From Klebsormidium nitens (lineage: Eukaryota; Plantae; Klebsormidiophyceae), in the NCBI GenBank assembly GCA_000708835.1, contig DF237141.1, forward strand, positions 87,665 to 151,664: a DNA stretch of 64,000 nt, read 5' to 3'. How positions within the stretch are numbered: the stretch's first letter is position 1; each line of letters opens with the position of its first letter. The notes under the pieces are model-generated. The model was not told where the DNA came from. It saw nothing but the letters and a program-made list of their open reading frames with translations, and did not search any database. Below are positions 1 to 64,000 of this stretch, in pieces. Position numbers and translations under genes: made by a program.

Positions 1-305
1 GCTTTTCAGGCAGTGAGCCCACGACCATTAGCGCTGGAACCTGCGGGTTAATAAAAGGGTTTAACGACGGACTTCAGGTTTTAGTGACAGGCTTTAGGCT
101 CGAGGTGTTGCACTGGGGTTGACTCTGAAATTGGGCTTCTTGGGGCAACCATAAGCGCCGGGACCTGCAGGTTAGTGAAAGGGTTTAGCAACAGGGTTTA
201 CTTTCAGTGACAAGGTTTAGGCTCCGGGGGCCTCATTGGGGTGTCTACCGGGACGGGCTTCTCGATGATTGAGCCCACGACCATGAGCGCCGGGACCTGC
301 GGGTT
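1..305 (-). repeat. Three ~125-bp tandem units, each an acceptor plus TRA1 exon start (VPALMVVGS)
   Basis: CAG acceptors (plus-strand ctg at 41-43, 165-167, 297-299), each followed on the - strand by GTY CCR GCG CTN ATG GTY. Confidence 0.85.
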
Positions 306-3300
306 AATACAGAAGTCTGCGGGTTTGCACGCCACCTCATTTGATGCCGTGACGCAAAGGACATGCGAGAAATCTTAGGTAAGGGGAGAGACAGACACCT
401 TGGGAGCAGACGACAAAGAAGGCTGAAAAAATCCTTGAGAACAATTTTTCTGTACCGCGGGAACAGTCACCTTGCGCTGCTTGCCCGACCTCAATGGGTC
501 CCTTTTGCACCAGGATCGCGAGCAGAACTCTCAGCCCCTGCTTGAGCTGAAGTCCGTGAGCGCTTTCTTATAAGCGTTAAAGCCCTTACCAAGATCGCTC
601 AGCGTGTCTTGATAACTCCTAAAGAACAACGTAAAAGGAGCGGACCATCTTACCCTTGCACTGTTGGGAGCAACCTCGATCGGCCCTTTTTCCACCAAGT
701 TCGCCAGCAGTACCTCCAGCCCCTGCTTGAGCCAGAGAACGTCTGCAAGCGCTTCAAGTTTTTGAGAAACTCTGAAGTGCGAAAAACACACACCCTGGCG
801 CTGTTTGGCGCGACCTCGATCGGCCCCTTCTCCACCAGAATAGCGAGCAGTATGTCCAGCCCCTGTTTGAGCCCGCATTGCGTCCGCTAAGGCTTTTCAG
901 AGACCCTTTAAACTTCTGAAAGACAAACACTTGAGACTCCAAAGTGCAACCGTACTCACCCTTGCGCTGTTTGGCGCAACCTCAATAAGCCCCTTCTCCA
1001 CCAGGATTGCAAGCAGAATGTCCAGCCCCTGCTTGGGCCAGAAGAAGTCTGCGGGCAATTCAAATTTCTGAGGAAGACCCTCGAACCTCTGAACTGCAAC
1101 GACACTCACCCTTGCACTGTTTGGCGCGACCTCGATCGGCCCCTTCTCCACCAGAATCGCCAGCAGAATGTCCAGCCCCTTGAGCCAGAAGACGTCCGCG
1201 AGCGTTTTCTTATATCCATGAAGGCCCTTTACAAGAGCGCTCAACATATTTTTGAAACTCCTAAAGAACAATTTGAGAGAATGGGACCATCTTACCCTTG
1301 CACTGTTGGGAGCGACCTCGATTGGCCCTTTCTCCACCAGGATCGCCAGCAGAATGTCCAGCCCCTGCTTGAGCCAGAAGACGTCCGCGAGCGCCTCCCA
1401 GTCTTGCTCGCTGATGATGTAGCACAGGCGCGCGAACAGCGTCTTGCCGATCGCCTCGTTGTACAGCGCAAAGAACTGCTGACGTAGGCCCGGCTCCGAG
1501 CAGCGCAGGCCGAGCATGAACGTGCGCTCCACCTTCTGGAAAACCTCCTGCGACTCGGTGGAAGAGGTGACGTCAGCCCTTGAGCCGTGACGTCAGCACG
1601 TGCGGATTACGGTTGGCAGCGAACTTCCGCCAGAGGCCCGGCTGCGAACAGCGCAGGCCGAGCGCGAACATGCGCTCCACCTACTGGAAGACTTCCTGCA
1701 AGGTCTAGTGAGTCAGGTGACGTCAGCATGTGAGGTCAGGGGACAAGAAGCACAAGTCAGCAAGTGCCCCAAAGGCGACGCCAAGAACCAAGCAAAAAGG
1801 ACCCAAGAAAACCGTTAAGGAAGCATGGGCGTGATCTCCAACTTCCAGACCAGCTGCAGGGACAAAGCGAAAGGATCATACGAAAGCACGTGATAACAAG
1901 GTGACGTCAGCAAGCCACAAAAAACACGAGTACGAATCAAGCACTCAAAAGCACGGGCCTTCGATCCTGCTTTTCGCGAACGACCTGCCAGTAAATGGAG
2001 GAAGGTGACATAAGCATGCCCAAACATGACGCCAGCGTGACAACAAGATTTACCGAGGATTGGATGAGAAGATCATCTGGCATTCTTCGCAGCCTTGGCG
2101 CATGGCAAACCCTGGTGTTCAGATTCCTTCTCGATTCACGGCTTGAACCAATAGAACACAGATTAAGAGGATCGCTAGAAAATCCATGATTCACCAGAAA
2201 TGTCACACGTAGCAGAGAGCAGATGAAAGTTGTAACGGACCTGGCGTAGACCCGGTGAGTGATGCGTCACGTCCGCGCACAACCGGTGCAGAAGCTTCAG
2301 CAACTTCCCGTCCCACTCTCCCGCCAGTTCCTTCCCAAAGTTCGCTTTATCCACTTGCGCCAACTTCGTCATCAGCATGAGCACGTCCGGCTGCTTCAGG
2401 TTCCCGGACGCTTTGCTGTCCGGCTTCTCAACCCACTCCTTAACCACGTCCAAAACCTCCATTCGGACGCTGGGATCCACCGCCGGTTCCGCGAGGATCG
2501 TGGGCAGCATTTGCAGGAACACGATTCGCTGCTGAGGGATCCCCAAAACCCGTAAAGACGCTAACCTCAGCGCGAGTTTCAGGTTACCCCAGGGGGGCAA
2601 TTCCCCGGCGGTTTTTGCGGCCTGCACCAGGTTATACTGGAGCACCGCCTGCGGGTCTTGGGGGTGGCTTGTTTTCGGGTTAGGCAAACCCGCGCCGTCG
2701 ATCATGAGCTTCAGGAAGCGCTGCCCGATGCGAACTAGGGCGGGGACGAACTTGTCCACGAACGACTTTTGCAGGGGGGAGAGGACCTTCAGGATTTGCA
2801 GCGAGACGGTGAGCCCCGTGTGCAGGGTTTTCAGCTCGACGGCCGGGTTAGTGGGCTGGTTAGACGCGTTGGTTAGCTGCTTGATCAGCATGTCTTCCAC
2901 TTTGGTGTGGATGGACTTCACTTCGGGGGGGAGGCTGAGCGTGTCCGTCGGATAGGCTTGGTAGACCATTTCCAGAACGGAGCACAGCTTAGCGGTCAGC
3001 TCGGAGTTGCGGATCGCGAAACACGGGTCCAGCACCTTGAAAAAAGGGGAGACCCAAAGATCAGCACTTGAAGAACTCAACTAGCAGATGTTTTGTTAGG
3101 GTAGTGACGAACGAGCACCTTGAGTGGAGGGGAGCAAACTCAAACTTCGGAGGTTTAAGTCTTCCGAAAGACACCGATGGTGAAATGATAAACAGGGGGC
3201 ACGCACCAGGAAGTATGTAACAGGAAAAGAAAGTGCTAGCCGTTGATCTTATTAAGCAAGTGATAGAGCCTCAGGCGAACGGATGAAGAAAGAGAGCTCA

Positions 3301-6300
3301 GATTGTGACCGTAACCCTTCTCCTCTTGCCGTGGCGTCTACATGTTGCTCGATAATATGCTCCAAGGAACCGACAAGCTGAGACCCTGACACTTTACACA
3401 AAGGACCCATCCTTTATAACTCAGGCAGAATCTGCTGGAACAGACTTAGACCAAGCCTCGACCCCTAATAGGATGCACACCTATGTAGTGTGCATCCTTC
3501 TGAGATACACAATCCTTGTAACCATCAAGCAGGTCATCTGAGCCGACATCTTAATCTAGCAACTATTGATATTGCCGGACTCGGGCAACTGGCACGCCTG
3601 CTCAGCACATCCAAGCTGGTGCATAGTTCAATCTGGTCGTTTTGGCAAATCCCAAACCCATATTTTAACCTGATCAGTCTTACTCTATCTGGGGTCTTCA
3701 GCCCTAAGCCTCATGTTACCTGGTGTATATGCATGTTGTCAGACTTGAGGAATTGGCGCACCTGCTTAGCAAGCACGACTTTGAGCACATCCAAGCCGGT
3801 GCTTATAATTACCCTGCCTAACCCAATCAAAACCCTTATGTGACTGGTTTCGATTGCTGCAACCGGTTACTCCTCCTAACGTCAAGTTCTAACCCACCTG
3901 TGTATCTGCATGTTGCCCAGTTTGGCGCGCCTGCTTGGCAAGAGCACGTCCAAGCCAGTAGTTAGAGTCCACTTGGAGACGAAAGGTAAAACCTCAGCCT
4001 TGCCATAACGTTTCCGCACGTTGCAGAACACCGTGACTCGAATGGTTTCTTACCTGGTGGATCTGCATGTTGCCAGACTTGAGGAACTGGCGCGCCTGTT
4101 TAGCGAGAACGACTTTGAGCACGTCCAGGCCGGTGTTGAGCGCGGGCGGGACCTCCAGGCCGCGGTTGTTGGGTGCGGACAGCAGCTTCTCCATGTAGTG
4201 GAACTTGACGGTTGCGGTTGGCCACAGGTCCAGGCACTGCAACAAGAACCGGATAGACAGATCTGGCATCCGCAGTGTTTATTGTTGGCATATTTACGAG
4301 CAAGGGTTTCTACTTGTTCGCCCTCTGCCTAGAGAATACAGCGGTAAATGATTCGGCCTTAGCGCATGGTGGTCAGAAGGTCAGAGCTGAAAGCCTGACG
4401 ACGCCGGTCAGCTTGTAAGCTCACGGTAGCAATCCCTTCGCGACTGTTCCGAACTCCTATTCTTGTCGGTTCGGCACTGTAAGATAAGAGAAGAGAGCGG
4501 GCTCGGATCCTGGTGAAGGGGAATATCCACCCCAGGTCGGAGAGACTCCAATTCTGCACGAATAAGCCGGAGACTCTTTGTCCCTCAACGTGTACCTGAC
4601 TTGGACAATAGTGGTTGGCCACAGATCTAGGCACTGCATCAGAAGGTGCAAATGTTTCCTTCATAACTGATAACCGACTTGAATCATTCGCAAGACGGAC
4701 ACAAGATTTCAGAGACCCGCGACGTGCTGTGGACGGGGATGGCAAAGCGCGGGTGGTAAAGGAATCGAGCCAAGGCTCGTTTCCGCAAGAGCTGACGTCT
4801 TAAGATTTGCATCCTTTCGGCGGGCACCAAGGTGACCAACGCTTGTGCCGCCTGCATTCAGATGCAGCTTGCAGCCATCTTGAGAAAGAAGCTTAAAGTC
4901 TGTCGACTGTAACATATAAATGAAGCCACCACTTCCCAATTCTGATCCCGAAACATGGTTGAGAATGAGTGGCCAGCGACAGTATGCGGACGAAGCAGGC
5001 TGGCACAGACTCTTAACCAATCAAGGGCTCCTCACCTGTCCCAACAGGTCCAACGAAGGCGTGTACATGACCTTGTGCTCCTTGTCCTTCGACGGCTCCG
5101 TCAAGAAGCAAACCCGCGTCAAGAAGCTGATGATCATCTCCTCCATCGCCGGACTCGGCCGGAACTCTTCCTCCGGCGGCCCGGTCGGGGTTCCCGCGTT
5201 TGCGCCGGGCGTCGGAGGGATCCCCCCGTCAACCGGTGTCGCGATCGGCGCCCCGCCCTCGCCCTTGAGCCGCTTGACACCATCCTTTTCGTCGTCGTCG
5301 AAGCCCGCGCCGGACGACGTCCGCTTGCTGCCGCTCCCCGGGTGGTCCACGTCCATGTCGAGGACCCCTTCCGGGTTCTGCGCGCCGCCCGGGATTTGCG
5401 GCGGGGGAGGCGGCGGGTTCTCCGCCTCCTCCATGCGGCGCTTCTCCCACTGGACCACCAGCCCCGCGAGGTCGATCGCGAGTTTGCGGCTCTCGGGGGG
5501 CGTGTTTTGGGGTAACCCTAACCGACTGAGGCTGTTAACCATCTGAGGGACGAACTGGGCTCTGCTCGGGTAGAACAAACTAGAGTGGCGAACTAGGAGC
5601 TGGAAGATGTGCGTCAGGTGCGCCATGGAGTGGCCCTCTTCTACCAGGACCTTTTTGGTGTACCGGATCCATATGGGCACCTTGGAGTCGCCCACTTTGA
5701 GGGGGAGCCGGACGGGGAGCGACGGGAGGAGCGTGTCAAGCGCCTGCTTGACGAGCTGGCGGGATTCGGGTTGGCACGTACGAAGCAGGGCGACGAAGAC
5801 CTGAGAGGCGAAAGAGAGGGAGTTCAGGTTCTGAGTGTGCCAATAAGAAGGAAAGTCGACTAAAGCAGGAGACATTCGATCCGAAGCCAATCAAAATTTG
5901 AGCTAGTCCTTCTCAAGAGTGCCTCCGACCATGAAAGGGGTACCTCAGACCGATGCACCTGACCAAGTTTACTCTTTTAGATCGCTTTCGGCCATTCGTT
6001 AAAACCGAAACAACCCTTGCTGGCGTCGTTAGACGACGGAATCTGGAGACCAAAAAGTCCAAGCCTTGGGACCCTGACAGCACAAGCGAACCTTCTTTCT
6101 TGCTTGACCACAATGGCAAACCTGTATACGTCAGGACACCGGGTACATGCCCGGAAGCTATACTTCTCTGGCGCTTGGTAAGATTCCGTCTGCTAGCTTT
6201 CACAACAAAAGCTCTCCAAAACTCTCTTGCTCCAAACCTCGGACCCTGAACGTCGCGTCTCCGCAACACGGAAGCCAATTAGGACCCCTGTGCCCGGTTG

Positions 6301-9300
6301 ATGATCTTCGGAGGCGCCTGACAGGCCCGGAAGGAACCAAAGGGTGATCGAGGCCCGCTGGTCGGAGGTGCTGCCTTCCTCGCTGACGAGATAGAGCGGC
6401 TCACAAGCTTCGAAATCCAAGAAATCTAGACAAACCCTAGAATCTTAGATCAAAAGAACCCGTAGGTTACAAAACTTGCCTGGAGGATGATCTTCTCGGG
6501 CGCTTGGTAGGCTTGCAGGAAGTGGCAGACGTTGACGAAGGCCCACTGCTTGGACGAGCTGGAGTCCTCGCGCTTGAGGTGATGCCAGCCGTGCTTGATG
6601 AGCTCCTTGCGGTGCGGGTTGAGCTCGCGCGGCATGTGGCTGATCAGCGCCGTCGCCAATTGCAACAGCTCGATGCGCAGCGGCTCCTCGAACGTCTCGC
6701 TGATCTGCAAAGACAATGTCATATTGGTTTGAACCCCTTTCTGATATACGCAAATTAAGCGATCCTATGTGTTGTTTAGAAGTGAGACACCAAGAGCTTT
6801 CCTTTTCCGAGCGGTCTGCTCGCGTGATCAACTCTCTGGTGTCTTGCCTACAGCAGCTCGATGCGCAGCTTCTTCTCGAAAGTCGCGCTGATTTGTTGAG
6901 AAAAAGGGCTTGGAAATGCATTTTCACCTCCTCCAGTTTTTGCGGGACAAATCTAAAGGAAGGAAAGTTGTTGGACGACGAGTTCCTTGATCCTCCGCAG
7001 CTGTTATCTCGGTAATCTAGTTAACTTTTTGAGTTTTTGCTTGAATTAGGAAGCTAAGGAAAAATACTGTGCGCTCAGAATGTTCCTTTCGTGGCGGTCT
7101 GTCCAGTTTCTTCCTTCTGAGCCCCCTCGTTCTTTCTCATATTGGGATCTGTCATAGAAACAATTAGCTCCTGAATGCAGCGCTATACTGGATTTACTAG
7201 TTCTTTTTCCTTTTTCTTCTTCGTTTCTACTCTCTGCTTGACATTTTGCGTTGGGGGTCATGTGTAGGGGGCCATCCCGTCCCCCTCCTGAATAGAATGG
7301 AATAGAACGGAACGGAATGAACCCACAAAAATGCACGACAAACTTTGTCCAATCAGGACCCTCACCTCCGCAGGCGGGTCCAGCAGGTGCTCCACAATGA
7401 TCCCGATCGTCGCCTCCTCGATGACGTCATTCGCCTCGCCGTGCGTGAACGCGTACGTCAGCATGGGCAGGATCAGCAGCTGCATCGCGACCACCAGCAG
7501 CTCCTGGCTCAGCGCCTTCTGCCGGAACAGGTCCAGAAAGCGGAGCAGAACCGCCTTCTTTTCCGGGGGGGTGTACTGCTCCGGAACCTCGATCATGAAG
7601 AAGGCCTTGAGGAAGGTGTAGTCGATGCGCGTCGGCGTGAGGAAGATTGACAGCATGTCGAACAGGACGTTCACTTCGGACCGCTCGTGGCGCACAAAGT
7701 TGAGGAAGCACTTGATCAGCCGCTTGCTCTCCTTGGCCTGGAGAAGGCAGAAGAAGGGGTTTCGGTGTCGTTATAGACGATGTCACCTCTCTGTATCATT
7801 CCTGCCCCGCTTTCACAAGCTGATTAGGGGGCAAAGCATACCAAACGGGGTGTGCATGAGTCCGGAATATTCAGTCCGACACATGTCTGCAGAACTTAGT
7901 CGGAAGTTTGAAATGCACTTGACCAGACGGTCACTCTTTTTGTTCTGCACACTTGACAAACAGCAGCTATTATCGGACACAAACTGTCCAATTTTTGTCA
8001 TCCTGCAAACCTACCAAAGGTAAGTTCGAATCAAGCCAGAGGTCAAGTTGCTTTCCACAAGAGCGGGAACGCCCGTGACTTTCGTCCAGCGCAGAAGTAT
8101 CTGTCTATACACTTCGCGATTGCTTCGCGATCAGCCTTACTTGCGGCACGTTCAGCTTCTCCTCCTGCCGGATCCGCCCCGCGCGCTGCGGCGACCGCCA
8201 CAGCTGTACGAGCGCGTCGAACATCGGCCGGTTCTCGTGGAGCCAGTTCGGCAGCAGCTTAACTAGAGCGGACACTAAAGCCACCCCCTGAAACTGTACC
8301 TCTCCGGGCGCCCCCAAATACTGCTGTGGAACCACGATCGCCACCGACGGCGTTCCGGGAGTTGCGGGGGGAGTGCCCGGGGTCGGGTTAGGGTTTTGGG
8401 TTTGCCCAGGGTTGACGTGCTGGTTTTGGGTTAGCATCTGGGTATTGGGCGGTTGGTGGGGGTTTAGGGGAGGTGCCGCCGGCGCGGCCGGGTTTTGGGG
8501 GTCCGGCGGGGGAGAGGCGGGCATTTGGAGGTTGGGGAAAGCTTTGGCGATGATCTTCTCGGGGCTCTTGGCGAGCTCGTTGCGCAGGGGCTCGCCCGCC
8601 TCGGACCGGATGATGTCCAGTAACCTGCAGTGGGTTTGCAATGAGTGTCAAGTCGATAAGCTTCTGAATTGAACACGATGGCGGATTTGGTTGCAAGCGA
8701 ATGATGTCAAGTACCTGGCAGACCATGTAGAAAGGGTTTTGGATTCTAGTCTACGGAAGTGATGCCCGCCTGCGGATGTCGTGATTTAAGGATATGTCGT
8801 GCCTTAAAGATTCAACGTCTTTGTTGAGTGAGTGAAGCAAGGCAAGATCGTGGAAGCTATTACACTGCTTCGTTGGTTCTGTGGATCCCTTGAGGCTCCA
8901 CAGACTGGCAATCTTCTGTCACTGGATCGAGAGCGAGGTCTTTCTTGTGGAACTCCATAATCGCAGCTCACGTTCGACCTGGATATGCTCTTGCTGAACG
9001 ACAGACTTGCAGCCGAAGTCTTCCGTACCCATGCGGTTCTCGTGGAGCTTTCCCCTGTCCAGAGCTCCTATACGTACGAGGTTGAATGACTTTGTCACCC
9101 GCCATGAACATGTCCTCACCTTGTGAAGAAGGCCGGTTGGTTCAGCCGCTGCAGGAAGTAGTCGACTGCGTCCGTCGAGTAGCGGTTAAGGAACTTGGTT
9201 AACGGGAGGCGGTAGGGGCTGTTGAGCTCGCTGTAGACCCCCGTGGGCGGCAGCGCCTTCTCTAACTGGATGGTTAAGCAAACCATGGGGTCCAGGAACT

Positions 9301-12300
9301 TGGCGGCGGCCGGCGGGAGCAGGTGGAATAGCTCGAGCACGGCTGCGGACAGAAACGGACAGGATGTAGGTTTGCAGCTTTTGGTGCGGACAGGGAACGG
9401 ACGGATTTGCGTTGCAGCTTTTGATGCGGACAGGGTACGGACGAAGTGTGCATTTGCACATATCGTTGCGGAGAGGGAACGGAGGGAAGCTGCCTTGGCA
9501 ATGTCTGATGCGGACAGGAACGGACGGAGTTTGTTGCAGCTCTTGGTGCGAACAAGAACAGTCGGAATTTTGGCTTGCAGCTTTTGGGCGGCCAAACGGG
9601 TATTGAAATTGAAAAAGGCAAAGAAACTGAGGCGCACCCGAAGCGTTCTAGAGGGCGGATTCGATCAAGGAAGCTGTCAAAAAGTGAATGGTCCAACGGA
9701 CAATCCCTTGGTGCTTCCCATGAAAATTGGCTTCCAAGGTATCTGACAGAGAAAAGTGGACTGACAGGCAATAAATCGGGCACCCGCAAGCAGAACCACA
9801 GACAGGAAGCTAGCTCCGAGCAAAAAAAAGGAACATTCCAGTCAGGGAGAAAGCTTTGACAAGACAACCAGTTATTCGTCTGTTCTTCGGCTTTAACACA
9901 AACTCAAGATCGGGCGAACAACAGAAGCAAGAAATCGAGTCATATGGAAAAACGGGCATGGACATTATTGACACAAGAAGCAAAAAGCCCTCACCGGCGG
10001 CAATCTTGGGCTCGTCCCCGTTCTTCCACCCCTTCCCCGTTGTCGCGATCAGCTTATCCAGCTCCAGCCACTTCTTCAGATGCTCCATCAGCTTCTCCCC
10101 GAGTGTCACGTTGAACCAGTTCGCTAGCAGCTCCAGCAACCGGGCCAGGCCTTGGAGCAGGGGCATGTTCAGGTTCTTGTAATGCGCCAAGTTGACCAGA
10201 ATTGGTCGCAGGCTGGTTTGGAGGAGCTCTTTCGGCATCTTCTGGTCGCGGATAACCTGGCAAGGTCAAGGGTGAAGGTTAGAATCCCGATGTCCCAGGC
10301 TCTAGTGGACAGTCGGTATGTAACAGTGCGCCAGGTTAACCAGTATCGGTCGTAACTGAAGGAGTTTGGAGGAGTTACTTCGGCACCTTCTGGGCTCAAT
10401 AACTTGGCGGGATACGTAATAACTTTCCAAATGTTGAGATGTGGCCATACTTTCGACTTTCAAGTTTATTGTTCGCTGCTCATAATGCGCCAGATTAATC
10501 GAAACAGGGTTCGTTGCTCAAAGCTCGTAGACTTACATATTTACCTCTGCATAAGCATAGACTTCCAACATGTGTACCTGTCGGAGACCCTCCTTGGCAA
10601 CTACGAACGAGTGTTCGGCGAGTGAGCCGCTGGCAAAACCTTCACCAATCTTCACTCAGTATCACCTACAAGTCTTCTTATTAGAACAACAAGATAAGTC
10701 CAGCTTCTGCCAGTTCTCACCTGTCGCAGCCCCTCCTTGGCGACGGCGACGATGTCCTGGTTCTGGCAGGTGAGCCGCTTGAAGAACATGCCGATGATAC
10801 GCGTGCGCAGCTCCGTGTGCTGCGCGTGCTTCAGGTCCGCCCACGCCATCGCGGTGCACAGCAGCTCGATGCACGCCGTGCGCAGCTTCGTCAGCGTCGC
10901 CGTCGTCTTGGGATTCAAGTACTTCCCGTGCATCGCCTAAAAGAAAGTCAAGTGAATTTGGGCTTCTTTCCTTTCATCGATCGTACAAGTGAGATCTCCC
11001 GTGCATCGCCTGCATCAAATGAGAGCTCAGATCAAGAATGCACGTCAAGAAGCATATTAACCAAAGCTGCACAGCTGCCCCTGCTCCGCTCTCAGCCGCT
11101 CCTCTTCCTCGACACGCCTGAGCGTCGCTGCTCTACTCGCTGCTCCCCTAGGCCAGACCCTCCTACCCGACGGTTTGCGCTCAACCTCGTCCGAGCACAC
11201 GCAAACAGAGGACGGACTAAGAATCCTCAGAAGCTTCATTATCTTCCTCTCGTTCTCACCCGCTCGTCCGTCTCGACGTTCCTAAATACCCTGTCCAACA
11301 TCAGTTCTCCCCATGTAACCCTTCTCTTGGACGGCTTTCGGCTTACTTACATTCACCAACATGAGGAAAAAGTGGTGTAGTCTTGCCCCGTTCTCACCTG
11401 CTCGTCCGTCTCGGCAATACCCAGCGCCTCCTGCAGGATCATGAGCAGCTCCGGCGTGACCTTCAGCAGCGGCGGCCGCAGCGCGAGGCAGAAGTTGAGC
11501 GCCATTACTGTGCCCACCTGGCAGACACGTCGGGTGACGTCAGCAAGTCCTTAAAAGACGCAGGCAAGGTGGACACTTGACCTCGATTAGACTGGCATGA
11601 CGTCCCAAATAATCGCATGTCGCGTCCACATATTGTAAGAGATCCACGTAGCTTGACGTGATGGGGCGCCTCCTTGCCTCATAAACGGCAAACCGATGCA
11701 GACTGCCGAAGGGATTGAGCTCCATAATAAAGGAGAAGTACCAGCGATTCGTGAATCAAGCATCAGGAGTCAGCATATAAGCTTGTAACCCGTATTTAAA
11801 ACATCGCAGGCGTAGGAGAGAAAATCAAACAAGTGTTGGTTCTTCCCGTCGTTCCTAGATTGCTCATTCTGAAGCCAAGTGCCTTCCTTGCAACCAGCTG
11901 GAGGAACGTAAAAAGACGAACGAGTAAAAGAGTACAAGTAGCCCTTGAGAAGGAGGGAAGGAATGCTCGCCTGCGCCTCAGCGTGCTTGGCGCGCAGCGG
12001 CCGCCCGACGAGCATGTTGAGCAGCGGCCCGTGCAGCGGCTCCAACAGTTCGGACACTTCCGTGCCCCATCGCTTCGCCAGGAACCCCAGGCAAGTTTGG
12101 ACGTTCTTCCGGACGTTCTGACTCGCCGCCGGGTTGAAGAGCTCCGCGGCTAACACTTCGACGACGCCCTGGAAGCTCTGCTTGTCTTGGGCGTCGGAAG
12201 TGGAGGCGTCAACGGCAGGGTTGACCACCCTGTGAAAAAGAGGTTAGGAGGGGTTAGGGGTTGTGGTTATGTGGATTTAGGGTTTTGAAGTGCCGGGAAT

Positions 12301-15300
12301 TGGGGGTTGAGGAGCTCCGGGGTAAGAACCTCAAAGAGGCTTTAAAAGCTCTGCTTGTCCTGGGCGTCGGAAGTGGACGCAGGGCTACCCACCCTGTGAA
12401 ACAGAGATTATATCGGGTTAGGAAAGATGGGTTTAGACGATTTGAACGAGCTTTTGGACGTTCTTCCGGACGTTCTGGCTTGCGGCTGGGTTGAAGAGCT
12501 CCGCGGTAGAACCTTCGACGACGCCCTGGAAGCTCTTCTTGTCTTGGGCGTCGGAGGTGGAGGCATCGACTGCGGGATTGACAACCCTGTAAGAAGAAGG
12601 TCGAAAGTGTCGGGGATAGAGTGTTTACAAAACGAAACATTTGAATCTCTAGGCTGGTAAGAGCTCCGTCAGTCTGAAAGCAGATTTTATCCTGAGCATC
12701 GGATTTGGCAGCGCAAACAGAGGGGCAACTGCCCAATGCAGAATTGCGTTCCAATCATCGTACAATAGGCTATTGGGGACTTTCGGGAAAGAACTCGATG
12801 GCGAGGTATCTCTTATTCACTTCTATCGGCTTGAACGGAGCTTTCCGGCCAGACGCAATGGAGTAACAGCAGTGTCCAGCGTCTTTCGCGATCGCCAACC
12901 AAACGATAAGTCTTCAGCGGCCGCCTAGGGTGAGGGCGAGAAGCACGAGCACGCCCCCACCTGAGGACCTGCGTGAGCACGAGGCTGGTCTCCTCCTGCT
13001 CCTTGTTCGCAGTCACCGGCAGCTGCTTGAGCACGTACAGCAGCGCGCGCACCGTCTTCACCTGGAACTGGCACAGCGTGTCCACCGGGGCCTTGCCCAC
13101 CAGCGCGCCGATGCCCTGTACGATAAGCTTTCACGTGTTCCGCAAGTTTCCATGATCCTTCAAGGGTTTTGCGGTGTTCGGCGTCTCTGTAGACAGATTA
13201 TAGGGGCAGGTCGGCCTGCCACACCGTGTTCACCGGCCCCTTGACCACCAAAGCGCATAGCTTCTAAAACTTTCAGCACGGAAGGTTCCTTGATTGCCAA
13301 ATATCTTGATTTGACCACGACAAAGACACACAATGTCCACAGGATGCTTGCTCATCAGCAAACTGGATATCCTGTATGCAGGAGACCTTTTATTTGCAGG
13401 CTCCAGAGTTCCAATCCTCAACTAAAGCTGAGCAAAGATATCCGAGAACTGGGCTTTACACCCTTCTCTTGTAAGCGAACTTGAAACGGAACGCTCGATA
13501 GGCTACGCAGATGATGTTAACATGTCGTCAGCGTCGTTCTCCTAGGGGAAAATCAACAAACATTAAGCCAGCAAGTAGCTGAGAAAAGGAACGGTTATGA
13601 TAGACGCACCTGCACGCCGCCCATCTGCGACTGCCACGTGCCCCCGTAGCAGCAGTGCAGGAGCCGCGGGATGAGGTGCTCGAACACCGGGATCTTGACG
13701 GTGGCCGGGGGCGACACAACCGGGTTGACCGACGGGCTAGAAACGATCATGGGAGTACTCGGGAGAGACGCCTTCTGGGGACTGATGCCGCTGCGCTTCA
13801 CCTTGGCCAGCAGGAGGAGCGTCTCGCAGAAGACGTGCAGGCCTTGCAGGGCGGCCTACGCAAGGGGGGAGAGAGAAGAGGGACGTCAGCGGATCGTTTA
13901 ATGGCGTCAGCACTTTGGTTTTGGACTTTTTAGGAGCTAAGCTGATGCCGCTGTGTTTCATTTTGGGCCAGCAGCACGAGCGTCTCGCAGAACACGTGCA
14001 GGCCTTGCAGGGCGGCCTGCGTGAGAAGGGGAATGGAGCCTGACGTCAGCGTTAGTTCAACGGCGTCAGGACTTTGAAATTGGTCTGCGGGGACGTCAAG
14101 CTGGTTCTGTGAGTTCACCTTGGCCAGCAGCAAGAGCGCTTCACAAAAGACGTGCAGGCCTTGCAGGGCGGCCTGTGCAAAGCAGGGAGGGAAGAGTGAC
14201 TTCAGCGAACAGTATGATAACGCTAGAGTTTTGAAAGCGGTACGTGAAGACGTCTAGTCAAACTTCCTGCGTTCAGCACTGGCCAGCAGGAGGAGCGCTT
14301 TGCAGAAGACGTGCAGGCCTTGCAGGCGGCCTGAAAAGGACGACAAAGGGATGGATTCAGCAAAAGAACGGTGATATTCAGGAGACGACTGCAATTTTCA
14401 GCAGACCGATGGCGAGGGCGTTATATTGGCAAGAAGGGAGCTGGGGCAAAAAAGACACGATTGATGCGTTGAATGGACACCGGTCATTTGCGCGTGCATT
14501 TGCCGGCCCCTTTCGCTACAGCTCTCAAGAGGCTCGCAAAGTTTGAAGGGACATAGCGCTGTCAAGGTTAGTGTGCTACTACCCGCAGGTACGAAGGCTA
14601 TTGGGACATCAGCAAACACACGTCCCCGTCCCTTCCACGGCTGTTACCAGAAACTTGCTTTGCACGCGCGAAGATCCATAAACCCGCTGTTTCAAAGATC
14701 ATAGAAGCTACACTTTAAAATCGCCCACCTTGGCCTGCTCCCGGTTCTCGTCCGCCAGCACTGCCACGAGCGCATCCAAGAAAAGTACCGGGTCTAGTTC
14801 CTTCAGATTCGCCGACGCCATGATACTCTGCGCCGCGGGCCCCAGCCCCTCCTGCTTCGCGCCCCTCTTTCCCGGCGGGGGGGCCGCAGAGGGCATCTCC
14901 CTAGGGGCGCCCCGCCCCCCTGGAGGAGAAGGGGGCTCCGCGGTGAAGAGCATCGCGAAGTGGCGGCAGAGATTGGCGACGAACTCGTCGTCCGGATCGG
15001 AGAGATCGGGTTCTGCGCTTGCGGCAATGACGGCCATCAGGAGCTGCTTGAAGACGGTGCGCTCCGCGAGCAGCTGCGTCTTCGTCTTGACGCCCAAGTC
15101 CACCTGGAGTAAGAAAGAGTTTTAGTTTGTCCGGATAACCTTTGTGGGTTTTGTCGGCCCCCTAACTAACGTCCTTCTTCTCCTTTCTCCTTGGTTACTC
15201 TGCTCCTGAATTCAGAGCTCATGACGACGGTGCACTCAGCGAGCAGCTTGGTCTTGACGCCCAGATCCACCTAGGGCACAAAAACAGTTGTGCACATTCT

Positions 15301-18300
15301 TCCTCCCTCAAAATGGCTCTCCGCTCCTAAGGACCAAGTCTGTCCTCTCGTGTCCTGTGTCCCCAATCATTCTGTCTCTCTCCTTAAATATTTCCTATCT
15401 TGCTCATTCTTTTGACTGGAAGAGGAAACTCAAAGACGTCCTCCTGGGGAAGGAAGACAGATCCTTCACCAGAAAGCTTCACCGAACCATCCACAGTTAT
15501 GACCGTCAAAAGATCCTGTGCAATTTCAAGTGCTAAGAGCAAACAACCGACGAGCCGCGTCCACTCTAGTCGGTTGATTGAAGGGATCCCCCACCTTGAG
15601 CTGTTCCTTCTCCGGCCGCCTCAGTGCAGGATCCACGTGCGTAAGCAGGACGCCGCTCAATTGACCGATGCCCACCCCCTCGCCGCCGATGTTGCCGTTC
15701 AGGTTCGCGACGCCCCCAAGGCACACCTTCAGAAACGTGAGCGCCGACTTGCGGCAGTGCAGCTCCATCCCTGGCAGAGAGGACGGAAGCAGATAAGCTT
15801 AGGCAGACGCTAATGTAGGAGCTGCGAGTCCCCAATGGTTAGAGCTCGATGTACGAGGCAGGGATTCTAGATACAAGAATGGTCAAAGTAGACTCCTCAA
15901 AGTCGCAGAAGCGGTCCCATAGGCTATAACTTTCTCGCTCCCTTGTACTGGGTTCCTGATACAAACCAAGAGTAGCGGTCAGAGTAGTCCTGGTAAGTAA
16001 GGGCAGGCTGCGCAGGGTGGGCCGAGACCCAACGCCCAAAAAGGAGAAAATGCCGGACTGCTGGGATGGAAGCCGGATGCACACGCGGATTGTAGGCTTC
16101 ACAATAAGGAGCGCTCGCAGAAAAAAGGATTGTTTTAACAACCCAGTGATCACCTGGCGGCAGGTGCTGGACGGCGAATGCTTCACAAAAAGTGGATACA
16201 ACGATACTCATATACTTCAAGTAGGATAGTTTCTAGGTGCTATAGTAACAGTCTTCAAGGGTGAACAAAAGTACAAACCTAAACCGAGAAATGTCCCCGC
16301 TCCGCAACCATACCCACCCGAATCCCAAATGGCAACCTCACCCGTTCCCCGGGCCACGACCATATTCTTCCTAGAATTATCCTACCTATACTACAGGTTT
16401 GAGATATAATGGTCACCTGGCGATTGCAGGCGGACGCAGAACAAATACTTTCAAAGAACTACAGAAGCTTACCTGGCGGGGGACTCTGGACCGCGGTCCG
16501 CGCAAGGTGGATGCAGCGGTCGAGCGGAACCAGGAACGAGGTTTGCGTCTCAAAGGTGAGGATCATCCGCAGGCCGTGCTCCGGGTTCTCCTTGTACTCC
16601 AGCTCGAGCATCTCCTTCAGGAAGCGTCGGTTGCGGCCGCCCAGCTTGCCAAGCAGCTGCCAAGAAATGCAAGAAACTTTAATAATGAATTATTCTGCTT
16701 TTTCCTTCTGTGCTCTTTCTTGTATTTCCCTGTCTTCTTAGACAGGGATCAATTCTTCTATTGTCTTAGTCTTGCCCTCGTTGCCCACAAAAGGTGGCCA
16801 TCAGTCACTACAGACTGGCTAGGCGATGAAAGAGTCAGCTCGAGACCGTTCTCCACAACGGGCTTCCTCAGGGAAAGAATCTGATTGTGCGTCCATTTGA
16901 GTCGATGGATGATTTGCCGTCTGATGCCTTCAGAGCATTGCAGACAGCATGATGTTCGAGTAGCTGGCTTCCTCTTGAAAAGATGTTTCCTTCTTCGCCT
17001 AAAAGCTTCGGCTTCGTACCACAAACCATCGTTTCCGGCAGCAGCTTTACACCAACAAGCGTGCGAAAGAGAAAAACGGACGTCCAGTCAGCAAAAAAAA
17101 GGAGACTCCGACTCCGTGCCAGACTCACCTGGAGGCTTTTCGCACCGAACGGGTACGGCTTCGGCCGCAGGTGCCCCCACAGGGTGAGAATAAGCTCCGT
17201 CATGACGCTCGCCATGCTGGGCTCCAGGAACTCCGGGTTAAGACTATCCACCCAAAACTCGAGCGTCCGTAACCCGAGCGCAACGAGGTCATCGCTCCCC
17301 TTCAGCGCCAGGACGAGCGGTTTCATTAACCGGGGCAGGTGCGGTAGCAGCGCGCTTAACCGCGCCGGCAGGGTTAGGCATAACTCGACGAGTAGGTCCC
17401 GCATATCCTGACCGCTCGGACCGTCGAGCATCGACAGGAGCGCGTTGAGACAGGGTTGCAGGGTGCCGATAAACTCTTGGTAGAGAGCCGCAAACTTTCC
17501 GCCGGAAAGTGCACGGAACATGATCCGGAGGAGCTGCATGTAACCGATGGGTTTGTCTAACTCCGTAGCGTTCTTCATGCAGGTTTCCATCAGGGTGAGC
17601 ACGTGGGGGCGCATGACGGACTCGCATTCCGCCGGATACTTGGCCACAGCGGAAAAGAGCAGCCGGAGCAGCTGTAAGAGCAGCTTCGCTTGCGGCAGGT
17701 CGGGCTGTTTCAGGAGGTCCAGCTTGTTGGTCACGAGGTAGTGCGCGAGGACGTCGGCGAACGTGCGGCTGATCTGGGCGTTCTGGAGGAGCGCTGCGAA
17801 GACGGTGACCAGCTGGATGGAGTCGACCATCACGTCAAAGAGCCTGTGAAAGATCGGAAGAGGGGTCAGAGTAGGTTAAAACCGGGGGTGAAAAGTAGAT
17901 ACGGACGACAGCGTTGTATGTTACGACGAGTGTAGCAAAGACAGTGACCATCTGGATGGAATCGACCATCACATCGAGCAGCCTGTGGGGAATGGGATCT
18001 CGAATTGGAGAAGTGGGTAATGGGATGGTTTTAGAGTCAGGTAACGGAACAGTGTTAGGATGGAGGATGGAGGAGCGAAGGACGGAGGAGGTTCGCAGAA
18101 ACGGAGACCAGCTGGATCGAACGGAACATCGGGTCGAAGGGCCTGGCAGGAGTGGGAAAGCTGGAATCAAACATTGGGTTTAGAAGCGGGTTAAGGCGAA
18201 AAGGAGAGGAGGTTACGATCCGCGATTTGGAGGAGAGCAGTCAAGACGGAGACCAGTAGCATGAAGTCGACCATCACGTCGAACAAAGTGTAGCGCACAT

Positions 18301-21300
18301 TGTTTCACCAAAACACTTGGTAACGACACTGAATGGATAACTCAAGGCGGCCGGGAATCAAGCAACGGAAAACGGACTTGATGGGAGGAGATTTGACTGG
18401 GACCCATGTGATCAAAGTAGGCTCCATGAAGGGACGCAATATAAATGGCCGATCGAAACGACACACAGCCATAACATTTCCAAGCAGAGACAGTGACAGT
18501 TCCTCCCTTTGCTAGAAGAGTACGCTCGGGCCGGTAAGCTGGAGACAGTTTAACTTTTCTGAGGCATCTGGTCCGACAATAGAAACTCACTGGTAGGGAC
18601 GTGCTCTACCTGTCGCCTCGCTTGAAGTCATTATGTAGGAAAACGCTGGACAAAGATGAGTAACCCGAGCGGCAGAGACAGGGGACACTGGGAAAGGGAT
18701 GTAAACGTCGTGGAGCGTATTCCCACCTGGGCATGCACATGCTGAACAGGTCCATGAAGTTGCGCTCCGCCATGACTGAGAACACGCCCGCGAAGTGCAG
18801 CAGGTTCTCCTCCTCGTTCTTCTCCTTGAACAGCGCCAGGCAGTAGACGCCGCTCTTCAGCAAACCCGCGATCAGCCGCACTTCGTCTTCGCGCATTCCT
18901 TTCGGCCCGTTGGGGTTCATTTGCGGCGGCCCCGGACCGATCTGCTGCGGCTGCGCGGTGCGATTGAAGTTGGTGATGCTCCAGAGAAGGGTCTTCATGC
19001 CTGCAAGAGAAGGAAAGATGAGAAATATAGCGTTTTGCTCTTTTACGGCTTGATTACATCTAGACCTTTCGGGCGTCCGAGAATTTGGAGCTGGTGATGG
19101 TTCATTAAAGGGTCTTCATGTCTGTGCGAGAAAACAGCAGAAAGGGAGTCGAATGAATAGCTCGCAGGGATTTTGAAGTTCCGCTTTGAAGAATGTAGGA
19201 CAAAAGTGATCCGGAATGTCGAAGCTGGGGCGCTTCAAAGCAGCTCTTCATGCTGGCAAGAAGTCCTGGTGGTTGCAGCAGCAGTCCGTAAATCGATTTG
19301 TGCTCTGCTTTTGCGCTTTTGCGAGTTCGGGGATCTGGAGATTTCAAGGCTTTTGGCGCTGGAAGGGTAGCGATAAACCAGAGAAGGGACTTTGTGCGTG
19401 GAACAAGAAAGCTCGGGTAAAGATCACAATCTTCGGGCAACAGGTTAAGAGGCTCAGGAGCATCTCTGCAGATCGAAACTCTCTGTGACCAATGTCACTT
19501 AAGACATGAGGAGACAGGAAAGATGAGACTGCAAAAGCTCCGCAAGTCTTGTGGACAATGGCAAGTGAATCAAATCTTCCACTGGCAAGAGAGATGACTA
19601 CACAAAAATAAAAGCTCCGGATTGCGATGCATCGAAATGTCGACTTTATTCTGCGTCCGTAAGTGGAGAATGTTGATCAACCTGTTCTGAAAGACCTGAG
19701 TATCATCCACGAAATCTCTCGCACTTGGTCAACAAGCTCAACGTTCCGAAGCAGACGAACAAAGCTATGCACAGGAGAGACCAGAACAATACCTCCACTT
19801 TCTTGCGCTGAACCTTCCCAGAAAAACAAATGCGCATCTTCCTCGCTACACGCACCTTGGATCAGCGTCCGGGTGAGGTACTTGCAGTCCGCAAGCTCTT
19901 TCGCGTGCTCCATCGGTGTGATCAGATTCAGCGCCGCCTTCTGCACCGGCAGCTCCAGCCGCGACCGCAGCGTCGGCTTTTCCTCCCCCTCTGCGTCGCT
20001 ATCTTTGAGAACCTCTTCCGGTTTCTCCGGGCCGCCTTTTTTGCTGCCCGGTGGGGGTAACAGATAGGGGATCGCCCGCCGGAGCGTCCCGAACTTGCTG
20101 ACGAAGCAGTCGAGGATGCGCCGCAGCAGTTGGCGGCCCTCCTCCTTGTTGCGCTCGTCCATCCGACGACTGAAGATCGTCTCCACCTGCAAGGGAATAA
20201 TTCTAGACCGCTGATTTTCCGAACAATACCACGTCTCCTCGCATGCCTCTTTCTTTCTCGTTTTCCTATCGCGCGTGTCCATCCGACGTCTGCAAAACAT
20301 ATACACCGGCGACGAATGTATCCTAGACCGTTGAGTTCTGCCTTGCTGGAGAAAGCGGCAGCGATCAACTGTCACATTCTCGAAAAAGATGTCGATGACA
20401 CTCCTATTTCTGACAACTTACACTGAATTGAACCGGTCTCACTTGGTTCGCTCGGTTCTAGTCGCTTGTCAGATTGAGCATGGTGTGCACGGAGTTCCTT
20501 TAAACGACGAGCGGCAGCATGAGGTACATGTTCCCAATCACGAAGAGCCCGATTGTCCGTCCTCTGACAAATTACCGCACCAAAGTTCCCACGTCCTTCT
20601 ACTCGAAACGAAACGTCCTAACACCAGCTTGAGCATGAGCCAAACGCACGTCGTTTGCACCGAGAGCGGGCAGCAGGCGATCATGCACGTTTTTGAAAGA
20701 AGAGGCAGCTAACACTTGCCAAAAGTGATATTCTGTTGAAAGTATCCAGGCATTTCCGCTCGAAACGAAACGCCTTACCAGATTCAGCATGAGCCGCACG
20801 CACGTCGTCTGCACCGACAGCGGCAGCGAGTGGTCGTGCACGTTCTTGGAGAAGAGGTAGATGATGCGGCTCAGCTGCTGCAGGCTCAGGTCGATGCGCA
20901 CATGGTGGATCAACTCCGCCAACAGACTGTACGCCAGCGGGCGGAGCGTCTCGTAGCAAGACCGCCCAGTGCCCACCAGCACCCTGCACCAAAGTGGGGA
21001 AAGGTTTTAAGGGTTAAAGATTGGGTTAGCTAAGGCTTAGGTCGATGCGCACGTGGTGAATCAGCTCCGCCAGCAAACTGTATGCCAACGGGCACAGCGT
21101 CTCGTAGCACGACCGCCCAGTGCCATTCAGCACTCTGCACGAAATTGAAGTTGGAGTTTCTTTTACATTCTTAACATTCTGATTTTCGCTTATTGCAGGA
21201 GTAGAATGAAGCGCGTGTTGCGGAACTGATTTCGCCAGTAAAGTGTACACAGGCGAGCGCAGGGTCTCGTAGCACGACCGCCCACTCTGCACCGACTGAG

Positions 21301-24300
21301 AACGAAATTTTAGGCTCGCGAACTTTGAGGTTGCATAGGAACCGGGAGATGTTCACGGGAGGCTCTCAGTGCACACATGGTGGATGAGCTCCGCTGGCAA
21401 ACTGTATGCCTGCGGACGCCGAGTCTCTCATGACGACCGATGGCCACCGAAAGCATACGCAAAAATCGGACTCTAGGCTCCGAATATCGAGCCTATACGG
21501 CGTTTGTATGCCACACACTGGAAGGTCAGGTCGATGGGCACGCGGTGCATCAGCTGAGCCAGCATAGAGAAGGCCAGCGGGCGGACCGTCTCATAGCCTG
21601 ACTTGCGGACAGCACGGAAGTCATTTCCATGCTAGGCTGCGGGCATCAAGTAAATCGCCCAATTCGTAGCCGCTGCTTTTAGAACCTTTTCTACAGAGGA
21701 AGTTCTCCTTGCCTCTCGTCCAGTAGGATGTCGATGTGCGTGAAGAAGCCCTTGCGAAAGTCGGTCGCAAGCACGTGCCTCGTCGCAACCAGCAGCTCCT
21801 GCAAACATAACGACACCTTGTGAACCCGCAAAGAAACGCACCAGGTTGACGATCCGACCGCCGGTCGTCAAGAGGAGAAGGATTCCAAAAACGGCAAGTC
21901 CTCGACGGCTGAGAGTTTGGTTTTGAGTGGCTGTATAGAAAGGTTATTGTGTCCGGGATCTCAACCTTCTTTCTTCGCCCGCTGGATTCAATCATCAAGG
22001 ATTTCAAAGCTCAATCTAAAAACGCAATTTCGCACGCAAGAAAGATTGCAATCATTGCGTACTGAGAAGCGAAGAGCCCACCTTGCGCGTGGCGATGGAG
22101 TCGGGGCACGTGACGAGCAGGTTGACGATGCTCTTGGACACGTTCTCCGTGTACGGCCGGATGTCGTCCGAGAAGCTCCGCAGCAGGTACGTCATGAAGG
22201 ACACCGTCTGCACAAGAGAAGATCTCAAGTAGTCCCACAAAGGTTGACCACGGAAGTGAGAAGCTAAGAATTGAACCGGGCCCTTTTCAAAACTCCTGCT
22301 GGCAAGCTTGACCATTTCAATCATGTTCGCGTGCACAGGTCAAGGGACGCCCAACAGACTGGATCTCAGCGCTGCCTTTCGTTTCAATCTGTTTTTCCTT
22401 TGCGACTGCTTGTTGAGGATCTTTGAAACTTCAACGTTCTCTAACCTATTGTAATACATTGATGTAAAACAACCGACAACCAAGTCCTCCGACGAGCTTG
22501 GCTGAAAGATTGTGTCGGGCTTACTAGACACAACGGCCGAAAGCCGCCCTCCATTGCCTGTACTCCTTCCAAACTTCCAAACACAGGCACTGGTAAGTTC
22601 CATCTTGTCAAAAGCTCGACTCCGTAAACCCTCGAAATTGGAAAACCGCAGCCTTCTTTACCTTGACCTGCGCCGCCTTGAGGTCGCTGAACGTCTGCTT
22701 CAGGTGGGGGGGCACGTTGTTCGGCCCGGGGATCGAGATCGTGGTCACCATAAGCGGGAGGAGCGTCGGGATATTCACACCCAGGAACCGGGGGTAAAGT
22801 TGGAACAGAAACATCACGATCAGGGGGCATTCCGTGACCACTTTGAAGGAGCGGACGCTGGGGTTTAGCTGCCCCAGAGGGGGGCCACGCGGGCTGGAGG
22901 GGACCCCCCCAGGGGCGTCGGGGCCGGCGCCGTCTTGAAAGAAGTAGAGGACGGTCTCCTTGAAGTTTTGGTAGATCTGCGAAGTGGGAGGGGGGAACGG
23001 TCTGAATACTTCGTTAACGGCAGTGCCGCGACCAGATTCATCCAATAAAGAGAGACTCTGCTCTCATGTTGGAGCAGAGTGAAAGCAAGAAAGGACCATT
23101 CTTTCAACGACTGCTGCAAGAACGGAGGCGATGAGGACGTCATCTGAAGCTCGACAGCGTCAGGTTCTCAACGGCCAAGATCGTTGAAGGTTCAACCAGT
23201 GCAACTGCATCCATCTTGCGAAGGCACCCGACAGCTCGCTTGTCAACCGTAACCTTAATAACTGCGCCTCTTCTTTTTTCCCCTTCCTTTCCTCGGCCCT
23301 TCCGAAGCTTGTTCAGTCATATATACCCATACTCTAACGTCGCTTGACTAATTCGTTAAATGTGGAACGGGTTTTGAGGTCACTTTCACCAGCTCCTCAC
23401 CTTGACCACGAAGTCCAAGAACGGCTGCACTTCGTCCTCCAGGTTCGGCCGGTAGTTCTTGTGCAAGTCGAAGATGATCCGCAGCGCAATCAGTGCGTTC
23501 TCCTCGTTGTCGGTAGCCGCCACGTGCATGCTCAGCTTCATAAGGTCTACCACGTACGGCTTGAGCGTTTCGCTGTGCGGCATGCGGTTCAGCACCTCGA
23601 GAATGATGTTGCGCACCTTGTGCTCGACGGTGTCTGTTGCCTGGGTTAGTAAAAGCTGGGTTAAATATCCAGTGCCACAAAATCAGCTATCAACCAGGAC
23701 GGTTAACTTCGAATTTGATCCGATTAAGGTCTACTACGTACGGCTTGAGCGTCTCGCTGTGCGGCATGCGGTTTAGCACCTCCAGAATGATGTTGCGCAC
23801 CTTGTTGCTCAACCGTGTCCGTCGCCTGGGTTAACAAAGACAGGTTACGTCTCTAGTTCGGGGAATTGAGCTTTCGACCGGGACGGTTTACTTTGATTTG
23901 GATCCGATTAAGATCTACCACATACGGCTTGAGGGTCTCGCTGTGCGGCATGCGGTTCAACACCTCCAGAATGATGTTTGCGCACCCTATGCTCAACCGT
24001 GTCCGTCGCCTGGGTTAACGAAGGTGCCTTAAGGTCCACATTCAGAAGGCGGGTACACCCAGGTTGAATCTTGAAGTAGAGGCTGTCTTCCGGCATGCAA
24101 TTCAGCACCTCAAAATTGAAGTTGCGAACCTTGTGATCGACTGTGTCCGTCGCCTGGGTATGGTTCCGATCTGGTAGTGAGTCCGGTTCCAGATCTCGGG
24201 TTTTACCGGATCTGGGTTGAATGTGATACACGCGAGCTCTGACGCATCCATCATTATGATTTGGATACCGAATTAGCCCTGGTAGGGCTCGGTGCTGACG

Positions 24301-25733
24301 GATTTGAACACCACTCAGTCCAGCGATCAAGCCAACTCTCATTCCTCCAAGCACCCTCGTTAATCTGTTCCAAGTTTCGATCAGCAAGCTTGTCTACGTT
24401 AAAAGACCCTTCCACCAAGATTTCCATCAGATCAAAGTGGCTGGGTGGTAGTAGGACCAATTCGTGAGTGACCTGACCTCGACACTGCTTACCTGCGGCT
24501 GCGTCAGCGAGAGCAGCCCCGTCTGGAGCGCCTTGAAGCAGTGCTTGAGGAAGTTCTGGTACTCGGACGTGTGCACGATCTCAATGCTGTCCCGGATCTC
24601 AGTCACAAGCGTCAGCTTCATCTGCATGTCTGCAATTTGGGGAAGTAGCGATGGTGTCAGAAAGGTACAGTGATGGGGGGGAAACATGAAAACCCAGCAA
24701 TGACTGAACATCGAAAACCAGGATATTTTCATGCAGTTTCAGCGGGGCTTCTTGTTGACAGATTGATACTTATCTCGACAGGCGGAAGGGAACTCGTTAC
24801 AGAGGCAAGTCCAAAGAGCTGTCACTGTCACAGCGAAACTTGGATCGTCCACGATGCGGGGTGGTCGACCAAAACAATGCATATTCTGGGCACCACAAGT
24901 AGCCTTCCATAGAAAGAAGTGAGCATTATGAGGTGGTGACAGAACGTGCCCACTTGGTACACAGATGAGCTGTTCTAAATAACGCTTTTTCTCAGACGGC
25001 CAGCACAAGTTTTTGAATAAAAGTGCTTGCTCTATTTCCCCATGCTCTAGCTTCTTCGGACGGTGGCCCCCCGCGTTCTTTTGCAGCATATATTGCAAAC
25101 GAGACAGTATTGATGAATCTTGGTCTTCTTCGCAATGTTTTGTAGCACTCAACAGGAGTGGACAAGGGATGACCTTTCAAAGGGGCACTGAGCGGAAAGA
25201 TCAGTCGGCCCATTTTGCATCTATTTCCACAAAGATCCTGAAAACTGTATTGCAGGAAGTTTTGAGCAATCTGTCAAAGAACCGCATCAGAACTGAAGAA
25301 GGGAACCACATCACACTCAACGAAAATTTGATTCAAAAGCCAGCTCTTGGAATCAACCAGAACAACAACGCGCAGGATTCTGTCAGCCCGCAGTTGCAGT
25401 GCACTGCTCATCAAACCAAGTAGATATCAAGAAAGAGGAAAGGGCGCCAGAGCACTCACTCGTCTCCGGATCCAGGAACTTCTTGGCGTGCCCCTCAAAG
25501 TTCCCCAGCATCAGGGTGGCCCCCGACCGGTGGGGGTTCCCATGCTGACTCCCCCCCAAATCCATCGCCCCCCCGTCGGCCTGACTCTGCTGAGACGGCG
25601 GAAGAGCAGCGCCGCTGTCTGGGGGCTGTCCTCCCGGGGGGGTAGGCTGCACTCCCTGAAGCGCACCCCCTTTCTTCTGCTGTTGCAATTGGGCCTGCCG
25701 AGCGGCTTGTGGGTCTCGGGCAGGTGGTACCAT
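1..25733 (-). CDS. TRA1: Transcription-associated protein 1 (TRA1/TRRAP, PIKK-family scaffold of SAGA/NuA4); 5' portion, continues beyond left edge
   Basis: Phase-consistent exons: 25733-25460, 24629-24493, 23640-23401, 22976-22662, 22207-22082, 21798-21713, 20983-20779, 20186-19856, 19000-18727, 17843-17129, 16656-16473, 15770-15595, 15103-14729, 13855-13610, 13115-12961, 12229-11971, 11517-11398, 10936-10721, 10256-9995, 9342-9120, 8624-8141, 7737-7366, 6704-6480, 5800-5036, 4236-4054, 3035-2241, 1547-1296; 40-1 is either the next exon start or an echo. Peptides match plant TRA1 as I recall it: [115 protein letters not shown]. Confidence 0.95.
465..1215 (-). repeat. Five intronic echoes of the 3' end + donor of TRA1 exon 1547-1296
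   Basis: Copies end at 1110, 960, 794, 654 and 471, each encoding ...LKQGLDILLAILVEKGPIEVAPNSAR or a near variant followed by GT. Confidence 0.95.
3555..3975 (-). repeat. Three donor-side echoes of TRA1 exon 4236-4054
   Basis: Copies at ~3890-3975, 3715-3810 and 3560-3630 of GLDVLKVVLAKQARQFLKSGNMQIHQ|GT. Confidence 0.88.
9343..9600 (-). repeat. ~40-bp tandem repeat (6-7 copies) of the polypyrimidine/acceptor region of TRA1 exon 9342-9120
   Basis: Core tgcggacag or a variant at 9344, 9385, 9425, 9467, 9509, 9547; spacing 38-42 nt. Confidence 0.88.
12300..12745 (-). repeat. Three acceptor-side echoes of TRA1 exon 12229-11971
   Basis: Copies at ~12300-12400, 12447-12590 and 12660-12745 of VVNPAVDASTSDAQDKQSFQG... 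Confidence 0.88.
13935..14335 (-). repeat. Three acceptor-side echoes of TRA1 exon 13855-13610
   Basis: CAG at plus-strand 14017-19, 14173-75 and 14331-33, each followed by AALQGLHVFCE or a near variant. Confidence 0.92.
17920..18295 (-). repeat. Three acceptor-side echoes of TRA1 exon 17843-17129
   Basis: Copies of LFDVMVDSIQLVTVF at ~17923-17985, 18095-18150 and 18245-18295. Confidence 0.8.
20615..21610 (-). repeat. One donor echo and four acceptor echoes around TRA1 exon 20983-20779
   Basis: Donor echo 20620-20700; acceptor echoes at ~21036-21137, 21215-21295, 21370-21450 and 21525-21610 of [32 protein letters not shown]. Confidence 0.9.
23725..24160 (-). repeat. Three acceptor-side echoes of TRA1 exon 23640-23401
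   Basis: CAG at plus-strand 23826-28, 24010-12 and 24154-56, each followed by ATDTV(E/D)H(K/R)VRN... Confidence 0.93.
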
Positions 25734-27502
25734 TGCTAAATTTTGGTGGCACCCCCCGAGGAGTCACCGATGTACATTGGATCAAGGGCGTTGAAATGCA
25801 CGGGCAGCGAATTTCTTAGCAAGCTGATGTGACAATGGACTGCGCAATCCGTGTGCCCCTCTTTGCATACCTATCCAAAGGGAAGAGAAGCGTTAAGAAA
25901 TTGAAGAATCAATCTGATGACACGAGAGTCGTCCAAACACCTCAGAAACCATTCAGTGTGCACGCTGAGGGAGCGCCAAGCTCTGGATAGTTTCACTTTC
26001 AGCCATTGCCTTTCACCAAATAGTACTTGTCGGAACTTCAGAGAAGCTCAACCGTCTGCCAATTGGAGCTCGCTCAGACGTCTGAGTCAGCGTCCTCTCC
26101 GAAGAGTGTGCGCTCGAGCTCCTGAGTCAGGCCCTCTCAGGAAGGCTTTTAATGCTGTCCAGCTTGTCCAGCTCCAACTGCAACTTTTCTGCCAGGCCAG
26201 TTGGTCTGAAACCTGTAGCTATAAAAAGAAGTCCTGCCCCCTCATTTATCATTCGCTCAACACCATCTTTTGCCGTAGCATCTCACAATCACAATGTCAA
26301 CGTAGAATACTTCATCATTTCAGCATTCTGCAGAATTTGCAGCAGTGTTTACCACGAACTTTTGAGGTTGCCGGTCGCCCAGACGATCGGTCCCCGATCA
26401 GTCGGTTGAGAGCAAGTGACGGCCGGTTTGCCAGGGCCGGCTCTCTGGATTTCGGCCGGTTGGATTAGATCCGAGCGACATTGCGGCGGTCAGTTTTGCG
26501 GCCATTTCCGTCCAATCTGTAACATTTTGCAGGGCTCGATGGTCTCTCGAACTCTATAAGCTTCCAAAAGCTACAATACAGGAAGAAACCCAGGATAGAG
26601 ACTCGAACACTCAATCAAGCGGTTCTAAAACACTGTATTTTGTTGAAATTGAGTTGATAGTTGCTCGTAACGCAACTGACTGGACTGAATTTACCCGGCT
26701 CCTAATTGAACCGACAGCCTCTGTTTGAGCCGGCTTCTCAACCGGCCTCCGGCCGGCCACCTTCGTCTCGGTCGGCTGCCGCCAATTTCAGTCGGTTGCA
26801 ATACCACTGCAAGTCGGTTCGTGGGAAACACTGATTTGCAGTGGCAAGGTTTGCAGCAGGGACCAAGGGTCTAACCAAAATTGTGGCCCGTAGAGGAGAC
26901 GTAAAACCTAACCGGCACATTTTGCCCCAGGTTTTGGTGACAGCGGCATGACCGGGGTCAAGCCACGGCAAATTGCTGCCAGCTAGGATCGTCTTTTGCC
27001 GTCGATTTATGTAGACGTGTATACATCGACCATAGATATCAAGAGTTAGATTATCCTCTACAGCTACGTTTCTGTGCTTCTCTCTTGCAGACGGCGACCG
27101 CAGCCATCCAACGGCTGACTTTAAGCCGTCCAGATGAAGCATTTGGATATTTCAACGTCCCCGATCATGCAGCTTATTCTCTACGGTCGCTCGTAATCTT
27201 CCTTAGGGCAACCCCTTCATGCCCAGCTTCCTTCTCTCCGAGTCCAAGTCAGAAAGTCGTTGCTAAACCACCATGAGGAATCCCTTTTCCATCTTAGGAC
27301 TTGGATGAGGGACGCAGGTACGTTGGAAGAGTTGGAAGAGTTCTCGTTGATCTCCAGCTGTCTTCTGAGTTGTGATTTTTTGTTGCAAGAAATTTCGTGC
27401 TGCGTCTTAGTTCAAACGCTCAGCAGCTTATATGAAGATGGTCTTTGTCAAGCATTGAAGTCGAAAAAGAGCAGCAAACAAGAGTTTGGTAAGTCCTGCA
27501 AC

Positions 27503-30500
27503 ATGGATCCGACAGGGATGCCCCAGCAAACCGGACAGGTGACATACCCTCCCCAGATCAATCATTACCAAGGGCAGATCCCGCCTCCGCAGCAGGGGTA
27601 CAATGTAGGGGCCCAAGGGCTGGGCGCCTTTTCCCCCCAGTATGGAGTTGGCGGCCCAATCCCTTTGCAGCAACAAATGGCCCCAATGGGGGTCCCTCAG
27701 AACAATCTCTCGTCCACGTCATACGGAGGGCTCCCAACAAACTCTATGACACCGGGCGCTCCGAATGCTGGCGCCGCGCTCTCCGGCGCCCCGATGGTGT
27801 CAAACCAAGCCGCCTCCGAAACGGCCCCGGCGCCCTTCCCTCCTTTCTACGGCCCGCAGCTAAACCCTGCGACGGCGCAGTTCTTCTCTGTCTACGAGCC
27901 CCCCCCGCCCGTGTCGGCCCCTCCCACGGACCCTGAGGAAGCGAAACGCATCGACAAAGTGGCGGAATACGCGGCAAAAAACGGGCAGCAGTTTGAGGCG
28001 CTCATGAGGGAGAAGCAGAAGGGCAACCCTGCGTACGCGTTTCTGGTGGGGGGGGAGAACAGCGGGTATTACAGGTATAAGCTGTGGTCGCTGCTGAACC
28101 CGCACATCCCCCCGGAACAGATGCACCTGGTTTACCTGCAACCGGCCCCCCAGCAGGCGGGCTTTGCATACGGAGGAGCGCCACCGGAGGCGGCGTTTGC
28201 TGGTGAGCGCACATGATGGCTGGAAAAGTTTAGTTGCGGCCTAGTGAGTCTGAAACTTGTTTGTTATGATTGGTGGTTCAAAGTCGCAACTCTGACCATG
28301 CTGAAAAAGGTAAGTAGCACTTTGCAGGGTTCTGTGAAGGGACATTATGTTTCTCGATGAACCCATTTTAGGGTCACCTTAGACTACGCCCTCCCTCATA
28401 AGGTGGCCCGATGCGGTGGTCAAAGAAAATGTCTCTGAACGTAAAATTGATGAGGGTTTCTCGGTCTTCGATCAACAGGTGGATGATCTCAGATTGACGT
28501 TATGTCATTGTGTCTAGCTAGACTATGGCCCGGAGAAATCATTTCTGCAGAAATACGCCTGCAGACTGGTGCTTACACCCAGGCTCGTTGGCTTCGTATC
28601 GCAATTCCCGAAGAGCTTTTCGTTTGCTTTCGCAAAACCTTCAACATTCAGTGTTTCCTATCCTTCTTCAGGCTAACACTTCACGGACCCTTCCCGTCCT
28701 ACAGGCCAACCACCGTTTGCTCAGTTCCCCCCTCCCGCAGCAGCCCCGCCCGCGCCGTCCCTCCCCACTGACGTCAGCTCGGAGCTTGCTGACGTTTTGG
28801 AAAAGCTGACGGGAACGAAAGAGTCGATCAAGGGCACGAAGGCCTGGTTCATGGAACGGGTGGGGGTGCATTTGACGGGGATGGTCGGGGCGCTGCGAGA
28901 CAGGGTGCTGAACCTCGAGGAGGTTGACAAGCAATTGCATGTGATCTATCTCGTGAACGACATTCTGTTTAGCTGGTGAGTGTTGTAAGATGAAAGCTTC
29001 TGGTTTCTGGTTCTTTTGGACTGTGAGGTGGCTTTCAGTATGACAAATCGAGAAGCAGCTGCATGTGATTTAACTCGTGAATCGCATCTTGTTCGACTGG
29101 TGAGTGCCTAGAGATTTCATAGTTTGGGGCCTCCGGTGGAAAAAATTCCGAGTTGCGTCTAGTTGTGACGACAGATGAAGGACGAGAGATGAAAGATTGG
29201 AGAAGAGACTAAGCCCCACAAGCTGCAGCAAGATGCTGGTTGGGAATCCAAAATTCAAGAGCATAGTCTGTGGTTGGTGAGTTTGTGAATGAGATTGTTG
29301 TTGAAATCAACATTGTACGAACTCTTGTGAAGGTGACAGTCTGGACGCAACCGTGACCATACAGCCGGCAGCCATGCTCTCTAAAGTTTATCTCAAGGAT
29401 TAAGGTCACACAGATCCCAAGCGAACGGTCTCGTTAGTGGCCTTCATGGATCGTGACAAGTCCCTTTCGAATTGAACGACTTAGGGATAGGATCCATTTC
29501 TGACCTAATCAAGCTTGCAGCCGTCTTTGAGCTTTCCTTCGGACCCATCTGAACGTTCATTCTTACACAAGGCTGGAAGAAGTTCTGGACTGTCGCTTCA
29601 AATCGCAGCTTTCTTTGTGCACAGTTTGAGCCAACGGACGACCCCGTCCGAATTGGACGCTATCTCTCTGGACTTCAGCCCCGTCCTGGGCCAAATGCTC
29701 GCCGCCGCTTATAATAACGCGACTGCTACAGAGACCAACAAGGAGCGGCTAACGAAGATTCTCCACTTCTGGGGTTCCAAGGTGAGCGGAGCGAAGATCT
29801 TTTCCTTCTTCAACTCGTTGATACTTCGTGAGTTACTCGTGCTCGCCGCCCCTTTAACAACGCAACTGCTACGGATATCAATAAGGAGTGGCTAACAAAG
29901 ATTCTCCACTTCTGGGGCTCTAAGGTGAGCTGAGGGTTAAAGGTTACTCTTCTCCATCTCATTGAGAGCTTGCGAGCTTTGATAGATGTGGCGGTCAGCT
30001 TTTGGGCTTTGTGTCTAAACATCCCAAGCGCAATCGGAAGTGTTCCAGATTCCTGAGGATAGTAACATCCGATGAGATCGTAGAATTCAATGGTTAGAAG
30101 CGAAAGGGTTCGTCTGAAGGAAATCGGACAAGAATTGGATATGTACTGTGAAGAGGACGGGGAAGGGAGGAAGCTGCAATTGCTTGTAAGAGTCGACGTT
30201 GCGTCAAGAAAGGCCCGGCTATCGACAATGACCAGTCAACGACTCTCTTACGAGCTTGAAAAGGGATGGACCACTGCGTGTAAGGTTGACCAAAGTGCTC
30301 CAAATGTTTTTCACCGGAGCTGCACTTCCCACATTTGACCCACGGCACAAGAAGCAAAGGACATGGCTGAACGGACCGGCTATGATCCGTGAGGGTCATC
30401 GCAGCAAGGCCAATCATCCCTGGAGTTGTCGATGCTTCCAAGTGGGATTCCGAGTGTGCTGCGACAGTTAAGATTTGTCATGTCGTCAGCCTACAGAGTC

Positions 30501-31361
30501 ACACTTCGATTCCTTCAGGCAAGTACAGCGGGCTGATCTGATCTATTTCACACGCAGGACGTTTTCGACTCGACGACAATTGCAGCCCTCGAGAAAGAAA
30601 TGCAGGCCGGTCTGCCAGCTAACCCCCCCATTTCAACTCCCCCCCACGCCCCCGTGCCCATTCCCCCCCAGACGTACGCTCATTCCCCCAGCCCCTACGT
30701 CCCCCCGACTTCGTGGACCCCCCCTCCCCAGCAGTACCCCATGATACCCCCCCAGCAGGACCCCTACCTTTTTGGGGGGCACCCTATGCCCGCCACACAG
30801 CCCCCCCCGCAGTTCGCCCCTCGCTCCACCGGCTTCTCGTCGAGTCCCTTCCCTCCTGGGGGTGACTTCGCCCAGCCGGGTGGCCCCCCGGCGGAGCCGG
30901 ATTTTCCACCGTTCCCCCCGGGACTGATTCCTGGGATGGTCCGGAAAATGCAAGTGGGCAGTGGGGTTCCGTACTCGCCGATCAGCCCGCTCGACATCCC
31001 GACAGTGATCCCCCCAGCCGCGCAAACAGAGACGTACTTGATTTCGCGGTTGAGGAATTTCTACAAAGAAGTTGGTGTTGGGGGGGACGATTTGGAAGTA
31101 GACGCGGGGCCCGATGTCGAGGAGCGCAAGACGGACCGCCGATTTACGGATACGAAAGAGATGCCGATGCCGACGCTGAACATGGAAGTGAACGCGGAAA
31201 CGGGCGCGCTAGATGACGGCAGTTTCTACGGTGGGCTTGGGACTGGGCGGGCGGGGCTTGGCGCCGCGGAACAAACAGAGGAAAATTCTGACGAGTTCTC
31301 GTCGTATAGGAAAGCGAGGAGTACGAACTATCACATGTCGATCGGAGTACGGACGGGCTGA
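27503..31361 (+). CDS. CHERP: SURP/SWAP + CID domain RNA-processing protein, CHERP-like
   Basis: Exons 27503-28202, 28705-28975, 29625-29781, 30558-31361, all GT-AG and in phase. SURP motif IDKVAEYAAKNGQQFEALMREKQKGNPAYAFLVGGENSGYYRYKL; CID-like KLTGTKESIKGTKAWF...KQLHVIYLVNDILF; Pro-rich linker; C-terminal PYSPISPLDIP...YLISRLRNFY. The symbol rests on domain architecture. Confidence 0.82.
29040..29930 (+). repeat. Donor-side echoes of CHERP-like exons 2 and 3
   Basis: 29040-29105 copies KQLHVIYLVNDILFS|GTGAG; 29845-29928 copies NNATATETNKERLTKILHFWGSK|GTGAGC. Confidence 0.88.
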
Positions 31362-33812
31362 CCTTATGGGCTGTTTGCCAGTTGTCTGCACACCAGATTT
31401 TGAAGTCAACTTGCAAAGCGCGTCGGCCAAGTGCGAAGTTGGTGCGTCTCATGCTTGCACCAAAATCAGCAACCAGTTTTCTGTTCATTTTTGCAGCCGC
31501 GCTCTGCATAAGTCACTTGCATAATTTGGAACTTTGGATATGGACGCGGAACTGGAACGGCCGCCAGTCGGAGCCTTGCATATGGCGCGGCTGCTAATGT
31601 TTAGTACGTAGCTAGGGCCTTTTGTTCGTACATGTATACGCTAAACCCGTCACCAACGATCTGCACTTTAGGAGCCACTAGAATCCATGCAATCCCCATG
31701 CGCCAGCTTGGTTCCGAAATGGGCGCGAGACCAGCTTCCTAGATAGACGGTTGCGGCGCAATTTGCTGATCCATGCCAGGTTTCGCATGTGTGTTGCATG
31801 CTCTAAGTTAGGCGCGCGGCCATGCTTATGTCTATACGTACAGCGGCAGCTGTAATGATCTATCGTTGTTAGCTACTTGACTTTGGAAATCAGAAAGCCC
31901 ATGAAGCGTCCGCGCCGAATTGGCCAGTCATACAATCATGCAGCATTAGGCGAAATCACGTATTTGACTTAATGTGTCAGTGTGCAGTGCCTATAATTGA
32001 CCAGTGCCTAGGTCTGTGACGAGTGGGGGGGGGTCGTCAATGATACCAGACTGCGACACGTGTTTGGACGTTCGACAATTATGACGGAAGAAGTTGTCAG
32101 CATGACACGTTCGTTAGGATGCTGAGTACTGTTCCTTGGTGGGTTCCATCCGCGCATACGAGGCGCCACTTCGCGCTCTTCTGGCCGATGAAAATTTCTA
32201 TGCACGGGGCGCTCGTGGACAAGCGCAGACAAACGTGCATGGTTTCTGCATAAGCGCCGCAATCTTCGTGGATCAACTAGGCGGCCCTTGGCCCTGCACC
32301 TCAAACAGGGACGGTGGAAACGGCAACTCTAACCCGAGAGCTGAAAGGCGCAAAGTTTCAGCTTTGGCTAGCAGCGGCTCAGCTTGTTCAACCGAGCGTT
32401 GCCTTTCTTCCAACCGAGAGGGGCCGGCAAGGACACTCTCGGGCGACCTTGTGAGGTGGGTGATCAGACAATCAACTCCATGCGCATGCGTCACAGGCTC
32501 TGTCATCTGGTATGCGAAGCAACGCCATCAAAGACAGCTGCATTTGTCCACGAAGGCGCCGACAGTCTTCAGCCTTTTAAGTATGCCGAGTTGTTCAGCT
32601 CGAGCACTTCTCCCTTTGTGTCTCTTCGAACATCTGTAGCTGAAGTCAAGAAAGTCTGCATGAGCATCTGGTGTTTGTTATGCTTAGGCTGCTGAAAAGG
32701 TGGACTAGGAAGAGAAGACAGACTTGAGAGTAGTTTTTCAAGCTGCTGCAAACAAACATTTGAGCTCTCTGCTACGAACAGCTCTAAGCAGCATGCTTTT
32801 GTTTTAAAAGTCGCTCCCCCTTCAAAGCACCCACGGCTCAAACCATCTCAGTCTCCCACCTGCTTTGCACAGCTGCTAGTCTGAGTTGCATGGCCGTAGA
32901 GGAGAGCTGTTTAGGAGTAGGAAACAAACGTCGCAGAAGTAGCGAGACCGCTGAATGCACGGAGCTACTCGAAGAGGCCGCAATGCATGGCTGTATGAGA
33001 ATGATCAAGAGCCGTAAGAAGCAGCTGATGACGTGGGCAGACGCAGAGTCTGACTCTTCTTCTTCGAGCTCTGGGTCAGATGTTGAAGATGTGACGTCGG
33101 TGCGGATCCGCGCGCTTCTACTTTGTCGGCCTTTCCGCATTGGCTGGAACTTCTCTTGCGCTACCATGTTCAAAGGCTTTATCTCGTCGATCATATCAGA
33201 TGTCGTGGGATATGCCATAAAACCCCCAAAGCATGTACACGGTCTTTTACGTGCTTCGTGACCTCTCTTCAGTCACAAGGTTCTACTTGTGATCTCGTCT
33301 GATTTGGCAATGCCCATCTTTTTTCACGCTGCCAAAGTTGAAAGTAGTACCGTCGCAACGGTTTAGAAAGGAAACAATCGAAACCATTATATTCTCCCAT
33401 CCCTTCCTTGATTGTTCCAACGTTGCCTCTCATTAGTCATCCACTATTTGTTGCGATCTTTTTTCTTCGAAAAGGTGTTTTCAATTAAGGAATCCCTGTC
33501 TCGTTTTGTGAAGAGACCTTGATTTAGCGCCCTCAAACGCTATCACAAACCTATGGACTTGCGATTATTCTTGGAGGGACTGCCTTCATTGTTGACGAGA
33601 ACTTGAAAAAGGGATGCTACTGACCAATTGACCTTACGAACATGTGAACCGATGTCACGGTGATCTGGAATCCTTTTGAAGTTGCCAAGTTGCTGGCCTG
33701 TGCCCCGTCTCCTCGTAAAGCTGTCTCTTAGTCAAGGTGGTCTCAAAGACTCGCTGCTCTAATCAGGACAAGATCAGATCACGTATTCGTACTGTCTTCT
33801 GGTTTTCAGGTC

Positions 33813-36800
33813 ATGGCAAATACCAAAGGCCAACGTGGCTCAAATGCAACACGCAAGCTCAACCGGGAACCTGGACGGGATGCGGGCAAAGCGGGGAGCG
33901 GAACCGGAACGACCAAAGTGAAGCATCAGAACGGAAGCAAAATTGGAACGGTAAAGCCGACATGGAAAAGCGCCGGAACAGGAAGCGGAACCGGTGCCAA
34001 AGTCGTCCCCAGCAAATCAGCGAAGGAGACAGTGCAGACATTGCCTGACACGACATCCGACGAAGAAAGCGAAGCCGGGAATCGATCTTTGAACGGGCGT
34101 GTAAGCGGAAGCGAACCGGAGCCGGAATGGGTGGAGCCTCGGAGGAAGCTCGTTCCGGTGACAGAGACCGGAAGGAACTACGTCAGCCGCTTCGCATACC
34201 AGGTCCGTGGAAAGCGCTTCAGAATTTATCTTCAACTTTCCAACTCCTGGAAGCGACTGCGAAACCTTTCCTTCTGTAATATAAGCTCTCTTGATACATA
34301 TTTTCGCCTTGCCTGGATGCTTCGTCAGAGAGAATCAACGGTGGCCAAAAATCAGTCCTTTTTTGAACGCCCTTGTGGGACACAGAAGACTCGTATGGTC
34401 GCCCTCACTTCTGGAACACAGACTGGAACTGGTGAAAGTGAACGAAACAATTTTAAGAACGAAAATTTTCGCTGGATCCGTTCCTTCCTTCAAGCCGCGC
34501 CCGACGATTCTGTACCAGGTCTTAATGACAGCGGAGCAAAGATACGAAAGCGCGTCATTTGTTTTTGGAGAATAGAAAAAGAAACGCACGGACCTTGATC
34601 TGACTCGATTTCGTTTTCCAAGTCCGATTTAAGCCGCGCGCGGTGGTAAAAACGGCTTCCCGACGTGGGAACAGTGCCACGCAAACGGAAAGTAGTAGTA
34701 AAGATCACAGAATCGAACGGACCTAGTTCTATGCAAATCTGATTCTTTGTCAAGGTCTTGAGTCTCAAGCCGCGCGCGGTGCTGTACCACGGCTTCGCAA
34801 CTTCGAAGCAAGCTGAACGTAGGGAAACGAAGAATTTCCGGAAAAACAGCAGATCACAACAATCGTTTAGCTTATTTATTTTTGCTTTCCAGGTCCTGAG
34901 CTTCAAGCCGCGCGCGCTGCTGTACCACGGCTTCGCGACGTCGGAGCAGTGCGATGAGATGGTCGCACTGGCCAAGCGGAAGAAGCTGACGCCATCGCTG
35001 ACGAAGGGGCAGCGCCCAGGGGACCCGCAGAGGGCCAGGACCAGGTGGGTCCGCTGACGTCACTGAGAACAAACAACTTTTTTTCGTATTGAACGGTAGC
35101 GCGAGGCGACATGAATTCTTTAATTGAATTGGAGAGGTCGTTCTGCCCAAAGTCTCCATTTGGATCGTTTTCTGGCGCTGATCGGTCGTCGTCCGCAATT
35201 GCTGCCTTCACCCAAGTCGATTCACAGCTATTGGTTGTGCTTATAGCTTCCGATTTATGTTGATGTCCTGGCATTCATCAAATGTCGTGCGCAACGTTCC
35301 CGTGCCCTTCGAGGCATGCTTCTGCAGAAATGTAAAGAGGCGCTTAAGAAAGAAGGACCGAGTTTGGCAGAGGCCTCGAGCACAGCCAGCGTCGATCCAG
35401 ACTGCTGGACAAAAGCGGAGTTGGTCGAGATGCTTCTTGCGAACCTGCTTCCACTATAGCTTTTTCACTACCCTTACGTTCCGCCTTAGATCGCGCGGTT
35501 TTCCAAATAAATATCTGCATCCTGCTTGCAGCTGGGGCGTCTTCCTTCCTCCAAAAGCGGACGGCTCCGGCGTCGTAGGGGAGTTGGAGCGGAAGCTAGC
35601 GGAAGCCATCATGATACCGGAAGATCACGGCGAGGTAAACTGAACCTCAGTCTGACAGTAGTCCCATAGAATAAAGGTGAATCGACCACTTAATTGATGA
35701 CTGTAAAAACCAACCCGCTAACTACCCTTTCAAAGAACAACAGTCGTTTCTCTGAACCATTTTCTCTGTAATGGAGTTGCAAGGCGCGCAGTTACATGCC
35801 GATCATTTTGCTGGCAGCGTTTGCAAGTACTTCTCTCAACCTATTCTTCACTTGGAACGAAGCTAAAATCAACCTATGTCCCTCAACATTGTCATCAATG
35901 CAACAGCTTCCCATTCCGGTTCTTCGTCGAAATGACACTCAGATCTCAAAGTCATGCTAAGATTGACTCGACGTGGCATCTTCCAGCACCAGAAACCCGA
36001 GCCGCGGATGTCGGTTTTAAAAGTTGGATCTTTGTAAGTTTCGGAGTTTTTTCTGGAGAAGTTTTGAAGAACTTGCACTTACGTGCAGGAGTTCAACGTT
36101 CTGCGATATGAGATCGGCCAAAAGTACACCGCGCATTTCGATGACCCGTGCCGGAACCCCGGACTGCGCGAGAGTGGACGGGTACGTTTCCGGCGACCCC
36201 GTTTCTCGGCTCGCAACCCGTATGGTCGCCGAGCCGAGGTAGCTGACGTGCTGGGAACTTGCCTGCTTCTGGCGCTTTCACACCGTCATCGACTTCAGAA
36301 AGGCCTCCGGCCAAGGGTTTGTACGTTCAGTGCAGTAACTAGATGCGCGGGGAGCTTCAGCGCTGGCTCTGGGAAGATCCCTAGCGTCCAAGTCATCACT
36401 CTCAACGTTTCGAGTGCAACAAGCAGAGGCGCCCACGATCCATTGTTTACGGATCGTAAAACCGTAAACAAGCCCGATCTAGAAGGGGGTTTACCTTTCA
36501 CTTATCGAAAGAACATTGAATTGGGCTTCTGGTTTTACCGCAAGCCGTCGTCTGCAACGGCACACTGGAAGGATTCGCGATCGGTTGGATATATTGTCAA
36601 AGCGGTTGCTGGTCTTTCGAAAGGTCCATCTTGTCAATTTTACTTGAGGCGCTCGCCCGCACTAATTCTTTTGCAGCTTTGACTTTGACCGGTCAAGGCG
36701 CTCTCCGGTTCCGTCCGTCACCAATCCGGTGATTTTCCACGCAGCGCTTTTTGACAGCGCGATCATTTTGGCATCACGATCCTGACAATCTCAGCCCGCT

Positions 36801-38574
36801 CAGAATTTCGAAGTTGTTAAAAGCGCGGTTCTAAGCGACGGCTTCACGTCCCCCGCAGATGGCTTCGTTTCTGCTGTACCTTTCTGACGTGGCGGAGGGT
36901 GGAGAAACGTGCTTCCCCTGCGAGGTGAGCACCCAATCCGCGCGCGATTTTGAAACCTTTCGCGCGTTGTTGGCTTCGTTCTGCTGTACTTTACGCTCGT
37001 TTTGATCCTTGTTCAAAGCCTTTCTAACGTGGACAAAGGCAGGCCGGAGACGGGCTTCCCCCTGCGAGGTTGCATCCGATTGCGGGCGCGACCCAGAGGG
37101 ATGATCCGCGCGCGTTTTGATTTCCTTTCCTAATTTTAATTCCTGGAACACTGAGCGCAATAGGTGGGCCCCATAAAGGCGTCGAATTCTTTGCTTCTCG
37201 AGTACGCGTGCGCCTATGGGCGACCCTGGCTGTGTTTTTGGGGCTGGCTCAGAACTGCGAGAAATCGCATGGCCAGCTTCAATCCGAGACGGGGATTCTT
37301 GCGCTTATACAAGGGAAGGATTGGATATCGATAGGAAAAATATCGATAGATCTCCAATGGATATTCTCAGCCGTGGCGCCGTTGTTCTGAACTAGATCAG
37401 TGGTTTGATGGGTTTTGCCTCGAGGTTTCGCCCGTTTGACTTGAGGCTTTTGGGGTTCTGCTTGATCAAAGAGCATGATCTGGAATCTCGACAACGCTTA
37501 CCTCAGGCCTTGAGAACTTGAGTGCAAATTGACGGTTATAAATCCAAAAAAAAGTCTTAAAAATACAAAGTTACGGTTATAAAATATGAAAGACATTTTT
37601 TTCAAAAGATTTTTTCAATTTCATCATTTTTAAAAAGATTTTTTCAATATTATCTTTACTACTCAACATAGGCCACCGCGAGATCGACATTTACTCCCGT
37701 AAAACCAATATTGACTCCCGCAAAAGCCAACATTGACTCTAGCACTCCGCTTGGTGCAGAACGGCGACGAGGCGGATAGCGACTGCGACGGGTTTGCGGG
37801 GTTCAAGGTCAAGCCGCGCAAGGGCGACGCGCTCCTGTTCTACACCTTCCGGCCCGACGGGACGCACGACGAGGTAAAGACGTCAGAAAGCTTATTTTCT
37901 CAAGCTCGTCCTTTCCATTTTGACTTTTAGTGCATCTGGCTTGACATGTTTTCCTATAATAACTTTGAAGTTTGAGACCTGAGCGGCCGTCGCGGTAGCT
38001 TCGACGTGCAACGTCTGCTTTTGACGTCGCTTCACGAGCGCTTGTAAGAGAATCTGGTGTTGCGACAGGAACGGCGGTGGGCATTTTTCATTCTATACTC
38101 GCACTTTTGATCCGCTGCAAGCACGTTTTTCGGCACAGGCGCCTGTTGATACACGCACCACTACCTACGGTGAATGAGGTAACGCAAATCTAACTCTGTG
38201 ATTGGGTTGCGGTAGTCTTCATTCAGCTGTCTGAGCCACTCGAATAGTGAACGGAAGAAAGACTGACGGCTGCTATGACAACGTCTGCGTGCGTCCGCGA
38301 AAATTTTGCTCCTCAGTCTGTAAGAGATACTTCATGTTATCTCTTGGAGTAAACTGAATGCAGGTATCGGTCGATATACCCAGTTGTGCACATGGAGCTT
38401 GCTTCCGTTCTTGTACATGATCCAAATGTAACATATCGCGCGATGTTAGCCGCGATTCAATGCGCTTTCATTCATTCTCTGCTTTTGCAGGCTTCCCTCC
38501 ACTGTAGCTGCCCGGTGGTCCGAGGGGAGAAGTGGGTAGCAACCAAATGGATTCATGAGAAGCCGGTCTACTGA
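33813..38574 (+). CDS. P4H: Prolyl 4-hydroxylase alpha-like 2OG-Fe(II) dioxygenase
   Basis: Exons 33813-34202, 34893-35044, 35532-35634, 36089-36181, 36859-36924, 37760-37873, 38491-38574. Motifs VLSFKPRALLYHGF, EFNVLRYEIGQKYTAHFD (HxD), MASFLLYLSDVAEGGETCFP, KPRKGDALLFY, SLHCSCPVVRGEKWVATKWIH (distal His and 2OG-binding Lys). Start uncertain: an acceptor (ttttcag, 33803-33809) lies just before the ATG. Confidence 0.88.
34478..34822 (+). repeat. Three acceptor-side echoes of P4H exon 34893-35044
   Basis: aagccgcgcgc core at ~34492, 34631 and 34767 versus the live exon at ~34905. Confidence 0.85.
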
Positions 38575-40831
38575 AGGTCGAAGGCAACCGGAGTCCCAAA
38601 CGCCGTCCGTACAGCAGATCTCCTTCTTTTGCAAGAAGATCGCGGTCGAATACATGAGATGGCATTAGGCGACAGCTTGACGCTGAATGAAGTCGGTCTC
38701 TCGGCCTGCAAAGACTGGGCCACTCAAGTACGGATGCCTGCGTTATTCATTTTGCCCATCGTGTTTCGAGCCGTATCAGAATCTTAGCCGCCTACTGCAG
38801 CAATGCGTCACTGCATCAATGGGCTGAATTCTAAAACCAATAGAAGCCAACAAAGGGAGCTTTTTGTTGTCAACATGAACACGACGTATAAAAGTCCATC
38901 GGCCATACCGCGAAATAAAGACCGCATTGGCACGAACTTCTCAAAAGTATATATTCGTGGCCGAAAGCTGACACTGACATACTTAGACGTCTAGAATATT
39001 GTCGAATAGTCGATGATGCTACAACTAGGCGAAAGAAGCCACTTTTGCATATGAGTCTAGTACAAGTCAACTCATCCCTTAGACGACTGATCCAACTCCT
39101 CTTTTGAGAGTCAGTATAATTAGCTAGGCAGCATAGGGCCACGACGGTCAGACAGCGGGGCCTTCAACCCTAAAACCTTGAAAGCCTTGAAATGCTATTG
39201 GAGCTGAACCGCTTTCGGGCTTCAGGTGTTTCAGGGGGCGGTTCTTGCAGTTCCAGATTCAATGAGTGGTCGAGTCTCGACTCTCGTGGCTCTCGCCTCG
39301 CTCGGTTTACTTGGTCAATGATTGCGGCAATGATTGTGTAAAAAGAGCACATCCGAAAGTGTCCCATCCGAACTTTTCGTTAACGTTACGGGCGGGGCCC
39401 GCGGGAGGTCCCGGTTAGGACAGCCGGGCCAGGATTTGGACAAAAATACGTTGAAATGAACGGCCGGTACGGTACCCCGGCCGGTCCTTTACGTACCGCC
39501 TACGCATGGATAGTCAAATCTCACCCGGTCCGTCTGGTCAGCGGTGTGCCGGTGGCGTCATGACCCGCGAGAATCGCGCCCGGCTGGGATAAAAGTGGTC
39601 AAAAGAAACCCTGTTTAGTAACCCGAGAGAATAGAGTGCTTCGCTGGTCCACCAAATAGGGTTTCTCCTTGACCCAGCTCAGGCAGCGTATCTGTATCAA
39701 TGTGACAAGCCTGAAGCACGAAACACGGAGGGTGAAAGTGGAAGGGTACAGAACTGGAAGGAAGGAGAAACTGGCAGGGTGGAACTGGAAGTGGAACTTG
39801 AAGAAGAAGTCTGGAAGGGGCATGGTCATTGTTCCCACGAAGAGGTAGCTGGTACTAAGGTCGCTTCTTCAGCCGGATCTTAGGAAAGACCCTCAACTTA
39901 GGTGCTCGATAATCTTCAAAGAGCTGCGGCAGTTTCACAGCCATATGATAGACGTTGAGTTCAATGTGGGATCTGCTTGTTTTCGCAGAAAGCAGTGAGC
40001 TAGCTGAACATCAGCGGTGCCTTGTCTTGTCCGGGTGCCGGTACTTCAGGTGAGTATATTTCTTCTATCCACAACTTTGCAAACCTCTTGCGTTGGATAA
40101 GTGGCTTGCCAGAATTTTCCAGGACACTGCATGGCTGTTGAAATCTCTGCTCGCGTTTCTTGCGATCGTGCAGTCCCGTTGGTGGTATCGCGTTTGCTTC
40201 CGCTTAGCTGTGAATAATGCGAAACATGATGCCGCTGACAATGTTAAAAGTGGTGGCATCAACTCAGGATCTGTGAAGATCCTGTTGTATGTAAAGGTGC
40301 TTGCTGGTTGTTGGTGGCCCCTCTAGCTGGCCGTCGATGAGAATGTGGTCTGTGCTTAATTTTCTGCATATAATGTGATTAAACACAGAAAGCTGAGCTT
40401 AAATCTATAGTTTGTGTTTGACGCAGCTCCTTCTGAGCAGCTTGCCGGTTCTAGACAGATTGGGAAGCCTAAAGGTTAGAAACTTAGTCAAATCTAGACG
40501 AATTAACTAACCCTGACTAACGTTTAAGCTCCCCCATCCTAGTAAGAGTGGCACGTTGCTTGAAAGCGCTGTCCCTCTCACCTTCTAACAAGGCCAGCGC
40601 TCTCACAGCCTGCTTTCGCAAGCCGCTACTTCAAATTTAACATCCGCTCCGTCTCCAGGCTCCAGAGAGCCCCGTCTACAAGCTGACCACAACACTTTTG
40701 CAAAGCTTCCAAGCCACTACTTTAAACGTGACCTCTGCTCATATTTCAGGGATCAGAAGAACCCCATCTACAAGCCGACAGCAACGACTTAACACCAGAT
40801 GCGGGAATGAGCAGCGCCTCCCTCCAACAAG

Positions 40832-43800
40832 ATGTTATCGTCGCTGCGGAAGAAGCACCCATCCTCGTTCTTCTCCCTGCGGTGCTTCTCGCTGTTCCGC
40901 ATCGTGATCGGGATCCTGCTGTCAGCTCACATCCTCCTCCATCTGCGTCACTCGCACGTCTTATCTCTAGAAGGCCAGACGGACGCATTAGGTGAGGGTT
41001 TATCGAGCAATTTAAATATGTTGTTAAGATTGCGGCCTTGTAGAAATGCCATCAATTTGTCAGCGACAGTGTTTTGCAACAGTTGGCAACTTCTCTGCTT
41101 GTCCAGCTTTTGAGAGCCGCAGCTGGACTCAGAAGCGTTTCCCTTCAGATTGTCAATCCTACGCAGTTCTGGGTTCTGTTTAGCCTGTTTCGGAGTAGGA
41201 GGCTTGTTGTACCGTAAGATTTCAAAGGTTTCACTCGCTTTGGTTGAGAAGAGTACTTACGATACGTTTGCGTGGCTTGCAATGAAAGGCTGCCATCGCT
41301 CGCCAGTGCCGTGTTGAAGAATATCAGCGGCCTGCTAATCGCAGGTGTCAACGCTCGGCTTCAGGCTTCCTGGTTCGTCTGATCATATCTTTTGGACAGG
41401 TCTCTGTATGACAACATCAAGCATGATCATTTTCATCTTTAGCTCAGCTATTCTAGATGGGGCTGTCATAGAGGTTTCTTGCATACCCTAAGGACGAAGT
41501 GTGCCAGTCTCGGCACCAGAGGTCTTGAGCTGACCATTTTGGGGAGTCTTGTCACGTCAGTTGCAGTGCGACAATCGTTTTAGGTGTTCCACAGGCTCCA
41601 GAAACCGAGAGTGAATAGTAGTGTGTTTGTTGTCTCTCTTGGCTATTCCGTCTCAGCAATTGCTGTCCTCTGACAAGACTCAAAGTTCGTTTTGAGAGAT
41701 GAAGAAATGCCCCTCTTTTACGGCGGAGGAACCTGCTACAAAGAAGGACAGCCGTTTCGCCTTGATGCTTGTAGTCCTTCATAGCATGTTGGTCCTTTCT
41801 CCATGGACTGCTGTCCGCTCAATGATGCTCGTTCTCAGTACCAGAATCCAGACAACCAAGTGTTGTCATCCGCATCGCAGGTGACGATGACTTTGACAGA
41901 GGTGCCACAAGCTCACCGTCCCGCTTCGGGCAAGCCGCTAAGCTCGTGGGATCTTTTCTGCCGAAGACCAGAGCTGGGAACGCCGTTCCGAAAAGCGCGC
42001 AATCTAGACGCGCACTTTTTGGGGATTTTGTGAATGGCCTTACCGGGGGGAAGCATGCGGGGGTGTCTGAGGGGGGGGTTGGCAAGGGGCGCCAAGCGGG
42101 GGGCAAACAGGGTGAGCTGACTTTGTCCCCCCTTGACAAGGAAAACGAAAAAGCTGGTTCGCTGCCTGACTCCCAGGGGGGTGGTACTGGTAGCTCAAAT
42201 GACCCCCAGGAAGAGGCGAAAACGGGGGCAGGGGTTGAAGGGGGCGAGGAGGAGACGTCAAGGGATCCCCCTGGAGAGGGAGCTTCACAGGAGGGGGAGT
42301 CGGAAGAGGAGCAAACAGACCTCCCAAGGGAGGACCCGCTAATGGGTGTGCTGTCACCGGAGGATAATGAAGAGCTCCAGCAGATCGAGGGGTTGCTGGA
42401 GTATGAGATCTACGTCGCAGATAGGGCGGCAGCAGGCGACTTTGATGAGGGAGAACTAGACCGGGAAGAGGAGCCGTCCGGACCGGTATCGACAGAGAAG
42501 CATTGCTTTGGGGGGGGCTGCGCGAGCAGTGGAAAATCTGAGGGGGCTGCGACGGAGAGCGCGAGTGCGGCAACGCAGGGGAGCGATGCTGATTCAGAGG
42601 ATGAGCAGGCGTCAGAGAAGCATGGAAAGGACGGAGAAGGGTTCGAGCCTGTTGACGAGCGGCAGTCTACGGACGGACGGGCTTTAGAGGTGCAAGAAAA
42701 GGACGGGGCAGAGGTTGCGTCTTTGGAGAAGGCCGGGAAAGAAGAGCGTGAGTTGGAAGAGTCTGATACCGATGCAGCGTCGGGGGAGGCCGATGAACCC
42801 GACTCAGAGGTTTCTGAGAGTGGGGATGTTCAGACGGGGAGTGACAAGAAGAACGCCGAAGAAACTCTCAAAGAAGCTCCTGTTGTTGCGAAACCCGAAA
42901 CCGACAAGTTGAGTAAGAGCCGAGGGGCCTTCGAGGGCCCCCTCTCGTCGGATGACGTCAGAGACCCAAAGCGGCGGCGCGCGCTGCTGCAAAAGAAGAT
43001 CGACGAGCAGCTCAAGCCGTACAAAAAGGGGGGGTTCACGTTTGCTGACGTGGCAGCGCAGAAGGAGAAGAACCGGATGAGCACGCACTTCATCATTGAG
43101 CCGGGGAATATTACTCTGCTCAAGGATCCGGCCGAGTTGAGCGACAACTGGAGCTACTGGTTTAGGTGAGGCTGTGGTTGGTAATCCATTCTCATGACTT
43201 CGGAAACGCTGAACTGCTTGAAAGCGGGCTTGCTTTCCAACTTCGCGCTTGCGCCTTCTACGCGCGTAGCCGCGGGGTTCGGACTAGACTCTCATTGCAC
43301 TGGAAAGTGTTGAGCTGCTGTCCACAGTATACGACGACTCAATGAGTCTTGCTTTCAGAGTATATTAGCGGATAAGTGGGAACAGTGCAACACCCTCTGT
43401 TGCTCGGACTTTTGATTTTGGAGCTCGCCAGAGGGCAGCAATTGCTGTTGCCCTGGGTCAACAGATTTTGTTCACAGCAGGGCTTGTGAAGGCTTCGCAT
43501 CAAAACGTACGCCAGGAGATTGTCCAAGTCCCAGCATCGCCTTTATTGCTCGCGTCTGCAAGCCAGGATGAGCGATTGGGGCCGAACTTTTCTGCTGTGG
43601 TCACCTGATGCAGCATATATTCTGGCCCTTACCTTCAACACAACAACGATTCATTATTGCTCGGACGGAATCTGCATTGTCATTGCCGAACGCTGAGATG
43701 TCTCTGAAGTAAGGACCAAGCAATCACGCGGTTTCTTTGACGCTGACTGTTGCAGTTTGCCTTGCACAACCGAAGCTTGTTGTTGAATCGCCCGAAAGTC

Positions 43801-46620
43801 CTCTTGCTTCTTTCTGCTCTCTGCATGCTACTCCACTTTGCTCGGACTCTCAAAACCTTTCCCTCGGCCCCCTGTTTCGTGCTTAGTCTCATGCGACCAA
43901 CATCGCCGTCTACGATGAAGCATCGCTCTTCACTTCTGTGCTCACCCACGTTCTCACCTTTCGGCAGAGCCGATCAGGTTCGGCAGATCTTCCAAAAGCT
44001 GAGCAAACAGGGGCGAATGCCCCACCACGTGGAGTTGGTTCCTTGAATTTTATTTCAACCCTCCTCAGCCGCTACTAACCCATGTTTTTTCTGCTCTCGG
44101 CAGGGCCGATCAGGTTCGGCAGATCTTCCAAAAGCTAAGCGAACAGAAGCGCATCCCCGACCATGTGGAAATCGTGGTCAACATAGAGGCCTCCCCCCGG
44201 TTGCTTCGCTCGGAGGGATCCCCCGACCTGCCCCCGGTTCTCAGTTACTGTTCGACGGCGGACCACTACGATCTGATTGGCGTGGGGTATCAGTACCACC
44301 GGTGTCTCATGAAAGAAGAGTACGCCAACGACGAGATGTGTAAAAAACAACGGTGGAACCCGGAAGCGATCCGGAAAGAGCACCCCTGGAAAAAGCGAAT
44401 GGATACGGCGCTGTGGCGTGGGTCTCCAACGGGTGAGCACGAATCAAACTTCGTCCTTCTTGTCTGAATCTTGAGTCTTTGCTTCGGACAAACAAGTGTG
44501 GTCTTGCTTGTCCAAAACGAGCTTCGCGTTCGTTGTGTGTCTACCCTCGTGGAGTTTCACGCCATGCTAGATGGAGCAGTTTTGAACGTTCATCTAGTGG
44601 ACCATTTCCGGTTTCAGTCGCTTGAAAATGAGGGACTTTCGGAGTGCGTGAAACCTCTCTTCCTCGGTGCTTGTTTGATCAACCTGTACGCATAACGTGA
44701 CATCGAGCAGGCTTGCTACCCTCTGACTGAGCATTAATCCCTAACAAACGGCTCCTCTCGGATTCAATGGCACTTTATGTGAAGCCCTCCCGCTCAAAGA
44801 GATCAAGTTCGTTCCGTTCTGCCTGCAGGCGGGTTGTACCGGATTGAAGACTGGAAGGAGAAGCCGCGGAGCCGGCTCGTGATTATGTCCAAAACCTATC
44901 CCGACGTGCTGGACGCTATGTTCACGCCGTGCTCCGATGGGCAGTGCACGAAGGACGGCGCAGCTGCGATTGGCGAGGTGAGCGATCCCGAGCAGCTTTG
45001 GAGTGTGCACTAAAGTGTAGAATTAGAGGTATCCTATGTCAATCGGAGCTATTTGAGCAACTCGCGAGCTCCTTCAAAGTTCCTTGAAAGTGTGCACGAA
45101 ACCTGGTTTGAAAGCAAGTTATGGAGGAAATTTTGGTTGTGTGCGTTCGGTTCGCGAGGGCGGTCGAACCAGACTGCCAGCTGTGTGCCGTCCCGATCTG
45201 TTACAGTCCCAGGGAATCAATGGCAAAGTACTCAACAGCTCGCTACGAGCTGACCAAGGGTCACATCCTTCTTCGGCGTCCTTCTTCAATCATTAGCTGG
45301 TCAGGAAAACGCTCAATGATTCGTGTACAAATTCTAGTTGTTGCATCTGTCTCATGTGTCTCTTTTTGACCGGGACCTGAGTTAAGCTGAGCGGCTGGCT
45401 CAGGGTAAACGTAACCAGTCCTCAACCCTGTCTAGTGACTGAGTCTCAATCCTGTCTACTCACTGAGTCTTTCCCTTTGTTCTCCCTTCGTAACCAGGAG
45501 CTGGGTTACGCTGACCGGCTGGCTAATTTCACGGACTACGTGCATCACAAGTACCTGGTGGACATCGACGGGGAATCGTGGAGCTCGCGCTTCTTCCAAC
45601 TGCTCGCGTCGGGGGCGACCATTTTCAAGCAGGTGGGCGCTCATTGGTCGCCCTTGATCCTTTTCCGATTGAGAGCGATCGTTGTTTTCCACTCCAGATC
45701 ACGGTCGCGACACCCTTGCTCTTCTCAGGACTAGTTCAACTCTTTACTTCCCCGAAGTTGATGATTCGCCAGTGCTTTCCGTCTGTTTGTGAGCGGTTAG
45801 TGCAAGCAATTTCTAACGTGATCCATCCAACCCAGGGTACACACGCTTCCACGATGATAGCGATGTTTGTTTGACAGCCGTGACGTTTCGGGGAGACGCT
45901 GCGGAGAAGGGAACGTGGATTGAAAGCTGTGGCACCTGCCTCCATTTTCAGCACTCCGGGAAAGTCTAGCTCGGCTGTCGCTGACGTCAGCAAGGCTTTT
46001 CTCTGCTTGAGGTCCGTTTGCTTTCGAGTAGCTATGAAGGAGCAGGAGACCGATGGAGGACCGGTTTGCCACCTCAATCAGTCGCGTTATCTTTGCCGTT
46101 AGTGCGTACCCTTAGCATCTCCCTCTCCATCCGCTTCGCTAACAAAAGATGCTTCATCAACTCTACGCCCCTCAAATCACGTCAATACCCGAGGACCCGA
46201 GGACCCAGAAAACATAAGCACCCCGAAACCCGAGGATCCAGAAACCATAAACACCCCGAAACCCGAGGATCTAGAAACCATAAGCACCCCGAAACCCGCG
46301 ACCATAAAATCTGACGACGATCATAAACCCTGACGACGGTCCCCCCCGTGTTGGTGCAGTCCACCCACTACCGCGAGTTTTCCGACTTCTTCTTCGAAGC
46401 GGGGAAGCACTACGAGCGGTACGCCAAGGATCTCGGCGACCTGCTCCCTCTGCTCCAGGGGGCGGAGGGTCGCCAAGAAGAGCTCCGGGCCATGGGCGAG
46501 CGGTCCCTCGGGCTGGTCGAGCAGCTGGTCAAGGATGACGTCGTCCTAGAGTATCTGGGCATGTTGCTGACGTCATACACGGAGCTGTTTGCGGAGGAGG
46601 GGGGCGCGAGCGACAGCTGA
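40832..46620 (+). CDS. Glycosyltransferase family 90 (CAP10/KDELC/rumi-like), type II membrane protein with long acidic stem
   Basis: Exons 40832-40991, 41881-43165, 44104-44432, 44829-44977, 45498-45632, 46360-46620, in phase. N-terminal hydrophobic anchor FSLFRIVIGILLSAHILLHL; GT90 motifs PVLSYCST, HPWKKRMDTALWRGSPTG, PRSRLV, HHKYLVDIDGESWSSRFFQLLASGATIFKQ, GKHYERYAKDLGDL. Confidence 0.85.
43960..44045 (+). repeat. Acceptor-side echo of GT90 exon 44104-44432
   Basis: cag|AGCCGATCAGGTTCGGCAGATCTTCCAAAAGCTG at 43965-44001 versus cag|GGCCGATCAGGTTCGGCAGATCTTCCAAAAGCTA at 44101-44137. Confidence 0.92.
46196..46298. repeat. 33-bp intronic minisatellite, 3 full copies plus a partial
   Basis: Unit cccgaggatccagaaaccataagcaccccgaaa starting at 46196, 46229, 46262 and partially at 46295. 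Confidence 0.92.
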
Positions 46621-48149
46621 GGCTGTCGGCCCAAGACGTCATCGTTGTCAAAGGGCGGAATGCGAGGGCGGAATGCGAGACCGGAATGTGCTTGGCGGAT
46701 GCTGGGGGTTTGCGTGGGGTCAGCAGGGCAGCCTGGAAAACGTATAGGGCCATCGAACGCATCTAAGCATGAACTTAAAAGTCAGTACCCTAGAAGCCTC
46801 TGTAAGCTAACCACCTTACTATGAATCGCTAACGTGTTGACGCTTGCTGTTGAAGAGTCGAAGTCCTTGTCGCGTGCTTGCAGGGCACTTACCGAACTTA
46901 GATATAGACTGCCGTTAAAGTCGTCGACTGTTATCCGTAGTGGATATGTGACTCGGCTAAGATAGGACATGTTCAGTAGAAGGACCAAACCCTCGCAGGC
47001 GTACGCTATCCTGGAATCTGCTTAAGTAATATCGAGACCCGCAAGGACGTGCGTACTAGGGATGTGTATGCAATTGGTGTGGAGCGTTGCGGAAATTCCT
47101 TTGCAGCCTGTCCTCGACAGACACGAAAGAGCGCGCAGACCGTGTTGCAAACCCTAAAACAGCCGAGCGAAGCTGAACCTAGTAGTATGCATTGGGACTA
47201 TGCCTCCCATGGTGAAACATAATCGAAATGATCCGTGAATCCTAAGTTAGTTTGCGGGAACTTCGGAATGATGCCGAATATGAACGATACACAGTAGCGA
47301 CGTTGCATATATCCAATACCGGCAATCCATTCATGGCGCATGCCTTTTGCAGGACTGATGATCTAATTCTGTAGTTGCACAAACACGTTCATGCGAACTG
47401 CATGTACAATCCCTTGTATTCAGCTGCACTCCGCCCCATGCCTTTGCAATACGCACGTACGGGCTGTATAAGATAAGTGTCCATTCTGCATGTTACTTTG
47501 TAATCGGACTGAGGTTCCGTGTATGTTACACGCGCGCAACATACATTGACTGCATAGCTGAGAAAAGAGTCTTGCCTGGCTGCGCGGATCGACGGTCGTT
47601 ACGAAGCGCGTGCCACAATAAGAGGTCGCGTGCATATTGGTATGCATTGAAAAACTCCCATGTATACTTGCACAGGACGATTCGATCCGCCGAGTGTACC
47701 GTCTGCATGCTTTCATTATAGAATTTATGTCACTGCAACATATGATTGCCAGGCTGGCACCATGGCGTGTCACTGAAAGCCGAGCTAGTCACTGGCAAGT
47801 ATATTTAGGCTGCCGGTAAACTTAGAGAGTGGGCTCGCTGCAGAACAGGAGAAGACACGCCATGGAGCGGAAGTACGTTAAGGGTCACTCGCTGCATGCA
47901 AGATGTGGCAGTATCTATGGTTACTTGCCTCCGAGGAACGATACTTAGGCGTCAGGAGAATTACGACTTGCTAATGAAAGCTACGGCGGCGTCGCTTGCA
48001 GTACATTGACGTCAGGTAGAACAATATTTGCATCCATGCCAAAACCGTTGCAGCTGCGGATCGACGCCACCGTCCCTCCAACGGTCTGCAATGCTGCATT
48101 TGCCACCACAAACGTAGTTCTCTTCGACTTGAGAGTACGAGGGGTGACA

Positions 48150-48350
48150 TACTGGTAACTCCCATTTCACTAATTGGGAGCCATTTCACTTAAGATCCAA
48201 GCTACCTGGGCAGACAAAATAAAAACCCTAACCGACAGAATCACCCGCTCCGCACCCGAACCCACCCTAACCACCATACCAACCCTACCCGTCTCCCGGG
48301 CGCCTATCCTAAGTGAAATGGCTCTAATGTGAAATGGGAGTTACCAGAGT
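48150..48350. mobile_element. ~200-bp non-autonomous TIR element (MITE), possibly Mutator-type
   Basis: Inverted arms CTGGTAACTCCCATTTCAC..GAGCCATTTCACTTA (48152-48192) and its reverse complement (48310-48347); 10-bp direct repeat AGGGGTGACA at 48140-48149 and 48351-48360. Confidence 0.8.
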
Positions 48351-48774
48351 AGGGGTGACAAGATCAGGTCGCTGATGCCAAAATACAAAGGAAAGTCGGC
48401 TTCTATGATTGTCGAGCGGGCAGCCGATCAATTTATCCCGCCTTTGTCCGGGTGCGGATCCTTTACCTCCGCTCACGGCGTTTCGATGCGAGCTCGCTAC
48501 CTAGGAACTCGGAACCAAGTCCGAGACGTTTGATGCCTAAGTTCTGATCGCTCGTGATTGTTATAAGAACCCCCTATTCACTCATTTTCACAATGCTCGA
48601 CACCTCTTATGCTCTGATCTCTCGCCGTAACACCTACTACATTACTGAATGCACATGATCTCCCCGGCCTACGTTTTGACCCCGCGTATTGCTTCAGTTG
48701 AAAGATCTAGCTAAACCACCTACCTTGTGGTAACAAGGTAACCACTACTAACCTGGTATAACTAACTTACACTT

Positions 48775-51700
48775 TCACCTGGTATAGTAATCTTTGAGCG
48801 ACAGCCCTTTGGGAAACGTCCCAAACCCACTGGTATCCTTTTTAGCCGGCGGTTCTCTCGTCGGGGTTCCGGTCGACATCCTCGGCGGCCGCGCCTTATC
48901 GCGCGACAGCGGCCGGACGACCAACATCCGCCCGGGGAATTCGGACGCTCTTCGGACGGGTATTTCCACCCGCTTTTTTAACCCCGGCGCAATACCTAAC
49001 CTTTCACTGTCGTTCCCGTTGATCAACCTCGCAAAGTCGTCCACAGACGACCTTCCTAACGGCGTACCTAACCGGTTGTTATACCCGATCTCAACCTTTC
49101 GGACGGCCGCCAACGGCAGACTGCTCGCCCGGCGGACGTCCGCCTTAACCCGGGCGCTGACTTCGGGCTTTGGCGCCAGGTCGGGCGGCCTCAAAGCCTC
49201 GAAACCCTTGATGACGTCATACACCCGCGTCGCGTCCTGCGCGCGGCCGGCGCTCTGCGGTTGCAGAGGCCCCGTAGGACCCTGAAACTCCAGTTGCATG
49301 GTGTTGACCTTGAGCGAGACTTTGTTTACGGGGCCTCCCACAAGCGCGGGCATGGTGGAGGGTTCCGCCGGAATTCCGTCCGCCAGACCGCTGAACGTCT
49401 CCGCGGCCTGCTCGCGCTCCTCGTCGCTGACGCGGACGCCGTCCAGGGTTTGGAGGGTTGGGAGGCGCGCGATCGCGGTCGCGCGGTACAGCTGGCGGCG
49501 CGTGATCTGCAAATTAAGCGTTACGGAGCCCAATAAAGGACGGCGGAGATTTCGGAAGAGACATGGAGTGTGGTCCAAAACAAGCTTTGCCAGGGGCCTC
49601 TCTACTTAGAACTGACGGAGGAAATCAGGGTGAGAGATCTCAATGTGGCACAGGGCAAGCTTCGCAAGACGGCTGTTTTGCGAGACAACGAAAGTCGGTC
49701 GATTCGAAGGGTCCAGAACCGGCGGCAACCCCGTACTCTCCTACCAGGATCAGGGCCAAGGTTCAGCGAGTTCCTATACCGTGATCAGCTTCGGCGCCCC
49801 GATAGGGTGTGCGCACAAGAACCTGAAGTAGCTTCGAAAATGCGACACCAAGTGGGTTAGCACGTTAACCTTGACCACTTCAGCCACTCCTCAGCAGTCA
49901 GTGACGCATTGACCAACCTGGTTTAGATAGAAGGATTTCCATCTCAGTTAGGACCGCTCTGAAAGTGACTCTGCGGTCAACCTTCTTACCACCGTCTCAT
50001 CCGACGCAGATGAGACGGTGCTTGACCGCCCACTAACCTGATTGTTAACCAGGTTCAATTTGGACAGCCCGGACAGCCCCGCGAGTCTATCCAGTTCCGG
50101 CAGTTCCGCGATCCGGTTTCCGCCCAGGTACAGGTGCCGCAGCCCCCGGAGCGGCCCAAAGTGCGCCAGCGAGCGCAGCGCGTTCTCTTCCAAGCGCAGC
50201 TCGCGCAGCCGGACGGTGTCCGCAAACGACGGGCCGTCCGCGCCCTTGATCTTGTTGCGGTCGAGAACCAGCTTTTCCAGCCGCGAGAGCTTGTCCAGTC
50301 CGTCGATCTGCGGGCGGAACAGCGGAGAAAGGAACGGTACGTTATTCACAGCGGAGAAGGCATCGACATCAAGAAACGAACCCCTTTATCTATTTTGTTG
50401 CGGTCGAGGACTCGCTTCTCCAGCCGTGAGAGCTTGTGCAGTCCTTTGCAAGCGGAAAGGCGGAAACGGTACGGTACATCGTTGGCAGCGGAGAGAGGAG
50501 ATCGCTTGTCTTTTGCATAATCAGATCTCTCGACTTGTCTCCTGCCCCTTTTTATGGAAGTCCTTTAGCAGAAAAGTAGTCATCCGATAGAACACTAGCT
50601 CACCTACTCTCTACCACACAGGGTTGATCTTTCCCTGTCGAGTTCAACATCGGAGCACGTCGGCATTCAGGCGACTGTGTGGAGATTTATAAAGAGTGGT
50701 TACAAGTATGGCGCTTAGGCTCGTGCCATTGCAACAGTGGAGCTCACCTTCACAATCTCGTTGTCTTGGAGCATGACCATCGTCAGCTTCGCGAACCGGT
50801 GCAGCTTCAGCGCCGCAATACTGGTGATAGCATTCCCGGCCAAATGGAGCACCTCCAGCGAGGCGAAAATGTCCCCGGGGGATCCCTCCGGGCCGTTCGC
50901 AGTGGGCGGCGCGCCCTCGGCCAGCGGCCGGTCATCAATCTTGTTGTTGGTCAGGCGGAGAACAACTAGACGCGGGAGACATCTACAGAGAAGAAAAGAG
51001 CGTTGTAAGAGCTCGGTCGGTGAAGCCGCGTTTGTGTAACGAGAGCGCCGGGACGATCTGAGTATCGTAAGATGCCTCCAGACAAGAGAGTCTAGTGATG
51101 CTCGCGGCTTTCATTGCTCGCCGCAGTCTCTATAAGAATACATGACGAAAATAATTTTGGAAGATTGCTAACAATCTTCTGACGAGAATGTCCTCGAGGG
51201 CTTCAACTGCTAAACCGCAAGAGTCCATCGCCCCCTCTACATTTTCCTGGGTTATAATGACAGGCTTGGAAGCTGCGAAAACAAACCCTAAACCCTTACC
51301 GCAGGCCGGAGACATCCGAGAGTCCGTTTGAGTCGAGGTCTAACTCGGTGAGCGCGGCAAACGAGGCGCCTGAAAAGACGGCCCCGCAGTCGCGCAGCTT
51401 CGCATCGGACAGGTCCAGACTCTGCGAGGAGCCCCAGAACGTGGTTAGCGTTCGAGTCCGCAAATATCCTGCCGTAGTACCATGTGAGAAGCTGGATGAG
51501 CAGATAGTGGAGAATGTCGACCAGTCTTAGAATTGTCACATCGAGGGTCCAATGCTCGGACGAAGAGAGCATTTTTACAAAGAGAGGAAGAATGGACATA
51601 TGATGAAAGCTTCTGGGCTTTACTGAATTAAGTCAGACATGCAGCAGGCACAATACGTCATCCGATCACTAGGCGAATCACCGGTTTCACAACTTTTTCT

Positions 51701-54700
51701 ACTCTTCTCACACGGAAGTCGACAGCAACCTATAGAAGTCCGATTCATTTTAAACCCTGGGGAACCGTACAGAACATGTGGGGTTCCCTTGAGCTTGTGG
51801 ACTGTGATTACGAGGGTTACCTTGACCCCGTCAAAAGCGGTTCGGCCCGTCCTCTCCTCGAGCTTCTCCAGCGTGAGTCGACCCGTGTACTTGGCGATCG
51901 CCTGCGCTTGCTCGCCGTTGTCCACGCCCAGACCGTCCAAGACCTGCGGAAAGATTTTTCGGGTTAAGACCGACGTCCGGACTTTGCAATTTGAAGTTGG
52001 GGTTTGAAACTGGGTTAGATATAATGGGGTTGGGGTTTATTCTGCGTTTATTGCCACGCCAAGACAGTCCAGCATCCGAGGGTTAAAAGTATGGCTATAC
52101 GGGTAAGTGAGGTTCTGAGTTGGCTATCCAAAGTTAGGGGTTGAATTATGGGTCTGAGGTTAGGTTTCCGGGCAGGTTTGAAGCCACACAAGCAAGTAGA
52201 ATACTCGCATAAAAAACCATTGAAGCAGATGGAAACCGTGCTTACCTTAAGCTTGCGCAGCGAGAACAGGGTATACCCCCGGTATTCAGCGTCCGCACAG
52301 ACCGGGTTTCCGGACAGGTCCAGAATGATGAGCTTGGGAAGGTCTCGTAAAAGCAGCACTTGCTTGATCTCAGCCACCCGGTTGTTGCCGCAGTACAGCT
52401 CCATGAGTGACGTCAGACCCGCCAGAGGTTGCAAAGTGGTGATCTCATTGTCCTGAAGAAGGGGCGTAGAGGGTAAAGTTTTGACTGTTGGCCTACTGAG
52501 TAGAAGATTTTGGTCGACTCAGCTTCGAGGCAAGGAAACTGTCCCTAAAGCCAAAAGGTATCGGGATTGAAGTCCGGAATTAACTTTGTGAAGAGACGGC
52601 CGATTGAAGCCAAAAAAACTTTGCTCAAACCCGTGAACACAAGCCACGCCTGGATTGTTTAACGTGAACCTTCTGGCTCTTATTGGGCTCTAGCTTGATT
52701 GCCTTGGTCCGATTCGTCCACAGTAACGCGGTATCCACCAACGGCTTGAACAACTGCTTCGAATAATATTCTACTATAATCTAACGCAGACTTTCGAAGA
52801 AAGCTTCACAACTCATTTGACGCCTCGCGTTTATTTTTGTAACTACGAAGGCCGTATAAGCCCCTGCATCGCCGCTCGGACAGAAAAGAGAGATTGCAAG
52901 CTAATTCCACTGGCCTTCTTGGAAAAAAGAACCCCAAAATCTGAAAAGAAGAATTCGACACAAGATCCTCACCTCGATTGACAGCTGCGAGAGCCCCGTC
53001 AGCGTTCTGAGTTTCTCGCAGGACGCGACGCGGTTCTTTCCTAGCTCCAGCTTTCGCAACCCGGTCAGGTTCTCCAGGCCGTCGATCTGCAAAGAAGCAA
53101 GGGACACTTGCATCGAACGGGTGCGAATCCTTCTGTCGGTTGCTGTTCATTTTTCAGGGATAGGGATTTGTTGGTACTTACGAAAGCCTGGTATCAAGTC
53201 ACGGCGACCGTAACAAGAGCATCGTTGAAAGAACCCCGGTCCTGCCTGCTAACAGCTCTTTCTGCATTGAGAAGGCCACTACTTGTTCCACAAAAGAATG
53301 GCTGGCTCTTATGCACAATTTTCTGCACGCCAGTCTTGGACTAGCGCACGCCCGATATCAGATTAAGAGCCTATGATTGTTTCGATGAGGGCTTGACACT
53401 CGACGAGTAGAGCCCCTCCTATCTCTGCCAAGAAACCAGCCAGCCCTTTATATATGAGCTTCTTCTTACCCTGACGATCCTGTTCTCCTCCAGGTTCAGA
53501 TCCTCCAAGAGGACCAGTGACGTCAGCACGTCCACGTCAGCGAGCTCGTTGTCGCGCAGGCTGAGCCGGCGCAGCTGCGTCAGCGACTCCAGGCCCTGCA
53601 GATTCGAGGGACCTCTTGTTAGACAACGAGAGGCTACTACATCAGAGACAGCTGCGCATAAGCTCTCAGGCTCTTCTTCTTGAAAACGGGTATCCAAGAA
53701 CCAACTACTGAGTAAACTTGCTCCGGTCAGACGAAAGGATTCTACGACATCTCTTTGCTTGGGGGGCCCGTGCGCCGAAGATACGTGGGCATTTTCTGCA
53801 GCATGTCAGCATGCTTGCGTCAGTAAGATCATTAGAAAAGTACGGCAGCAGAACCGACTTAATACGTTGAACAGGTAACAACGTCCCGAACACAAAAAGC
53901 ACACGAGGATTGATTCCCAAGTAGGAAGCTTGCCCTGAACAAATTATGAGACCCACCTGCAACCCCCTGAGCCGTCGATGCTCCAACGCGAGCTCCAAAA
54001 CCTCGCCAAACCCCCCGTCCCGAGCCCCCGCGGCCGGCCCCGCCGCGTCCGCCTCTGTCAACCTTTCCGCACCAGACCCAACAAACCCCCCAAATCCCCC
54101 GTGCAGCCTCCCTTCCCTAGGCCAATCCTCCGAGCTTCTCCGCTCTCCCCCGTATGTTTCTCCAGGCAAATCTACCCCCCTTCCGGGGGCCGAACTCGTC
54201 CTGGGTTGCTGGCGCCCAGCCAAAGCCTCACGTATTGTGCCCGAAGTTACGCAGAGCAATGCCTTGGGGGAGTGTACTGAGTGCCCGGTTATGGGCTTCC
54301 CGTCTAGAGCCGTGAGGTGCTTCAGTTTGCGAAGGACGGTTTCTTGGTACCCCCACGAGTCGGTGACCGGGTTGTTCCGCAGGGAAAGGGAGGTGAGGGA
54401 CGGAACCTGAACGGAAAGAGAGATGAGTGGCAATTAGAGTCCTTCAGTCGATCGACAAAACACAGAAAAGGGTAATCGAGTCAAACTGGCGTCCGCATAA
54501 ATAGATGCGGAGGTGAGAAACACGTTACAATGATTGAGGTGCGAAGCACGACTCCTCAAATACCGGCAACAATCTGTCGAAAGCTATCCAATAAAAGCAT
54601 ATTAGAAGGGGCTAAGAGGGAATAATCGTAAGGAATCATACCGAAAGCAAATTACAATAGGATGAGGTTTTTCAAGTTGGCAAGCGCTCCATAAATGGCA

Positions 54701-57700
54701 AGCGTTCCTGCCACGACCTCTTTACACTAGAATCTCTGAGCTTCTTCTTAAAAATTTGACCTCCTTTCACCAGCTGTAGGTTGTCAACGGCAGGCCTTGA
54801 GAGCATCAAAATCAGAAGAAGAAGAACGAAAGTAGCAAGCGAAAAATTTGCGGGAAACTTGAGTCCCTCACGCTTCGCTTAAGCGTGCTGACGTCGTCCA
54901 ACTTGTAGATCTGATTGGACGCCAGGTCCAGCGTCCGCAACGCGTGCAACCCCTTCAACCCGTCGATCCTTTTCACATAGTTATAGCTAACGTCCAGCTT
55001 TTCGAGCTGGGTTAACCCGTCTAACCCCTCCAGCTTTTGTATGCTATTAAACGACAGAACCAACACCCGCAGGTTGACGAAGGCCGACAGCGCTTCGATC
55101 TTTCGAATGGAATTGTTGTGTAGATTGAGCCACGTGACGGCCCACGGGGCCGCCACGTTGCACTGCTTCGTCAGCGCGTCCTCCGTCAGGACCAAAGTGC
55201 GCGCGCGTGACGTCAGCAGCGGCGCCATGTTGAGCACGGTCAGATAGGCCCCGTCCGTGCAGCTCTCCCCGTTCCTGGCCAATGCGCGGCTGCCACGTGG
55301 CGACCGGACGTCCGCCAGGAAATGTGCGAGCGGCCGGCAGATCGCTCGGACGTCCGGATCGACCCGGTCCAAACCGTCCGAATGTATCGCGGCGATCTTT
55401 GCAGCTTCGCGATCGGACACAAACGGCCTTCCGGCCTTAACCACGGCTTGACCCAAAACGCCCATCCCCCGGTCAACCGTATACTCAAACTCGACGACGT
55501 ACTCGGGGAGAACTAACGCAGTGTCGAATACCGCCCACGTGCACTGTTTTTCGTCGCTTGGGTCAGGAACGTACACTGAGTCAGCCCCTGGGTAGTCTAA
55601 CCCGCTCACTAACCCATTTGATAATCGGTCCTTAAACCGCTCGAGATTGACCGACCGGGGCGCCCCGGAGCTCGGCCGCAGCGCTGTGTTCGAAACCGCC
55701 CCACTCTGCACCTTTCCGTTTACTTGGTTACCTTTCGGGTTACCGCCTAACCCACCTTCTTCCCCCGCCGCCTGCGTCTTCCCCAGAAACACCTTCGAGA
55801 CGAGCAGCCTCCCCGTCAAACCCGCCAGCGCGCGCTGGAGCCCCTGCTTCATTTTTAGGTTATCGGCTGACCCCCTGACGTCACCCCGGCCGTCGCTGAC
55901 GTCAGCGCGCGTGCACGCCTGCAGGCGCGGCAGGTCCGCGAGCCCCAGGCTGTTGGTTAGCGTAACCGCCTCGGTGTCAAACCCGTCTTCGGCGATGAGC
56001 TGAAGGTGCTCGGGGTTCGAAAACTCGTTCCCGGTAAAAAGGTACTCGAGCGCACGCTTGTAGTTTGGGTCGCTCGTATCGACCTGTATTCAAGATGGAA
56101 AAGCGGGGGTAGGAGGCTTTCTTACACATCCCCGGTTCATAGAATGGTGGAACGGGTTTGGGCGTTAAGGGCTGAAGTGGTTAAGAAATTGGGGGCTACT
56201 GAGTTGGCTTGCTGGGAGCAGGAAAGGCATACCTGCGTCAAGAGTCTGTCGGACTTTGGGCATTCTCAAAACGGAGCGACTGTGGGAGATTGCTCCAGTT
56301 TTAAAGAAAAATGACAGGACAAGCCTTTGGCGCGCCCTTAATGGTCAAAGAAGCTTTCGGCACGGGTTCCACGGAACATTAGGCATTATCTTCCTAAGCT
56401 CAACTTTCGGAAGACTCTTTTCCCAGAGCAAGCCGGAACGGGCCGCCTTGCTTACAGGCTGAAATCTCACCAATTGTTGCCCTCACCTTCTCTTCCAACG
56501 TCGCTTCGAAGCGGTTCCTGAGCGACCGGTTGTGGACCCGCGTAACGCCGGTCACTCGCACGCCCGTGATGCCGTATCGAGAGTAGTCGGCGGGAAAGAA
56601 CCGGGAGGTGACGAGGTCGGAACAGGAGGAGAACCTGAACCATGCGGACGCGTCAGTCTCAGGAGCCCAGACGGACATTCGAGGAAGTCGAGCAGTGCAG
56701 GCACGATCCAACGTGGGCAGCGGATGTACTTGGATAGGGGGAAAACGGACCGAGAGATTGCTTAAAGTGAGTAATGCGCAAGTTGCGTTCCCAAGAACTA
56801 GATCAGGCACTTTCCACAAGCGCTTCTATGGAAGCGGGTAAGGCCTAGACGTGACTTCAAAAAGCAGAAAGCAGACGGTGCAAGCTTGAGTATCTTCTTC
56901 ATGAACTTGTTTATCCCAACGGGGAGTGCACGCTAGCTAGCAACGTGCGCTACCGTTGCCGACGCTTCCTATCCATCTTATTCCCTTGCTCTGATTTTAC
57001 GTCCTTCCTTTCCACGTTTGCTGAACACATTCGAACTTTACAAGGCTCCAATCCTTCCAATATCAAAATCAACCAACGGCAAGAATGGATCCTCACCACA
57101 GGTCGGACGGCTTCCCGTCCTCCAGCCGCGTGTTGCCCCCCGTCTCTAGTTCCAATCTGAGCCGCCGCACTGCCACGTCACTCAGCTCGTACGCTTCCTT
57201 CTTGCACCGCTCAAACGTCCGCTCGATGTCGTCGACTTTGGCGACCAGTATATTGACGGCTGAGGTGGCCGCTTGGTGCTTTTTGAAACGTGGACTGTCC
57301 GGGGCCTTGTCCGAAGGAGCTGTCTCCATTTCTTGCTCGACGTCCTTTTGGAGGCGGGTCAGGGCGGCCAGCACCGCCTGCAAAACGGGGCCTCTTGGTG
57401 TGTTCAAGTGCTTACGGAAACTCTTTCCTGACCATCGTTTTTCTCACTACTGTAGCCTCTCTCACTAGGTGCAATCCTTGCATGAAAAGTCGTTCCCAAA
57501 TTTTGATGTCCGCCAGCAGTCTAAAATATTCTTAAACAACCTGGATTTCGCGGACATATCCTTTGAGCACAGCTTGTGGGGGGAGTCGAAAGTGAACCCA
57601 ACTACCTTTTCGGTTGGCCAGAGCAGGACCCCTTTTGTGCGGCTGGCCAATCGGCGCCGTCATGCCCTCGGCCGAAGACATCATTCAAATAGAAACATGA

Positions 57701-58904
57701 TAAGAAGAGAGACAGGAAGGAGCACAGGAACAAGAACGCAAACTGGTTTACCTGCGCTTGCCCGACCTGCGCCGCCTTCCCCTCGGCCGCGAGCTTCACC
57801 CCGTTGCTCGTCTTGCGCTGCAGTGTCTTGATTTTCATGTTATAGTACATTCGCTTCTTCATGTACGTCGCCTCGGCCGCGCCCTTCGCGTCGTCGCTCA
57901 GCTCGAGCGCGTCCAAAACCCTTAAACCTCCCATCGCAAATAACGCGTAAGTCTGGTAGTTGCACAGCTGAGAGACAGGCGATTGGCCCCAGTGGGGGTC
58001 CGACAGGTAAAGCTCCCTCAGCTTGGGGAGCCGTGCCAAGTGCGCAATCTCCTTGAACGACCCGACCTTGGTATCAGCGAGGTTAAGCGTTTCTAGCTCT
58101 TTGTTAATCGAAAACACACCGCCAACGCTTGAGATTGGGTTTCGTGCCAGGTTGAGGTTGCGCAACCTGGTTAAGTCCTCTAAGCCTTCAATGCGCTCGA
58201 TCTTGTTGTTCGCGAGCCAAAGCGACTCAAGCGCTGTCAAGTGGGCCAGGTTCTCGATCCTTTCAATCTGGTTGCTGTGCAGAAACAGTTCCCGTAGTCT
58301 TAGACACTTTCCGAGCCCGTCGATGCGCTCGATTTTGTTTTCGCATAGCCAGAGCGACTCCAAATGGACGCAACTCTCGAGGCCCTCTATGCTGTGGAAG
58401 GTCTGTTGCATGAGCGCGAGGGACTTTAGGGCGGGGAAGAGCTGGAGGCAGCGGATCCGGGGAAAGTTGAACATGAACATTTCGATTCGGTGGATGGTCT
58501 CCGCGTTGAGGCGCAGCGTCTCGTCGGAGACATCGTTGAACTCGCAGAGCTCCTCAAGCACTGTCAGAAAAGACGAAACGTATTTCAGTATGGCTTTCGA
58601 GAGTTGAAGGTTTACGGGACTTTGGAGACTCTCCCAGGTTTGAACGTCCCATTGTCACCGCTTCTTCCAAAGCGGCTTCGACTAAGGTTGGTGGGCTGCA
58701 ATTTTCAAAAAGGCCCGTCACTTGCTCTCGTCAATTTAGCAATTGATGCATGCCTCTCGGAAGATACAAGGAAGGACAAGTATCGTCGACTTAATCCCGC
58801 TCACCAGTCTTCTCTTGCTGCGACAGGCTCTGAAGCAACAACTTCTGTCTTTGGACCACCGCCAGCGACCCCACCAAAGGGCCGTCCCCATCTTCGACAG
58901 CCAT
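48775..58904 (-). CDS. LRRC9: Leucine-rich repeat-containing protein 9 (ciliary LRR protein with central ART/PARP-like region), ~1640 aa
   Basis: Exons 58904-58805, 58560-57752, 57377-57097, 56634-56487, 56083-54872, 54406-53957, 53595-53470, 53086-52973, 52452-52246, 51943-51821, 51421-51300, 50982-50748, 50307-50038, 49506-48775; total 4929 nt, in frame. SDS22-like LRRs plus LRRC9 signatures LEELCEFN, LCNYQTY, MKKRMYYNMKIKTLQR, RVHNRSLRNRFE, LEYLF, LVLPEYVVEFEY. Confidence 0.88.
50393..50455 (-). repeat. Acceptor-side echo of LRRC9 exon 50307-50038
   Basis: Reads GL(H)KLSRLEK(R)VLDRNKI on the - strand versus the live GLDKLSRLEKLVLDRNKI. Confidence 0.82.
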
Positions 58905-61677
58905 AGTGCTTGCCTGTAACACAGAATTACATAGTAAATGCTTTCTCGCTAAAAAAGTATGGGACGCGATCGCATTGAGAGCTGGGGCTGAGAGGTGGAG
59001 CCTTTCAAAACCGTCCTTCCTGAGAGTATAGGAGAGCTGCTCCTGTAGATTGGACCACCACAGTGTGCACTGGTGAGATATCGTTGGCGAGATCTGCATT
59101 CAAAGGTTGATGGAAGTTACGCTTAGGCTAACAACTGGAAAGAAAGACGAAGCAGATTCTTTGCTCTAACAACTTCATGGACTCGGGCGGCGGTGGTGGT
59201 AGAGCCTAGCTGAGAAAACCTCTTTAAGGACAAACACCAATCGAAAAAGAATCTAAAGCAGCTTCCGAAGTTGACCCGAACTAGCAAACACCACGGCTGA
59301 TAGGCCTTTCCTTGTCATAAACAACATTGTTGTAATGGAGGCCGTCAACAGGGATAAGCTGCTCCTGAGGACAAGCTGGGACTCTGGCTTGCCCTTACTA
59401 AGAGCGGCGGGTAGATCTTCAAGTAGTACAACAGGGGCAGATGAACTGGGCCCTAATGTTGGCATGCCATGGCAAGACAGGAGGATGTTTACACCTTTGG
59501 TGACGAGGGCCTTCTGTTTTGGATGGGATTCCACAGCTCATGCAAACTGCAACCAAGCTGGCATTGCGAGCAGCTAGAGGTTTGCATGTGACGACCACCT
59601 TCAACTCACCTTTTTTTCAGCTCATCCGGCTGCCCAAACCACACTCCCCAGTGATGTCTTTTAGTCGTGACCTCATGAGCAGGCTCATCCTCTGAGATCG
59701 AAGCAAGGAGCTCATATTGTCGCATAGAGATGGCCTGGCCTGTCGGTCAGCTCGTCAACCATGGCGACCATGAGCTCTCCCATTCCTGATGGGGAGAGCA
59801 ATGTGTCACTAATCTGGTTCTCGCTATGCGCACACCCTTCTCAGCGTTCACTTAGGCCCGTCCTTGCTAACTATGTTATGCACCTTCCTGAGATTAGGGT
59901 TTGCATCAAGTATCAATTGCAATTCTCTTCGCGTCCAGGCAGGCCACTAGACAGCAATCGCTTAGCAGGCTTGCATCAACACGGCACCTCTCTTGGTACC
60001 CATACCCTACCTTTCCAGCAATGCAGAGCTATAAGCTCGAAGATCTATAAACTTCTGACGTTAATCCAGAGGCTATGCAGACGTTGCAGGCTGGGACACT
60101 GTTCAAGCCTTCTGGCTGGGGTTCTTCCTTGCTTCAGAGGCGCCCCACCATGACGAGCTTTAGACAGAGCTGCCATCCTCTGCAGACATTCTGCCAGCTC
60201 CCATGCTTATAATCTGATGGGGCAGCTCGCAAAGTGATCTGCTGACCAGAAACCAGAGAAGCTGGTGAGCTGATGAGTTCTTTGATGAGTTCTTGACTTC
60301 AGCAATTGTACACCCATTCTGCACAGCTTGCGTGAGAATGAGGTACGGACCAGCCTAGCTTAGGTACGTACCTTTGACCACGTGGGAATTGTCTGCGCGA
60401 CTATGGCCGCGGGGCTGACGCTTATACCGGTCTGCAAATACGGTGCCTTTTGGGGGGGGTCTTATTGCCCCCCATCACCAGGCATTTCTGAAATTAAGTC
60501 GAGATGTGCAGCCGGTGACATGTAGAAACGGGAATGGCCCCCCCGACTGAAAAGAAAAGTTGCATGACCGTCGACGACTGGCCGTTTTGCCACAAATCAA
60601 GTCTTTCATCCGACAAAGCAGTTGGCCCATACAGTGCATGCAGTCGACTCTGAGCTGCTTCCTAATTGAATGCCATGCAAAGCTAGGGCTCAGGCTTGAG
60701 GGATGAGTCCGCAACTCTGCTTCGGGAAGGTCATCATCTCTCCATCTGACATGGCCATTGGCGTCATGGGCTGGTGGCAGAAATAACTTATGTTGACTTC
60801 TGTTGAACATTCTTCTTGTAGGCAAGTACCCTGTACGGAATTTCTGCTCGCCTCGGAGCTCCGCAAAGTAGAGGCCGGAATCACGGAAAAGAGGGAAATG
60901 TCAAAAGAAGCATATCAGCGCCCCCCTTTGCGTCTGCGTGGAGCTACCTTCTCCAAACTCTGTTATCTGACTGATCCAAGTCAAAGGGGCGTTCAATGCT
61001 ACAATTGCTACCTCAACGACTTTCAGTTCAGGTTCAGTTCTGCATGATGCTTGCATGCAGCTCGGACTTTCGAGCTCTGGTTCCTGCTGCTGGAATGCGA
61101 CGTGATTGTGCTTGAACGAGGGGACAGCTGAGAAGTGCTAGGCACCGGTAGGTGCCCCATCACTGGCAGCTACGTCCTCGTCCTTTCCACCATTGATGTA
61201 CTACTGCCCCGCATTGTTGGCACTGTACGGGCAGTGTCGATGTGAAGCAAATCCGCTGCTGAAATGGTTTTTGGTTGAGGACGTCATGCTGGGCTCCTCA
61301 AAGGCTGTTCTCAAAACCTGTGCATTTCAAATTGAGTGCACTACTTTTCTTTCACGTTTTGGCAGTCTGCAGCTCACTCCCAGCATGGGCAATAGCGCCG
61401 GCACGGCGGCAGAATCTTTACCAAAATTTCGCTGACAGTTCCGCTTTTGAACACTGCGATTGGCTTCCCAAATGCTGAGGGAGCTCTGCAGCAATCCAGG
61501 TCGTTGCAGAAGTCTTAGTCCCAGACGCAGGTTTTTCGGCACAATCGGATTTGATCAAGTGAACTTCTTGCGCTCTTCGGACGGTCTTGCCAGAATTGCA
61601 TCGCCTTGTCATCTGACCGTGGCAGAAGCCTCGACGTCTCTGTCGGCAAACCAATTTTCATTTGTCTTGCTTTTGCA

Positions 61678-64000
61678 GTATCAAGCTCCGCAGCTTTATC
61701 AGGGCGGATTCATACCAGAACTTGAAACATATTTGTATCTATCGTCCAGTTGAAACGGCTCAGAAAAATGTCTCCGAGACCGGAAACACTTCGGTCGTCT
61801 GGAAAGAGAAGACGGGGAGAAGACGTTGAAGAAGACGGTTTGATTCTATCCTTCTCAGGCACGGCCCGCGCTGAAGATGGTCGCCCGGTTCGTTGCCGAC
61901 TCCGGGAACTACGAATACGCGTTCAACTGGGTGTTCCGCCAGGACGGCCTCAGGCTTATCACTGTCAACGTTCAAAATTTGAACGTCCGGAATCCTGCAA
62001 ATGAAGGCAGTCGTGAGGTGGGTCTAGAGGACGCCTAAGTTACTACTACGATTCTGAAGTTTGAATTCGAAGTGCCTTATTGACGAGAGGAGCGGGTCTT
62101 TATCCAGAGAAAAGCCACTTGATATGCAGTCTACGTTGCAAGAAACAGTACCTGTCCGTAGTCATACTTGCATCGCTCCTTGAGAACAGCGAAGAAGGAT
62201 GGGCCTGAGAGAACCGCGTCAAAGCGAGCGGGGATGGATCATTAAGCAACTTGCCGAAGTCTCTTCGTTCGATTGTCGAAAGAACACATCACCTGGCCTG
62301 CCCTTCCCAAACATCTTCGTCCCTCCTTTTCTCCAGCTCTGGAGCCAACAACAGTGCAGCAGTGCGGAAGGTTTGAGACGTTTGTTGAACGAAGCCTCGG
62401 CCGCCTTTAACCACGACCATTTTTTTGACTTCGCCTAGACCTCCAATGCTAAATGTTCCAAATAAAACAACTGCACTGAACAGAGTTCAACTAACAATTT
62501 TCATCCTTCCCTTCCCTCAGCTCTGAAGCCAACTTGTTGGACACCAGTAAAGGCACCGCATAAGCGCATTCTGGAACGTTTGAACGTTTGTTTGCGACAA
62601 CGTGGTGGTTGTTAACCGCGACCACTTTTTCAGCTTCCGCCTCCACATGGTATCGCTGCACCAAGAAATACCTTCTACAGACAATCAAAGAGTCCCTCAT
62701 TCTCCGCAGCTCTGCGGCGAACATCAGCGACAGTACCGCGGAGGCGCAGTTTGTTACTAACGTGGTTGCCGTTCATCACGACCACTTCTTCAACTTCCGC
62801 CTCGACATGGACATGGACGGCCAGAACAACTCGTACGTCATCAAGCAGCTGCAGCGCGCGTATAACACCAACGGCACGAAGCCGCGCCAAAGCTACTGGA
62901 CGGTGATTGGTAGGGAGTGGTCTTTTGCTGTCAAGTTCTTCTGGGTTGGAATGCGCTGTCACCGCTGGTCCTGACCTTCCGCGTGATCACTCCGCTGCAT
63001 CAAGATGCTTGTAATTTTGGGCATCTTGGTGGCTGCTGCCATCTCTCTCTTGCATCAAACTGCTTGTGACGCAGAGAGAGTCCGGCGCAGGTTGTTTGAT
63101 AGTCCGTTCTGACCAGATTTTGTCTGAAGAATGTCGATGGCCCTTGTAGATTATCGTCCTTTTCTATAGCCCAACTGGTCGCGTCAGTTTCTTATCGCCG
63201 TGGAATTAATTTTCATCGGTTCTGGCTTCAACGTAAGCCAATTTTGTAAGTCCTTCTTTTTGTCCTGGGCCTTCTTAGCAATGCCGTTTCTTACCCCCGG
63301 CAGGTCACCAAGTACAACAGCAGCGAGAAGTTTGCCTCGGGGGTGTTCACCAACCAGGCCACGGGAGACCAGACGCTGCTCAACTGGTGATCGGAAATGA
63401 CTTCATCACAAACACGGACATTGTGCTGTGGTACACCATGCAGATGCATCATATCCCGACTCAGGTGACGTCACGACTCTGTTACGTGTGCTTCCTGGTC
63501 TGTTGCCGCGTTGAACATTTTCGGAGCCCCAAAGACAGCTGCCTCCGCGTTGTTCGAAAGGATGAATTGATCTTGCAGGTTGGATGAAAGCTTTCGCGCG
63601 ATTTTGAGACGAGTATGTTGAGACCAGTGTGATTTGAAAGATTAGAGATTGAGACTCTGACGTCTCATTACTAATCTAAATGAGCTTTGTCTTCCAGATG
63701 TCACTTCTTGCTGGCTAAAGTCTCCAGCGACTGGGACATTTGTTGCACTACCGGTTCTCGCTTCCGCTACTGTGACGCCACTTCAAGCGGTGTGAATCGG
63801 GCATCCCACAAAAACTGAAAGCAATTTGCAATCTTCTTTGCACCAGGATCAATTCCCTGTGATGCCAACGGAGACGATGGGCTTCCACCTGCACAGCCCG
63901 CCAACTTTTTCGAGAGGAACCCTGTGCTGGCGGCGAACCCTTTCTCGGCGGACTATGGTTTTATGAGCAGCAGCGATGTCCCACGTGGCGCAAGAGTACT
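61678..64000 (+). pseudogene. Copper amine oxidase (CuAO) pseudogene, C-terminal exons recognisable, runs off right edge
   Basis: Exons 61859-62017 (MVARFVADSGNYEYAFNWVFRQDG, TPQ consensus N-Y-E), 62710-62902 (VAVHHDHFFNFRLDMDMDG), 63304-63464 (VTKYN...TDIVLWYTMQMHHIPTQ), 63847- (DQFPVMPT...PANFFERNPVL). Frameshifts near 61980 (+1), 63387 (-1) and 63892 (+2). Upstream exons are only vestigial (QLYQGGFIPEL near 61690). Confidence 0.8.
62330..62650 (+). repeat. Two acceptor-side echoes of CuAO exon 62710-62902
   Basis: cag|CTCTGGAGCCAAC...CCACGACCATTTTTTTGACTTCGCCTAGAC (62334-62440) and cag|CTCTGAAGCCAAC...CGCGACCACTTTTTCAGCTTCCGCCTCCACATGG (62518-62650). Confidence 0.85.

Follow-up and report, generated by a model that had tools for sequence, protein, structure and literature searches.

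Introns of a Klebsormidium nitens TRRAP/Tra1 gene carry stacked copies of their own exon edges, a minority of which may derive from translated sequence

Why would introns hold row upon row of partial copies of the exons beside them, and why would some of these copies differ from the live exon almost exclusively at silent positions? The question is raised by a 64,000-nucleotide stretch of Klebsormidium nitens DNA (GenBank assembly GCA_000708835.1, contig DF237141.1, positions 87,665 to 151,664), which we call the window and whose own numbering is used throughout. A preliminary description, made from the letters alone, reported such copies (here ‘echoes’) at all six loci of the window, took each of them to have spent a long time as coding sequence and proposed that they are displaced former alleles. 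We give differences between an echo and its exon as mismatches at the three codon positions (p1/p2/p3) or as synonymous:replacement counts.

Our in-depth analysis covers the TRRAP/Tra1 locus (1–24684, minus strand), which encodes the N-terminal ~2530 codons and continues past the window start. With a 3886-aa homologue (P0003) as the tblastn query, it yields a colinear chain of 27 exon HSPs, and fragments from relatives bear the Pfam domains Tra1_ring, Tra1_central and FAT. The intronic copies are real: the introns of this gene contain 31–32 copies of exon ends that include the splice sites, arranged as direct repeats spaced by 121–188 nt or multiples of this (repeat search, TRF), and each family stems from its own adjacent exon. 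Local direct repeats are far above chance in the window: of the direct HSPs from self-blastn, 45 lie less than 3 kb apart and a single one farther away. The claim for all six loci stands for TRRAP/Tra1, but within the window local repeats are scarcer at the other loci. The neighbouring SWAP/Surp splicing-factor-like gene (27260–31361, plus strand; Pfam Surp and SWAP1_C) has two weaker ones, at 28926/29050 and 29696/29840. At least one more, at 58185/58317 (possibly also 50249/50392), lies inside the reading frame of an LRR gene; it could be a repeat of the protein instead of an echo in an intron.

Since the units diverge as alleles would, the arrays might be thought to be assembly artefacts, that is, stacked haplotypes or strains; we found no support for this beyond the idea itself. 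An independent k-mer contig from Logan spans 19000–24900 (5.9 kb, three arrays) with 0 differences, short contigs from a second library cover several arrays and confirm pieces of this contig, and no variant contigs at 80–99% identity were found in DNA or RNA, where a single haplotype is seen. Arrays are also present in separately assembled relatives (JGI, Logan). The zero-difference contig and the lack of variants refute the merged-haplotype artefact that the preliminary description had allowed for, and we regard an origin of this kind as extremely improbable.

The relatives comprise three to four related lineages from metagenome and SRA assemblies (R0, R1, R2 and R3), and they bear arrays of this kind, both at junctions where the window has them and elsewhere. 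Across four lineages, 113 of 115 echoes keep the polarity first noticed by eye, with upstream introns holding an acceptor and the exon 5′ end and downstream introns holding the exon 3′ end and a donor. In unit alignments, an exon end with its donor or acceptor and an intron stub is repeated head to tail; unit boundaries are common to all copies and R0, and no AG|GT requirement is seen at them. Echoes are thus partial exons with a single splice site each, many with frameshifts or stops, and their decoy splice sites look intact. Assembled RNA contigs nevertheless join only at live sites, so that echoes are skipped in the main mRNA; none occurs in the assembled mRNAs of 4+2 runs, although rare use of a pseudo-site could escape such contigs. 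The intron positions are old: exon boundaries match those of R0, R1 and R3, and the ends of the P0003 HSPs coincide with them.

The exon at 1296–1546 (minus strand, as are all TRRAP/Tra1 features below) is defined by RNA contigs of four runs, which join 1546 to 2240 and use the donor at 1296. Its 3′ end (about 1296–1400) is the source of a donor-side array at 463–1205, in which the exon 3′ end with its GT donor occurs five times. Over 26 codons these copies differ from the live exon by 0/0/5 (1110–1204), 0/2/9 (960–1056), 0/0/11 (794–873), 2/1/5 (654–755) and 4/2/9 (469–563), and the 207-nt unit 549–755 duplicates the live unit 1191–1397. The first three, of the clean type, differ from one another by 0/0/5, 0/2/7 and 0/2/9 and have weakly alignable intron parts; hand comparison finds private, non-nested silent changes in each of 960–1056 and 794–873. 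From the live exon, a reading frame is open through two echo units of 186 and 150 nt (897–1532). On the acceptor side, the echo at 1621–1698 (5/3/5) looks neutral. The next exon is located past the start of the window; its acceptor-side echoes occupy 14–309 with ends near 53, 180 and 309; an RNA contig matches 222–294 with 7 mismatches in 73 and then continues into sequence unlike the window. One array has, in all six of its window copies, a GAG codon specific to the window, where relatives have GAA.

Further arrays are spread along the gene. The RNA-defined exon 4052–4236 has donor-side echoes within 3569–3943 (3896–3943; 3717–3801, 1/2/7; 3569–3606), and the exon ending near 12231 has acceptor-side echoes within 12304–12588, one decayed (12304–12380, 8/0/8) and one of the clean type (12453–12588, 2/2/13). 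Sets of three acceptor-side echoes belong to the exon starting near 13855 (13942–14330, period 156–161 nt) and to exon 17845–17126 (17935–18283). Exon 20777–20982, also set by RNA, has a donor-side echo at 20602–20708 and, in a GC-AG intron, an acceptor-side ladder of four steps (21033–21597: 21033–21136, 21233–21284, 21370–21427 and 21518–21597) whose decay increases with distance from the exon. Acceptor-side echoes of exon 23401–23639 recur with a period of 184 nt across 23725–24159 (23725–23833, 0/0/8 with a +1 insertion; 23909–24017, 1/1/10 with a +1 insertion; 24091–24159, 3/1/7). In two of the cleanest echoes the +1 frameshift is flanked on both sides by silent-only changes; other echoes look neutral, among them 21518–21597 (7/5/6) and 19085–19132 (2/6/3).

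Most of the earlier hand counts were reproduced by these alignments: 11:0 at 794–871 (our 794–873 against 1296–1373), 5:0 with a codon deletion at 1110–1205 (our 1110–1204, with a 3-nt deletion), 8:0 at 23727–23825, 11:1 at 23910–24009 and 11:2 at 21036–21134. The copy at 12450–12586 keeps its 11 synonymous changes, but we count 11:4 rather than 11:1 plus a scrambled patch.

Most echoes are ordinary decaying duplicates. Pooled differences from the exon equal the neutral expectation in R1 (134/108/205) and R3 (91/69/161) and are marginal against the neutral split in R0 (38/38/85); in the window, third positions are in excess (81/52/191, P = 6e-6), a value that is overstated because echoes of one array share history and are non-independent. 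Between relatives, orthologous echoes change evenly over codon positions (16/24/22 in all; R1–R2 4/5/5; R1–R3 12/19/17, at the flank rate of 14.7%) and gain stops. This even change implies that there is no protein selection on echoes in place and that third positions are not more mutable. Ordinary echoes drift towards A/T (350 S>W against 97 W>S); in the window, replacement changes and decay in that direction are seen in most echoes, and a jump in R1–R2 divergence begins at a unit boundary.

A minority is too clean for this description. Against the most generous neutral split, 7 of 115 echoes (about 6%) have p < 0.025, with at most 2.9 expected, and 3 of 115 have p < 0.0025, with at most 0.3 expected, statistics that rest on few arrays with non-independent members. 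A long coding past, first claimed for each echo, is therefore suggested for about this share, as pooled counts in R1 and R3 are neutral and most window echoes decay. The hand-counted examples are the cleanest echoes, and many others look neutral. The silent differences of clean echoes are symmetric (22 S>W, 26 W>S), resembling those that separate two coding genes. Mutation bias is rejected as their cause, since base composition predicts 38.6 echo-side third-position changes and 89 are seen. In simulations of a simple family of models (conveyor, conversion and filter-hub), ratios were 1.1–1.6 with at most 0.2% clean echoes, and conversion plus a sieve produced no clean echo with at least 8 silent changes, by which in-array gene conversion with a selective sieve is rejected. 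We conclude that neither decay nor mutation bias, nor selection acting in place or simple gene conversion, can account for the silently recoded echoes.

How far, then, can the whole set be explained without any coding past? If all echoes were within-genome tandem duplicates, non-coding from birth, the silent-only cases would be a neutral tail picked by eye, and gene conversion from the live exon, acting on the exon-derived part only, could keep that part younger than its flank. The neutral or marginal pooled counts of the relatives, the replacement changes in most window echoes, the inflation of the pooled P, the lineage-specific codon common to all window copies and the divergence jump at a unit boundary would all fit. 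The excess of outliers speaks against it, as do the symmetric silent changes amid A/T-ward decay elsewhere, the silent-only differences between echoes themselves (0/0/5 and 0/2/9) and the simulated conversion, and we judge it rather unlikely. That some echoes are, or recently were, translated in place under protein selection, as cassette exons or alternative splice ends, would agree with the open frame through two units, the intact-looking decoy sites and the in-frame deletion of one codon. However, orthologous echoes in relatives change evenly and acquire stops (on which ground protein-level selection in place is rejected), two of the cleanest echoes are frameshifted, an R0 echo related to the window’s is out of frame, spacings divisible by 3 make up about a third, the chance share, and echoes are absent from mRNA contigs. 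The long-lived alternative splice ends of the preliminary description are disfavoured accordingly, and the reading as a whole is improbable.

It would also suffice if live exon ends at active splice sites gained silent changes many times faster than the rest, with young echoes as frozen snapshots. At 1296–1347, 11 of 17 third positions differ from R0 against about 12% in the exon core, and the same end is raised between R1 and R2 (8/29 against about 5%). Between the window and R0, cores are shallow (0–4 silent differences per 20 codons) and ends as deep as between the window and R1 at 4/4 exon ends examined, including those of a large exon; this pattern comes from a single species pair, with two exons showing it, and R1–R3 lack it. 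The symmetric spectrum of the clean echoes is likewise what changes on the live side would give. Yet third-position divergence is 11.8% at ends (510 codons) and 15.4% in cores (888 codons) for R1–R3, and 36.6% and 35.6%, respectively, for window–R1, and on this lack of an end effect faster silent evolution of live ends is rejected; moreover, the non-nested private changes of 960–1056 and 794–873 are not those of snapshots of one changing sequence. We consider this explanation very improbable.

We tentatively favour a two-layer explanation, tandem-duplicate junk plus a minority of recently translated ends, which we rate as plausible but somewhat short of probable. Of its first layer, that echoes are non-coding and arose by tandem duplication and unequal exchange, we are highly confident. 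The duplicated or exchanged unit, ~120–190 bp long, spans the exon–intron junction; because it brings a splice site with it, a correct mRNA can come only from the copy joined to the exon body, which among donors is the most upstream and among acceptors the most downstream. The remaining copies are intronic, skipped and left to decay neutrally in place. In all lineages of this algal clade, arrays expand, contract and are replaced over time, and they make up much of intron length.

The second layer, reached by elimination and held with moderate confidence, is that ~6% of echoes were not junk at birth but were, until recently, the translated exon ends of a diverged gene copy, which would have differed from the present live end at 17–42% of third codon positions. 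The simplest route would be for diverged alleles or sibling lineages with misaligned arrays to undergo unequal homologous recombination or break repair, in which the partner’s live end is added as an echo next to the resident end or, equivalently, the resident end is displaced by a new live one; an echo so acquired would afterwards decay like the others. The window and its close relative R0 have different unit types at the live position, and R0 intron flanks resemble the window’s echo flanks rather than its live flank, a weak likeness (p < 0.005 in the local alignment of one pair, 0.08 in that of another). The shallow cores and deep exon ends between the window and R0 also speak for this layer. 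The best remaining candidate model for the clean subset is unequal exchange, with an allele or sibling lineage that had diverged as the partner; the displaced-allele idea is compatible with the data and is our leading, tentative explanation for this subset. Among the sampled foreign lineages, none has an echo grouping with it, and no echo is closer to the live exons of R1, R0 or R2 than the live exon is, so that any donor would be unsampled. Most silent states form a mosaic common to several species, and polarising changes by the distant outgroup R1 is unreliable. Against the two-layer explanation, the GAG shared by all six copies points to a within-lineage origin or concerted evolution, the divergence needed (about 20–40% at third positions, with unalignable introns) is extreme for one species, and the organism is single-haplotype in DNA and RNA.

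Arrays of this type have a counterpart in human F7 intron 7, a minisatellite whose first 37-bp unit spans the exon 7–intron boundary, so that silent pseudo-donors line up behind the authentic donor and the most upstream donor is used (Borensztajn et al. 2006, PMC1557585). The arrays here are alike in that their first unit spans the boundary, donor-side arrays start at the junction, and only the exon-contiguous site is used in assembled RNA contigs, where pseudo-sites are silent. They differ in having units of 120–190 bp with 50–110 nt of exon, in lying at donors and acceptors of many junctions of one gene throughout a clade, and in copies that are 70–95% alike, against near-identical ones in F7, a subset of them with coding-type divergence. 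New introns can also arise when an exonic AGGT segment is duplicated, in tandem or segmentally (Hellsten et al. 2011, PMC3265369; potato RdRp, PMC4974935). There, too, duplication of a splice signal is tolerated as splicing removes the extra copy, and exon-derived sequence becomes intronic; the echoes, however, lengthen old introns and create none, and intron gain by exonic tandem duplication is rejected here, the boundaries being present in R0, R1 and R3. Transposon-derived introner-like elements are rejected by the 45 of 46 HSPs lying within 3 kb and by the origin of each family in its own adjacent exon.

Small tandem families evolve concertedly by unequal crossing-over and gene conversion, and the echo arrays similarly expand and contract, with shared unit boundaries and partly species-specific content; here, however, protein selection acts on one member, the live exon end, and simple conversion fails for the silent-only copies. 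Mutually exclusive exons are tandem copies of coding sequence with splice sites, but echoes are partial, outside the mRNA and often frameshifted or stopped; with one splice site each and lengths not biased to 3n, duplicated exons of the mutually exclusive or cassette kind are rejected. Junction-spanning repeats and duplication-made introns are known as single cases, and a full-text literature search found no description of a whole clade with introns made largely of stacked copies of their own exon edges.

Such stacks represent a distinct route of intron growth, and their rows of intact-looking decoy acceptors and donors that go ignored are a natural experiment in splice-site choice. Because tblastn homology searches match echoes as well as exons, they are also a trap for gene prediction and homology searches. 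Possible, though doubtful, is the further reading that recombination between deeply diverged haplotypes or sibling lineages left the clean echoes as its footprints, in an alga for which, to our knowledge, no sex has been described. Exchange would then start only in conserved exon and resolve unequally in unalignable, array-filled introns, leaving the partner’s live exon end behind as an intronic copy; exon cores would be homogenised across lineages, with exon ends and introns remaining diverged. If so, the introns of this clade would be a readable, datable stack of past genetic exchanges, and cryptic sex or hybridisation in this algal group would become testable from genome sequence.

Arranged on the minus strand over the first 24.7 kb of the window, a TRRAP/Tra1 gene is represented by the part encoding the N-terminal two thirds of its protein, whose nearest named relatives are plant TRRAPs and to which a 3886-aa homologue (P0003) aligns in 27 colinear exon matches; the source is an alga of streptophyte type. 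Eleven exons were fixed exactly by RNA contigs of several public runs: 5036-5803, 4052-4236, 2240-3033 and 1296-1546 on the minus strand, together with 24492-24629, 23401-23639, 22662-22976, 22081-22207, 21712-21797, 20777-20982 and 19855-20184. One of the introns (20983-21711, minus strand), home of a four-step ladder of exon-end copies, is spliced GC-AG and not GT-AG, with the donor junction ...GAGAG/GCAAGG and the acceptor junction ...GTGCAG/GGTGCT.

Of the direct repeats that self-comparison of the window returned, 45 lie within 3 kb of each other and a single one farther apart; from start to start they are spaced 121-188 nt, or multiples of this. When each exon was searched against the whole gene, the TRRAP introns yielded 31-32 copies of exon ends, and every one of these 'echoes' consists of an exon end, the adjoining splice site and an intron stub. 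Upstream introns hold the acceptor with the exon 5' end and downstream introns the exon 3' end with the donor, a polarity that the preliminary description had called consistent and that is kept in 113 of 115 copies from the window and three relatives. Its hand counts against the live end (the exon end used in the mRNA) could also be reproduced, with 11 silent changes and no altered residue among 26 in echo 794-873, five silent changes and the loss of one codon in echo 1110-1204, and eight silent changes and a +1 insertion in echo 23725-23833. A single independent DNA contig matches window positions 19000-24900 throughout with no differences, several arrays are also covered by short contigs of a second library, and DNA and RNA contigs held no variants 80-99% alike, so that there is no second allele or homeolog that could have been mis-stacked. 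Intronic exon-edge copies are thus confirmed by the repeats, the independent contig and the relatives as real DNA, and not as an artefact of merged haplotypes, a possibility raised earlier.

According to the assembled RNA contigs, the main mRNA joins solely at the exon-contiguous copy, which among donors is the most upstream and among acceptors the most downstream, and no cryptic splice sites at unit boundaries fit a scheme in which an echo substitutes for the live mRNA end. Neither Rfam and tRNA scans nor two scans of metagenome contigs found anything. Within the array of donor-side copies of the 3' end of exon 1296-1546 (463-1205), a 640-bp nested duplication was considered and dropped, as only the 207-nt unit 549-755 is clearly copied, from 1191-1397, and unit 469-563 has no specific relationship to 1110-1204. 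A stop-free frame of 211 codons (897-1532, minus strand) runs from the live exon through two whole echo units, whose lengths of 186 and 150 nt are each divisible by 3, and would encode the motif LDILLAILVEKGPIEVAPNSAR in three near-identical copies.

Beyond these arrays, a gene resembling SWAP/Surp splicing regulators (27260-31361, plus strand) is arranged head to head with TRRAP and is also its neighbour in a related lineage, R1 (L006 69-2108), so that synteny is conserved. Two leucine-rich-repeat genes occupy 53705-58655 on the minus strand, and a repeat pair there, 58185/58317, spaced 132 nt and differing 0/0/5 by codon position, falls within an open frame of 1050 nt and may reflect a repeat in the protein instead of an intronic echo. 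Short-period repeats at 46195-46298 (33-nt unit, 3.2 copies, 92% matches) and 9344-9591 (unit of roughly 42 nt, six copies, abutting an exon start) differ in kind from exon-edge echoes.

For comparison we used the orthologous TRRAP locus of four relatives: R0 (L008), whose large exon has 92% nucleotide identity to the window; R1, a composite of L006 and L001 in which 36% of third codon positions depart from the window; R2 (L003), close to R1; and R3 (L010), which comes from the same samples as R1 and is separated from it at 14% of third positions. All four carry the same kind of arrays, at some common junctions and some that are not, which makes the phenomenon a property of the clade. R1 (L001/L006) and R3 (L009/L010), roughly 14% apart at third codon positions, co-occur in two JGI metagenome samples and are each identical between them; diverged relatives thus share a habitat. 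Introns of the window and R0 are mostly unalignable despite the 92% identical exons, and one measures 262 nt in R0 (L008 1366-1627) versus 693 nt in the window (1547-2239). A palindrome-like intron motif, (G)TGACGTCA(G/C), which includes the branch-point-like CTGAC, lies roughly 20-40 nt 5' of acceptors and within echo units (1561-1600, 1711-1727, 1895-1912, 13875-13890 and 14036-14050) and, upstream of exon 1546, is conserved in R0 as in the window.

Among known systems, the minisatellite in intron 7 of human F7, whose first unit spans the exon boundary and in which the most upstream donor wins (PMC1557585), resembles the donor-side TRRAP arrays in behaviour. Tolerated junction duplications also underlie intron creation by segmental duplication (PMC3265369), whereas the window introns are old and common to relatives. 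In the literature searched, we found no description of arrays on this scale (at donors and acceptors alike, at many junctions of a gene and throughout a clade), nor of an echo subclass with coding-type divergence.

If an echo were junk from birth, positions 1 and 2 would change in the echo only and position 3 both in the echo and, silently, in the live exon, so that position 3 would account for at most about 47% of the differences. Counts at positions 1/2/3 fit this neutral split in R1 (134/108/205), give P=0.12 in R3 (91/69/161) and P=0.07 in R0 (38/38/85), and depart from it in the window (81/52/191, P=6e-6), where position-3 differences are also 2.4 times more frequent between pairs of echoes. 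The excess in the window is concentrated in the arrays 463-1205, 23725-24159 and 12453-12588. Seven of 115 echoes reach p<0.025 individually (at most 2.9 expected) and three reach p<0.0025 (at most 0.3 expected); the examples first described therefore form a clean tail, with almost only silent differences, yet one heavier than neutral decay permits. Third positions of ordinary echoes differ strongly A/T-ward in the echo (350 G/C-to-A/T versus 97 A/T-to-G/C), as is expected of relaxed GC3-rich sequence in decay. Together with the R1 and R3 counts, this leaves unsupported the proposal that all echoes spent a long time under selection as coding sequence.

Seven clean echoes behave differently, with 22 versus 26 differences in the two directions, a symmetric spectrum like that of a pair of coding sequences whose codon usage is at equilibrium, which implies that they have hardly decayed at all. 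Even so, 17-42% of their third positions depart from the live end, and their intron stubs are far more diverged than their exon parts: for the 184-nt units at 23541-24023, divergence of the intron part was estimated by eye at roughly 30%, and the exon part has no changes in 70 sites at positions 1 and 2.

How echoes evolve once in place was read from orthologous copies, identified between relatives by colinear, alignable flanks. An echo shared by R1 and R2 differs at 14 of 84 sites (4/5/5 by projected codon position); of the two species, one has gained a stop and the other seven replacements, all by hand count. Seven echoes shared by R1 and R3 differ by 12/19/17, the four best covered by 6/10/8, with flanks 14.7% different and live third positions 12-15% different. 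From this even spread and these rates it follows that protein-level selection does not act on echoes where they sit, that third positions are not intrinsically more mutable and that silent change in live exons proceeds at close to the neutral rate.

Several explanations of the clean echoes fail against these data. A third-position mutation bias is countered by the even changes in orthologous echoes, and rates at positions 1 and 2 specific to base composition and CpG classes predict 38.6 echo-side changes at position 3, of which 89 are seen. Translation in place would leave protein-level selection on the echoes, but orthologous echoes are even (4/5/5 and 12/19/17), stops and frameshifts occur, two of the cleanest echoes hold +1 frameshifts with silent-only changes on either side, about one third of unit spacings are multiples of three, which is the chance share, and assembled mRNAs lack echoes. 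No second allele or homeolog of at least 80% likeness occurs in the DNA or RNA contigs. Live exon ends do not in general evolve faster at silent sites, with R1-R3 ends 11.8% and cores 15.4% different (1398 codons); between the window and R1, silent divergence is not raised in echo-covered exon parts (36.6% versus 35.6% elsewhere), nor is their GC3 lower (85.9% versus 82.1%). A live copy that passes only silent variants among echoes could, by algebra, raise the ratio of position-3 to position-1/2 differences up to 3, but simulated conveyor, fully connected, hub-and-spoke and identity-dependent conversion models, with replacements in the live copy lethal, gave 1.1-1.6, and clean echoes with at least five silent changes arose in at most 0.2% of samples and with at least eight in none; this explanation was dropped. 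As strong GC3 bias drives parallel changes towards G/C, polarisation by R1 is unreliable, and our conclusions rest on unpolarised counts.

By elimination, we hold with moderate confidence that the clean echoes belonged, until very recently, to the coding sequence of a gene lineage separate from the present live end; former coding status thus stands for some echoes and falls as a general statement. At exon end 1296-1400, the live position holds different unit types in the window and R0: the window live unit has its own intron stub, and R0 stubs weakly resemble window echo stubs. These live ends disagree at 11 of the 17 third positions in their final 51 nt, against about 12% in the exon core, and both ends of the adjoining 794-nt exon are as diverged as between the window and R1 around a nearly identical core. 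Deep ends around a shallow core are the pattern left by exchange confined to exon cores or by replacement of exon ends, although it is seen in these two exons only, between the window and R0, and is absent from the R1-R3 pair. If two homologous chromosomes with arrays unequal in length and unalignable introns underwent unequal crossing-over or break repair, the partner's live end could land beside the resident one, and special machinery would be unnecessary. Against such an origin weigh the failure to find any echo sequence type in the sampled lineages, a lineage-specific GAG codon common to all six window copies of one array and the very large divergence needed between exchange partners; confidence is therefore no more than moderate. 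The displaced-allele model of the preliminary description, widened to displaced or acquired alleles, is nonetheless the best remaining explanation, as yet unproven, in which clean echoes would be recent coding ends of a diverged partner lineage.
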